This document shows positions 1 through 32,000 of a stretch of DNA of 32,000 nt, piece by piece. Every line of letters starts with the position of its first letter. Positions within the stretch are counted from its first letter, which is position 1. This DNA comes from Marinomonas maritima. GTDB taxonomy: Bacteria; Pseudomonadota; Gammaproteobacteria; Pseudomonadales; Marinomonadaceae. The translations under genes were made by a program, and so were the position numbers. Where the stretch lies: the NCBI RefSeq assembly GCF_024435075.2, contig NZ_JAMZEG020000002.1:1063484-1095483 (forward strand). The letters run 5' to 3'. Under the pieces are notes generated by a model, which saw nothing but the letters and a program-made list of their open reading frames with translations, did no database searches and was not told the origin of the DNA.

Positions 1-30
1 CAACCACAAGTACCTGAGGAAAAAAAATAA
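1..30 (+). CDS. Possible 3' end of the upstream gene (the position lptA occupies in E. coli-type operons), truncated by the window start
   Basis: Frame 1 reads QPQVPEEKK, then TAA at 28-30, directly abutting the lptB ATG at 31. Only 9 codons are visible, so the identity is purely positional inference. Confidence 0.3.
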   Translation, partial: QPQVPEEKK

Positions 31-756
31 ATGGCCCTACTTGAAGCGAAACATTTAGCAAAAAGTTACAAAAAACGCCAAGTAGTGAAGGATGTTTCTA
101 TTGCTGTCGAATCAGGTCAAGCCGTTGGCCTACTTGGTCCAAACGGGGCTGGCAAAACCACCTGTTTTTATATGATAGTTGGCATGGTAGCAAATGACGC
201 TGGCGGCATATTTATCGATGGCGTAGACATCACTCAGGACGCCATGCACACTCGCGCCCAAAAAGGTATTGGCTACCTTCCTCAGGAAGCCTCTATTTTT
301 CGAAAAATGTCCGTCGAAGACAACATCACGGCTATTTTAGAAACTCGTAAAGAGCTAACAAAAAGCCAACGAAAAGACAGACTCGAAGACTTATTAGAAG
401 AGTTTCACATTACCCACATTCGTGAAAACTTAGGAATGGCGCTATCAGGTGGAGAAAGGCGACGTGTTGAAATAGCAAGGGCTCTGGCCATGAACCCTAA
501 GTTTATCCTACTGGATGAACCTTTCGCAGGCGTCGACCCTATTTCTGTCGGCGACATCAAACTCATCATTAAGCACCTTCAAGAAAGTGGAATCGGCGTC
601 CTAATTACCGATCACAATGTTAGAGAGACTCTAGACATTTGTGATAAGGCTTACATTGTTGGCAATGGTTATATTATTGCTTCTGGCGATGCCAGTACCG
701 TCATCAACAATGAACAAGTAAAAAAGGTCTATCTAGGCGACGACTTCCGTCTGTAA
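31..756 (+). CDS. lptB: LPS export ABC transporter ATP-binding protein LptB
   Basis: ATG at 31 with GAGGA at 16-20. Walker [13 protein letters not shown] signature LSGGERRR, Walker [12 protein letters not shown], and C-terminal VYLGDDFRL. Near-colinear with E. coli LptB as I recall it, and sits directly upstream of rpoN. Confidence 0.97.
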
Positions 757-831
757 CCCCTTATCATTGCTGTAGAAAGGGAGTAGTATGCATAACTCGT
801 TCCAATTCATTCAAATAAAAAGAGTTGCTCT

Positions 832-2307
832 ATGAAGCAGTCTTTGCAACTAAAACTCGGCCAACAGCTGACCATGACACCACAGCTACAACAAGCCATT
901 CGCTTGTTGCAGCTTTCCACGTTGGACCTGAAGCAAGAAATTCATGAATTTCTTGAATCTAACCCTCTTCTTGAGCTTGATGACGACGAACAGGTTCAAA
1001 ACGATCAACCTGCAAGTATTGAGTCAAAAAGCGCCCCTGAGGCGACCGTTGATAGCAATAATGAAGAAGCGCGTGTTGAATCAGAGTGGACAGAAAGCAT
1101 TCCTGAAGAACTGTCTATTGACAGCAACTGGGATGACACATACCAAAACTCTGCGGCCGTGAGCGATCATAATAGCTATGAAGGTGAAAGCGACTTCGAA
1201 AGCCGCAACGCCCCAGCAGAAAGTATACAAGACCATCTAATCTGGCAATTAAATCTAACCCATATTTCTGACCGAGACATTGAAATTGCTTACGCTATTA
1301 TCGAATGCGTTCAAACCGATGGCTATCTAAGTATTTCAACTCAAGACATTTGGGAGTCCCTTTGTGTTGAATTAGAAGATTTAGACATGGAAGAAGTCAT
1401 CGCAGTACAGCATAGACTGCAACGTTTTGACCCAGTTGGCGTCTGCTCCATTGATTTGCGGGACTGCTTGCTTGTTCAACTAGAGGCATTTCAAAATCAC
1501 CCTCTTTATAAAAGCACATACAATCTCATTGACCATTATCTACCATTACTAGGCAATCGAGATTTTGCACAATTAAGCCGAAAAACAAAACTAAAAGACG
1601 AAGCCCTAAAAGAAGTTGTTAATTTAATACAACAACTTAACCCGCGTCCGGGCTCAGTGATCGATGCTGATGATACAGATTATGTCATTCCTGATGTATC
1701 CGTAAAAAAACACAATGGCATATGGCAAGTTGAGCTAAATAATGATGCCCTCCCGCCTATCAAAATAAACGAAACCTATTCCGCCATGGCGAGTACGGCT
1801 GCCACGACTGCAGCAGATGTAAGCTACATTAAAACGTCTCTTCAGGAAGCCAAATGGTTTATGAAAAGCTTACAAAGTCGCAACGAAACACTCTTAAAAG
1901 TGGCCAGCTGCATTGTAAGTCGACAAATTGATTTCTTTGAATTAGGTGAAGAAGCCATGAAACCGATGGTTCTTCATGATGTTGCCGAAGAAGTTGGCAT
2001 GCATGAATCAACCATTTCTAGAGTAACAACACAAAAATACATGCACACACCAAAAGGTATTTTTGAACTGAAGTACTTTTTCTCCAGTCATGTAAATACA
2101 GCGTCAGGTGGAGAATGTTCTTCTACTGCAATACGAGCTATGATTAAGAAACTTGTGGCTGATGAGCCAGCAAAAAAACCACTGAGTGATAACAAGTTAG
2201 CCACTGTTTTGGCTGACCAAGGCATACAGGTTGCTAGACGAACTGTTGCCAAATATCGAGAGGCGATGAATATCCCTCCTTCCAATGAACGAAAACGACT
2301 GATCTGA
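832..2307 (+). CDS. rpoN: RNA polymerase sigma-54 factor RpoN
   Basis: N-terminal region I is Gln/Leu-rich (MKQSLQLKLGQQLTMTPQLQQAIRLLQLS). An acidic region II follows. The C-terminal RpoN box ARRTVAKYREAMNIP is present. ATG at 832. Confidence 0.97.
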   Translation: MKQSLQLKLGQQLTMTPQLQQAIRLLQLSTLDLKQEIHEFLESNPLLELDDDEQVQNDQPASIESKSAPEATVDSNNEEARVESEWTESIPEELSIDSNWDDTYQNSAAVSDHNSYEGESDFESRNAPAESIQDHLIWQLNLTHISDRDIEIAYAIIECVQTDGYLSISTQDIWESLCVELEDLDMEEVIAVQHRLQRFDPVGVCSIDLRDCLLVQLEAFQNHPLYKSTYNLIDHYLPLLGNRDFAQLSRKTKLKDEALKEVVNLIQQLNPRPGSVIDADDTDYVIPDVSVKKHNGIWQVELNNDALPPIKINETYSAMASTAATTAADVSYIKTSLQEAKWFMKSLQSRNETLLKVASCIVSRQIDFFELGEEAMKPMVLHDVAEEVGMHESTISRVTTQKYMHTPKGIFELKYFFSSHVNTASGGECSSTAIRAMIKKLVADEPAKKPLSDNKLATVLADQGIQVARRTVAKYREAMNIPPSNERKRLI

Positions 2308-2324
2308 ACGGAAACCATTTCATC

Positions 2325-2774
2325 ATGTCCTTGAAATCATTATTAAAAGCTGAGCTCGTTTTGGCGAAGCAAGATATTGTTAGTAAAAAACGAGTTTTAG
2401 AAAGTATCGCCGACATTGCATCCAATCGGCTGCATTGCAATAACGAGGCCGTTTATGACGCCCTATTAGGACGAGAAAAGCTTGGAAGTACAGGCATAGG
2501 CAATGGCATAGCGATACCTCATTGCCGCCTAGAGTCTGCAAACCATACCGCCATTGTCGTGATGTCATTACAAGCTCCGATAGATTTTGACTCGATTGAT
2601 AAGAGAGCCGTTGATCTTATATTCGCCTTAATCGTTCCGCCTAATGAATGCGATCAACATCTTGCAACATTGGCCCAAATCGCAGAATTAGCTCAATCGC
2701 CTGAAGCGCTCGACAAGCTACGAACCGCTCAAACCAACGAAGATCTATTTAATATTTTTGACTCATTAATATAG
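2325..2774 (+). CDS. ptsN: Nitrogen-related PTS IIA-like protein PtsN (EIIA-Ntr)
   Basis: 149 aa. Carries the phosphorylatable His motif GIAIPH (His66). Located directly downstream of rpoN, as in the canonical rpoN operon. Confidence 0.9.
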   Translation: MSLKSLLKAELVLAKQDIVSKKRVLESIADIASNRLHCNNEAVYDALLGREKLGSTGIGNGIAIPHCRLESANHTAIVVMSLQAPIDFDSIDKRAVDLIFALIVPPNECDQHLATLAQIAELAQSPEALDKLRTAQTNEDLFNIFDSLI

Positions 2775-2784
2775 GAAGTAAAGC

Positions 2785-3054
2785 ATGCAGGAAGAGTCCA
2801 TCACCATCATAAATAAACTTGGCTTGCATGCTCGCGCTGCTGGCAAATTAGTGGAAACAACGTCACGCTTTTCTTGTGATATCACCATAGAAAAAGACAG
2901 TCGTAATGTAGACGGCAAAAGTATTATGGCAATGATGATGCTTGCCGCTGGAAAAGGAACGAACATTCGAATCAAAACCAATGGAGAAGATGAAAAAGAG
3001 GCAATCAAAGCCGTTGTTGAATTAATTAACAATCGTTTTGGTGAAGACGAGTAA
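2785..3054 (+). CDS. npr: HPr-like phosphocarrier NPr (PtsO)
   Basis: 89 aa. HPr fold signature NKLGLHARAA with His15, and GKSIM with Ser46. AGGAAG RBS at 2773-2778. Confidence 0.9.
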   Translation: MQEESITIINKLGLHARAAGKLVETTSRFSCDITIEKDSRNVDGKSIMAMMMLAAGKGTNIRIKTNGEDEKEAIKAVVELINNRFGEDE

Positions 3055-3061
3055 CCCGACA

Positions 3062-4420
3062 ATGTCAATGTCAGAGAAAACCACTCTCAATCACCTTAAA
3101 ACGGTCACCGAATCCCTTGAATCCGGCGCCACAATGCAAACCCGTTATTTACTTAATGGGGCATTGCCAGCGCAAGACGTTGCCAGACTATTAGAGTCCT
3201 CACCCCCCAAAGAGCGTAAATTGCTCTGGGAGCTAATCGAAGCAAAGAATGAAGGCGAGGTTCTACAATACCTCAGCGAAGATATTGGCGTTCAATTCAT
3301 GAAGAATATGGATACAGAGCGACTTATCGCCGTATCCGAACATTTCGAAAGTGATGACTTAGCCGATTTATTACAACACTTACCAGAAAAAGTCGTAACA
3401 GAAGTTCTAGCTTCCATGAGCTCGCAAGACAGAATGCGAGTGGAAGCATTATTAAGCTATTCGGAAGATTCCGCCGGTGGTTTGATGAATACGGACACAA
3501 TCACCATCCGTCCGAACATCACTGTCGACATTGTTTTTCGTTATTTACGCAGACATTCAAAACTACCAGACATGACAGACAGCTTACTGGTTGTCAGCCG
3601 CTCAGACCGACTGTTAGGAACACTTCCTCTTACCAAGCTTTTAGTTTCAGACATCAACGACACCGTTCGTGACATCATGGAAACTGAATTTACCGTTATT
3701 CACGCCGAAACACCTGCCAGCGAAGTCGCTCAGCTCTTTGAAAAAATGGACCTTGTGTCTGCACCTGTCATTGATGGCACGACTAAGAAACTGCTTGGTC
3801 GTATCACCATCGATGACGTGGTAGATGTTATCCGAGATGAAGCAGAACACTCCATGCTGAGCATGGCAGGCCTTGATGATGATGAAGACACCTTCTCCCC
3901 CATTATGCAGACGACAAAAAGACGCGCCGTTTGGCTTGGGATCAACCTCATCACCGCGTTTATTGCCTCATACGTCATAGGCCTCTTTCAGAACACATTA
4001 GACCAAGTCGTGGCATTAGCCATACTCATGCCGATTGTCGCCAGTATGGGGGGGATTGCCGGATCTCAGGTATTAACACTTGTCATACGCGGTATCGCAC
4101 TAAATCAAATAGGCTCCGCAAACACCCGATGGCTCTTGAACAGGGAGATTATAGTTGGACTCCTTAATGGCATCCTTTGGGCGACCGTCATTGCTGCATT
4201 AACCGCGCTTTGGTTTGACAACATTAAAATTGCCTATATTATTGCGAGCGCAACCATAATTAACCTGCTATTTGCCGCTACCACTGGTACACTTCTGCCA
4301 ATTATGCTGAAAAGATTCGGAATTGACCCGGCTCTTGCTGGCAGTGTTATTTTGACCACCGTGACCGATGTGGTTGGGTTTCTTTCCTTCCTCGGTCTCG
4401 CTACCATTTTTCTAATATAG
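3062..4420 (+). CDS. mgtE: Magnesium transporter MgtE
   Basis: N-terminal MgtE-N region, a CBS pair (LLGTLPLTKLL..., LLGRITIDDVVDVI), and a C-terminal 5-TM domain ending TVTDVVGFLSFLGLA. The ORF-track start at 3038 is a TTG that overlaps npr. I prefer the first in-frame ATG at 3062; ATG 3068 is also possible. Confidence 0.92.
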   Translation: MSMSEKTTLNHLKTVTESLESGATMQTRYLLNGALPAQDVARLLESSPPKERKLLWELIEAKNEGEVLQYLSEDIGVQFMKNMDTERLIAVSEHFESDDLADLLQHLPEKVVTEVLASMSSQDRMRVEALLSYSEDSAGGLMNTDTITIRPNITVDIVFRYLRRHSKLPDMTDSLLVVSRSDRLLGTLPLTKLLVSDINDTVRDIMETEFTVIHAETPASEVAQLFEKMDLVSAPVIDGTTKKLLGRITIDDVVDVIRDEAEHSMLSMAGLDDDEDTFSPIMQTTKRRAVWLGINLITAFIASYVIGLFQNTLDQVVALAILMPIVASMGGIAGSQVLTLVIRGIALNQIGSANTRWLLNREIIVGLLNGILWATVIAALTALWFDNIKIAYIIASATIINLLFAATTGTLLPIMLKRFGIDPALAGSVILTTVTDVVGFLSFLGLATIFLI

Positions 4421-4426
4421 GTTCCC

Positions 4427-4963
4427 ATGACAGACTTTGATCAACTTGAAAATGACGACGAACTCCCTAAAAGCAAATCCCAAGTCAAACGCGAAATGGA
4501 TGCCTTGCAGGAAGTTGGTAAAAAGCTATTAAGCCTGAGCAAAAATCAGCTTAAAAAAATTGAAATGTCTGACACATTAAAAAATGCCATTGAAGAGTCT
4601 GGACGCATAAAGCAAAATGAAGCGAAAAGAAGGCACTTACAATACATCGGCCGAGTAATGCGTACAGAAGATCACGAAACGATAGCACAACGTGTCGCTT
4701 TACTTGATACAACATCAGCAGCCTATAACAAACTATTTCATCAACTAGAAATAAAACGCGATGCGCTCATTGGCGAGAACAGTAAAGAAGTCTTGTCTCA
4801 ATATTTAGATGACAACCCTAATCTGGAAGAGATTCAGTTACTTAGGCAGCTCATTCGACTTTCCCAAAAAGAAGCATCACAAGATAGCAACACGTCTAAT
4901 CGTAAAAAGCTCTTCCGCCTTTTACGCGAAGTTGAGGAAAAGCGTCTTGGTTTAAAAGACTAA
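4427..4963 (+). CDS. yjgA: YjgA/DarP family ribosome-associated protein (DUF615)
   Basis: 178 aa. The acidic N-terminus followed by SKSQVKREMDALQEVGKKLL and RRRHLQYIGRVMR resembles E. coli YjgA (SKSEIKRDAEELKRLG..., RRRQLQLIGKMLR). Confidence 0.85.
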   Translation: MTDFDQLENDDELPKSKSQVKREMDALQEVGKKLLSLSKNQLKKIEMSDTLKNAIEESGRIKQNEAKRRHLQYIGRVMRTEDHETIAQRVALLDTTSAAYNKLFHQLEIKRDALIGENSKEVLSQYLDDNPNLEEIQLLRQLIRLSQKEASQDSNTSNRKKLFRLLREVEEKRLGLKD

Positions 4964-5023
4964 TGCGAAACCGCATTAAGTAACATATCTCTTCCTAAAA
5001 TGCGTCGACTATTATTGTTAAGC

Positions 5024-5050
5024 CAGTATGAAGTTCATACTGACTTTTTC
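5024..5050 (+). terminator. Putative intrinsic terminator of the lptB-yjgA operon
   Basis: Inverted repeat CAGTATGAA (5024-5032) / TTCATACTG (5034-5042), followed by ACTTTTT. The stem is AT-rich, so the hairpin is weak. Confidence 0.4.
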
Positions 5051-5224
5051 GTCTGCAACTAATTTTATTCTAACCCTTTTTATTACACGCCTATAACACC
5101 AGAAAAAAAGAGAAGACGGAAAGCCAGGGAACATCGTCACCCTACGTTGTCTCATTAAGTGATTTTGTCGATGGACCCACTGCCTTTCATTTCTGGTGGG
5201 AGGGTGTTGTTTAGGTTGGCCTTT

Positions 5225-5270
5225 GATAAGAAATAATTAAGGCAGCAACCCTGAATGGACTGCTGCCTTA
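5225..5270 (-). terminator. Putative intrinsic terminator of the NRPS-PKS operon
   Basis: Perfect 10-bp inverted repeat TAAGGCAGCA (5238-5247) / TGCTGCCTTA (5261-5270) with a 13-nt loop. On the minus strand it is followed by ATTATTTCTTATC. It lies about 175 nt downstream of the stop codon at 5445-5447. Confidence 0.45.
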
Positions 5271-5444
5271 TAGATCATTCTCGAGCTTTGAAGAATGTCA
5301 GAATGGAGTCGATTGGCATCCAAAGCGTGGAGGTGTGCTCTTCTTTCTGGAGGAAGATAAGTCGCGATGTTGATAAAATTCAACGACCGTATCATCTTCA
5401 TCTTTGATGTCTACCAATAGACCAATAACCCCCCATGTTCTCGT

Positions 5445-8400
5445 TTATTTGTCTGTCATTAACCGCATAATGTGTTTTGCCCCTTCCCCCTGTAAAATAG
5501 AATAGTGATCTGCAGTAATGCCGTGATACTGGATTTGACCAAGATATGGCTGCCAACTGGCTTTAACTCTTTCATCATCTATATGCTGGGTTGCTATACA
5601 AAGTAACGTGTTAGCGGCAACCTTCCCTTGGGGCTGAAACGCACTAATCGCTGCCGCATTTTTTCGACATGCCGTTATGACCCGCTCAATGTACCATTGC
5701 GCCTGACTTCTCTCCTCCTGCTGAGATTGTCGTTTTGATAGTGGATAGAGGGTGTTAGCCACCTCTTCAGGCGAACTTTTAGGGTTAAGCTTTCCCTTCA
5801 AACGTGGGTATTGTTGAATGATTTCATCAATAAACACTTTATTATCCAAAACTGGCCCTGAGTTCTGAACGCCGCTCAGTGTAGGCGGATCAATCATGAC
5901 TAAAGGCACTGATTGCCCCAGTTTTTCCAGCATGCGCGTCATTTGCCACGCGATAAATGCGCCAAAAGACCAACCAATAATACGCACAGGTTGATAGGAT
6001 TGAATGAGATCGACATAGTGCTCCGCCATCGCTTCAACTGTCATCATCTGCGCTTGTGGTGTATTCGGTGACAGCAAGGGGTCTCTAATACCATAAATGG
6101 CTCTGCCATCAGGCATCACATCAATCCATTCCCTATAACCCATAAGATCTCCGCCAATGGGATGGATCACAATATCACAGCCTAGTGAACCATCTCCTTC
6201 TTTCAGGCATGTGATAATCCCCTCCTCCAAATGGCTTATCACATTCGCCTCACTTGATGTACTAAGTACCTCTTCGATACGGCGAATGGTCACATTTTGG
6301 GTGAGATCCGCGAGTCTCACTTTATTCGGAAATAGGACATTAATACCATCGAATAAATCCAACAGTGTTAGCGAATCCCCCCCCAAGTCGTAAAAACATT
6401 CGTCTTCATCAACCTCGTCAAATCCCAAAATATCGGTAAAAAGAGAGCTAAGATAGACAGAAGTCGACATGTCTTTTGAGTGGTTCTTCAGACTATCGGC
6501 AACGTTAGAATTGCCTGCATGCAGAGTCGAGAAAAAGCGCTTTGCATTTTGATGCGCCAGAGGTGATATCAAATACTGAGCATCACCACCGTTCACAAGA
6601 GTATCTAATAATGCAACACCTTGAGCAGGTGAAATCGAAAAGTCGATCTCCTTAACGTGTTCGGCCATTCCTGTACCTCGCCAGGTTGGCCAATTAATAC
6701 TGATAAATTGAGGACCATCTATACGCTGATTTTGCATCTTGGCGTATAAATCTAAAAAGTGATTGGCAGCACAATAATCTGTCTGTCCCGCAACCCCATG
6801 CACCGCCGACATTGAAGAACAATAAGCGATAAATTCGGGTTCCAATATCAATAGTTCCGAATCAATATTAATGGCTCCGAGAATCTTAGCGGCCATATTA
6901 GCCGTTGCCGCTCCAGGCTCCATCAATCGTATCATTCCTCCTCCCGCCGACCCTGCTGCGTGGATAATACCTGTTACCTTACCAAACTGACCCAATACTT
7001 GGTTGGCCACATGCACCATATCTTCGCGTTTTGACACATCGCAGCGTAATTGCTGTATTGATTTTCCGGGATGAAGAATGGTCTCTGTAGCCGTTCGTGA
7101 AAGTAAAATCACGCGGGCGTCTCTAGTTGCCTGCAAATGCTCAGCAATAATTTGACCTATCCCCCCCGTTCCACCCGTAATTAAGTAAACGCCATCACTA
7201 ATAAATTTTTTCGAAGGTGACAAATATTGAGGTAGCGTTTGATATTCTTTGCGCCAAACGTACCGACCTCTTACAGCAAAATGGTACGCGTCATCCGCCG
7301 GATTCTGCTCAAGTCCTTCAATAGCGTACAGTAAATGCTCAGAAGATAGCGCTGGCAGTATATCCAATACCCTATACTCAATGCGCTCAAGCTCTAATGG
7401 GATAGTTTGTGCCAACCCTAGTAACAAACCTATATTGGGATTAAGGGTTTCTTCACCCAATACATTGGCACTACCAGAAACGACGTTAATCAAGAATAAA
7501 GGTTGCCGTTGTGGTCGCTGTTCCCAAACCTGTAGCAGAGTAACAATGGATAACAAAACCTCGCCAGATCCCATATGCATTGGATTTCCCTCTGGATCTT
7601 GGTCACCAAATGTCATATTCACTATCGTCAGAGGCTGGCTAAATAAAGACAGAACTGGCAACCGCTCAATAGCCGATGAAATACCATCGATGTATTGAAC
7701 CTGATGCCCATTAGCTCGCAAACCACTTGTTACACTTTTACCCCGTTCGTGAATATCATCTATCACTAAGTACTGTTTTTGGTTAACGGAATGCCTCTGA
7801 ACGCTATAAGCCCTAACCCACTGCTCCTGCATCAACCACTGTGATTCCGGAAGCGGATCAAAAGACGCTTGCTCTGGTAACACGTCAACACTACCGAGCT
7901 CACTCTGATCACAGTGCCATTTACTAAGGTACGTTTGGCAGTTAAAGGAAAAACTGGCTGCATCCCAAGCAGGTGCCTCACTAGCGGGTCTATAATCTTC
8001 TGGCATTGAACTCAATATGGCATGTGCATTGGTTCCACCCATACCGAAACTGCTCACGCCGGCGAATCTATTCGCCCCTCTCCACGGCCTGCTGGTACTA
8101 TTGAGGTAAAACCTTGACGCACTGAAATCTATATTGGTATTGGGAGTATCAGCCCATAAGGTAGGAGGAAGAACTGAGTGATACAAAGAAAGCGCCGTGC
8201 GGATAAACCCTGTTACGCCTGCCGCCGACCCTAAGTGCCCCATCTGACTTTTGACCGATCCCAACGCGCAAGTTCCTGAAGTTTGTTGCTGGTTGCTATT
8301 TTCCGCAAATGCATCGCTTAGCGCTTTCATTTCGATAGGGTCACCCAACTCTGTGCCAGTACCGTGTGCCTCTACGTATGAAATCTGCTCACTGGTCACG

Positions 8401-11400
8401 CCCGCATTACGCTGCGCTTGCAGCAATACATTTATTTGCCCTTGCACTGAAGGGGCGTAATAGCTCACTTTATCATTGCCATCATTATTAATGGCACTCC
8501 CTTTGATGACGGCATAAATGCGATCGCCATCCGCTTTCGCCCTAGTGAGTAGCTTTAACACGACGATACCCACACCATTGGCAGGTACCGTTCCACTTGC
8601 ACCTTGGCTAAACGGTTTACAATGACCGTCACGAGAAAGGATCATTCCTTGACGATAATGATAGCCTTCAAGCAGCGCCATATCTGCATTGGTTCCCCCT
8701 GCAAGACACACCTCACTGTCACCACTTCGTAGTTGTTGACAAGCTTGGTGAATCGCAACGAGTGAACTCGAACACGCTGATTGTACTGTGATGGCCGGGC
8801 CTTTTAAATTTAAGTGATACGCTAGTCGAGTCGCTAGGTGGTCCTTCTCATTAAGTAGGGAAAGCTGGTAACGATCCGGTGAATCACCTTCGGTGGAGCG
8901 TTCAATAATGCGCTGCTGATAACTGTTGTCACTGGCACACATCACCACGCCTATCTTGTGGTTAGACGAGTCTGGTGAAATACCGGCATTTTCAAGTGCA
9001 TGCACCGCACTCATTAATCCGTGCCGATGTTGAGGGTCCATTAATTTAGCTTCTTGATCAGACAAGCCAAAATAACCGGGGTCAAAATCAGCCAACCCAC
9101 TCATACTCGATATAACGCCCATCCAGTTATCATCTTGATGAGCTGAGGAGTCAAACGTTTCAATGCATTCCTTACCCGACTTAATGGCCTGCCAAAACTC
9201 CGCCAAATTATCAGCACCAGGCAGGCGCACCGCCATACCAATCACCGCTACCTCATCTTGATAAGTCGATTGCATTGGCGCTTTATGATGCACCGGCTGG
9301 CTTTCTTCCAACTGTCGATTCGGGTAAAGATTTTTTTGTAGGTGCTGGGCAAGAGTTGAAATAGATGGGTAATTAAAAAGATCCACCAAAGCAAGCACTT
9401 GGCCGTCGGGCATAAGGCGATTGTCTTTGACGAGCTGACCGTGCACTTTCATCAATAATAGGGAGTTTGCGCCAGCTTCAAAAAAACTTTTTTCCAAGTC
9501 AATCGAATAACCGAGTACGGAGGTAAACGCGGTATTAATGATGGTAGAAATCATGTCAACATTGAATATATCAACGGCTAAGTTATCTCTTGTTTTACGG
9601 ATCGCCTTCGATGGTGTCGAAAAATCGGGAGACGGAAATGCTGCTCGATCAATTTTACCATTGTTTGTTATTGGGAAGGCTTCGACACAAATGCATAAAG
9701 CCGGCACCATGTAAGCAGGTAATGCCGCCTTGGCCATTTCAGACAGTTCTAAGGGCAGCTGTTCATTCCCTTGTTTAGATTTAACATAAGCAATTAACAG
9801 TTGTTCGCCATGCGATGCGGTATGTGTTGTAACAATGCATTGTTCCACATTTTTATGCTGGCAAAGACAATTTTCGATTTCACCTAATTCGATCCGAAGC
9901 CCATTAATCTTAACTTGAAAATCTTTGCGGCCGATAAGCTCAACCACACCCTCTGGCAACCACTTAGCTAAGTCACCACTTTGGTACATTCGCTCACCAT
10001 TAATTGCAAATGGATCGACCGAGTATCTTTCATTGGTTAACGTAAGGTTATTGAGATAACCTCTGGTCACATTTTCCCCCGCGATGTACAGTTCACCAAC
10101 GATACCAATAGGCACCATGTTTTTGTGTTCGTCCAAAATGTAAAGTCGGTTATTGTCGAGGGGCTTACCGATATGGATTCGATCAGTATCTAATTTAATT
10201 TCAGCACCAGAGCAATAAACGGTGGCTTCTGAAGGTCCGTATAAATTAAAAAGCCTCGCATCATTGTCACCACCAAGCAGTAAATCTCGTAATTGATTCG
10301 TTAAATGGTCGCCTCCGGTGATCATTCTTAAACGGTCAGTGGGTTGCCAACCAAAATCCATTAGCATCCGCCAAGTCGCTGGCGTAGCTTGCATGATAGA
10401 AATGTCTAAATGTTTTTGGCACGCAGCAAGTTTGGCAGGAGTATGTACCTCGTCCCAATCTAAAATGGCAACTTTCGCCCCGCAAATAAGAGGGAGATAA
10501 ATTTCCGTGACATGAATATCAAAACTCAAAGAGGTAATTGATGGAATGGTATCTTGTGCCGAAAAACCCAACATATCCTTTAATGAAAACAAAAGGTTAC
10601 TGATATTTCTGTGTTCGATCATTACCCCTTTGGGTTGACCTGTGGTCCCGGACGTGAAGATAACAAAGGCGAGATTCTTTGGACCGAAAGACTGTGGTCT
10701 AATTGGATCCTGAATCGGTTGTGAACCTATCGACTCCCATAATAAATCATCTAATAATAAGACATCATTAACGCCGTCACCCAAGCCCTCCTTAATGGCT
10801 CCACAAGCTAACAGGATATCCGCTCCGCTCTCTTGGATTATATTTTTTAACCTGTTAACTGGGTTGCGCGAATCCAATGGTAAGTAAGCGGCTCCAACTT
10901 TTAATATAGCGAGAACCCCGAGCACTGTATTCAATGACCAAGCACCTACTAGACCAACAATATCACCTGGACCTGCGCCTAAATCGATTAGTTTATGGGC
11001 TAATTTATTAGCGCGAATATTAAGTTCTTGGTAAGTAAGGTGATGCCGACGATTATCACCTTCAAGCCATACACAAGCTATTTCGGCTGGCGTACGCTGA
11101 ACCTGAGCTTCAAAAAGGTCAGGGAAAGTAAGCTCCTTCGGGTAATCAACCTGAGTATCATTCCAACGCTTTATTTTCGCCTGTACGTCATCTGACACTA
11201 AAGCAATACGGCTAATATCTTTGTGTGGAGCTGCCAATACGTCATCGATAATGTCGTGAACGCTATCATTGGCTAATAAACCTGCATGAAGATGACTCTC
11301 TTCGGCCGAATGCGTTAACTGGCCTAGATGCGTTGAAAACTCATCCGTAAACGAAAGCAAATAGGATTGAAATTTGGATAAAATCCAATCCGCCACTTCG

Positions 11401-14400
11401 CTGTTGAGCAAAGACGTATTGTATTCCAAACAAAGGCCAGCCGAGCCGTTGTTCTCGGTAATAAACAAAGTCATTGGAAATTTGGCCTCACCGTTAAATC
11501 CGGTTTCAGCCTGAATGTTTGTCAATGGAAACTGAAGGTGACTTAGATCTGTGTTTTCGAGCACCATCATACAGTCAAACAATGGATTCATTGACGTTCG
11601 TCGCGGTAACATTGAAACAATATCTTCAAAATCAATATCTTGATTCTTCTGTGTTTCGACTACATGTCGGTGAACGGCCTGGATATAGTGATCGACCGTC
11701 ATCATGGGATTGATATCCGTATGAAAAACACTGGTGTTGACGAACATTCCTATTAGCTGTTCATAATCACCTGCCCCTCTATTTGCGATGGGCGAACCGA
11801 CAGAAATAACATCACGCTTAAAATATTGGCTTAATGCCAAACTATAGGCAGCAAGGGTATAACTGAAGAGGGTAACACTTTCATGCTTAACCGTTTCTTT
11901 TATGGTTTGCCATTGCGCAGAGTCAATGTGTGATGTTGCAATCGCACCTAATTGCGCCGACGCGCCGGTTTGCGCAAATAACGGTGCATTATCCGCTACA
12001 TTATCAATTCTATGTTGCCAGTACTTATGCTGAACAAGAAGCTCATTTGACTGTCTGTATTCACGTGAAAAGGCGCAAAAATCATCATAAGTATTACGCA
12101 ATTCAGGCAGGACTAATGGCTCACCCGTCACTTGCGCCAAATACAATTGGCTTAACTCTTCAAGCAACACATTCAGACTCCAACCATCAATAATAAGGTG
12201 ATGAAAGGACATGGCGAGGATTTGTGTATCTTCTCCCTGAATACTAAATAGGCGAAGATTAGCTAATACCCCCTTTTCAATATCAAATACTTGGCAGGAA
12301 AACCTATTTAACGCTACCAAGAGATCTGTTCTCTTTATCTGTTGCTGGTTTATCTTAACTAGCCCTGCGTTCATCTCACGAGTAACGGCGAATATCTCTC
12401 CATTTTCCAATTCAAAACAACTTCTGAGGGTAGCGTGCCGCTCAACCAGATGACGCCATGCTTCTTGAAGAGCACCATATTCCAGCGGTTTGTCTAAGTA
12501 AAAAAAATACGGTGCGCTATACGCGCTAGACAAAGGATTCAAATAGTACAAAAAAGCCAACCTTTGCTGCTCTGCCGACGCTAAATATTTTGCAGGCGTA
12601 ACTTTTGCTAACTCAGTGAGCTGATGGCTAATCTTTGGTTTCTTTTCAAGTATCGCAAATAACTCCAGCAAAGAAATAGGCTGCAAGATTTCACCGACAG
12701 TAACACCGATTGAAAGTCGATTTTTCAGAGCAGAAGCGAGTCTCATGGCTCTTAATGAATCGCCACCAGATTCGATAAAGGTTAGATCTAAAGCCGGCAG
12801 TGAGGAAATCCCCAATATCGTTGCGCATTGATTAGCAATGGCTAATCCTCTATCAGGCGCGCATTGCAGGATTAATCTTTCTTTTTCTACCAAGCTCATG
12901 GTCGCGGATAACAGCTCTTCAGACTGCATCACGCTCAATGCTTTTCTGTCTAGTTTACCGTTTGCGTTTAAGGGGATATGAGTAACAGAAAAAAAGCGGT
13001 GTGGCGTCATATAATCAGGTAATTGTGAACGCACATGGCCACGTATTTCGGACTGGGTTAACACAACATCAGAAACCAAATAGGCATGTAAATCCGCACT
13101 GTTATTTTCTTGGACAACCGCCAATGTTACCGCTTGAGTCACCTTAGGGTGAGAAAGTAATTGATTGTCTATTTCGGAAGTTTCGATCCGGTGACCACGA
13201 ATTTTTACTTGTTGGTCGGCGCGACCTAAATACTCGATCTGCTTATTCCCATTAATAAGCGCTAAATCCCCTGTGCGATACCAGCGTTTTGATGGATCTA
13301 ACCAAGACAAGTGAACAAATTTCTCACTGGTAAGCTTAGCATCCTTGTTATAGCCTTGAGCAAGCCCCTCTCCGGAAATATATATTTCACCTTGCTCCTC
13401 CATTTCCGCCAATCTATCCTGACCAACAACAACGATAACTTGAGTACGCTTAATACTTTGACCAATGGGTACTCTGCCAACTTTTATATAATGATCGACC
13501 AACGCACTGTCTAGTGGGTAACACGTACTAAATGTAGTGCACTCTGTTGGACCATAACCGTTATACAGCTGAGAAGTTAACTGACCACCAATACGTTGGC
13601 ATGCTTGATAATATACTTTAGCGGATAGTGGCGTGAACGCCTCCCCCCCTACTACTACATGTTTGATCTTGGTGACTTGCTGTACTTTTACTTCCACCAA
13701 AAGGTTAAATAGTGACGCGGTGATGAAAGCCACGTCCAAATCGCTGTTTTCAATTTTTTCGGCAAGCCGATCCGTATCGGTCAGTTCTGCCTGACTAAAC
13801 ACCACCAACGTGGCGCCATTTAACAGTGATCCCCAAACCTCAAAGGTCAACGCATCAAAAGTAGGATTGGCGAAGTTGGCCATCCGATCCCCTGCCGAAA
13901 GGGGCACATAAGTTGGCTGGCAAGCTACATTTAAAACCCCGCGCTGTTCAACTAAAACACCTTTGGGTTCCCCGGTAGACCCCGAGGTAAAAAAGATACA
14001 AGCAAGTGGATTGGTTTGTTTAAGAAGGCGCACATCAGCCCCCAGCTCGACAGACTCAATTAAGCTTTCTGCCTGAAAAGCACGGATATTTTCCTGATGA
14101 TAATCGTCAACGTTATTCGCTCCCGTAACGATACACTTAGCATCCGATAACGACAGAACGCGTCGACGCCGGATAAGGGGCGCGGTGGGATCAAGAGGCA
14201 CATAACAGGCGCCACACTTAAGAATCGCCACCAAGGTAGCCGTCAACAATAGTGATCGAGGCAGACTAACCGCTACCTGACCACCACCGATAACCCCATG
14301 ATTAATAAGGTTAAACGCGATGTTATCCGACAGTTTATCCAACGATTGATAGCTGGTTAGTTGCTCACCCTCCTCAACGGCGATGTACTCTCCATATTGC

Positions 14401-14483
14401 TGTACGATATGGCGAAATTGCTCGACAATAGAGACTTCAGCCCCTTCTTCTAACAGTTTGTCAAAATTTCTGATGTCTTCCAT
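5445..14483 (-). CDS. Hybrid NRPS-PKS megasynthase (NRPS/PKS-3), 3012 aa: A-T-C-A-T-KS-KR-ACP-TE
   Basis: ATG at 14483 and TAA at 5445-5447. All core motifs were read by hand; see the domain entries below. Confidence 0.97.
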   Translation of the reverse strand: MEDIRNFDKLLEEGAEVSIVEQFRHIVQQYGEYIAVEEGEQLTSYQSLDKLSDNIAFNLINHGVIGGGQVAVSLPRSLLLTATLVAILKCGACYVPLDPTAPLIRRRRVLSLSDAKCIVTGANNVDDYHQENIRAFQAESLIESVELGADVRLLKQTNPLACIFFTSGSTGEPKGVLVEQRGVLNVACQPTYVPLSAGDRMANFANPTFDALTFEVWGSLLNGATLVVFSQAELTDTDRLAEKIENSDLDVAFITASLFNLLVEVKVQQVTKIKHVVVGGEAFTPLSAKVYYQACQRIGGQLTSQLYNGYGPTECTTFSTCYPLDSALVDHYIKVGRVPIGQSIKRTQVIVVVGQDRLAEMEEQGEIYISGEGLAQGYNKDAKLTSEKFVHLSWLDPSKRWYRTGDLALINGNKQIEYLGRADQQVKIRGHRIETSEIDNQLLSHPKVTQAVTLAVVQENNSADLHAYLVSDVVLTQSEIRGHVRSQLPDYMTPHRFFSVTHIPLNANGKLDRKALSVMQSEELLSATMSLVEKERLILQCAPDRGLAIANQCATILGISSLPALDLTFIESGGDSLRAMRLASALKNRLSIGVTVGEILQPISLLELFAILEKKPKISHQLTELAKVTPAKYLASAEQQRLAFLYYLNPLSSAYSAPYFFYLDKPLEYGALQEAWRHLVERHATLRSCFELENGEIFAVTREMNAGLVKINQQQIKRTDLLVALNRFSCQVFDIEKGVLANLRLFSIQGEDTQILAMSFHHLIIDGWSLNVLLEELSQLYLAQVTGEPLVLPELRNTYDDFCAFSREYRQSNELLVQHKYWQHRIDNVADNAPLFAQTGASAQLGAIATSHIDSAQWQTIKETVKHESVTLFSYTLAAYSLALSQYFKRDVISVGSPIANRGAGDYEQLIGMFVNTSVFHTDINPMMTVDHYIQAVHRHVVETQKNQDIDFEDIVSMLPRRTSMNPLFDCMMVLENTDLSHLQFPLTNIQAETGFNGEAKFPMTLFITENNGSAGLCLEYNTSLLNSEVADWILSKFQSYLLSFTDEFSTHLGQLTHSAEESHLHAGLLANDSVHDIIDDVLAAPHKDISRIALVSDDVQAKIKRWNDTQVDYPKELTFPDLFEAQVQRTPAEIACVWLEGDNRRHHLTYQELNIRANKLAHKLIDLGAGPGDIVGLVGAWSLNTVLGVLAILKVGAAYLPLDSRNPVNRLKNIIQESGADILLACGAIKEGLGDGVNDVLLLDDLLWESIGSQPIQDPIRPQSFGPKNLAFVIFTSGTTGQPKGVMIEHRNISNLLFSLKDMLGFSAQDTIPSITSLSFDIHVTEIYLPLICGAKVAILDWDEVHTPAKLAACQKHLDISIMQATPATWRMLMDFGWQPTDRLRMITGGDHLTNQLRDLLLGGDNDARLFNLYGPSEATVYCSGAEIKLDTDRIHIGKPLDNNRLYILDEHKNMVPIGIVGELYIAGENVTRGYLNNLTLTNERYSVDPFAINGERMYQSGDLAKWLPEGVVELIGRKDFQVKINGLRIELGEIENCLCQHKNVEQCIVTTHTASHGEQLLIAYVKSKQGNEQLPLELSEMAKAALPAYMVPALCICVEAFPITNNGKIDRAAFPSPDFSTPSKAIRKTRDNLAVDIFNVDMISTIINTAFTSVLGYSIDLEKSFFEAGANSLLLMKVHGQLVKDNRLMPDGQVLALVDLFNYPSISTLAQHLQKNLYPNRQLEESQPVHHKAPMQSTYQDEVAVIGMAVRLPGADNLAEFWQAIKSGKECIETFDSSAHQDDNWMGVISSMSGLADFDPGYFGLSDQEAKLMDPQHRHGLMSAVHALENAGISPDSSNHKIGVVMCASDNSYQQRIIERSTEGDSPDRYQLSLLNEKDHLATRLAYHLNLKGPAITVQSACSSSLVAIHQACQQLRSGDSEVCLAGGTNADMALLEGYHYRQGMILSRDGHCKPFSQGASGTVPANGVGIVVLKLLTRAKADGDRIYAVIKGSAINNDGNDKVSYYAPSVQGQINVLLQAQRNAGVTSEQISYVEAHGTGTELGDPIEMKALSDAFAENSNQQQTSGTCALGSVKSQMGHLGSAAGVTGFIRTALSLYHSVLPPTLWADTPNTNIDFSASRFYLNSTSRPWRGANRFAGVSSFGMGGTNAHAILSSMPEDYRPASEAPAWDAASFSFNCQTYLSKWHCDQSELGSVDVLPEQASFDPLPESQWLMQEQWVRAYSVQRHSVNQKQYLVIDDIHERGKSVTSGLRANGHQVQYIDGISSAIERLPVLSLFSQPLTIVNMTFGDQDPEGNPMHMGSGEVLLSIVTLLQVWEQRPQRQPLFLINVVSGSANVLGEETLNPNIGLLLGLAQTIPLELERIEYRVLDILPALSSEHLLYAIEGLEQNPADDAYHFAVRGRYVWRKEYQTLPQYLSPSKKFISDGVYLITGGTGGIGQIIAEHLQATRDARVILLSRTATETILHPGKSIQQLRCDVSKREDMVHVANQVLGQFGKVTGIIHAAGSAGGGMIRLMEPGAATANMAAKILGAINIDSELLILEPEFIAYCSSMSAVHGVAGQTDYCAANHFLDLYAKMQNQRIDGPQFISINWPTWRGTGMAEHVKEIDFSISPAQGVALLDTLVNGGDAQYLISPLAHQNAKRFFSTLHAGNSNVADSLKNHSKDMSTSVYLSSLFTDILGFDEVDEDECFYDLGGDSLTLLDLFDGINVLFPNKVRLADLTQNVTIRRIEEVLSTSSEANVISHLEEGIITCLKEGDGSLGCDIVIHPIGGDLMGYREWIDVMPDGRAIYGIRDPLLSPNTPQAQMMTVEAMAEHYVDLIQSYQPVRIIGWSFGAFIAWQMTRMLEKLGQSVPLVMIDPPTLSGVQNSGPVLDNKVFIDEIIQQYPRLKGKLNPKSSPEEVANTLYPLSKRQSQQEERSQAQWYIERVITACRKNAAAISAFQPQGKVAANTLLCIATQHIDDERVKASWQPYLGQIQYHGITADHYSILQGEGAKHIMRLMTDK
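5448..6191 (-). other. NRPS/PKS-3 C-terminal thioesterase domain
   Basis: IVIHPIGGDLMGY. GxSxG is present as GWSFG, with the Ser2839 codon at 5967-5969 verified. Asp in VMIDPP and His in TADHYSIL. Confidence 0.9.
6249..6476 (-). other. NRPS/PKS-3 acyl carrier protein domain
   Basis: FYDLGGDSLTLLDLF. The Ser2704 codon at 6372-6374 was verified. Confidence 0.88.
6654..7193 (-). other. NRPS/PKS-3 ketoreductase catalytic subdomain
   Basis: NADPH motif TGGTGGIG. Ser in CSSMSA. YCAAN is present, with the Tyr2570 codon at 6774-6776 verified. Confidence 0.85.
7194..8003 (-). other. KS-to-KR interdomain region (probable KR structural subdomain); contains no AT
   Basis: About 270 aa. It has no GHSxG, no AT-type (Y/H)ASH motif and no AT arginine motif. 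Confidence 0.6.
8004..9257 (-). other. NRPS/PKS-3 ketosynthase domain
   Basis: EVAVIGMAVRLPGA. The active-site motif is QSACSSSLVA, with the Cys1904 codon at 8772-8774 verified. EAHGTGT (His2040) and KSQMGHLGSAAG (His2083) complete an intact Cys-His-His triad. Confidence 0.92.
9339..9581 (-). other. NRPS/PKS-3 thiolation domain 2 (feeds the KS)
   Basis: FFEAGANSLLLMKVH. The Ser1674 codon at 9462-9464 was verified. Confidence 0.88.
9639..11141 (-). other. NRPS/PKS-3 adenylation domain, module 2
   Basis: Cores LTYQELN, LKVGAAYLPLD, FTSGTTGQPKGV, SFDIH, NLYGPSEAT, YQSGDLAKW, GRKDFQVKINGLRIELGEIE, NGKIDRAAF. The hand-read pocket DITQIGLVYK is Gly-like (tentative). It is a paralogue of the NRPS-2 module-3 A domain. 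Confidence 0.88.
11304..12596 (-). other. NRPS/PKS-3 condensation domain (LCL-like)
   Basis: HHLIIDGWS at aa 761-769. The C1-like motif is SAEQQRLAFLYYL. Confidence 0.88.
12654..12881 (-). other. NRPS/PKS-3 thiolation domain 1
   Basis: FIESGGDSLRAMRLA. The Ser576 codon at 12756-12758 was verified. Confidence 0.88.
12939..14441 (-). other. NRPS/PKS-3 adenylation domain, module 1 (second initiation module)
   Basis: Cores LTSYQSLD, LKCGACYVPLD, FTSGSTGEPKGV, FDAL, NGYGPTECT, YRTGDLALI, GRADQQVKIRGHRIETSEID, NGKLDRKAL. The hand-read pocket DAFFVGGTFK is close to the Val code DAFWIGGTFK. This assignment is tentative. Confidence 0.88.
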
Positions 14484-14537
14484 TATATTATCTACTCATC
14501 AAGTCTAAACGATTAAAACGACACTCGCTGTCACAGC

Positions 14538-17500
14538 TTAATTACACAGTTCCCGCTGTATAAACTGAGCAACCGATAAGATACTGGGCGCCTCCAACAT
14601 GGTTGAGTGATCGGCGTCTACGTACTCAACCAGAAACTCACCACACGCCTTATTCTCCCAATAACCCTTCATTACCTTCAGGTAGTCTGCGGGTTTATCT
14701 TGGGTCGCTATAATCACCGCTGTTTTGGCCTTGGTATTAGCCAGCGTCATCGTTTTCATCGTATTGAGATGATGATTGTATATTCGGAAATACCGATCAA
14801 TTTGTTGGTCGTCGATGCCAGGATACATTCCGTTGTAGGTCACCAATTTTTCTCTAAACACATCACTACTGACGGGTTTAATTTTGTCCCGGATACTCTG
14901 ATCATCGCTTCCTTCTGTGTCCAACAACAGCGCCATCGAATCGATACCACGCGCTTGCAGTATTCTTGCCATCTCATAGCTGACATACCCTCCATAGGAA
15001 CAACCCACAATGGTATGTGATGTGGTCAAAAGGTGTTCTATAAGCGAGATATAGTGGTTGGCCATTGCCTGCACGTCTTCTAGGAACGGCTGGTCAGAAT
15101 CGACGCCTTGAGCCTGAATACCATACACGCCAAAGTGACTAGGCAGCTCTTTCGCCAAGGCAAGATAGGCAAAAGCAGTCCCACCACCGGGATGAATGCA
15201 AATGACATTATGAACGCCATCACCTCGTCGAAACTGGATAAGATCTTGGCTGGGATTCACTGTCGATTTAGTCGTCGTTGCATCGGAGCGTATCAGCCAA
15301 GCTAATGCTTCGATGCTGGGGTTTTTAAGCAACTCTGATACCGGTATTTGTACTGAAAGTTGTTTCTCTATTTCATGGACTACTTTAATCGCCGAAATCG
15401 ACGAGCCGCCAATTTCAAAGAAATTATCTCGAATGCCAATCTTCTTTTTCAACAAAATATCATGCCAAATTTGATACACTAGCATCTCAATATTATCTCG
15501 CGGGCTAGCGGTATTTACCTGTTTTGGCACTTGATTTTTCAATGCGGCTTCGTGCAATGCAGCATGATCAAGCTGGCCGCTAGCCGTCAGTGGTAACACC
15601 TCGAGCATGACATACTCATCGGGAGTCACAACACTTGATAGATCACGAGATAACATACCTTTTAATGACCCCCTTAGTTCATCGATTTCTGCCCGCGATA
15701 ATTTTCCGCCTTGCTCAGGCACTTTTCCTACGATAAACACCACTAGCTGCTTTTCCCCTTCCCGCGCTACCATTTCCACGGCAACTTGCTCTACTTTGGG
15801 ATGTGAAAGAACCCGTTTTCGGATAGCAGATAAGTCAATACTAACTCCTCCAATAGAGACTGAATCACCCATTCTACCAACCAGCACAAGATCGCCAGTT
15901 TTCATATATCTAACCAAATCGCCGGTACGATACAGTTTTTCGTCCGAGTTCTGATTAAAAGGATTCTCTATGAATGCTTCCGCAGATAAATCAGGTCGAT
16001 TAAGGTATCCCATTGCGAGCCCGTCACCTCCCAAATAAAGTTCGCCAACTTGACCGAAAGGAACCAATTTATTGTCAGGTGAAAGTACATAAGCACTGGT
16101 ATTAGTGATAGGTCTACCTATTGGGTAATATGACGCTAATTCAGTGATTTCAAAGCTGGTGCTGAATACTGTATTTTCCGTCGGCCCGTAAACGTACAAT
16201 AAGTGGTTTGGTTTTCCTTGAGTCAATAGGCTGTCTAGCTTAGCAGAATCGATTTCTTCTCCTCTAAAGAGCAGGGTATCCAGAGCAGCGAAAACATCGG
16301 GATTAAGCGCTAACAATTGGTTAACCTGCGCCGTCGGCATAAACATGACATCGATGGCGTGCTGTTCAATACTATGGGATAAAGCAGCGCTGTTTTTCAT
16401 TACACTGTCTGACAAAATGGCCAGCTTCGCACCGTTAAGCAGCGCCCCCCATATTTCAAACGTAGATGCATCAAGTGAAAGATCACTGATCTGCGCGATC
16501 ACTTGGTCTTGACTAAGCTTTACATAATGACTGTTTTTGACTAAGCCTAGGATTGCTCGATGCGCAACCATAACCCCCTTAGGTTTATACGTGGCGTCAG
16601 AGGTAAACATGACGCATGCAGGTTGCATTTTAATATCACAAGACTGATCGGCTATATTCTCGCTCGACAATGTGCAAGGCACTTGCTTTATGTCCACTAA
16701 CTGTACTGGATAGCACTCACCTATATCAGCATCATCACTCAGTAAATGTGTCATCTGACAGGTTTCCATCATATAACTCAACCGGCTTAGAGGAGATTTA
16801 GAATCCATGGGGACATAAGTGGCACCTAACTTAAGAATGGCCAGCATACTCACTATCATGCTCGAAGAACGTTCGCTAACTATGCCGACATACTGATTCG
16901 CTTTTACCCCCTGCAACACCAGATAACGCGCCAATTGATTGGCCTTGATATTGACGTCGTCATACGTTAATTCTGCCTGTTCATCAATTAAGGCCACACT
17001 GTCTGGGGTATGTTTAACATAATGTTCAAACCATTGATGAATTCCCATCCCCTCTACTTGGTCGTAGGTGCCATTCAATTCATTTATTTGAAAGTTCTGC
17101 TCTGCATTAGAGAGCAAGGGAACCTCTTGGACACAAGAATGTGGGGTAGCTACCATTCCTAACAAGATGTTCTTAATATGCTTTTGCAGCTCACTCAGTT
17201 GCCAGTCAGCTAAAAGACCAGGTTGAGATAACAGCTTAATTTCCAACACATCACTTTTAGCGGCGATAACCGTTAGCGCATAGTTAGTTTGTTCATTAGA
17301 CGCAAGCTCATTCATCTGCAATCTGTTTTTATTCGAAGCGGTTCCCTGTAACTCATCCACAGGGTAGTTTTCAAACACCACGATGGAATCAAATAGATTT
17401 CGACCTTTGACCTTAGATAATTGCTGAATATCTTGTAGTGGTAAATAACCATACTCTTCGAGGTCAATATGCCGCTTATGAATAGACCTAAGCCAATTTG

Positions 17501-20500
17501 TTACGCTGACCCCTTTTGGAACCTTCATCACAACGGGTAACGTATTAATAAACAAACCCACCATGGTTTCAATTCCCGGTAGCGCCGCAGGGCGACCGGA
17601 AACAGTGACGCCAAAAAGGACGGTTTCATCACCGCTATAGTGGGACAAGACTAACCCCCATGCCGCTTGAACTAAAACATTCAAGGTACATTGGCTATTT
17701 TTTGCCAGCGCTTCCAATGCCTGTGTTTCTTGCGAGCTGAACGTCAGAGTCGTCTTAGTCGAGAGCTCATCTCGACATTCGCTCTCAGGAAGAAAACCAC
17801 TTGGCAACGTCGTCGGTGACTCAATATTTGCCAGTGATTCAGTCCAAAATAACTGCGCCGCTTGAGTATTTTGACACGCTAGCCATTCAATATACTGGCC
17901 ATAAGGGATGACTGCCGGCAAATCACTCTGCTTACCCGTCAGAAGTGATTGGTAAAAATGGCTCAAATCACTCCAGATAATAGGAAGACACCAACCGTCC
18001 ATCAACGCATGGTGATTGGACCAAATCAGCTTAAACTGGCCGGAATCCATTTCAATGCAGGTAAATCGCATTAATGTTGGCAGCGTCGCATCAAAACCAC
18101 AACTTTTGTCTTGCGTCTGTAGCGCCTCTATATTTGCGCTTTGTTGGCTTTCGCTTTGCCCTTTCAGGTTCACATCTCGCCAGATTATTTCAGTCGTATC
18201 CGTTACTACTTGACGCCTTACCCCATCATTCGCCAGCAAGAAAGCAGTACGTAAAATATCATAGCGTGCTATCACCCTTTGCCACGCCTGTTTCAATGCA
18301 CTGGGATCAATCTGCGCTAACGAAACGGTCAATTGCGTAACGTAAGCCTCTTTCGCTAGCTCGCTGTGGTACAACAAACCTTGCTGCATACCGGTAGCTG
18401 GGTAGACGTCAGTGATTCTCACGTTGTTAGCAGACAAGGACAAACTCCAGTTATCCAAGTCCTGTTGTTTCACTTTTGCTAAAGGCACGTCGGCTGGCGT
18501 CAACCTCACTGCATCTCGTGAGGAGCAGTGTTCAATGATTTGTTGCAATGCGCGAGTGATCGCGTCGATCATGTCTGAAACCGCTGCTGGTGAAAACGCC
18601 GCCAAATCAAAATTGAAATCAAAGCTTAGTTGGCCATTTTTCACTCGACCATTAAGGGCAATGGCATAGCTTTGCATATGATCGAAGCTACCATCCTCTC
18701 CTGTCGCTTGCGATGAAAATGAAAACGCTGAATCTGCCTCCATCATTTGATCTAATTGACCAAAGTAGTTAAATAGGATTTCTGGTGAAGCCTCTCGATG
18801 ATCTAGCTGTTCAGGAGAAAACCAATTTAACACGCCATAACCCATGCCCTTGTTTGGCACGGCACGTATTTTTTCCTTTACCGCACAGATCAGATCGCCT
18901 ATTTCACCCCGCTCTGCATTCAGAACAAGTGGGTAATTGGAAGTGAACCAGCCAAGGGTTTGGCTTACTTCTAAATGACAATCAAGTCCGTCACGTCCAT
19001 GCGTTTCCAATGTCAATGAAAGGGGGGCATAGTCATCGTTGTATTGCCCTCTCGTTTCCCGCCATTCGTCTAAGCCAAGTAATAATGCCGATAGCAGAAG
19101 CTCTTGGACTTCAGTACCGTATGCCTGTTGAGTGTTTTTTAGCAGAGTCTGGGTTTGCTCTAGGGTTAACGTCAGCAATTTTTCGCCGCGCTGCCCTTTG
19201 TTATGAGCAGCACCATCTTTTGGCATTGATCGCACCGCCGCCAAATCCGAGAGCGATTTTTGCCAGTACGGCCGTTCACTTTCAACAGCCTTCATAACAG
19301 GATCACTGGTAAGCCATTGGCCCCATTGCTGATAGGATGCTGTTTTTTCCTCCAAAACAAGAGGTAGCCCTTGCTTAAATTGCCTGTAAATCAGCTGTAG
19401 ATCATCAAGTATAATCCGCCAAGACACACCATCTACAACCAAGTGATGAATTACTAGAAATAGCTTATTACCGTCCTCCGACGTTAACAACACCGCCTTT
19501 AACATGGGGCCTTGCTCAATATTGAGGCTCAGCTGAGCCCGCTGGCATTGTGCTTCTAAATCAGCCGAATCTTTGCTGTCATAACGAGTTTGCATGACAG
19601 TATTTAACTGATTTTCGGTACTAATAGGCTCAAAACTTGCCTGCCAGTGAATAGATTCTGCGTCTTTAGTAAACTGAAGTCGAAGTGCATCATGTCTTCG
19701 ATAAAGGGCTGTCACTGTTTGCTCGAGCAATGTGAACGAAAAATCAGCGGGAACATTTAACAATATTGATTGGTTAAAGAGATGAAGGTTCTTTTCTTTA
19801 CCATGGTGAAAAAACTCATGTTGAATCGGTAACAAAGGTAGCTTGCCAGTCACACTCACCTGAGGGGCTTGCTCTTGCTTTTTCATCGTAATATGTGGTG
19901 TTAACGAAAAAATAGTAGGATTATCAAACAGTTGTTTTACGGTGAAGTGAAGACCCAACTTTGCTGCGCGAGACACCGCCTGCATGGACATAATAGAATC
20001 GCCACCTAAGGCAAAGAAATTATCATGCACACTCACGGGGTCACATTTAAGCAATTTGGACCAGATCCCAGCTATCTCAATTTCGATACTTGTTGAGGGT
20101 GCCACGTGATCTGTAATTTGGCTAACGGCTCTTGGTTTGGGCAGCGCTTTTTTATCAATTTTCCCATTATTAGTCAGCGGCCATGCATCCAGTCTCGCCC
20201 ATAATACTGGTGTCATGTAATCGGGCAGTTGATGACTAAGCTCACCGATCAAACGTTGAAATAATTCTTCGTCTGGCAATGCAGGGGTATCTTGTTTGGC
20301 TATTACATAAGCAACCAACTGGCGCTTACCTGAAGCGGTCCCCTGTACCATCACCAACGCCCCTTCCACCTCTTTGCAGACATTCAATTGCTGCTCAATT
20401 TCACCTAGCTCTACGCGGAAGCCACGGATTTTAATTTGCTCATCACTACGACCAATATAAACAAGATCGCCGTCGCGTTGTCGGCGCACTAAATCACCAC

Positions 20501-23500
20501 TGTGATAGAGGCGCTCACCTGGTGTGAAGGGGCTTGGAATAAACCTTTGCGCGGTTAACTCGGGCTGGTTCAAATAACCACGTGCAATCCCCGCACCTGC
20601 GAGATAAAGATGACCGGCGACGCCAAATGGAACAAGATTCAATGCATCATCAAGCACATAGGTCTTAACCTTATCGATTCCCTGACCAATATTTCGCGGG
20701 TCATCCCCTTGTTGATACTGGTGAACCGTAGAGCACACACTATTTTCTGTGGGTCCGTATTCGTTAAACAGGCGAGTGTGAGGCACAAAGCGCTCAATCA
20801 CCTCACTTGATATGGCCTCTCCGGACAAAACAATGCGCGGTATCAAAGGGGCATTTTCTGGTAACACCAATTCAGCAAGTAACACTGGCGGTATATAGGC
20901 CACAGCGAATCGCTCCGGCTCTGCGAGATACTTCTGCAGCGTCTCTAATTGAAACCTTTTCTCTTCCGATACGATATGCAGTGGCCGACCACTGTAAAAT
21001 GAGCCCCAGATGCTGGCCACAGACGAATCGAATGAAAAATTTGTGAGATAAAGAAAGCTGGCATTTGCATAGACATCACTTGCCGATAAATCGAGATATT
21101 GGTATTGGCACTTGATATAGTTGACCACCCCAACTTGTTCAACCAACACGCCCTTAGGCCTCCCGGTCGATCCCGATGTATAAATAATATAAGCCAAATC
21201 CGACACACTTGGTTTTGACAACAGCGTCGGTTTTTCCTCTGAATAATCCTGCAAAGAACAGGCATCTACATCCAACACTAAACAGCCATTAAAGGCAGGG
21301 GGTTCGGCACTAAACAGATGTAACTGGGCCAATAATACCGGCGCTTTACTGTCCTCAAGTATATAAGTCAATCGGGACAATGGCGCCTTTGTGTCGATTG
21401 GAAGATAGGCACCACCCGCTTTTAAGATAGCCAGCATGGCAATGATCATTTGCGGCGAGCGCTCAATGAACACAGCAACAGGCACGTTAGCGCCTACCCC
21501 TAAGATGACCAAGTGATGACTGAGCTGATTGGCTTTTTTATCCAACTCTGCATAGGTCAGTCTCTCACCTTCATAGTCTAACGCCACATGATTAGGCTGA
21601 CGCTCCAATTGTCGATCAAACAAATCCACTAGTAAGGTTTGGTCGACATCCAGAATATCTCCTTTATTGGCGAACAAGACACTTGGCTGCTCTTTTTCTG
21701 GTATAAGCGCCAACGCCATGACATCAGCATTAGACTGGCTCAGCATTTGTTGTAATAAATAGTCAAAATGACGCGCCAATGCTTCGATTGTTTCTCGCAT
21801 AAACAAATCTAACGCAAAATTCCAGCTCAGTCGTAATTGTCCGTTAACCACCCGCACACCAAGTGTAAGATCAAATCGAGCCTCTACGCTCGATGGCATT
21901 TGCGCAGTAAGGCGAGCATCTCCTAAGCACAAAGAGTCACCAGAAGAGGATTGCTCCAAGACCATCATGATTTGAAAAATGGGATGGTGGTTGAACCGCC
22001 GAGGAATATTATTATCCTGTATTACTTTCTCAAATGGTAACGATTGGTGAGCAAAGTCATTTAACAAATCGGCATGGTTTTGCGACACCAATTGAGCGAA
22101 ATCAATCTCCTTTGGTAAGCGAGTCCGCAGTGCTATATTGTTCACAAAAAAACCAATAAGCCCATCAAGATCTGGCCGTTCACGGTTAGCCACTGGCGTG
22201 CCTATGACGATGTCTTTGCTACCAGAGTAGCGAGCCAGCAAGACAGTAAAGGCACTGTACAAAACAGTAAAGGGGGTTGTACCTTGCGTTTTGGCATACG
22301 CCAATACTTGATTGGATAAGTGAGGGCTTAGATCAGAATAATGCGTCTCTCCACGGTAGCTAGCGTTTGCTGGGCGAGAAAAATCAGTGGGTAAACTATG
22401 AGTCTCTGGAACATCCACCAACCTTGCCCGCCAATACTCTAAAGAGGCAAGGTGTGCCGGTGATTCTTTGCTAAATCGTTCACGCTGCCACACCGCATAA
22501 TCCGCGTATTGAAAAGCTAAAGGTTGAAGAGCTAAAGGCACTTTTTCGATAACCTTGTGACCTACTAATGCCGAGTAGCATGATTGCAACTCCTCAAACA
22601 AAATGTCCACTGACCATCCATCGATGGCAATATGATGAATGGTAAGCAACAGCACATGCTGGTTTTCACTTAGCGTTACCAGTCCGGCGCGAAAAACCGG
22701 ACCATTAGCCAAGTCAAAGGGCTGGTCAAAAAGCATTTTCTCAAAATCAGCCAGTGCAGATTTGGGGTCGGATAACGACTGTGCATCAAGATGCTGCAAA
22801 ATCCCCGTGACAGGCGGCATCACATGTTGCACTGGCTCCTGCTCTGTCATCTTATACACTGTACGTAATACATCATGACGATTGACAATAAAATCAAGAC
22901 TTTGTGATAAGGCACTCACCTCGATCTGGCCGCTTATATGGTACATAAGGGGGATGCCATAATATCGCCCATGGGTCTCGATATTATCCAATGTCCACAA
23001 TCTCTGCTGCGAGTAAGACAAGGCTACACCATTCGTCGTATCCACTTTTTTTATCGCGAAGGTCTGTGTCGTTTTTTTATCGGCACTCAGCTCATCGCAT
23101 AAACGGGCTAATCGGCGGATCGAAGGCGCCTCAAATAAGACTTTTAGCGTTAGCGTGATTGCCAACGCCCTCCCCAATCGACTGATCATCTTGATGGCTA
23201 ACAGAGAATGACCACCCAGAGTAAAGAAGTTTTGATCTATATCTGGATCATCAATAGAGAGCAGTTCAGACCATGTAGCAGCGATTACTTTTTCTGTTGC
23301 TGTTGTCGCCGAGCAATGCTCCTCGCTAATGTGTGAATACGTTGGTATCGGTAACGCGCTGCGATCAACCTTGCGATTATAGGTAAGGGGGAATTCAGCC
23401 ATAACCACAAAAAATGTGGGTGTCATATAATAGGGTAGCGCTTCTGACAAAAGAGCTCTAAGCGCCTCCACCAGCGGTTGTTCACTGTGCTGGCTTTTGA

Positions 23501-26426
23501 CATACGCCACCAGCACTTTATCACTGTATGCCGAGGGTGCCGTAGTAATAATGACCTGTTCGACCGCTTGGTGTTGACTAATACACGCTTCAATTTCACC
23601 AAGTTCAATACGAAATCCATTTATTTTCACTTGGAAATCTTTTCGACCAACAAGCTCGACAGATCCATCAGGCAACCAGCGAGCTAAATCTCCTGTTTGA
23701 TACATCCGCTGGCAATCTTTACTGTAAAACGGATCTATAGAGTACTTTTCAGCGGTTAATTCGGGTTGATTAAGATACCCTCGAGTAATGTTGGCACCGG
23801 CAATATACAACTCCCCCACCATACCGACTGGAACATGGTTTTTGTGGGAATCTAAAATATAATGACGGTTATTCGCTAAGGCGCTGCCAATATGTACACG
23901 CTCTGAAGATAAATCGGTTCTACCACCCGAACAATAAACGGTGGCTTCCGATGGCGCATATAAATTAAATAGTGAGACACTATCCGAGTGACCTAGCAAA
24001 TCCTCTCGTAGCTTTAAACTAAGGTGGTCGCCACCCGTTATCATCTTCAAACCATCATAAGGCCGCCAACCGTGATCCACTAACATCTGCCACGTTGCAG
24101 GGGTTGCTTGCATTACCGTAACAGAAAATTCTTTCTGACAAGCGATCATCAACTCTGGTGAACGCGTCTGATGCCAGTCAAAAATGGCTATCGTACTTCC
24201 CTGAATAAGCGGTAAGTAAATTTCGGCTAAATGAATATCAAAGCTTGGTGGTGTAATACACGCGACGGTATCACTAGATTTAAATTGCACCTTGTCTTGT
24301 AACGCATACAGTAGGTTGCAAACATTTCTATGCTCTATCATCACCCCTTTTGGTTCACCCGTTGAACCCGAGGTAAAGATGACATAGGCAAGATGATCAT
24401 TAGTTACCCCCAGAGATAGACTATCAATATTATCGCTGGGCAGGCGCGATAACGATGCCCACAATTCAGAATCGTCAAGACAAAACACATTTTCTATGGC
24501 AGACCCTAGCTGGCTATCTGCGTGCTCTGAGGTTAATAAAACATCCACCGAAGCGCGTTTGAGAATCTTATTCAAACGCATTGACGGTTGATTGGGATCT
24601 AAGGGTAAATAGGCCGCGCCTGCTTTTAATACAGCTAAAATACCGATAATGGCATTCACTGACCAACCATGAGCAAGACCGACACAATCATCTGGCTTTA
24701 CCCCAATGGACACGAGTTTATGCGCCAGTTGGTTGGCTTTTTCATTAAGCTGTTGATAGCTCAGGTTATAGCGCAGATCTGATCGGCCCTTCCAGATACA
24801 GGCGGTAGCGTGTGGGTGTTTCTCAACTTGTGCTTCAAACAAATCGGTAAAACGGTGCTCTTGAGGAAATACCTTGTCAGTTTGATTCCATCGCTGGATT
24901 TGCCGCTCACCCGCCGCCGACACTAAAGGTAGTGACGCAATTTCTTTATCCGGCTGAGCCAATACTTCGTGGAGCAATGTGCTGAAACTGTCACATAGCG
25001 CTTCAATTGTTTTGCCATTAAAGAGGCTAGTGGCATAAACCCAATACACTTCAAGCGTGTCGCCGCAATCATTGATATGCAATTCGAGTTCAAAATTAAT
25101 GCTATTTCTATCCACCAATAAAGGCTCTACTTCTGCATTCTCCAAGACTAAGTGATTGGTTGAATCTTCATTTAATACAAACAGCAATTGGAGTATCGGT
25201 GCATAACTGCTTTTGCGCGCATGTCCGGCGTTTTCTACAATCGTCTCAAACGGCATGTCTTGATAGCGAAACGCATCCGCCACATTTTTCTTTGCTGACT
25301 CCAGCAATTCCAAAAAAGACTGGTCTGGTTGAATATCGAGCCTAAGCGCTAAGGTGTTAACAAAAAAACCAATTAAGTTGTCAAGGCCTTGCCTGTCACG
25401 TCCCGCCACTGGTGTTCCGATCACGACATCCGGACATTCTGTCCAACGGCTGATTAACACGGAGTAAACGCTACTCAACAAGGTAAATAAGCTAGTTCCT
25501 TGTTGCTGTGCAAATGTTTTTAATCCGAGAGTGGTGGTCTTATCCAAGGTTTGTCGTAGCAAAGTACCATGAAAGTCTGGTTGTTGTGGCCGCACAAAGT
25601 CAGTGGGTAAACAATTTAATTCGTTAACCCCTAGCATTTTGTCTTTCCAGTAACGGACCGTTGCTGCCGAAGTATCCTCGTCACCTTCTTGCTGCCAACG
25701 AGCAAAATCAGCATACTGAAAATCCAATTCAGGCAGCACTGCAGGGGTATTCTGACGCGCTCCTTGCAAACAAGCATTTAACTCATTAAAAAAGCATTTG
25801 TATGACCAACCATCAAAAATCATATGGTGAAATACAAACACCAACACAGTCTCCTGCTTCGCTTCACATTCAAGCGCGGCAATGCGTATCAAAGGTGCGC
25901 GTGTTAAGTCAAAAGGAAAACTAGCCTGTTGGTGTATCCACTGTTTTTCATCAAAATTGTTGCTGCTGTCTCTTTGAATTGACAATGTAAAAGGAGCTAT
26001 CGCGCTGATAAGCTGCTTTGGGGTATCTGCTTCAACGGTAAATCCGGTGCGTAAAATCGAGTGGCGTTCAACCACCCGGTTAACGGCATGCTCAATGTTA
26101 CTTAGCTCCGCCTTACCTTTAATACGAAACCCAGTGACCATGTTGTAAAGACCTTGCTCACCGAACAAGTGCTCCAAATAGAATACACGTTGCTGGGCAT
26201 AGGTAAGCGGTGCTGCAAGCGTCGCTGGGCTAGCAACCGGACCCGCAGTAGGCCCAACATGATGGTGTGTTTCCAAAAACAGAATGACTTCCGCTTTTTT
26301 TTGTTTTAACGCGGCACTCAATTCCGAACTCAGCCCTCCTTGCTTCGTTCGATATTTTAGCGCCCCATTTTCAGTATATAAATGTACACCTTGCGATTTG
26401 GCCATCTGGATAAGTTGGTGAGCCAT
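14538..26426 (-). CDS. Non-ribosomal peptide synthetase (NRPS-2), 3962 aa: dock-C-A-T-C-A-T-E-C-A*-T-TE
   Basis: ATG at 26426 overlaps the upstream stop codon (TAATG). TAA at 14538-14540. Core motifs are listed in the domain entries below. Confidence 0.97.
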   Translation of the reverse strand: MAHQLIQMAKSQGVHLYTENGALKYRTKQGGLSSELSAALKQKKAEVILFLETHHHVGPTAGPVASPATLAAPLTYAQQRVFYLEHLFGEQGLYNMVTGFRIKGKAELSNIEHAVNRVVERHSILRTGFTVEADTPKQLISAIAPFTLSIQRDSSNNFDEKQWIHQQASFPFDLTRAPLIRIAALECEAKQETVLVFVFHHMIFDGWSYKCFFNELNACLQGARQNTPAVLPELDFQYADFARWQQEGDEDTSAATVRYWKDKMLGVNELNCLPTDFVRPQQPDFHGTLLRQTLDKTTTLGLKTFAQQQGTSLFTLLSSVYSVLISRWTECPDVVIGTPVAGRDRQGLDNLIGFFVNTLALRLDIQPDQSFLELLESAKKNVADAFRYQDMPFETIVENAGHARKSSYAPILQLLFVLNEDSTNHLVLENAEVEPLLVDRNSINFELELHINDCGDTLEVYWVYATSLFNGKTIEALCDSFSTLLHEVLAQPDKEIASLPLVSAAGERQIQRWNQTDKVFPQEHRFTDLFEAQVEKHPHATACIWKGRSDLRYNLSYQQLNEKANQLAHKLVSIGVKPDDCVGLAHGWSVNAIIGILAVLKAGAAYLPLDPNQPSMRLNKILKRASVDVLLTSEHADSQLGSAIENVFCLDDSELWASLSRLPSDNIDSLSLGVTNDHLAYVIFTSGSTGEPKGVMIEHRNVCNLLYALQDKVQFKSSDTVACITPPSFDIHLAEIYLPLIQGSTIAIFDWHQTRSPELMIACQKEFSVTVMQATPATWQMLVDHGWRPYDGLKMITGGDHLSLKLREDLLGHSDSVSLFNLYAPSEATVYCSGGRTDLSSERVHIGSALANNRHYILDSHKNHVPVGMVGELYIAGANITRGYLNQPELTAEKYSIDPFYSKDCQRMYQTGDLARWLPDGSVELVGRKDFQVKINGFRIELGEIEACISQHQAVEQVIITTAPSAYSDKVLVAYVKSQHSEQPLVEALRALLSEALPYYMTPTFFVVMAEFPLTYNRKVDRSALPIPTYSHISEEHCSATTATEKVIAATWSELLSIDDPDIDQNFFTLGGHSLLAIKMISRLGRALAITLTLKVLFEAPSIRRLARLCDELSADKKTTQTFAIKKVDTTNGVALSYSQQRLWTLDNIETHGRYYGIPLMYHISGQIEVSALSQSLDFIVNRHDVLRTVYKMTEQEPVQHVMPPVTGILQHLDAQSLSDPKSALADFEKMLFDQPFDLANGPVFRAGLVTLSENQHVLLLTIHHIAIDGWSVDILFEELQSCYSALVGHKVIEKVPLALQPLAFQYADYAVWQRERFSKESPAHLASLEYWRARLVDVPETHSLPTDFSRPANASYRGETHYSDLSPHLSNQVLAYAKTQGTTPFTVLYSAFTVLLARYSGSKDIVIGTPVANRERPDLDGLIGFFVNNIALRTRLPKEIDFAQLVSQNHADLLNDFAHQSLPFEKVIQDNNIPRRFNHHPIFQIMMVLEQSSSGDSLCLGDARLTAQMPSSVEARFDLTLGVRVVNGQLRLSWNFALDLFMRETIEALARHFDYLLQQMLSQSNADVMALALIPEKEQPSVLFANKGDILDVDQTLLVDLFDRQLERQPNHVALDYEGERLTYAELDKKANQLSHHLVILGVGANVPVAVFIERSPQMIIAMLAILKAGGAYLPIDTKAPLSRLTYILEDSKAPVLLAQLHLFSAEPPAFNGCLVLDVDACSLQDYSEEKPTLLSKPSVSDLAYIIYTSGSTGRPKGVLVEQVGVVNYIKCQYQYLDLSASDVYANASFLYLTNFSFDSSVASIWGSFYSGRPLHIVSEEKRFQLETLQKYLAEPERFAVAYIPPVLLAELVLPENAPLIPRIVLSGEAISSEVIERFVPHTRLFNEYGPTENSVCSTVHQYQQGDDPRNIGQGIDKVKTYVLDDALNLVPFGVAGHLYLAGAGIARGYLNQPELTAQRFIPSPFTPGERLYHSGDLVRRQRDGDLVYIGRSDEQIKIRGFRVELGEIEQQLNVCKEVEGALVMVQGTASGKRQLVAYVIAKQDTPALPDEELFQRLIGELSHQLPDYMTPVLWARLDAWPLTNNGKIDKKALPKPRAVSQITDHVAPSTSIEIEIAGIWSKLLKCDPVSVHDNFFALGGDSIMSMQAVSRAAKLGLHFTVKQLFDNPTIFSLTPHITMKKQEQAPQVSVTGKLPLLPIQHEFFHHGKEKNLHLFNQSILLNVPADFSFTLLEQTVTALYRRHDALRLQFTKDAESIHWQASFEPISTENQLNTVMQTRYDSKDSADLEAQCQRAQLSLNIEQGPMLKAVLLTSEDGNKLFLVIHHLVVDGVSWRIILDDLQLIYRQFKQGLPLVLEEKTASYQQWGQWLTSDPVMKAVESERPYWQKSLSDLAAVRSMPKDGAAHNKGQRGEKLLTLTLEQTQTLLKNTQQAYGTEVQELLLSALLLGLDEWRETRGQYNDDYAPLSLTLETHGRDGLDCHLEVSQTLGWFTSNYPLVLNAERGEIGDLICAVKEKIRAVPNKGMGYGVLNWFSPEQLDHREASPEILFNYFGQLDQMMEADSAFSFSSQATGEDGSFDHMQSYAIALNGRVKNGQLSFDFNFDLAAFSPAAVSDMIDAITRALQQIIEHCSSRDAVRLTPADVPLAKVKQQDLDNWSLSLSANNVRITDVYPATGMQQGLLYHSELAKEAYVTQLTVSLAQIDPSALKQAWQRVIARYDILRTAFLLANDGVRRQVVTDTTEIIWRDVNLKGQSESQQSANIEALQTQDKSCGFDATLPTLMRFTCIEMDSGQFKLIWSNHHALMDGWCLPIIWSDLSHFYQSLLTGKQSDLPAVIPYGQYIEWLACQNTQAAQLFWTESLANIESPTTLPSGFLPESECRDELSTKTTLTFSSQETQALEALAKNSQCTLNVLVQAAWGLVLSHYSGDETVLFGVTVSGRPAALPGIETMVGLFINTLPVVMKVPKGVSVTNWLRSIHKRHIDLEEYGYLPLQDIQQLSKVKGRNLFDSIVVFENYPVDELQGTASNKNRLQMNELASNEQTNYALTVIAAKSDVLEIKLLSQPGLLADWQLSELQKHIKNILLGMVATPHSCVQEVPLLSNAEQNFQINELNGTYDQVEGMGIHQWFEHYVKHTPDSVALIDEQAELTYDDVNIKANQLARYLVLQGVKANQYVGIVSERSSSMIVSMLAILKLGATYVPMDSKSPLSRLSYMMETCQMTHLLSDDADIGECYPVQLVDIKQVPCTLSSENIADQSCDIKMQPACVMFTSDATYKPKGVMVAHRAILGLVKNSHYVKLSQDQVIAQISDLSLDASTFEIWGALLNGAKLAILSDSVMKNSAALSHSIEQHAIDVMFMPTAQVNQLLALNPDVFAALDTLLFRGEEIDSAKLDSLLTQGKPNHLLYVYGPTENTVFSTSFEITELASYYPIGRPITNTSAYVLSPDNKLVPFGQVGELYLGGDGLAMGYLNRPDLSAEAFIENPFNQNSDEKLYRTGDLVRYMKTGDLVLVGRMGDSVSIGGVSIDLSAIRKRVLSHPKVEQVAVEMVAREGEKQLVVFIVGKVPEQGGKLSRAEIDELRGSLKGMLSRDLSSVVTPDEYVMLEVLPLTASGQLDHAALHEAALKNQVPKQVNTASPRDNIEMLVYQIWHDILLKKKIGIRDNFFEIGGSSISAIKVVHEIEKQLSVQIPVSELLKNPSIEALAWLIRSDATTTKSTVNPSQDLIQFRRGDGVHNVICIHPGGGTAFAYLALAKELPSHFGVYGIQAQGVDSDQPFLEDVQAMANHYISLIEHLLTTSHTIVGCSYGGYVSYEMARILQARGIDSMALLLDTEGSDDQSIRDKIKPVSSDVFREKLVTYNGMYPGIDDQQIDRYFRIYNHHLNTMKTMTLANTKAKTAVIIATQDKPADYLKVMKGYWENKACGEFLVEYVDADHSTMLEAPSILSVAQFIQRELCN
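14541..15224 (-). other. NRPS-2 C-terminal thioesterase domain
   Basis: VICIHPGGGTAFAY. GxSxG is present as GCSYG, with the Ser3810 codon at 14997-14999 verified. Asp in LLLDTE and His in DADHSTML. Confidence 0.9.
15282..15509 (-). other. NRPS-2 thiolation domain 3
   Basis: FFEIGGSSISAIKVV. The Ser3676 codon at 15399-15401 was verified. Confidence 0.88.
15552..17054 (-). other. NRPS-2 degenerate adenylation domain A*, module 5
   Basis: A1, A2, A5, A6 and A7 are intact (LTYDDVN, LKLGATYVPMD, YVYGPTENT, GELYLGGDGLAMGYL, YRTGDLVRY). A3 reads FTSDATYKPKGV (16572-16607, verified). A8 reads GRMGDSVSIGGVSIDLSAI. A9 is degraded. A10 reads SGQLD (15567-15581, verified), so the lysine is replaced by Gln. 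Confidence 0.85.
17127..18434 (-). other. NRPS-2 condensation domain 3 (DCL-like)
   Basis: The N-terminal motif VYPATGMQQGLLYHS resembles the DCL C1 motif (YPLTPMQEGMLFH). The active site is NHHALMDGWC. It lies directly after the E domain. Confidence 0.85.
18507..19859 (-). other. NRPS-2 epimerization domain
   Basis: E-domain cores PIQHEFF, HHLVVDGVSW (HHLVVDG at 19428-19448, verified), ETHGRDG, LGWFTSNYP, NKGMGYG, FNYFGQL. Confidence 0.9.
19887..20099 (-). other. NRPS-2 thiolation domain 2 (feeds the E domain)
   Basis: FFALGGDSIMSMQAV. The Ser2144 codon at 19995-19997 was verified. Confidence 0.9.
20142..21629 (-). other. NRPS-2 adenylation domain, module 4
   Basis: Cores LTYAELD, LKAGGAYLPID, YTSGSTGRPKGV, FDSS, NEYGPTENS, YHSGDLVRR, GRSDEQIKIRGFRVELGEIE, NGKIDKKAL. 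The hand-read pocket, approximately DSAYVSEVCK, matches no specificity I recognise. Confidence 0.88.
21717..23039 (-). other. NRPS-2 condensation domain 2 (LCL-like)
   Basis: HHIAIDGWS at aa 1264-1272. The C1 motif is ALSYSQQRLWTLD. Confidence 0.88.
23097..23309 (-). other. NRPS-2 thiolation domain 1
   Basis: FFTLGGHSLLAIKMI. The Ser1074 codon at 23205-23207 was verified. Confidence 0.9.
23352..24854 (-). other. NRPS-2 adenylation domain, module 3
   Basis: Cores LSYQQLN, LKAGAAYLPLD, FTSGSTGEPKGV, SFDIH, NLYAPSEAT (Gly to Ala in A5), YQTGDLARW, GRKDFQVKINGFRIELGEIE, NRKVDRSAL. The hand-read pocket DIAQIGLVYK is Gly-like (compare DILQLGLIWK). This assignment is tentative. Confidence 0.88.
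24927..26219 (-). other. NRPS-2 condensation domain 1 (LCL-like)
   Basis: HHMIFDG is encoded at 25809-25829 (verified). The C1 motif is PLTYAQQRVFYLE. Confidence 0.88.
26271..26426 (-). other. NRPS-2 N-terminal TubC-like (beta-hairpin) docking domain
   Basis: MAHQLIQMAKSQGVHLYTENGALKYRTKQGGLSSELSAALKQKKAEVILFLE matches the pattern 'G-V-x-L-x-x-E-x-G-x-L-x-Y-R-x-x-x-G-x-L-x-x-E-L-x-x-x-L-x-x-x-K-x-E-L/I' of TubC N-terminal docking domains. Confidence 0.75.
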
Positions 26427-29400
26427 TATATTTCACCCTCTTCCATATTCAGCACTAGATCCGTGGGCACCTGATCGCGAGCACTGAGAATTGCATCAAT
26501 ATAACTGGCTAAATCTCGTATCGTTGCCTGCGTAAAAAAGTCGCTCATTTTCAGTTCGACCTGCAACTCAAGCCTAATTCGACCAATCATCTTCATCGCT
26601 AGTAGTGAGTGTCCGCCAATGGAAAAGAAGTTATCCGTTACGCCAACTTGATCTCTTGTTAAACTATCTTGCCAAATAGCAACTAAGGTTTTTTCAGTTT
26701 CCGTTGCCGCTATTTCTAAAGGCGTATCTCCCGTCAAAGGAGAAAGTAATTTAGTTTTGTCTATTTTCCCCTGAGCGGTCATCGGCATGTTTGCCAATAC
26801 CACAATAGCATTAGGTCTCATATAAACGGGAAGTGACTGCTTCAGTAACCCCCTTAACTTACGAGTTAGGACCCTCTCACTGCTTTGATCCGTTTGCCAT
26901 GCCAAAACCTCTTGCTCGGAAAGCGTGATGTAAGCATAAATGGCTTCTTCTCGTACTAAAGCTATCGCCTGAGAGACCTCAGCATTTTCTAGCAAGCGCG
27001 ACGAGATCTCTCCCAATGCAACTCGATACCCTCTTACTTTCACTTCATCGTTTAGCCTACCCAAAAACTCAAGTTGACCATCAGATCGCCAACGCACCAA
27101 ATCACCCGTTTTGTAATAACGATGATTTTGTTCCTCTGGCCCGGATAGATGAGCGGCTTCTACGAAACGTTCTTCTGTTAATTCTGGTTGATTCAGGTAG
27201 CCTTTGGCTACGCCAGCCCCTCCGATATATAGTTCACCCGGAACACCAACAGGCGCTAGTTGACCATCTATCACTACTCTTGCCGTTGCATTGGCGATAG
27301 GTCGGCCAATTGGAGGAGAAATCACATTTTTCGGATCCATTTTGTAAAAAGTAGCGTCTACGGTGGTTTCTGTTGGCCCATATAAATTAAATAAGTTGGC
27401 ATGAAAATCAGCAGGGAACTGAACTTGACCTAATTTATCGCCGCCGACCAGCAAGGTATCCAATGACTGAGGCCAATTAAAATTTCTGGCACATGCGGCT
27501 TCCAACAACCCAGTTGGGAGACACGTATGGGTAACGTTAAATCGCGCCATCACGATAGATAATGTATCGAGATCATCACGTTCGTTATCTGACAATAGCA
27601 CTACCTGGCCACCCACCATCAATAACGGCCAAACCTCTGCCATAAAGGCATCAAAGCCCACATAAGCCAAACTGGTACCCACTGAGTTTTCATTCAACTT
27701 AAATTCATCTACATGCCAAAGACAGTCATTTATTAACGCTGAGTAGCCTATTTCAACCCCTTTAGGAACACCGGTTGAACCCGATGTATAGATGATATAG
27801 CCACTCTGGTTTTGATTATCCGCAACGGGCGAAAACATCGGCAGGGCTTTCGTCACCCTATGTGCGTTAGTAATATCCACGACCGATTGCGGGCAATCAA
27901 TTAAGAAGGACAGTTCAATCATGTCAGACAACACCAATTTCGACCCGCTGTCAGACAGAACAAATACCGCTCTTTGCGCCGGAAGGTCTGGTGCGATAAC
28001 CACGGCGCAAGCACCCATTTTAAACACCGCCAGCATGGCGATAACCAAAGATGGAGTTCGATCAGCAACAATAGCGACTTTGTCACCTGATTGAATATTG
28101 TTATCGGCCAATTCAACCGCTAATTGGGTGGAAGCCCCTTCGAGTTGGCCATAAGTCAAATCAAGAGGACCGCTACTGACCGCAAGTTTGTCCGGCGTAG
28201 ATAGCGCGATCGCACTAATGGCTGAAACTAAGTCTTGGCCAGAAAATTGTTGCATTGTTTCTAAGGACAGCGGCTTTCCACGACCCCAATCATTCACCAT
28301 AAGATGGGCTTGGGAAGGCGGGATAATATCGAGTTTTTCTAAGGCCAGATCACTGCATTGCTCAAAGTCATCAATTACATTAAGAAATACATTTTTAAAA
28401 CTGTCGAGAAAGGAAGCGATCTCTTCTTGGGTATAAACATCGCTGCGATACTCCCATAAGAAGTGCACCTCACCGTTTTCGTTAAAGGTTTCTCCTCTTG
28501 GCACAACTAAGCAATCGATATCAAATTTAGACGTATCCGAAATAACGGTTTCATCCTTGTGCCATTGCATCCCAGGAATAGGATCGGTATAGATCGGTGT
28601 GTCGTGAAACCCCAGTAGCACGTTAAAAAACGGATTACTGTCACCATCACGCTCTGGGTTTAACGCTTCTACCACATGAATAAAAGGCAATTCTTCATTG
28701 GATTGCGCTTCGTCTACGGTTGCCTGAGTTTGCGTTAGAAAAGCACGTAGCGAACTGGAACTATCTATCTGTTGACGCAGCACCAGCGTATTCACAAACA
28801 TGCCTAACGTGGTGTGACTGTTACTCCAATTACGATTGGCAAACGCCGACCCAAAACTCAGGTCGGTCTGCCCCGAGTAACGCCATAGACAAAGATACAA
28901 AATGGAGGAGGTGAAACTAAAGCTGGTGACGCCCAATTGTTGGCACAAAGCTTCCATCGCTTGCCATTGGGCACGGGAAAAAATGATTTTCTGATGATCT
29001 CCCGCAAAGGCTAAGGAGCGTGACTTTTTACCGAACAGCGCGACGCCATTCGGGGAGCCTGCCAACTTATTTCGCCAAAATTCAAGCTGCTGCTCTGCAT
29101 AGGACGACTTTAGCCAGTCACGCTGAGCAAACATAAAATCGGAATATTGAGCAGGAGGATTTATCTCAATTTTATAGCTGTGATCCACCTGTGCATGGTA
29201 GATTTCAATTAACTCTCGGGTAAATTCATTGGCGCTCCAACCATCGTGAATGATGTGGTGCTCCTGATGCAACAAGACATGATGTGTATTTGAGAATGCC
29301 ACTAATAGAAATTCAGCCAACGGTAATTGACTTAAATTGTCGAGGCGGGCAAGTCGGGTCTTAAAGGTTTGTTCGAGAAAATTTTCTTGCTGCGCGAGCG

Positions 29401-31654
29401 GAATATGAGATGCCTCTATGGTGTTTAAAGACATCTCAAACTTTTCCAAAACCTTTTGTACCGGCTCTCCACTATCCATAAAGAAAACCGTTCGATAAAT
29501 GTCGTGATTGGCAAATATTTGGTTAATCGCATAGGTTAAGGCGTCAACCTCTAAATGGCCTTTAAAATGCGTCGCCGCTTCAGCCAAATACGCCTTGCTA
29601 TCCGACTGACTTTGAAACATATACCACGCCACCATCTGTTGACTTGACAGTGGAAATTGGCTCGGCCTATTCTCACCACTCTCAGGCCCTTCGATTTTTA
29701 ATGGATTCTCTTCTGTTTGCTTCGACATCGCTTCAACTATCCCGACGATTGTCGGGTTTTGTCTAAATTCCTTCATATTCAAGCGACGGTTTAATCTTTT
29801 CTCCATTGTGCTCATAAAACGAATGGCAGCGATTGAATCCCCGCCAAGGGCAAAGAAATCATCGCGAATACCGATAGGTTCAAAATCGAAAATCGCTGCC
29901 CATATGTCTGCTATTTCCCGCTCTATCGCATCCCTCGCCGGCACATAAAATGAATTCCCCCTATTTGCTTTTGGGATAGGAAGCGCTTTGTGGTCAATTT
30001 TGCCATTTAGCGTTAACGGCCACTCATCTATAACGACTAATGAAGTGGGTATCATATAGTCCGGCAATAAAGACGCTAGCGTGTCGCGTACATTTTCAAC
30101 ATCAATATCAGACCCAGATTTTGGCGTCATATACGCCACGAGGTATTTGTGATCTCGACGCTTTTGGTCTAACACTAGAACGTGATCAATGCAGGTTAAT
30201 GTCGCTATCGCGCTTTCCACTTCGCCTAATTCAATTCGATGCCCTCGTATCTTTACTTGTCTATCACTTCTGCCTATAAATTCCAATTTGCCATCTTGCA
30301 TCCAACGTACGACATCACCTGTTTTATACAGTCGAGTATGACGGGCTTCACTATTAGCAAAAGGGTTATCAATAAATCGCTCTTCCGTAAGTTGTGGTCG
30401 ATTCAAATACCCCCTAGCAACACCAACACCACTAACGTGTAATTCACCCGACGAGCCCACTGGCAACAATTCACCCTGTTCACCTAACACATACAATTTA
30501 ATGTTGTTAACTGGCTTGCCAAGACAATTTATCGAAGCCTGCGAAGAGTGATCAAGATTATTGGTAACAGTGATCGTGGTTTCCGTCGGGCCATAAGAGT
30601 TAATCAGTAGACTGCCCCAAGTTTTGCTTAAAACAGATAGGCAGGCTTCTCCTCCACTGACAACACGTTTCAGTTTATGGGGTCTTCGACACTCGCCAAT
30701 TGCTGCTAGGTAACTAGGCGTTCCATGAATATGAGTGACTTCTTCCTCTACTATTAATCGATTTATGGTACTTGGATCTTTTATGTCATCTGTAGAGGGA
30801 ATCAGCAGCTTAGCGCCATTAAAAAGCGCCAAGAATAAAGTTTCTATGGAGGCATCGAAAATATAGTTGGATAACCAAATGACCGTTTCTTGCTCAGAAA
30901 AAGAATATAGTGTTGTCTGGTTTGCTACTAAATTAGTAACACCTTGGTGTTCAATTAACACCCCTTTTGGTTTACCCGTTGATCCTGATGTGTAAATAAC
31001 ATAGGCCAAGTCAGCGGCGTCATTAATGGCGTCAAGATTCTGTGTCGCGCTTTCAGTCAGGAGAGTATCGGTCGAAACAAACTTCATTTTCGATGCCTGC
31101 TCAAATGTCAGGCATGATAGCTTGTTTAGGTGGGATTCTTGAGTAAGTAGAAGCCGAGCTTGCGCATCTTCCAAGATAAACTGTAAACGCTTTTCTGGGT
31201 ATTCTGGTGACAAAGGCAAATAAGCACCACCTGCTTTCAACACAGCCAACATACTGATAACCATGTCAAAGCTTCGGTCAAAATAGAGTGGTATTAAACT
31301 ATCAGGTTGCAGCGCGCAGCCTGTCATCTCTTGATACTGGTAACGAATAACATGTGCCAGTTGATTTGCTCTACTATTAAGCTCTGCATAAGTCAGGCTA
31401 TGTCCAGCAAAGACAAGCGCTGTATTTTCCGGTGTTTTTTTAACCTGCTCTTCAAAGGCTTGAGAGATAGTTTGATACGAAAGGTTATCTGTGTCGGTAA
31501 GATTGCATGTATGGAAAAATGCGTGGGCTGCCTCGCCAGATAGCCCAAGCGTTGGCTGACTACTTTGTGCATAATTTGATCGATGATCAACATCATCTAT
31601 ATTAGTCACTGTATGACCCGACTTTAACTCCGTACCATCTATTGTTCTTTCCAT
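26426..31654 (-). CDS. Non-ribosomal peptide synthetase (NRPS-1), 1742 aa: A-T-C-A-T
   Basis: ATG at 31654, with GGAG/GGGTGG purine runs upstream. Stop TAA at 26426-28. Core motifs are listed in the domain entries below. Confidence 0.97.
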   Translation of the reverse strand: MERTIDGTELKSGHTVTNIDDVDHRSNYAQSSQPTLGLSGEAAHAFFHTCNLTDTDNLSYQTISQAFEEQVKKTPENTALVFAGHSLTYAELNSRANQLAHVIRYQYQEMTGCALQPDSLIPLYFDRSFDMVISMLAVLKAGGAYLPLSPEYPEKRLQFILEDAQARLLLTQESHLNKLSCLTFEQASKMKFVSTDTLLTESATQNLDAINDAADLAYVIYTSGSTGKPKGVLIEHQGVTNLVANQTTLYSFSEQETVIWLSNYIFDASIETLFLALFNGAKLLIPSTDDIKDPSTINRLIVEEEVTHIHGTPSYLAAIGECRRPHKLKRVVSGGEACLSVLSKTWGSLLINSYGPTETTITVTNNLDHSSQASINCLGKPVNNIKLYVLGEQGELLPVGSSGELHVSGVGVARGYLNRPQLTEERFIDNPFANSEARHTRLYKTGDVVRWMQDGKLEFIGRSDRQVKIRGHRIELGEVESAIATLTCIDHVLVLDQKRRDHKYLVAYMTPKSGSDIDVENVRDTLASLLPDYMIPTSLVVIDEWPLTLNGKIDHKALPIPKANRGNSFYVPARDAIEREIADIWAAIFDFEPIGIRDDFFALGGDSIAAIRFMSTMEKRLNRRLNMKEFRQNPTIVGIVEAMSKQTEENPLKIEGPESGENRPSQFPLSSQQMVAWYMFQSQSDSKAYLAEAATHFKGHLEVDALTYAINQIFANHDIYRTVFFMDSGEPVQKVLEKFEMSLNTIEASHIPLAQQENFLEQTFKTRLARLDNLSQLPLAEFLLVAFSNTHHVLLHQEHHIIHDGWSANEFTRELIEIYHAQVDHSYKIEINPPAQYSDFMFAQRDWLKSSYAEQQLEFWRNKLAGSPNGVALFGKKSRSLAFAGDHQKIIFSRAQWQAMEALCQQLGVTSFSFTSSILYLCLWRYSGQTDLSFGSAFANRNWSNSHTTLGMFVNTLVLRQQIDSSSSLRAFLTQTQATVDEAQSNEELPFIHVVEALNPERDGDSNPFFNVLLGFHDTPIYTDPIPGMQWHKDETVISDTSKFDIDCLVVPRGETFNENGEVHFLWEYRSDVYTQEEIASFLDSFKNVFLNVIDDFEQCSDLALEKLDIIPPSQAHLMVNDWGRGKPLSLETMQQFSGQDLVSAISAIALSTPDKLAVSSGPLDLTYGQLEGASTQLAVELADNNIQSGDKVAIVADRTPSLVIAMLAVFKMGACAVVIAPDLPAQRAVFVLSDSGSKLVLSDMIELSFLIDCPQSVVDITNAHRVTKALPMFSPVADNQNQSGYIIYTSGSTGVPKGVEIGYSALINDCLWHVDEFKLNENSVGTSLAYVGFDAFMAEVWPLLMVGGQVVLLSDNERDDLDTLSIVMARFNVTHTCLPTGLLEAACARNFNWPQSLDTLLVGGDKLGQVQFPADFHANLFNLYGPTETTVDATFYKMDPKNVISPPIGRPIANATARVVIDGQLAPVGVPGELYIGGAGVAKGYLNQPELTEERFVEAAHLSGPEEQNHRYYKTGDLVRWRSDGQLEFLGRLNDEVKVRGYRVALGEISSRLLENAEVSQAIALVREEAIYAYITLSEQEVLAWQTDQSSERVLTRKLRGLLKQSLPVYMRPNAIVVLANMPMTAQGKIDKTKLLSPLTGDTPLEIAATETEKTLVAIWQDSLTRDQVGVTDNFFSIGGHSLLAMKMIGRIRLELQVELKMSDFFTQATIRDLASYIDAILSARDQVPTDLVLNMEEGEI
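26495..26707 (-). other. NRPS-1 thiolation domain 2
   Basis: FFSIGGHSLLAMKMI. The Ser1683 codon at 26606-26608 was verified. Confidence 0.9.
26735..28237 (-). other. NRPS-1 adenylation domain, module 2
   Basis: Cores LTYGQLE, FKMGACAVVIAPD (atypical A2), YTSGSTGVPKGV, FDAF, NLYGPTETT, YKTGDLVRW, GRLNDEVKVRGYRVALGEI, QGKIDKTKL. The hand-read pocket, approximately DAACLGLVDK, matches no specificity I recognise. Confidence 0.88.
28340..29662 (-). other. NRPS-1 condensation domain (LCL-like)
   Basis: HHIIHDG is encoded at 29240-29260 (verified). The C1-like motif is PLSSQQMVAWYMFQ. Confidence 0.88.
29720..29932 (-). other. NRPS-1 thiolation (PCP) domain 1
   Basis: FFALGGDSIAAIRF. The Ser607 codon at 29834-29836 was verified as TCA. 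Confidence 0.9.
29975..31477 (-). other. NRPS-1 adenylation domain, module 1 (initiation)
   Basis: Cores LTYAELN, LKAGGAYLPL, YTSGSTGKPKGV, FDAS, NSYGPTETT, YKTGDVVRW, GRSDRQVKIRGHRIELGEVE, NGKIDHKAL. The hand-extracted pocket DAEHVGSITK resembles Lys codes such as DAESIGSVCK. This assignment is tentative. Confidence 0.9.
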
Positions 31655-31691
31655 AAAACCACCCTATCTCCAAATAAAAATACTAAAAAAA

Positions 31692-31721
31692 ATAAAATCT
31701 TGGCTGTATAATCGTTAGCAA
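31692..31721 (-). promoter_or_regulatory. Weak sigma-70-like candidate promoter for the NRPS operon
   Basis: On the minus strand: TTGCTA (31716-31721), an 18-nt spacer, then TTTTAT (31692-31697). This lies about 38 nt upstream of the ATG, within a 118-bp AT-rich spacer. The match is poor and I found no sigma-54 GG-N10-GC element. Confidence 0.2.
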
Positions 31722-31772
31722 CGAAACTAACTAGCACCCAATGAGCAATACAACTCAAGGCTGACTATTACA

Positions 31773-32000
31773 CTATCGTAGAAAAAACATCTGCTGATAT
31801 CTTTGGATTACCGAATGGAAACTTGACGCTTTTACGAAACCTAAAACGAAGCATACCGCCTTCAAACCCCAGACCTTGTCTCCGCGGATCAATGACGCTG
31901 AGGCGGCATCGTAAGTTCTTTTCAAATCTGCTGTATTAGCGTTAGGGGACGGGTCAATCGCAAGCGCGACACCAGTAAAGGTAGGTGTTCTCTTTCTCAT
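31773..32000 (-). CDS. Hypothetical protein; either a complete 75-aa ORF or 5'-truncated by the window edge
   Basis: It is the only ORF in this segment in any frame, and it has the same orientation as the NRPS operon. I recognise no motif in MRKRTPTFTGVALAIDPSPNANTADLKR... Confidence 0.3.
   Translation of the reverse strand: MRKRTPTFTGVALAIDPSPNANTADLKRTYDAASASLIRGDKVWGLKAVCFVLGFVKASSFHSVIQRYQQMFFLR

Follow-up and report, generated by a model that had tools for sequence, protein, structure and literature searches.

Based on its sequence and on orthologous loci in other bacteria, the DNA analysed here, a 32,000-nucleotide stretch of Marinomonas maritima RSW2 (the window), probably carries most of an intact, horizontally acquired orphan NRPS/AT-less PKS cluster, organised as a seven-gene unit of about 32 kb with two assembly lines.

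Three long minus-strand ORFs, g1, g2 and g3, were listed at exactly the coordinates of the first-pass annotation, and Pfam scans of the whole proteins and of chunks of them returned the domain strings that it had given for a co-oriented hybrid NRPS-PKS set (Table 1). The stop codon of g1 and the start codon of g2 overlap by 1 nt (TAATG), and g3 lies 54 nt downstream of g2; being adjacent and co-oriented, the three genes apparently form a single operon. The region upstream of g1 is probably its leader/promoter region, because the 75-codon ORF within it is poorly conserved and without a family match; that ORF was considered as an MbtH-like gene and rejected on the same grounds. The window ends 346 bp upstream of g1, and the rest of the cluster lies beyond position 32000. 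Thus the extent first proposed, three genes over about 26 kb, has to be enlarged to the seven-gene unit seen in orthologous loci, and the count of seven aminoacyl modules plus one ketide module in one line gives way to two TE-terminated lines in which one of the seven A domains is degenerate. Four points were absent from the first-pass annotation: the missing AT in g3, the pairing of two A-domain starts (g1, g3) with two TE ends (g2, g3), the continuation of the cluster past position 32000 and the insertion marks between darP and g3.

Table 1. Features of the RSW2 window (genes from ORFs, domains from Pfam)
Feature	Position	Strand	Details
lptB	31-756	plus	core flank (31-4963; Pfam, ORFs)
rpoN	832-2307	plus	core flank
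ptsN	2325-2774	plus	core flank
npr/HPr	2785-3054	plus	core flank
mgtE	3038-4420	plus	core flank
darP/yjgA	4427-4963	plus	core flank
~60-nt repeat copy	5159-5218	plus	also present at several places in the variable stretch after darP in other Marinomonas loci
Terminator-like hairpin	5238-5270	minus	14 bp stem, then T-rich tail; 175 nt downstream of g3 stop codon
GNAT/TacT-type toxin remnant	5278-5440	minus	frameshifted 3' end, last ~55 codons; abuts g3 stop codon
g3	5445-14483	minus	3012 aa; WP_275565070; A-T-C-A-T-KS-KR-ACP-TE; line 2
g3 A1	12954-14417		
g3 T1	12681-12839		
g3 C	11313-12590		
g3 A2	9654-11114		
g3 T2	9339-9530		
g3 KS	7977-9257		
g3 linker	7194-7976		
g3 KR	6678-7193		
g3 ACP	6267-6452		
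g3 TE	5454-6170		
g2	14538-26426	minus	3962 aa; WP_275565071; TubC_N dock-C-A-T-C-A-T-E-C(DCL)-A*-T-TE; finishes line 1
g2 dock (TubC_N)	26271-26420		
g2 C1	24882-26213		
g2 A1	23370-24839		
g2 T1	23100-23288		
g2 C2	21687-23027		
g2 A2	20160-21620		
g2 T2	19902-20075		
g2 E	18507-19850		TIGR01720
g2 C3	17082-18416		DCL
g2 A*	15579-17033	minus	A domain of last module; full Pfam profile length
g2 T3	15303-15479		
g2 TE	14559-15206		
g1	26426-31654	minus	1742 aa; WP_255895946 (exact protein look-up); NRPS A-T-C-A-T; starts line 1
g1 A1	29999-31456		
g1 T1	29729-29917		
g1 C	28358-29656		LCL-like
g1 A2	26765-28201		
g1 T2	26498-26689		
Upstream region of g1	31773-32000	minus	contains 75-codon ORF

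The proteins have the repeating C-A-T organisation of modular type I NRPSs. HHxxxDG marks the C domains and GGxS the T domains; the full A1-A10 motif set is present in six of the seven A domains, and the serine is retained in all eight carrier domains. The active sites of the KS (Cys-His-His) and of both TEs (GxSxG and His) are also in place.

Together, g1 and g2 form one assembly line of five modules, with an E domain after module 4, then a DCL C domain and a terminal TE. The g1 protein begins with 66 aa outside any domain and ends in a 23-aa tail beyond T2, which presumably contacts the TubC-type docking domain of g2. The single E/DCL pair proposed from a first reading is real: the E domain scores 120 bits against TIGR01720 (cut-off 74) and carries the motifs HHLVVDGVSW and ETHGRD, and it stands behind a T domain and before a C domain of the D-donor class. 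This C3 domain matches D-donor C domains of McyB, PvdL, SrfA-C, BacC and TycB at 230-290 bits, against at most 102 bits for all other C domains; the McyB, PvdL, SrfA-C and TycB references are established DCL domains. By Pfam, a starter (lipo-initiation) C domain is absent, as had been claimed, the first domain of both g1 and g3 being an A domain.

The pocket codes, read by hand alignment to a GrsA reference, agree with the tentative substrates suggested earlier: Lys-like (DAEHVGSITK), Gly-like twice (DIAQIGLVYK and DITQIGLVYK) and Val-like (DAFFVGGTFK). A literature search on six pocket codes gave no match. The six codes other than that of A* are fixed among orthologues or vary only among V, I and L, and pocket codes are kept in Vibrio and metagenome relatives at 45-58% domain identity. 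The product of g1 and g2 would be a pentapeptide with a free N-terminus, in the order Lys-like, X, Gly-like, D-X, X.

A competent A domain, expected in every elongation module, is lacking in the last module of g2. The anomaly flagged there in the first reading proved genuine, in that A* has lost motifs A3 (TSDATYKPKG), A8 (GRMGDSVSIGG), A9 and A10, the last reading SGQLDH with the lysine replaced by glutamine (K517Q). These defects are conserved in three orthologues, including those of M. primoryensis and Psychromonadaceae, and the A3 loop and pocket residues vary among them, the pocket drifting between DAFFLRVVFQ, DAFFLKVAFQ and DAFFLKVTFQ. With a dN/dS of 0.18, the domain is therefore still under purifying selection. 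Given that the defects are conserved, we infer that T3, the carrier behind A*, probably receives its amino acid in trans. The Val-like A domain of g3 would be the best candidate for this, because no other pocket comes as close to that of A* as its own (DAFF...).

The g3 protein constitutes a second, self-contained line. Since g2 ends in a TE and g3 opens with an A domain and no C domain, the two lines are separately terminated. By Pfam, g3 has neither an AT (PF00698) nor a DH domain, and the interval between KS and KR is a 260-aa linker. The KS carries the motifs CSSS, HGTGT and MGH, and its best matches among solved structures are AT-less/trans-AT KSs (7zma, 4wky, ClbC, PksJ/L and OzmH). PF00698 is also missing from many of the top database matches of the KS-to-TE part; a protein search with this part returned generic multi-KS PKSs at no more than 46% identity, the cluster's own 90% relatives being unlisted. 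No free-standing AT gene was found among the accessory genes of five loci (L005, L006, L001, L015 and L016). The module looks like an AT-less one, with a KS resembling those of trans-AT systems, and we infer that its malonyl unit comes from an acyltransferase encoded outside the cluster, either a trans-AT or FabD. The line would join a (Val/Ile-like)-(Gly-like) dipeptide to one malonate and then reduce it, giving a C-terminal gamma-amino-beta-hydroxy acid of the statine/GABOB type.

Neighbouring genes were reached by way of the M. primoryensis orthologue and are seen in L005, L006 and L001. The orthologous loci add four genes, for a circularly permuted ATP-grasp-like ligase, an MFS exporter, a Cupin_8 oxygenase and an Sfp-type PPTase, and on this evidence the RSW2 cluster would comprise seven genes. 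The accessory genes travel with the synthetases in M. primoryensis, a Psychromonadaceae MAG, V. penaeicida and metagenome contigs, the PPTase being observed only in the first two. The MFS pump would export the product, and the Cupin_8/JmjC-type enzyme would hydroxylate a residue; a role in hydroxylating residues has been proposed for the Cupin_8 proteins of the laxaphycin cluster (PMC7524897).

The ligase, of 441 aa, passes no Pfam or NCBIfam cut-off and has a weak, sub-cut-off match to R2K_3. The top Foldseek matches of its low-confidence model (pLDDT 57) are all ATP-grasp ligases of the glutathione-synthetase/YgiC/GspS type, at a TM of ~0.27, and count as a consistent trend and not as proof. 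Remote relatives reach the Pfam cut-offs of CP_ATPgrasp_2 and ATPgrasp_YheCD and match GSP_synth and GSH-S_ATP more weakly, below cut-off. The fold matches and the Pfam matches of its remote homologues all point to the circularly permuted clade of glutathionylspermidine synthetase, YgiC and eukaryotic glutathione synthetase, to which the protein may belong; by itself it falls under every family cut-off. About 12 full-length close representatives were found in 1.84 billion entries, adjoining NRPS genes. Membership of that clade would imply that the enzyme uses ATP to link a peptide carboxylate to an amine through an amide bond, and after TE release the ligase would form an extra amide bond. Our preferred guess, held with clearly less than even confidence, is that it joins the two chains; alternatively, it could cap a released carboxylate with an amine or polyamine.

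These features could possibly be combined into a previously undescribed convergent logic. Two chains, each released by its own TE, would be a pentapeptide containing a D-residue and a dipeptidyl gamma-amino-beta-hydroxy acid, and the dedicated ATP-grasp ligase would either join them or add a polyamine cap. As a whole this is a speculative and rather unlikely scheme. In its boldest version, the ligase would replace A* through acyl-phosphate loading of its carrier. If true, the scheme would describe a new cationic peptide-ketide scaffold, horizontally spread among marine Gammaproteobacteria.

A possible, if somewhat unlikely, alternative is that the cluster makes two independent products that are never joined, a tetra- or pentapeptide from g1 and g2 and a dipeptidyl-hydroxy acid from g3, with the ATP-grasp enzyme in some other role, such as coupling one of the acids to an amine or polyamine, precursor supply or self-resistance. 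Two complete lines, each running from start to TE, are what it predicts, and in the GspS/YgiC type, the fold family matched by the ligase, the usual reaction links a small amine to the carboxylate of a peptide. Additionally, the Vibrio and metagenome loci display g1, g2, the ATP-grasp, MFS and Cupin_8 genes, with g3 outside the view. However, g3 is apparently co-transcribed behind g2, it accompanies g1 and g2 in each of the three lineages in which the whole cluster is readable, and the dead A domain of the first line suggests cross-talk between the lines.

That the cluster encodes a siderophore is very unlikely, even though this is often the role of marine gammaproteobacterial NRPS clusters, other Marinomonas strains make fimsbactins or carry turnerbactin-like clusters, and a 2-oxoglutarate-type oxygenase could yield a beta-hydroxy chelating residue. 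The seven-gene unit and the flanks read contain no TonB-dependent receptor, no periplasmic binding/ABC uptake genes and, for a chelating group, no DHB/salicylate genes or N-hydroxylase, and no pocket code resembles those for Asp, His, Ser or hydroxy-Orn. It is highly improbable, too, that g1, g2 and g3 act as one colinear line of eight modules producing a heptapeptide with one ketide. Their adjacency, shared orientation and apparent operon would fit such a line, but the TE of g2 is intact and no docking tail follows it, and the A domain of g3 starts at residue 23, leaving neither a C nor a docking domain to accept a chain.

Returning to the cluster as an acquired unit, the order lptB-rpoN-ptsN-npr-mgtE-darP is also found in eight other Marinomonas loci and is not part of the cluster. 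Nucleotide synteny stops at about position 5050, and the cluster is absent from eight Marinomonas loci with identical PtsN. The 480 bp between darP and g3 contain a gene remnant and a repeat, which mark the insertion site. The remnant, of GNAT/TacT type and recognised by blastn and tblastn against intact 167-aa genes (L009 16046-16549 and L011 13765-14268), marks where the inserted cluster ends; homology with the Psychromonadaceae cluster begins at 5448, and the block common to Marinomonas and the MAG has the PPTase gene and the g3 stop codon as its exact limits. The repeat has a mean column identity of 90% over six copies; it was considered as an integron attC-like structured site and rejected, as no significant fold was found. 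In M. primoryensis, IS3-type fragments border the cluster on its far side. The cluster is an accessory island in a hypervariable spot after darP, because eight loci with identical PtsN are without it, a GNAT gene is truncated beside it and IS3 fragments lie on its far side. The first-pass annotation had placed the cluster beside the rpoN operon, with no IS element, integrase or tRNA at the junction. Inside the window this is literally correct, as the window lacks a tRNA and neither an IS nor an integrase occurs at the junction. Read as an absence of mobility signs, it does not stand against the hypervariable island, the abutting truncated toxin gene and the far-side IS3-type fragments.

Relatives of the cluster occur in M. 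primoryensis, the Psychromonadaceae MAG, Vibrio penaeicida and metagenomes; a metagenome scan with a g3 alignment gave unrelated matches only, at 22-35% identity. Compared with an orthologue at a dS of ~0.6, dN/dS is 0.13-0.17 for g1, g2 and g3, and all three are under purifying selection. A decaying, non-functional relic of horizontal transfer might be suggested by the degenerate A domain, the lack of an AT and the position beside truncated genes in a junk-rich variable region, but it is scarcely credible against these ratios, 26 kb of uninterrupted reading frames, intact catalytic motifs everywhere outside A* and pocket codes conserved in the Vibrio and metagenome relatives.

In summary, the cluster is an orphan example of a common kind of find, with a few unusual details. 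Should its product prove new, a conserved cluster family of Marinomonas, Vibrio and Psychromonadaceae would have its first assigned NRPS-PKS metabolite. The conserved oddities, namely a dead A domain under selection, an AT-less module without a cluster AT, two TEs and an NRPS-linked GspS-like ATP-grasp ligase, raise testable questions on non-colinear assembly-line logic; apart from them, this is one orphan cluster among very many.

Consistent with the first-pass annotation, no characterised pathway with a matching architecture was found using product-specific NCBIfam models and a literature search: none of the product-specific NRPS models (AusA, SolG, MxcG, EntF) matched at cut-off, no paper in the search ties a product to the cluster, and the database names of its proteins are all generic. 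The Marinomonas chemistry in the literature searched comprises RiPPs and siderophores only. Papers on a Marinomonas 'pyoverdine' and on fimsbactin were considered as sources of the product and concern other clusters, and marinomonasin was set aside as a RiPP. The syrbactin synthetases (SylC/SylD, GlbF/GlbC), like g3, place two NRPS modules ahead of one PKS module and a TE in one protein, and syrbactins involve a basic (Lys-type) residue. A cis AT and a DH belong to their PKS module, and N-acylation is served by a C domain at the start of their line; g3 lacks the cis AT, the DH and the opening C, and a five-module second line stands alongside it. The best curated-model match is PRK05691 ('non-ribosomal peptide synthase/polyketide synthase'), at 2450 bits against a cut-off of 4090 bits, and g2 is colinear with model positions 675-3656, the E-DCL pair included. 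The nonlinear thalassospiramide lines (Thalassospira ttc, Tistrella ttm) are, as here, marine proteobacterial hybrid NRPS/PKS systems. In them, an AT-less KS-KR-ACP elongates an aminoacyl-T, which yields a statine-like gamma-amino-beta-hydroxy unit, and trans-AT logic is combined with modules that lack a working A domain and are loaded in trans by another one (bioRxiv 10.1101/560987). They differ in their lipid-accepting starter C domain, single TE, 12-membered ring and DH and MT domains, whereas both lines of the Marinomonas cluster end in a TE and contain neither a starter C nor a DH or MT domain. A* is retained but dead, whereas the thalassospiramide counterpart A domain is absent, and the likeness between the two systems is one of architecture.

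Two assembly lines, not one, are encoded by g1, g2 and g3, the three minus-strand megasynthase genes of the window. ORF calling reproduced the gene coordinates of the first-pass annotation, and the window proteins match MDE8603454-62 of Marinomonas maritima strain RSW2 by identical sequence. Because the g1 stop codon and g2 start codon overlap in TAATG and the g2-to-g3 gap is 54 nt, the genes look like one operon. Pfam scans of whole proteins and of chunks returned A-T-C-A-T for g1, TubC_N dock-C-A-T-C-A-T-E-C-A-T-TE for g2 and A-T-C-A-T-KS-KR-ACP-TE for g3, in agreement with the earlier domain order. The Ser is retained in 8/8 carrier domains, Cys-His-His is present in the g3 KS, and both TEs keep GxSxG and His. 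The earlier count of seven aminoacyl modules and one ketide module, taken as implying a single eight-module line, does not hold in that sense: an A domain comes first in both g1 and g3, a TE comes last in both g2 and g3, and only g2 carries an N-terminal docking domain and C domain. Thus g1 feeds g2 in a line of five modules, and g3 is a separate line of three.

Coordinates of features in the window and, where a locus is named, in related genomes
Feature	Position	Strand	Remarks
g1	26426-31654	minus	ORF, 1742 aa
g2	14538-26426	minus	ORF, 3962 aa
g3	5445-14483	minus	ORF, 3012 aa
75-codon ORF	31773-32000	minus	upstream of g1; starts exactly at window edge
GNAT/TacT-type toxin remnant	5278-5440	minus	last ~55 codons, frameshifted 3' part; abuts g3 stop codon
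Strong terminator-like hairpin	5270-5238		downstream of g3
~60-nt repeat	5159-5218; L013 14449-14508; L011 13648-13715, 18707-18766; L009 17009-17064; L007 12976-13028		L007, L009, L011 and L013, other Marinomonas loci
rpoN operon	832-3054		ptsN directly after rpoN, then npr
npr (HPr)	2785-3054
Genes after the cluster in the Psychromonadaceae MAG	L001 31989-36353		GC 37-39%
Extra 227 aa in g3 homologue of the MAG	L001 25163-25843		residues 1074-1300, between C and A2
Vibrio penaeicida g1-like gene	L015 4612-9822
350-400 bp repeated unit	L005 1049-1438, 1853-2169; L012 15600-20150 (at least 5 copies in this range)		M. primoryensis-type genomes

The E domain of g2 scores above the TIGR01720 cut-off and has the E motifs. 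The C domain that follows it reaches 230-290 bits against those of McyB, PvdL, SrfA-C, bacitracin synthase 3 and TycB, known acceptors of D-configured donors, compared with at most 102 bits against other C domains; the single E/DCL pair recognized earlier (DCL, the C domain class accepting a D-donor) is therefore upheld. The g1 C domain is similar to ordinary LCL-type domains. In g3, the Pfam scans found no AT domain, a point overlooked by the first-pass annotation: a 260-aa linker separates the KS (1743-2169) from the KR, behind which come ACP and TE, and the nearest solved KSs are of AT-less or trans-AT type (7zma, 4wky, ClbC, PksJ/L, 'AT-less polyketide synthase'). The additional stretch in the g3 homologue of the Psychromonadaceae MAG corresponds to half a condensation domain, the C-terminal one (31% identity to g2-C1 residues 257-477), and resembles a scar left by recombination where C and A domains are exchanged.

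The third A domain of g2 (A*), already marked as abnormal, is full length but degenerate: A3 reads TSDATYKPKG, A8 GRMGDSVSIGG and A10 SGQLDH (Lys517 to Gln), and A9 is lost. These defects are common to the M. primoryensis and Psychromonadaceae orthologues, among which the A3 loop and pocket residues vary. Since the carrier behind A* is intact (GGSS), it is probably loaded in trans.

Pocket codes were read from an alignment of the A domains with a GrsA fragment, and the substrate readings are tentative: Lys-like for g1-A1 (DAEHVGSITK), Val/Ile-like for g3-A1 (DAFFVGGTFK) and Gly-like for g2-A1 (DIAQIGLVYK) and g3-A2 (DITQIGLVYK). No substrate reading was obtained for g1-A2 (DAACLGLVDK) or g2-A2 (DSAYVSEVCK); the degenerate g2-A3* gives DAFFLRVVFQ. 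g3-A2 and g2-A1 are 53% identical, the remaining A-domain pairs ~30%. A literature search on the codes found no match. Even where the A domains of relatives share no more than 50-58% identity, the codes are the same or differ by V/I/L swaps, which argues for a real substrate constraint. In the Vibrio penaeicida relative, the second g1 A domain and the first g2 A domain have retained their codes, and the starter A pocket is DSLIAVGICK against DAEHVGSITK in g1, so the cluster family probably makes variants differing at residue 1.

The window ends 346 bp upstream of g1. The short ORF in this stretch is probably not a gene, because it has no family match and its M. primoryensis counterpart is heavily substituted. 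Upstream of g1, the orthologous M. primoryensis loci (L005, L006) encode a divergently transcribed 441-aa protein without a Pfam family, an MFS transporter, a Cupin_8/JmjC-type protein and an Sfp/EntD-type PPTase, with IS3-type fragments and higBA beyond. The same four genes adjoin the homologous cluster in the MAG. As nucleotide homology between these two hosts is limited exactly by the PPTase gene and the g3 stop codon, it defines a putative seven-gene unit of ~32 kb. The GC content of this unit in the MAG is 47-49% versus 37-39% in the flank, consistent with horizontal transfer. After the MAG cluster, a TauD-family dioxygenase, a DUF6875 protein, a methyltransferase and an aminotransferase are encoded; Marinomonas lacks these genes, which may either add tailoring functions or be neighbours with no connection to the cluster.

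A word-index search found only seven homologues of the 441-aa protein; those in Vibrio penaeicida and metagenome contigs lie beside g1-/g2-like, MFS and Cupin_8 genes. A profile search gave about a dozen full-length close representatives in a wider family of ~1700, whose remote members reach the CP_ATPgrasp_2 and ATPgrasp_YheCD cut-offs and match GSP_synth and GSH-S_ATP more weakly. The protein itself weakly matches an ATP-grasp family, and its low-confidence model (pLDDT 57) has fold matches to ATP-grasp ligases only, with eukaryotic-type glutathione synthetases, YgiC and GspS at the top. Together, these matches indicate that the protein is probably an amide ligase of the circularly permuted ATP-grasp type.

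The flank of the cluster is lptB-rpoN-ptsN-npr-mgtE-darP, and no tRNA lies in the window. No hpf or rapZ is inserted within rpoN-ptsN-npr, an order that matches in 8/8 related Marinomonas loci. In these eight loci, all with identical PtsN, the core genes are as in the window, and the NRPS is never found after darP; the variable cargo there is different and comprises a Transposase_20 fragment, higBA, a TacA/GNAT pair, P2-like tail remnants and Thoeris-like genes. Synteny with the window stops at ~5050. The toxin gene whose remnant abuts g3 is intact in L009 and L011 (167 aa, paired with TacA), and M. primoryensis homology to cluster-less genomes restarts at higA, just past the IS3 fragments. 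These observations mark the cluster as accessory DNA inserted at a hypervariable spot; the reported adjacency to the core rpoN operon is correct but incidental. The ~60-nt repeat (90% mean column identity, no significant fold) is multi-copy after darP, often beside P2-like gpD/tail remnants, and may represent a phage att site or the boundary of a cassette. Beyond higBA, M. primoryensis-type genomes carry many copies of a 350-400 bp unit with small ORFs of ~119 aa.

Against the MAG orthologues (dS ~0.6), dN/dS is 0.13-0.17 for g1, g2 and g3 and across their domains, with 0.18 for A*, which points to a cluster that is maintained rather than decaying. Source protein names for the window genes are all generic, no product-specific NCBIfam NRPS model comes close to its cut-off, and the Marinomonas natural-product papers among those searched deal with other clusters; provisionally, the cluster has no characterised match. 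Hybrid NRPS-PKS clusters to which no product has been assigned are extremely common. This one is an orphan of that kind with some non-canonical features, which are worth testing.

We propose that the g1-g2 line would make a pentapeptide in which residue 4 is D-configured and residue 5 is loaded in trans. The g3 line would extend a (Val/Ile-like)-(Gly-like) unit with malonate, supplied by an AT encoded outside the cluster, and reduce it to a gamma-amino-beta-hydroxy acid. The ATP-grasp enzyme could form an additional amide, by chain joining or amine addition, the Cupin_8 enzyme could hydroxylate a residue, and the MFS pump could export the product. There are precedents: trans-loaded A-less modules and trans-AT logic occur in the thalassospiramide lines (bioRxiv 10.1101/560987), and a hydroxylase role has been proposed for Cupin_8 proteins of the laxaphycin cluster (PMC7524897).

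Follow-up and report, generated by a model that had tools for sequence, protein, structure and literature searches.

Three large biosynthetic genes are encoded on the reverse strand of the window (the whole stretch of 32,000 nt of Marinomonas maritima DNA that was analyzed): the non-ribosomal peptide synthetases N1 and N2 and the NRPS/PKS hybrid N3, whose domains were assigned by Pfam together with internal BLAST (Table 1). N1 and N2 constitute line 1, an assembly line of five modules that includes an epimerase and ends in the thioesterase TE1, while N3 starts anew with A-T domains and carries a thioesterase of its own, TE2. The catalytic motifs were intact in every domain of N1–N3 with the exception of A5, the last adenylation domain of line 1. 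No frameshifts or stops (zero) were detected across the 26 kb of the cluster, and the omega values over all domains (0.03–0.33) evidence purifying selection.

Table 1. Genes, domains and intergenic features of the M. maritima cluster (positions in the window).
Feature	Position	Strand	Description
N1	26426..31654	-	NRPS, A-T-C-A-T; ORF of 1742 aa; starts line 1; C-terminus ...MEEGEI
N2	14538..26426	-	NRPS, TubC_N dock-C-A-T-C-A-T-E-C-A*-T-TE (A*, A5); ORF of 3962 aa
TubC_N-type N-terminal docking domain of N2	26271..26420	-	aa 3-52; PF18563, E = 5.9e-11
A5, last A domain of line 1	15585..17030	-	N2 aa 3133-3614; degenerate core motifs; omega 0.17-0.22
T5 carrier domain, feeds TE1	15294..15488	-	GGSS; omega 0.03; 61.5% identity to L003
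TE1, DRL-type "first" thioesterase	14541..15215	-	GCSYGG; Ser3810, codon tcc 14999-14997; Asp in LLLD, His in DADHSTML
N2-N3 spacer	14484..14537	-	54 nt; without terminator or significant structure
N3	5445..14483	-	NRPS/PKS hybrid, A-T-C-A-T-KS-(AT-less)-KR-ACP-TE; ORF of 3012 aa
A6, starter A of hybrid	12951..14435	-	code DAFFVGGTFK, Val/Ile-type
A7, second A of hybrid	9651..11114	-	code DITQIGLVYK, non-proline; 52% identical to A3 of N2
KS	7989..9257	-	Cys-His-His triad intact (SACSSS, EAHGTGT, SQMGHLG)
KS-KR linker without AT domain (trans-AT type module)	7194..7988	-	no Acyl_transf_1 match; omega 0.25-0.33
KR, predicted maker of beta-hydroxyl	6678..7193	-	GGTGGIG; YCAAN
ACP (T8) of PKS module	6276..6467	-	GGDS
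TE2, releasing thioesterase of N3	5454..6170	-	GWSFGA; Ser2839, codon 5969-5967; Asp in MIDPP, His in ADHYSIL
Terminator-like hairpin	5238..5270	-	14 bp stem and T-rich tail; ~175 nt past N3 stop

Gene order and domain content

The stop codon of N1 and the start codon of N2 overlap by 1 nt (TAATG). The spacer between N2 and N3 is bordered by the N2 stop (TAA, 14540–14538) and the N3 ATG (14483–14481), and contains an in-frame TGA 12 nt 5' of this ATG. A search for terminator-like sites in the spacer yielded none, and its folding was no better than that of shuffled sequence (z = +1.09). A promoter-like match present in the spacer (TTTAGA-16-TATAAT) was not taken as an internal promoter because its -10 box overlaps the N3 start codon and such matches are not above the level found in shuffles. 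The terminator-like hairpin was found only after N3, not between N2 and N3, and likely represents the operon end. The arrangement of N1, N2 and N3 as a single transcription unit is thus supported by the nucleotide sequence. The window did not match any RNA family in Rfam.

The A domain of N3 starts ~16 residues past the start codon, so that neither a docking nor a C domain can fit in front of it. An earlier note on this DNA had described NRPS-1 plus NRPS-2 as a five-module line closed by a complete TE (GCSYG, Asp, His; Ser codon 14997–14999), a 54-nt spacer without a convincing terminator, and an NRPS/PKS-3 opening directly with A-T, without docking or C domain, and carrying its own TE; that is, two initiation modules and two release domains in one operon. 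This description holds in all these points: the domain order agreed with Pfam/BLAST and domain mapping, the spacer with the coordinates, the terminator scan and the fold z-score, and the two lines and their TEs with ORF, domain and motif analysis, which placed the GWSFGA serine at 5967–5969 along with the Asp and His residues. The 1-nt overlap of N1 and N2, the TubC_N dock of N2, the degenerate A5 and the family to which the arrangement belongs are additions to that description.

The A-domain codes of N1 are DAEHVGSITK and DAACLGLVDK. The substrate calls for A1, A2, A4 and A3/A7 are low-confidence assignments based on the Stachelhaus table. The code of A6 belongs to the same class as that of the first A domain in every hybrid checked (DAFFLGITFK in MbpD of Microbulbifer, DAFFLGATFK in Serratia and DAFFVGGTFK in locus L088) and, on the Stachelhaus table, we take it to specify Val/Ile. 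This assignment is also supported by a published study (PMC10616845). A7 does not have the proline code of its counterparts in MbpD (DVQYVAHVVK) and Serratia (DVQFVAMVVK), and the second A domain of the L088 hybrid also departs from Pro (DATKVGEVGK). Presumably, the A7 code is Gly-like, a call of low confidence, and that of L088 is Asn-like.

Neither an AT domain nor an AT gene was detected in the window or in the flanks of the homologous cluster of Marinomonas primoryensis. A 441-aa protein encoded upstream of the latter was considered as an AT or ligase and set aside, as it showed only a sub-threshold ATP-grasp match (E = 0.03); it has no significant similarity to MbpH/I/J and gave a 54-residue match to the MFS transporter MbpG (E = 0.01).

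Relationship to detoxin/rimosamide-like clusters

The TE|A-T junction was found in ten further loci besides that of M. maritima, namely M. primoryensis (L083), a locus 83% identical (L002), Marinomonas sp. SBI8L (L003) and a MAG (L001), both 43% identical, L088 (GC 66%) and L089 (GC 76%), mbpC/mbpD of Microbulbifer MKSA007, Serratia pQC19, and Streptomyces rimosus and S. mirabilis. The junction spacers in relatives range from -4 to 66 nt. The adjacency of TE1 and the hybrid is kept across phyla while the number of modules in line 1 ranges from one to five or more, and the catalytic triads of both TEs are conserved across distant bacteria. Over 82–97% of its length, N3 is collinear with the hybrids of Microbulbifer, Serratia, S. 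rimosus, S. mirabilis and L088 (31–34% identity), with KS identities of 49–53% to the hybrids of relatives, and the architecture A-T-C-A-T-KS-(no AT)-KR-ACP-TE is shared by MbpD, the Serratia hybrid, L002 and L003. A word-indexed search with the A-T of N3 gave one informative match, in Marinomonas, the others being generic NRPSs at ~35% identity. Judged from these comparisons, a mid-operon TE followed by an A-T gene is the signature of the known detoxin/rimosamide-like (DRL) clusters rather than a peculiarity of a single operon. The M. maritima locus displays several hallmarks of this family, including the signature hybrid, the upstream NRPS ending in a TE and a TE1 of the "first" type.

By its sequence, TE1 falls in the clade of the DRL "first" TEs, apart from generic releasing TEs. 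Its identity is 41–46% to first TEs from relatives outside Marinomonas, with Serratia lower at 37%, and only 19–24% to any second TE; first TEs are 34–63% identical among themselves, against 16–25% to second TEs. In addition, the lid region of TE1 is shorter. When a plasmid collection was searched with T5-TE1, the best match was S. rimosus (45%), followed by Microbulbifer (43%) and S. mirabilis (40%); matches of the DRL type lay at 35–45%, and the group below them, at ~28%, comprised Bacillus and another S. rimosus locus. A sequence search of solved structures was considered as a guide to function and did not discriminate: the nearest to TE1 was the Vlm2 TE (E = 1.8e-16), and TE2 matched generic TEs.

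DRL depsipeptides are natural "anti-antibiotics" that shield some bacteria from blasticidin S, and those of Pseudovibrio also modulate motility and biofilm formation. The DRL family would be extended by the present locus to Marinomonas, a genus unmentioned in the DRL literature cited here. The two-TE core appears portable, combining with lines 1 of one to at least five modules and with a PKS-extended residue that is not always proline.

Close architectural parallels are the pseudovibriamide (ppp) and pseudobulbiferamide (mbp) clusters of Pseudovibrio and of the Microbulbifer MKSA007 plasmid, respectively. In these, PppC/MbpC (TubC_N dock-C-A-T-TE) are separated by no more than 8 nt from PppD/MbpD which, like N3, are A(Val)-T-C-A-T-KS-AT-less-KR-ACP-TE hybrids. 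Neighboring genes for an MFS transporter and a PPTase are a further shared feature. The identities between mbp and M. maritima are 42.7% (T-TE of MbpC to T5-TE1), 52.6% (KS) and 37.6% (A6). The ppp/mbp clusters differ in a seven-module line 1 with ureido-forming, dehydrating and thiazole-forming domains, in a hybrid whose second A domain is for Pro, and in having their own TauD dioxygenase and GSCFA/PppHIJ genes, which were not found at the M. maritima locus. In the rimosamide/detoxin/miramide clusters of Streptomyces, a C-A-T-TE is likewise followed by a collinear hybrid; the S. rimosus and S. mirabilis loci are 33% identical to the last module of N2 and to N3, and 40–45% identical in the T-TE. 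These clusters differ from the five-module line of M. maritima in their single-module line 1, in GC content and phylum, and in products containing Pro-derived detoxinine. The likeness to the pseudotetraivprolide (pip) cluster of Pseudomonas entomophila and to the chitinimide cluster concerns the two-TE logic as published; here the differences are the use of Pro, the dioxygenase PipE, the N-acetyltransferase PipH and PipDFG, a complex for acetylation. These features were not found in or beside the present cluster.

The TauD-type Fe/2-oxoglutarate dioxygenase is described as "present in all DRL BGCs" in PMC12828459. Neither the window nor the DNA up to 10 kb from the M. primoryensis cluster yielded such a gene, and the flanks of the latter encode a Cupin_8/JmjC protein instead; in L002, a TauD gene adjoins the hybrid. 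Transposase remnants border the M. primoryensis copy. The PipDFG/PppHIJ trio (a GSCFA protein and two unknowns) is referred to in the same source as frequent, not universal, and missing in some Pseudomonas members (PMC12828459). Using MbpH/I/J as tblastn queries, no match was obtained in the window, L081, L083, L002 or L003; L089 carries a GSCFA gene. A DUF6875 protein of L002 was discarded as a counterpart of MbpI/J as its BLAST similarity was nil. The A7 code without proline, the TauD and PipDFG/PppHIJ genes that were not found, and the identity of only about 31–45% to characterized relatives count against the DRL reading. A non-proline member without hydroxylase and acetylation genes would offer a test of the scaffold needs of the ester-forming TE and of bioactivity.

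The degenerate A5 domain

The core motifs of A5 read FTSDATYKPKG (A3), GRMGDSVSIGGVSIDL (A8), LSSVVTP (A9) and SGQLDH (A10, K517Q), so that the glycines of A3, the Lys/Arg of A8 and the Lys of A10 are lost. Pocket position 301 has changed from G to R, and the pocket holds an Arg or Lys. These lesions occur in M. maritima as well as in M. primoryensis and L002 (dS as high as ~0.6), and A5 is intact in the 43% identical relatives L003 and L001. A5 is probably inactive, and its degenerate motifs may point to a defective line 1.

Given the degenerate A5 (K517Q), the carrier T5 probably receives its residue in trans; the most plausible donor is the starter A domain of N3, A6, with its matching Val/Ile-type code. 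In the L003/L001 clade, the intact A5 has a code (DAFFLGVTFK) nearly equal to that of A6 (DAFFLGATFK); such redundancy, as in this older clade, would have permitted the loss of A5. If confirmed, a dead A5 combined with trans loading would be a naturally occurring instance of two assembly lines sharing an A domain, useful to NRPS engineering.

Proposed coupling of the two assembly lines

In the pip system it was reported that the first TE links the upstream peptide, through an ester bond, to a hydroxyl group of the Val/Ile-X-ketide carried by the hybrid, and that deletion of the PipB TE or replacement of Ser2856 by Ala abolishes the full-length product entirely; PipC-TE hydrolyses, FabD acts as the trans-AT supplying malonate, and line 1 begins without a C-starter domain (PMC12828459). 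An in vitro study of chitinimide is reported to have found the same for its first TE (Niu et al. 2024, cited in PMC12911931). By homology to these systems, N1–N3 are probably the core of a DRL two-thioesterase assembly line in which TE1 joins the line-1 peptide to the N3 product (probability about 0.78). N3 would assemble Val/Ile-X, extend it with malonate provided in trans, probably by the housekeeping FabD, and reduce the beta-keto group; a role of FabD as trans-AT is consistent with the AT-less N3, and fabD lies outside the window. TE1 would then hold the line-1 peptide as acyl-O-Ser and pass it on to a hydroxyl group of the unit while the latter is still attached to N3, giving a branched depsipeptide. 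We infer that the acceptor is the beta-hydroxyl made by the KR; the published passages name a hydroxyl of the hybrid product, not explicitly the KR-derived one (PMC12828459, PMC12911931). Finally, TE2 would free the product by hydrolysis, and attack of water at either TE would generate the two halves as side products.

Intermolecular ester coupling by a TE, for example onto the KR-made beta-hydroxyl, had been raised in the earlier note as speculation, and it comes close to the mechanism established in homologous DRL clusters (PMC12828459). The same note left the choice between separate products and a TE-joined one; in the published account of Pseudovibrio both occur together, as this organism makes separate PA and PC plus the joined depsipeptide PB, with PC only in mutants lacking pppA and PA only in those lacking pppD (PMC11796379). 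A further precedent, alike in mechanism only, is the FrsA TE of FR900359 biosynthesis in Chromobacterium vaccinii, where the TE of a separate short NRPS line transesterifies its acyl chain onto a hydroxyl of the product of the other line (PMC7794379); FrsA is cited as comparable by Bode et al. It differs in being a C-starter-A-T-TE mono-module, duplicated from the main line, that acts on a released cyclic core, whereas the M. maritima lines have no C start and are not mono-modules.

Alternatively, the two lines could make independent products, TE1 hydrolysing or macrocyclising the line-1 peptide and TE2 freeing a dipeptidyl-hydroxy acid, with the operon shared for co-regulation. Complete triads in both TEs, the Vlm2 TE as the nearest solved structure to TE1 and the failure to detect the extended congeners in Microbulbifer despite mbpD would agree with this, as does the accumulation of the separate halves PA and PC in Pseudovibrio (PMC11796379). 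However, TE1 belongs to the DRL first-TE clade, for which ester transfer was shown, and its adjacency to the hybrid is retained across phyla while line 1 varies in length. Moreover, T5 and TE1 are the best-conserved domains in N2/N3 between the Marinomonas clades (62% vs 37–59%), so that independent products are considered unlikely. Still less probable is a decaying cluster in which the dead A5 blocks line 1, leaving the mid-operon TE as a relic and N3 alone as productive. The A5 motif losses with Arg/Lys in the pocket, the missing accessory DRL genes and the transposase remnants beside the M. primoryensis copy would fit such decay; yet the A5 lesions are shared by three lineages in which every domain, C4, T5 and TE1 included, has remained under purifying selection (omega 0.03–0.22), and the reading frames are undamaged over the 26 kb. 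That TE1 serves as a surrogate condensation catalyst, transferring the peptide onto the amine of Val-S-T6 to give one colinear amide-linked product, is highly improbable: N3 has no N-terminal C domain and the amine of its first residue is free, but homologous systems offer no precedent, the ester there being formed to a hydroxyl with the N-terminal Val/Ile of the hybrid left free.

Within the preferred reading of TE1-mediated coupling, it can tentatively be suggested, as a possibility rather than an expectation, that the lines of M. maritima, M. primoryensis and L002 are doubly coupled, through the TE1 ester and through loading of T5 in trans by A6, and that their depsipeptide contains a non-detoxinine core. 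This new DRL core might correspond to a unit of the 4-amino-3-hydroxybutyrate type.

Two assembly lines in one operon

The cluster (5445-31654) is occupied by three minus-strand genes, whose products are exact matches of WP_255895946, WP_275565071 and WP_275565070 of Marinomonas maritima RSW2. N1 and N2 form a five-module NRPS (line 1), the stop of the former overlapping the start of the latter by one base (TAATG), and N3 is an NRPS/PKS hybrid; the C, E, T, KS (Cys-His-His) and KR motifs of all three are intact. The earlier note had described two lines, each closed by its own thioesterase and separated by a spacer with no convincing terminator, and every element of this description was found in place. 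TE1, which ends N2, is complete (GCSYGG, Asp in LLLD, His in DADHSTML), as is TE2, which ends N3 (GWSFGA, Asp in MIDPP, His in ADHYSIL), and the two-TE observation is thus confirmed. The spacer holds no terminator-like site and is no more stably folded than shuffled sequence (z = +1.09), the sole strong terminator-like hairpin being placed after N3. Since the A domain of N3 starts about 16 residues past the start codon and the last element of N2 is the TE itself, the junction has neither a docking pair nor a C domain.

Features of the cluster and of relative loci (window positions unless a locus is named)
Feature	Position	Strand	Size	Remarks
lptB, rpoN, ptsN, HPr-like gene, mgtE, darP	31-4963	plus		housekeeping
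N3-darP gap	4964-5444		482 nt	
Terminator-like hairpin	5270-5238			in N3-darP gap
N3	5445-14483	minus	3012 aa	A-T-C-A-T-KS-KR-T-TE, without AT domain
TE2 Ser codon	5969-5967			
A7, second A of N3	9651-11114			
N2-N3 spacer	14484-14537		54 nt	
N2	14538-26426	minus	3962 aa	TubC_N dock-C-A-T-C-A-T-E-C-A-T-TE
TE1 Ser codon	14999-14997			
A5, last A of N2	15585-17030			N2 aa 3133-3614
A3 of N2	23270-24839			aa ~530-1020
N1	26426-31654	minus	1742 aa	A-T-C-A-T
ORF without family match	31773-32000	minus	75 aa	start exactly at window edge, 118 nt upstream of N1
N3 homologue	L002 9983-19744			~220 additional residues between C and A7 (aa ~1085-1300)
Split C-A-T-TE module	L088 4640-8698		792 aa, 537 aa	broken inside A domain
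Region upstream of N1, M. primoryensis	L081 1-9883			
441-aa protein, M. primoryensis	L081 7643-8968	minus	441 aa	between MFS transporter and N1
N3-darP gap, M. primoryensis	L083 19037-20372			includes 187-aa ORF

Conservation of the junction extends well outside this genome. The arrangement sought, in which A-T-TE and a stop are followed by a short spacer and A-T-C-A-T-KS-KR-T-TE, was found in M. primoryensis (identical 54-nt spacer), in L002, a MAG carrying the label Psychromonadaceae (83% identity, 66-nt spacer), in Marinomonas sp. SBI8L (L003; 30-nt spacer) and a Marinomonas MAG (L001; 27-nt spacer), each at 43% identity, in two high-GC assemblies (L088, GC 66%, genes overlapping by 4 nt; L089, GC 76%), on plasmids of Microbulbifer sp. 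MKSA007 (8-nt spacer) and Serratia marcescens, and in Streptomyces rimosus and S. mirabilis. Each of these loci has a hybrid gene collinear with N3, and line 1 differs in length, with one C-A-T-TE module in both Streptomyces and Serratia, three modules in L088 and five in M. maritima.

Between the two Marinomonas clades T5 (the carrier before TE1) and TE1 show the highest identity (61.5 and 62.1%; other domains, 37-59%), which argues against the mid-operon TE being dispensable. Omega values were 0.03-0.33 in every domain (Nei-Gojobori, against M. primoryensis and L002).

A comparison of the spacer with those of L002, L003 and L001 showed, in both Marinomonas clades, a recurrent short motif resembling TTAGAC at about 25-35 nt before the start codon of N3, the remainder being unalignable between the two clades. 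The split module of L088 is either a frameshift/pseudogene or an assembly error.

A variant of the detoxin/rimosamide-like family

According to the literature, this architecture is the core of detoxin/rimosamide-like (DRL) clusters, in which the first TE esterifies the line-1 peptide onto a hydroxyl of the hybrid-bound product. In Pseudovibrio, mutants lacking pppA made only PC, the product of the hybrid, and those lacking pppD only the heptapeptide PA, while the wild type also made the ester-linked PB (PMC11796379). In Pseudomonas entomophila, deletion of the PipB TE or replacement of its Ser2856 by Ala abolished the full-length product altogether; in this system the product is then released by the PipC TE and FabD serves as trans-AT (PMC12828459). 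For chitinimide, in vitro proof is cited in PMC12828459 and PMC12911931. The PipB and ppp results in homologous clusters support the interpretation of the earlier note, including the coupling of both products, which it had itself declared speculative.

Eight first and six second TEs, when aligned, fall into two clearly separate clades; the first TEs have 34-63% identity among themselves, even between phyla, and 16-25% to the second ones, and share motifs and a lid region about 30 residues shorter. A search of a plasmid collection with T5-TE1 retrieved S. rimosus (45%), Microbulbifer (43%), other Streptomyces including S. mirabilis (40-42%) and Serratia (35%), followed by a tier at about 28% (Bacillus and a second S. 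rimosus locus). In Microbulbifer, MbpC (TubC_N dock-C-A-T-TE) and MbpD (A-T-C-A-T-KS-KR-T-TE) match the last N2 module and N3 in architecture. The TE|A-T arrangement is already known as the signature of a family with a mechanism elucidated in 2016-2025, so that the surprise is limited. The dioxygenase stated as universal in DRL clusters was found neither in the window nor near the M. primoryensis cluster, and A7 is predicted not to take proline, a structural hallmark of the family; the M. maritima locus is thus filed as a variant rather than a plain member. New in the Marinomonas variant are a five-module line 1 with an epimerase, a hybrid predicted to be non-proline, the lack of tailoring genes both in the window and up to 10 kb from the M. 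primoryensis cluster, and a terminal line-1 A domain that is probably dead.

Adenylation domains and possible exchange between the lines

This last point, not raised by the earlier note, concerns A5, which has lost catalytic motifs in M. maritima, M. primoryensis and L002. Motif A3 reads FTSDATYKPKG, FTSDSIDQPKG or FTPESTDQPKG (consensus TSGSTGxPKG), the Lys and Arg residues of A8 are missing, A9 has changed, Gln replaces the lysine of A10 (GrsA K517) and pocket position 301 is Arg or Lys. The counterpart in L003 and L001 is intact, with the code DAFFLGVTFK. Omega was 0.17-0.22 for A5, about 0.15 for C4, 0.03-0.14 for T5 and 0.08-0.11 for TE1; all are under constraint, so the terminal module is still in use. 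In the simplest reading, A6, the starter A of N3, would now load T5 in trans, which is plausible since N2 and N3 must already meet in the DRL mechanism. The intact ancestral code of A5 is nearly identical to its A6 counterpart (L003: DAFFLGATFK), despite an identity of only 28% between the whole domains.

Code extraction was controlled with GrsA (DAWTIAAICK). A common specificity code marks the first A domain of the hybrid across all lineages compared (DAFFVGGTFK in N3 and L088, DAFFLGITFK in MbpD, DAFFLGATFK in Serratia and L003). Judged by the Stachelhaus table, the second is of proline type in MbpD (DVQYVAHVVK) and Serratia (DVQFVAMVVK), of Asn type in L088 and not of proline type in A7 (DITQIGLVYK), which would place non-proline hybrids in at least two lineages.

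A3 and A7 have the unusual code DI[AT]QIGLVYK in common and reach 52% identity, compared with 26-36% in all other A-domain pairs, which suggests the copying of a C-A-T unit from one line to the other. The additional residues of the L002 hybrid are a partial condensation domain, 45% identical to part of the first module of N2, and look like a recombination scar of module exchange.

Accessory genes and genomic setting

Searches of the window and of the sequence up to 10 kb from the M. primoryensis cluster revealed neither a TauD-type dioxygenase nor a GSCFA/PppHIJ homologue. The neighbourhood of the latter includes an Sfp-type PPTase, a Cupin_8/JmjC protein, an MFS transporter, a 75-aa ORF and a 441-aa protein. 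The sole family signal of this protein is a sub-threshold ATP-grasp R2K_3 match (E = 0.03), and it might stand in for the absent tailoring genes. The 75-aa ORF is also called in M. maritima and may not be a genuine gene, its identity between both species being 76%, below the approximately 93% of the NRPS genes. The 187-aa ORF of M. primoryensis is missing from the M. maritima window, where the N3-darP gap is short.

TauD and DUF6875 genes lie beside the L002 hybrid. This different neighbourhood, and the 83% protein identity of the cluster to its Marinomonas counterpart despite the Psychromonadaceae label (CBDFNC010000004.1), point to horizontal transfer or a misassigned bin. Upstream of N1, M. 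primoryensis carries transposase/integrase fragments and a HigB/HTH toxin-antitoxin pair, the other flank being darP and mgtE; the L003 cluster adjoins TRAP transporter genes instead. In its behaviour the cluster resembles a mobile island, even though its GC content (about 0.44-0.46) is no different from that of its flanks.

Follow-up and report, generated by a model that had tools for sequence, protein, structure and literature searches.

A degenerate adenylation domain, predicted to be inactive and conserved between orthologues, in the terminal module of a nonribosomal peptide synthetase

The 32-kb stretch of DNA that we analysed (the window, 32,000 nucleotides) contains three megasynthase genes and housekeeping genes only, and no Rfam match was found across it. 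The three large genes lie on the reverse strand and were delineated from their open reading frames and domain calls. NRPS-1 (26426..31654) has the domain order A-T-C-A-T. NRPS-2 (14538..26426) translates into a protein of 3962 aa in which Pfam recognises a TubC-type docking domain followed by C-A-T-C-A-T-E-C-A*-T-TE, where A* denotes the third A domain, the subject of this work. The likely partner of the NRPS-2 docking domain is a short acidic C-terminal tail on NRPS-1, and the two proteins make up a five-module line. The third gene, the NRPS/PKS hybrid NRPS-3 (5445..14483), begins 55 bp after the stop codon of NRPS-2 and encodes A-T-C-A-T-KS-KR-T-TE without an AT domain, having its own initiation module at the start and its own TE at the end. 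Its N-terminal A domain, N3_A1 (12924..14483), has intact and conserved catalytic motifs and a Val-like specificity code by comparison with GrsA (DAFFVGGTFK). We found no docking element at the N-terminus of NRPS-3 or at the C-terminus of NRPS-2. Neither a stand-alone A or A-T gene, nor a SyrC/CmaE/CysB-like shuttle gene, nor an MbtH gene was found within the 32-kb window, which ends at position 32000 on the upstream side of NRPS-1. An antisense open reading frame at 15607-15954 was judged to be spurious.

A* spans aa 3116-3630 of NRPS-2 (15537..17081, reverse strand) and comprises both an Acore and an Asub, as delimited by Pfam, an AF2 model, and structure matches. The comparison of all seven A domains with PF00501 and PF13193 that the first-pass annotation had proposed gave A* 223.8 bits for AMP-binding (PF00501; gathering cut-off, 29.9) and 26.0 bits for AMP-binding_C (PF13193; cut-off, 24.5), both inside the range of its six sister domains in the locus. 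The Pfam score was therefore dropped as an index of decay, A* being no outlier. The AF2 model had a pLDDT of 89, equal to that of a control domain, and a pTM of 0.85. It matched known A domain structures, with a Foldseek E value of 1e-53 to PheA and a TM score of 0.83 to EntF, and LgrA was also matched. With both Pfam cut-offs exceeded and the two-subdomain fold present, A* belongs to the ANL superfamily and has the NRPS A-domain fold.

The first-pass annotation had described decayed catalytic cores in this domain, and each of the departures that it named was found again by direct translation. A3, the P-loop (16572..16607, reverse strand, like all features below), reads FTSDATYKPKGV, with G192D, S193A, and G195Y; both P-loop glycines are gone (TSDATYKPKG), and an acidic residue stands at G192. 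A8 (15822..15878) reads GRMGDSVSIGGVSIDLSAI (core GRMGDSVSIGG), with the hinge Asp changed to Gly, the A8 Lys changed to Ser, and several invariant Arg and Glu residues gone. A9 (15621..15641) reads LSSVVTP in place of the canonical LPxYMxP, most of the motif being lost. A10 (15567..15581) reads SGQLD, in which a Gln codon (CAG, 15573-15575) occupies the place of the catalytic Lys517 (GrsA numbering) in the alignments with both LgrA and GrsA, and the HMMER alignment to LgrA sets the deviant residues opposite TSGSTG..KG and NGKVD. In the substrate pocket, translation and the GrsA-PheA alignment put Arg (AGA, 16263..16265) at position 301, which is usually occupied by Gly, Ala, or Ser.

Three further losses were missing from that earlier list. 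In A6, ARGY has become AMGY and so lacks the Arg; A8 has lost its Lys; and after A10, HAALHEAAL is found in place of the LPxP motif of the A-T linker. The earlier statement that A1, A2, A5-A7, and the Ser of the downstream T domain are intact holds except for the A6 Arg, and A4 can be added to it; A5 (YGPTE) and A7 (YRTGD) are among the retained motifs. The equivalent of Asp235, the ligand of the substrate alpha-amino group, is also present (16470..16472; alignment and translation), both here and in the orthologue described below. The specificity code reads DAFFLRVVFQ in the GrsA-PheA alignment, which reproduced the reference code of GrsA, DAWTIAAICK, and 8 of its 10 residues are still recognisable. 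A3 has lost its P-loop glycines, A8 its Asp and Lys, and A10 its Lys, and from this sequence pattern we infer that A* no longer adenylates.

As a reference for these losses, we took 150 large NRPSs, which together contain 819 complete A domains. Of these domains, 818 had the A10 Lys, and the lone exception proved to be an alignment effect of a methyltransferase interrupting the A domain and not a real loss. The P-loop glycines were similarly invariant (G192 in 817/819, G195 in 819/819), and none of the 819 domains had Arg or Lys at position 301. Among the 120 nearest database homologues of A*, the positions at which it deviates were canonical in 118 to 120, including the G/S/G of the P-loop (120/120), the hinge Asp (119/120), and the A8 Lys (120/120). 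The six sister domains, which had been called canonical, all have TSG(S/T)TGxPKG, GRxDxQVK, and the A10 Lys; mild variants occur in two of them, NRKVD and YAPSE in the first A domain of NRPS-2 and QGKID in the second of NRPS-1. The motif losses of A* are thus far beyond chance. A plain count of departures from conserved columns discriminated weakly (32/110 in A*, 17-29 in the other local A domains) because the reference set for it is clade-specific; it is which residues A* has lost that matters, not how many.

The sole orthologue found in the genome contig collection (genome_contigs), L001, comes from a Psychromonadaceae metagenome-assembled genome (MAG) and has 80% identity to A*. The best matches in a protein database search for further orthologues had 41-43% identity, a representative library returned generic megasynthases only, a metagenome scan gave no related sequence, a plasmid collection gave less than 40% identity, and an exact look-up of NRPS-2 gave no record. 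The MAG orthologue has the same K517Q substitution with the same CAG codon, and its position 301 is Lys (AAA), the charge being conserved as R/K. Its A3 reads FTPESTDQPKG, with non-Gly residues at both P-loop glycines, its A8 reads GRIGDRVTIRGVSIELPAI (core GRIGDRVTIRG), and its A9 reads LPSVMAP. The two A* sequences differ from each other at 5/11 positions in A3, 6/19 in A8, and 3/7 in A9, compared with 0-1 differences in the same motifs of the first two A domains of NRPS-2.

At a synonymous divergence of approximately 0.6, A* had a dN/dS of 0.178 (95% CI, 0.13-0.24) against this orthologue, higher than that of the first two NRPS-2 A domains taken together (0.109; CI, 0.087-0.137; bootstrap P=0.009); these selection estimates come from a single pairwise comparison, because only one orthologue was found. 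A* is under purifying selection as a whole domain, with mild relaxation. Its Asub loop (aa 3556-3595) is unusually constrained, with an omega of 0.06. The nearest homologues have the code DAFWLGGTFK or DAFFLGVTFK, and the orthologous A* has DAFFLKVTFQ, consistent with a Val/Ile-type ancestor.

The domains around A* are intact. The condensation domain of the same module, C3 (17100..18446), is of the DCL type by comparison with homologues and follows an E domain (18447..19856; HHLVVDG; translation and Pfam) located after T2, which would supply a D-configured donor. Its HHALMDG motif (17994-18014) is intact and identical in the MAG orthologue, its dN/dS is 0.17, and it keeps 50 of 52 positions that are at least 95% conserved in the 120 nearest homologues, compared with 78 of 110 highly conserved positions in A*. 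The few lineage-specific departures of C3, such as a lost C5-motif Arg, occur in the orthologue as well. The T3 carrier domain (15252..15536; Pfam and translation) has its phosphopantetheine-site Ser at 15399-15401 within GGSS, a motif identical in the orthologue (84% identity over the domain; dN/dS, 0.20). The terminal thioesterase (PF00975; 14541..15251) has GCSYGG at 14988-15008 and conserved downstream Asp and His motifs, all identical in the orthologue, to which it has 89% identity and the lowest dN/dS within NRPS-2 (0.109).

Because the flanking C3, T3 Ser, and TE are intact, A* is probably an adenylation-dead pseudo-enzyme that has been inherited and kept by selection as a scaffold within the terminal C-A*-T-TE module. 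The first-pass annotation had likewise suggested a retained scaffold that no longer adenylates, and the K517Q common to both orthologues, drift restricted to the catalytic motifs, a dN/dS of 0.18, and the intact fold signal support this suggestion. A* would have descended from a Val/Ile-type A domain, and its losses in A3 (the P-loop glycines), A8 (hinge Asp and Lys), and A10 (Lys) would predate the divergence of the two known lineages, with Arg or Lys at position 301 filling the substrate pocket. It may now serve as the structural core of C3-A*-T3-TE, holding C3, T3, and TE in working geometry, which would explain why selection has kept it full-length and well folded.

C3, the T3 Ser, and TE are as constrained as working domains, which suggests that T3 is still used and, if so, that it is most likely aminoacylated by another A domain. 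Inactive A domains whose T domain is served from elsewhere are known. CysK-A3 of cystobactamid biosynthesis has no A10 Lys and does not load, its T3 being served by CysH and CysB, and the loss of this Lys alone was experimentally confirmed to suffice for inactivation (PMC7966384). In albicidin biosynthesis, an inactive A domain is complemented by an A-T module (PMC8949500). In both of these systems, as in NRPS-2, a full-length degenerate A domain without the A10 Lys sits in a C-A-T module whose T domain keeps its Ser, and the module with the dead A domain still contributes a residue (PMC7966384, PMC8949500). However, both clusters encode a stand-alone A-(AMDH)-T module for the purpose, and that of cystobactamid also has the SyrC-like CysB; the window around NRPS-2 contains neither kind of gene. 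The A* module also differs in being terminal with a TE, in its aliphatic and not Asn-derived substrate class, and in its broader decay, which includes A3, A8, A9, LPxP, and residue 301.

In SidD, A1 loads T2, since the A domain of module 2 is inactive (PMC10192304). As may be the case here, a degenerate A domain is kept and its orphan T domain is loaded by another A domain of the same enzyme, but SidD is a fungal, iterative depsipeptide synthetase in which the loading A domain directly precedes the inactive one and shares its substrate. For kutzneride, the separate A enzyme KtzN loads the T domain next to the KtzH A* in trans, and this loading depends on that non-functional A*, as cited in PMC10587159; going by that citation, the KtzH A* is truncated, unlike that of NRPS-2, and the cluster has a stand-alone A gene.

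Within the scaffold scenario, the chance that T3 is aminoacylated by a different A domain seems to us about even, whether across modules, as in SidD, or in trans, as in CysK/CysH and KtzH/KtzN. C3 would then add the T3 residue to the D-configured tetrapeptidyl-T2, and TE would free a pentapeptide. The best candidate for a trans-loader may be the Val-type N3_A1 of NRPS-3, a gene predicted to be co-transcribed, whose specificity class matches the ancestral A* code. This proposal is an argument from specificity class, as sequence similarity gave no signal for a loader: the identities between A* and the six other local A domains are all 31-37%, that to N3_A1 (31%) being no closer than the rest, and T3 is closest to the first T domain of NRPS-1 (43%), not to a T domain of NRPS-3. 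It is quite unlikely, though conceivable, that A* does more than act as a passive scaffold, with R/K301 pairing with Asp235 to mimic a bound amino acid and the constrained Asub loop presenting T3 to N3_A1. If so, one A domain would feed two assembly lines without a shuttle protein, and the peptide line and the peptide-polyketide line would be stoichiometrically coupled.

The first-pass annotation had held that a dead A* leaves a module that is either loaded in trans or skipped, but this choice is incomplete, as the terminal C domain may also release the chain onto a free amine, as in glidonin biosynthesis (PMC10587159). C3 would in that case condense the tetrapeptidyl-T2 thioester with a soluble amine, for example a polyamine or the NRPS-3 product through its free N-terminus, and A*, T3, and TE would give structural support only, TE hydrolysing stalled intermediates. 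Module 13 of GdnB (C13-A*-T13-TE) has the same terminal C-A*-T-TE architecture with a non-functional A*, and its mechanism has been biochemically shown: its A* and T are needed for folding and stability only, the same scaffold role as we propose for the A* of NRPS-2, and its C domain takes free putrescine by means of an acidic acceptor pocket (S9963/D9965/E9984) for the free diamine (PMC10587159). Consistent with such a release, C3 is fully intact, its departures, such as the C5-motif Arg loss, are common to both orthologues, and the window has no visible trans-loading gene. The conservation of T3 and TE is also no strict proof that T3 is loaded, because the T Ser and TE matter in glidonin biosynthesis though neither carries the product (PMC10587159). 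However, the GdnB A* is reduced to an Asub without a Stachelhaus code and is accompanied by a tandem TE, whereas the A* of NRPS-2 is full-length with a readable code. Furthermore, TE is the most constrained NRPS-2 domain (omega, 0.109) with all catalytic motifs intact, and C3 otherwise resembles an ordinary DCL domain with a T-bound acceptor (50/52 conserved positions). We consider this type of termination unlikely, although it is the strongest competitor to loading by another A domain.

The three genes could also form one line, with the Val-loaded first T domain of NRPS-3 as the acceptor for C3 and the chain continuing on NRPS-3 (C-A-T-KS-KR-T-TE), which would make A*-T3-TE a relic or an alternative early-release branch. 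Removing A*-T3-TE would make the gene order colinear, the C end of NRPS-2 meeting the A-T start of NRPS-3; the Val-type code of N3_A1 matches the ancestral class of A*; and the complementation of an inactive A domain by a separate A-T module has a precedent (PMC8949500). Docking elements are nevertheless absent from the two termini that would have to meet, T3 and TE are without any decay, unlike the catalytic motifs of A*, and two separate lines would account more simply for the presence of two initiation modules and two TEs. A single line of this sort therefore appears improbable to us.

The remaining readings fared worse. Skipping, in which module 5 adds no residue and the tetrapeptide reaches TE straight from T2 or via an unloaded T3, is documented for NRPSs (review PMC8949500), and the line could pass over a terminal module whose A domain does not work. 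We regard it as very unlikely, as C3 is intact and constrained like working C domains (HHALMDG, 50/52, omega of 0.17), and skipping would predict decay of the whole module and not decay confined to the catalytic residues of A*. We know of no chemistry for a chain transfer from T2 to T3 without an acceptor, which also counts against it.

Residual adenylation, either weak or of an unusual substrate, would require another residue to replace Lys517, with Arg/Lys301 selecting an acidic or atypical substrate. Asp235, A4, A5 (YGPTE), A6, and A7 (YRTGD) are present and identical in both orthologues, and the basic charge at 301 is conserved. This is nonetheless highly improbable, given the combined loss of both P-loop glycines, of the Asp and Lys of A8, and of the A10 Lys, and the presence of an acidic residue at G192. 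The catalytic motifs also drift between orthologues, unlike a re-tuned active site, and loss of the A10 Lys inactivates CysK-A3 by itself (PMC7966384). Nothing besides the unusual motifs speaks for recent pseudogenisation or for an artefact of assembly or sequencing. Such readings are refuted by the uninterrupted 3962-codon open reading frame, the occurrence of the same substitutions in an independent MAG (synonymous divergence, about 0.6), and an omega for A* far below 1.

A* would break the colinearity rule of one module for one building block, and structure predictions for the cluster are therefore affected; tools of the antiSMASH kind would credit A* with a fifth residue of Ile/Val type, although the domain appears unable to activate any. 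This route around colinearity by way of a dead A domain is rare but already documented, and A* offers no new principle, since its hallmark loss has already been described, with biochemical characterisation, in other inactive A domains. A further variation is seen in the Ax domain of Dol15D module 2 in dolastatin 15 biosynthesis, where the A1-A10 architecture is kept, A3 is partly degenerate, and ATP binding is presumed lost (PMC13643306); a keto-acid ligase domain inserted into the module (C-Ax-KAL-KR-T) compensates for Ax in cis, whereas A* has no inserted domain. The orthologue pair provides a natural example of an apparently dead A domain that keeps its fold, A4-A7, and Asub as the P-loop, A8, and A9 drift, a comparison that may be of use in engineering A-less or scaffold-only modules. 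The finding also draws attention to a non-linear NRPS/PKS locus, so far uncharacterised, from a little-explored lineage of marine Psychromonadaceae.

Two structural peculiarities of A* turned out not to be specific to it. Its AF2 model superposes better on EntF in the thioester state (5t3d; TM score, 0.83; rmsd, 3.7 Å) than on PheA in the adenylation state (rmsd, 11 Å), but the model of the canonical second A domain of NRPS-2, used as a control, behaves alike (TM score to EntF, 0.86), and the idea that A* is locked in the thiolation state was dropped. The Asub loop is 86 residues long, compared with a median of 76, and 3% of A domains have one as long.

We aligned A*, the third and last A domain of NRPS-2 (module 5; aa 3116-3630, window 15537-17081, minus strand), with GrsA-PheA, and the alignment was validated by its recovery of the reference code DAWTIAAICK. 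The pocket code of A* was DAFFLRVVFQ, which puts Arg at position 301 (GrsA numbering; 16263-16265, minus strand) and Gln at 517. Consistent with the first-pass annotation, whose sequence statements on A* all proved correct, the domain has a degenerate A3, FTSDATYKPKGV (16572-16607), a degenerate A8, GRMGDSVSIGGVSIDLSAI, an unrecognizable A9 that reads LSSVVTP, the A10 sequence SGQLD (15567-15581), and Arg at pocket position 301. In a HMMER alignment to LgrA structures, these residues again fell against the canonical motifs. All six sister domains are indeed canonical, with all catalytic residues kept and mild variants only. Missed previously were the losses of the Arg of A6 (now AMGY), the Lys of A8, and the LPxP motif of the A-T linker after A10 (15537-15566, minus strand). 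The last is absent from both this genome (HAALHEAAL) and an orthologous locus, L001 (RATLHGAAL), which again suggests that A no longer hands over to T in the normal geometry. Asp235 is kept (16470-16472, minus strand), and the basic side chain at 301 might block the pocket and form a pair with this Asp.

The positions that deviate in A* were near-invariant across its 120 nearest database homologues (36 to 43% identity): G192, S193, and G195 of A3 were canonical in 120/120 each, G301 and the hinge Asp of A8 each in 119/120, the A8 Gln, Lys, Arg, and Glu in 119 to 120, and K517 of A10 in 118. From 150 large synthetases recovered by an exhaustive search, an HMM that we built extracted 819 A domains that were complete, where K517 was present in 818 (the sole exception being interrupted by a methyltransferase), G192 in 817, and G195 in all, with no Arg or Lys at 301 in any of them. 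Such simultaneous departure at many catalytic positions makes A* an extreme outlier. Degenerate P-loops were found elsewhere in only two of the 819 domains. The A domains of the large synthetases P0389 (aa 4906-5445; GTESSGEPNG) and P0347 (aa 2-440; TSETTGKTNG) both carry Glu in place of G192, like L001, yet retain the A10 Lys; judging from these motifs, they could be additional A domains inactivated in nature.

L001, found in a Psychromonadaceae MAG (contig CBDFNC010000004.1), has NRPS-2 and NRPS-3 arranged as in the window, and no other orthologue was found in the protein database, a representative library, a metagenome scan, a plasmid collection, or an exact NRPS-2 look-up. The two A* domains are 80% identical. 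They share K517Q (codon CAG in both), a basic residue at 301 (Arg, AGA, here; Lys, AAA, in L001), and the replacement of both P-loop glycines, the G192 position being acidic in both genomes. A3 reads TSDATYKPKG here versus TPESTDQPKG in L001 (5 differences), and A8 and A9 differ at 6 and 3 positions, whereas the same three motifs of the first and second A domains of NRPS-2 (N2_A1 and N2_A2) show 0 to 1 differences. Since the losses are found in both genomes and these motifs have drifted, the inactivation is older than the split, and the motifs have been unconstrained since. A* as a whole is clearly under purifying selection. In this single pair (synonymous divergence, ~0.6), its dN/dS was 0.178 (95% CI, 0.13 to 0.24) versus 0.109 (95% CI, 0.087 to 0.137) for N2_A1 and N2_A2 combined, a modest but significant relaxation (bootstrap P = 0.009). 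The most constrained stretch is the loop of Asub that separates A8 from A9 (aa 3556-3595; 15642-15761, minus strand; omega, 0.06), which is ~10 residues longer than in the median A domain (86 versus 76), a length equaled in 3% of 830 domains; it might serve as a novel surface for interactions.

Measured over its whole length, A* is normal, and its decay is limited to particular functional residues. Its Pfam scores were 223.8 bits for AMP-binding (sister domains, 196.6 to 265.6) and 26.0 bits for AMP-binding_C (23.5 to 45.0). Its AlphaFold2 model (pLDDT, 89; pTM, 0.85) matches solved A-domain structures, and its pLDDT equals that of the N2_A2 control model, which also shows the thiolation-like conformation, rejected therefore as an A*-specific trait. 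A* is no decaying pseudogene; it has the ANL/NRPS A-domain fold but lacks three features that define catalytic competence in an A domain. The codes of its nearest homologues are DAFWLGGTFK (49) and DAFFLGVTFK (36), which we take to be Val- and Ile-type codes. The L001 A* code differs from DAFFLGVTFK at 301 and 517 only, indicating that A* descended from an aliphatic (Val/Ile) activating domain.

The three megasynthase genes all lie on the minus strand: NRPS-1 (26426-31654; A-T-C-A-T), NRPS-2 (14538-26426; a TubC-type docking domain, then C-A-T-C-A-T-E-C-A-T-TE), and NRPS-3 (5445-14483; A-T-C-A-T-KS-KR-T-TE, no AT domain). An ATGA overlap joins the first two. The C terminus of NRPS-1 is a short acidic tail (…DLVLNMEEGEI; 26426-26520, minus strand) and NRPS-2 starts with a matching TubC_N-type docking domain (PF18563, 42.7 bits; 26270-26426, minus strand), and thus they form a five-module line ending in TE. 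NRPS-3 lies 55 bp downstream and is cotranscribed. On the other side of the cluster are housekeeping genes, a conserved block of lptB, rpoN, ptsN, and npr, then mgtE and darP (31-4963, plus strand); an identical RpoN protein is encoded on Logan contig SRR36651763, which stops short of the NRPS genes. The only antisense ORF under A* (15607-15954, plus strand; 115 aa) is short and without support as a gene, and the window has no Rfam matches.

The other domains of the terminal module are intact. Of the 52 positions with at least 95% conservation among the 120 nearest homologues of C3, C3 itself retains 50; the corresponding figure for A* is 78 of 110. Neither HHALMDG (C3), nor GGSS (the phosphopantetheine site of T3), nor GCSYGG (TE) differs between the two orthologues. 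Conservation extends to the Asp and His motifs farther downstream in the TE, the domain with the lowest dN/dS in the NRPS-2 protein (0.109). C3 lacks the C5-motif Arg (FINTLPVVMKV; ~17526-17558, minus strand; NRPS-2 aa ~2957-2967), present in 94% of its 120 nearest homologues, and L001 also has Val there, which may reflect a changed acceptor site or the A* interface.

The residues that ATP binding and adenylate formation require are missing from A*, this state is inherited, and the fold has been selectively maintained. It follows that A* would be a structural scaffold for C3, T3, and TE, in line with the retained, nonadenylating scaffold proposed previously and with published work on CysK-A3 (PMC7966384) and the terminal module of glidonin (PMC10587159). 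We favor aminoacylation of T3 by another A domain, because C3, T3, and TE are constrained like working domains while the catalytic motifs of A* drift. The candidate loader would be the N-terminal A domain of NRPS-3, whose code, DAFFVGGTFK, is Val-like, the ancestral A* substrate class; comparison of this domain or its T domain with A*/T3 gave no similarity signal, and the window has no shuttle, stand-alone A, or MbtH gene. Analogous precedents are SidD, in which A1 loads T2 (PMC10192304), albicidin (PMC8949500), KtzH/KtzN, and CysK-A3 of cystobactamid, which lacks only the A10 Lys, a loss shared by A*, and proved experimentally unable to load its T domain, served instead by CysH via the shuttle CysB (PMC7966384). 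Cystobactamid and albicidin have a dedicated trans module, whereas none is visible in this window.

The main rival is a glidonin-type release, with C3 taking a free amine. The glidonin terminal module shares the C-A*-T-TE layout, and its A*-T is needed for protein stability (PMC10587159), but A* is full length, unlike its glidonin and kutzneride counterparts. Another rival is an albicidin-like single line, with C3 condensing onto T1 of NRPS-3; NRPS-3 has its own initiation module and TE, and no docking element was found at its N terminus. Skipping of module 5 is disfavored by the intact C3, and residual A* activity by the combined losses and motif drift. An artefact is refuted by L001.

A* is best filed among the known in-line inactive A domains. 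In practical terms, it corrects what would be predicted as the product of this cluster and serves as a natural example of which regions of a dead A domain are preserved by selection; it also draws attention to an uncharacterized nonlinear NRPS/PKS in marine Psychromonadaceae. Pfam assigns no acyltransferase domain to the PKS module of NRPS-3 (KS-KR-T-TE, aa 1743-2602), whose KS has its active-site Cys and His motifs and is separated from the KR by ~260 aa of unassigned linker, a sequence pattern that implies a trans-AT or FabD-served module. N2_A1 (23337-24884, minus strand) and the second A domain of NRPS-3 (9624-11171, minus strand) are paralogues (55% identity) whose A5 motifs are unusual (NLYAPSEA and NLYGPSEA, respectively) and whose pocket codes are DIAQIGLVYK and DITQIGLVYK. 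The A10 motif of N2_A1 is NRKVD in both genomes, with Arg adjoining the catalytic Lys.
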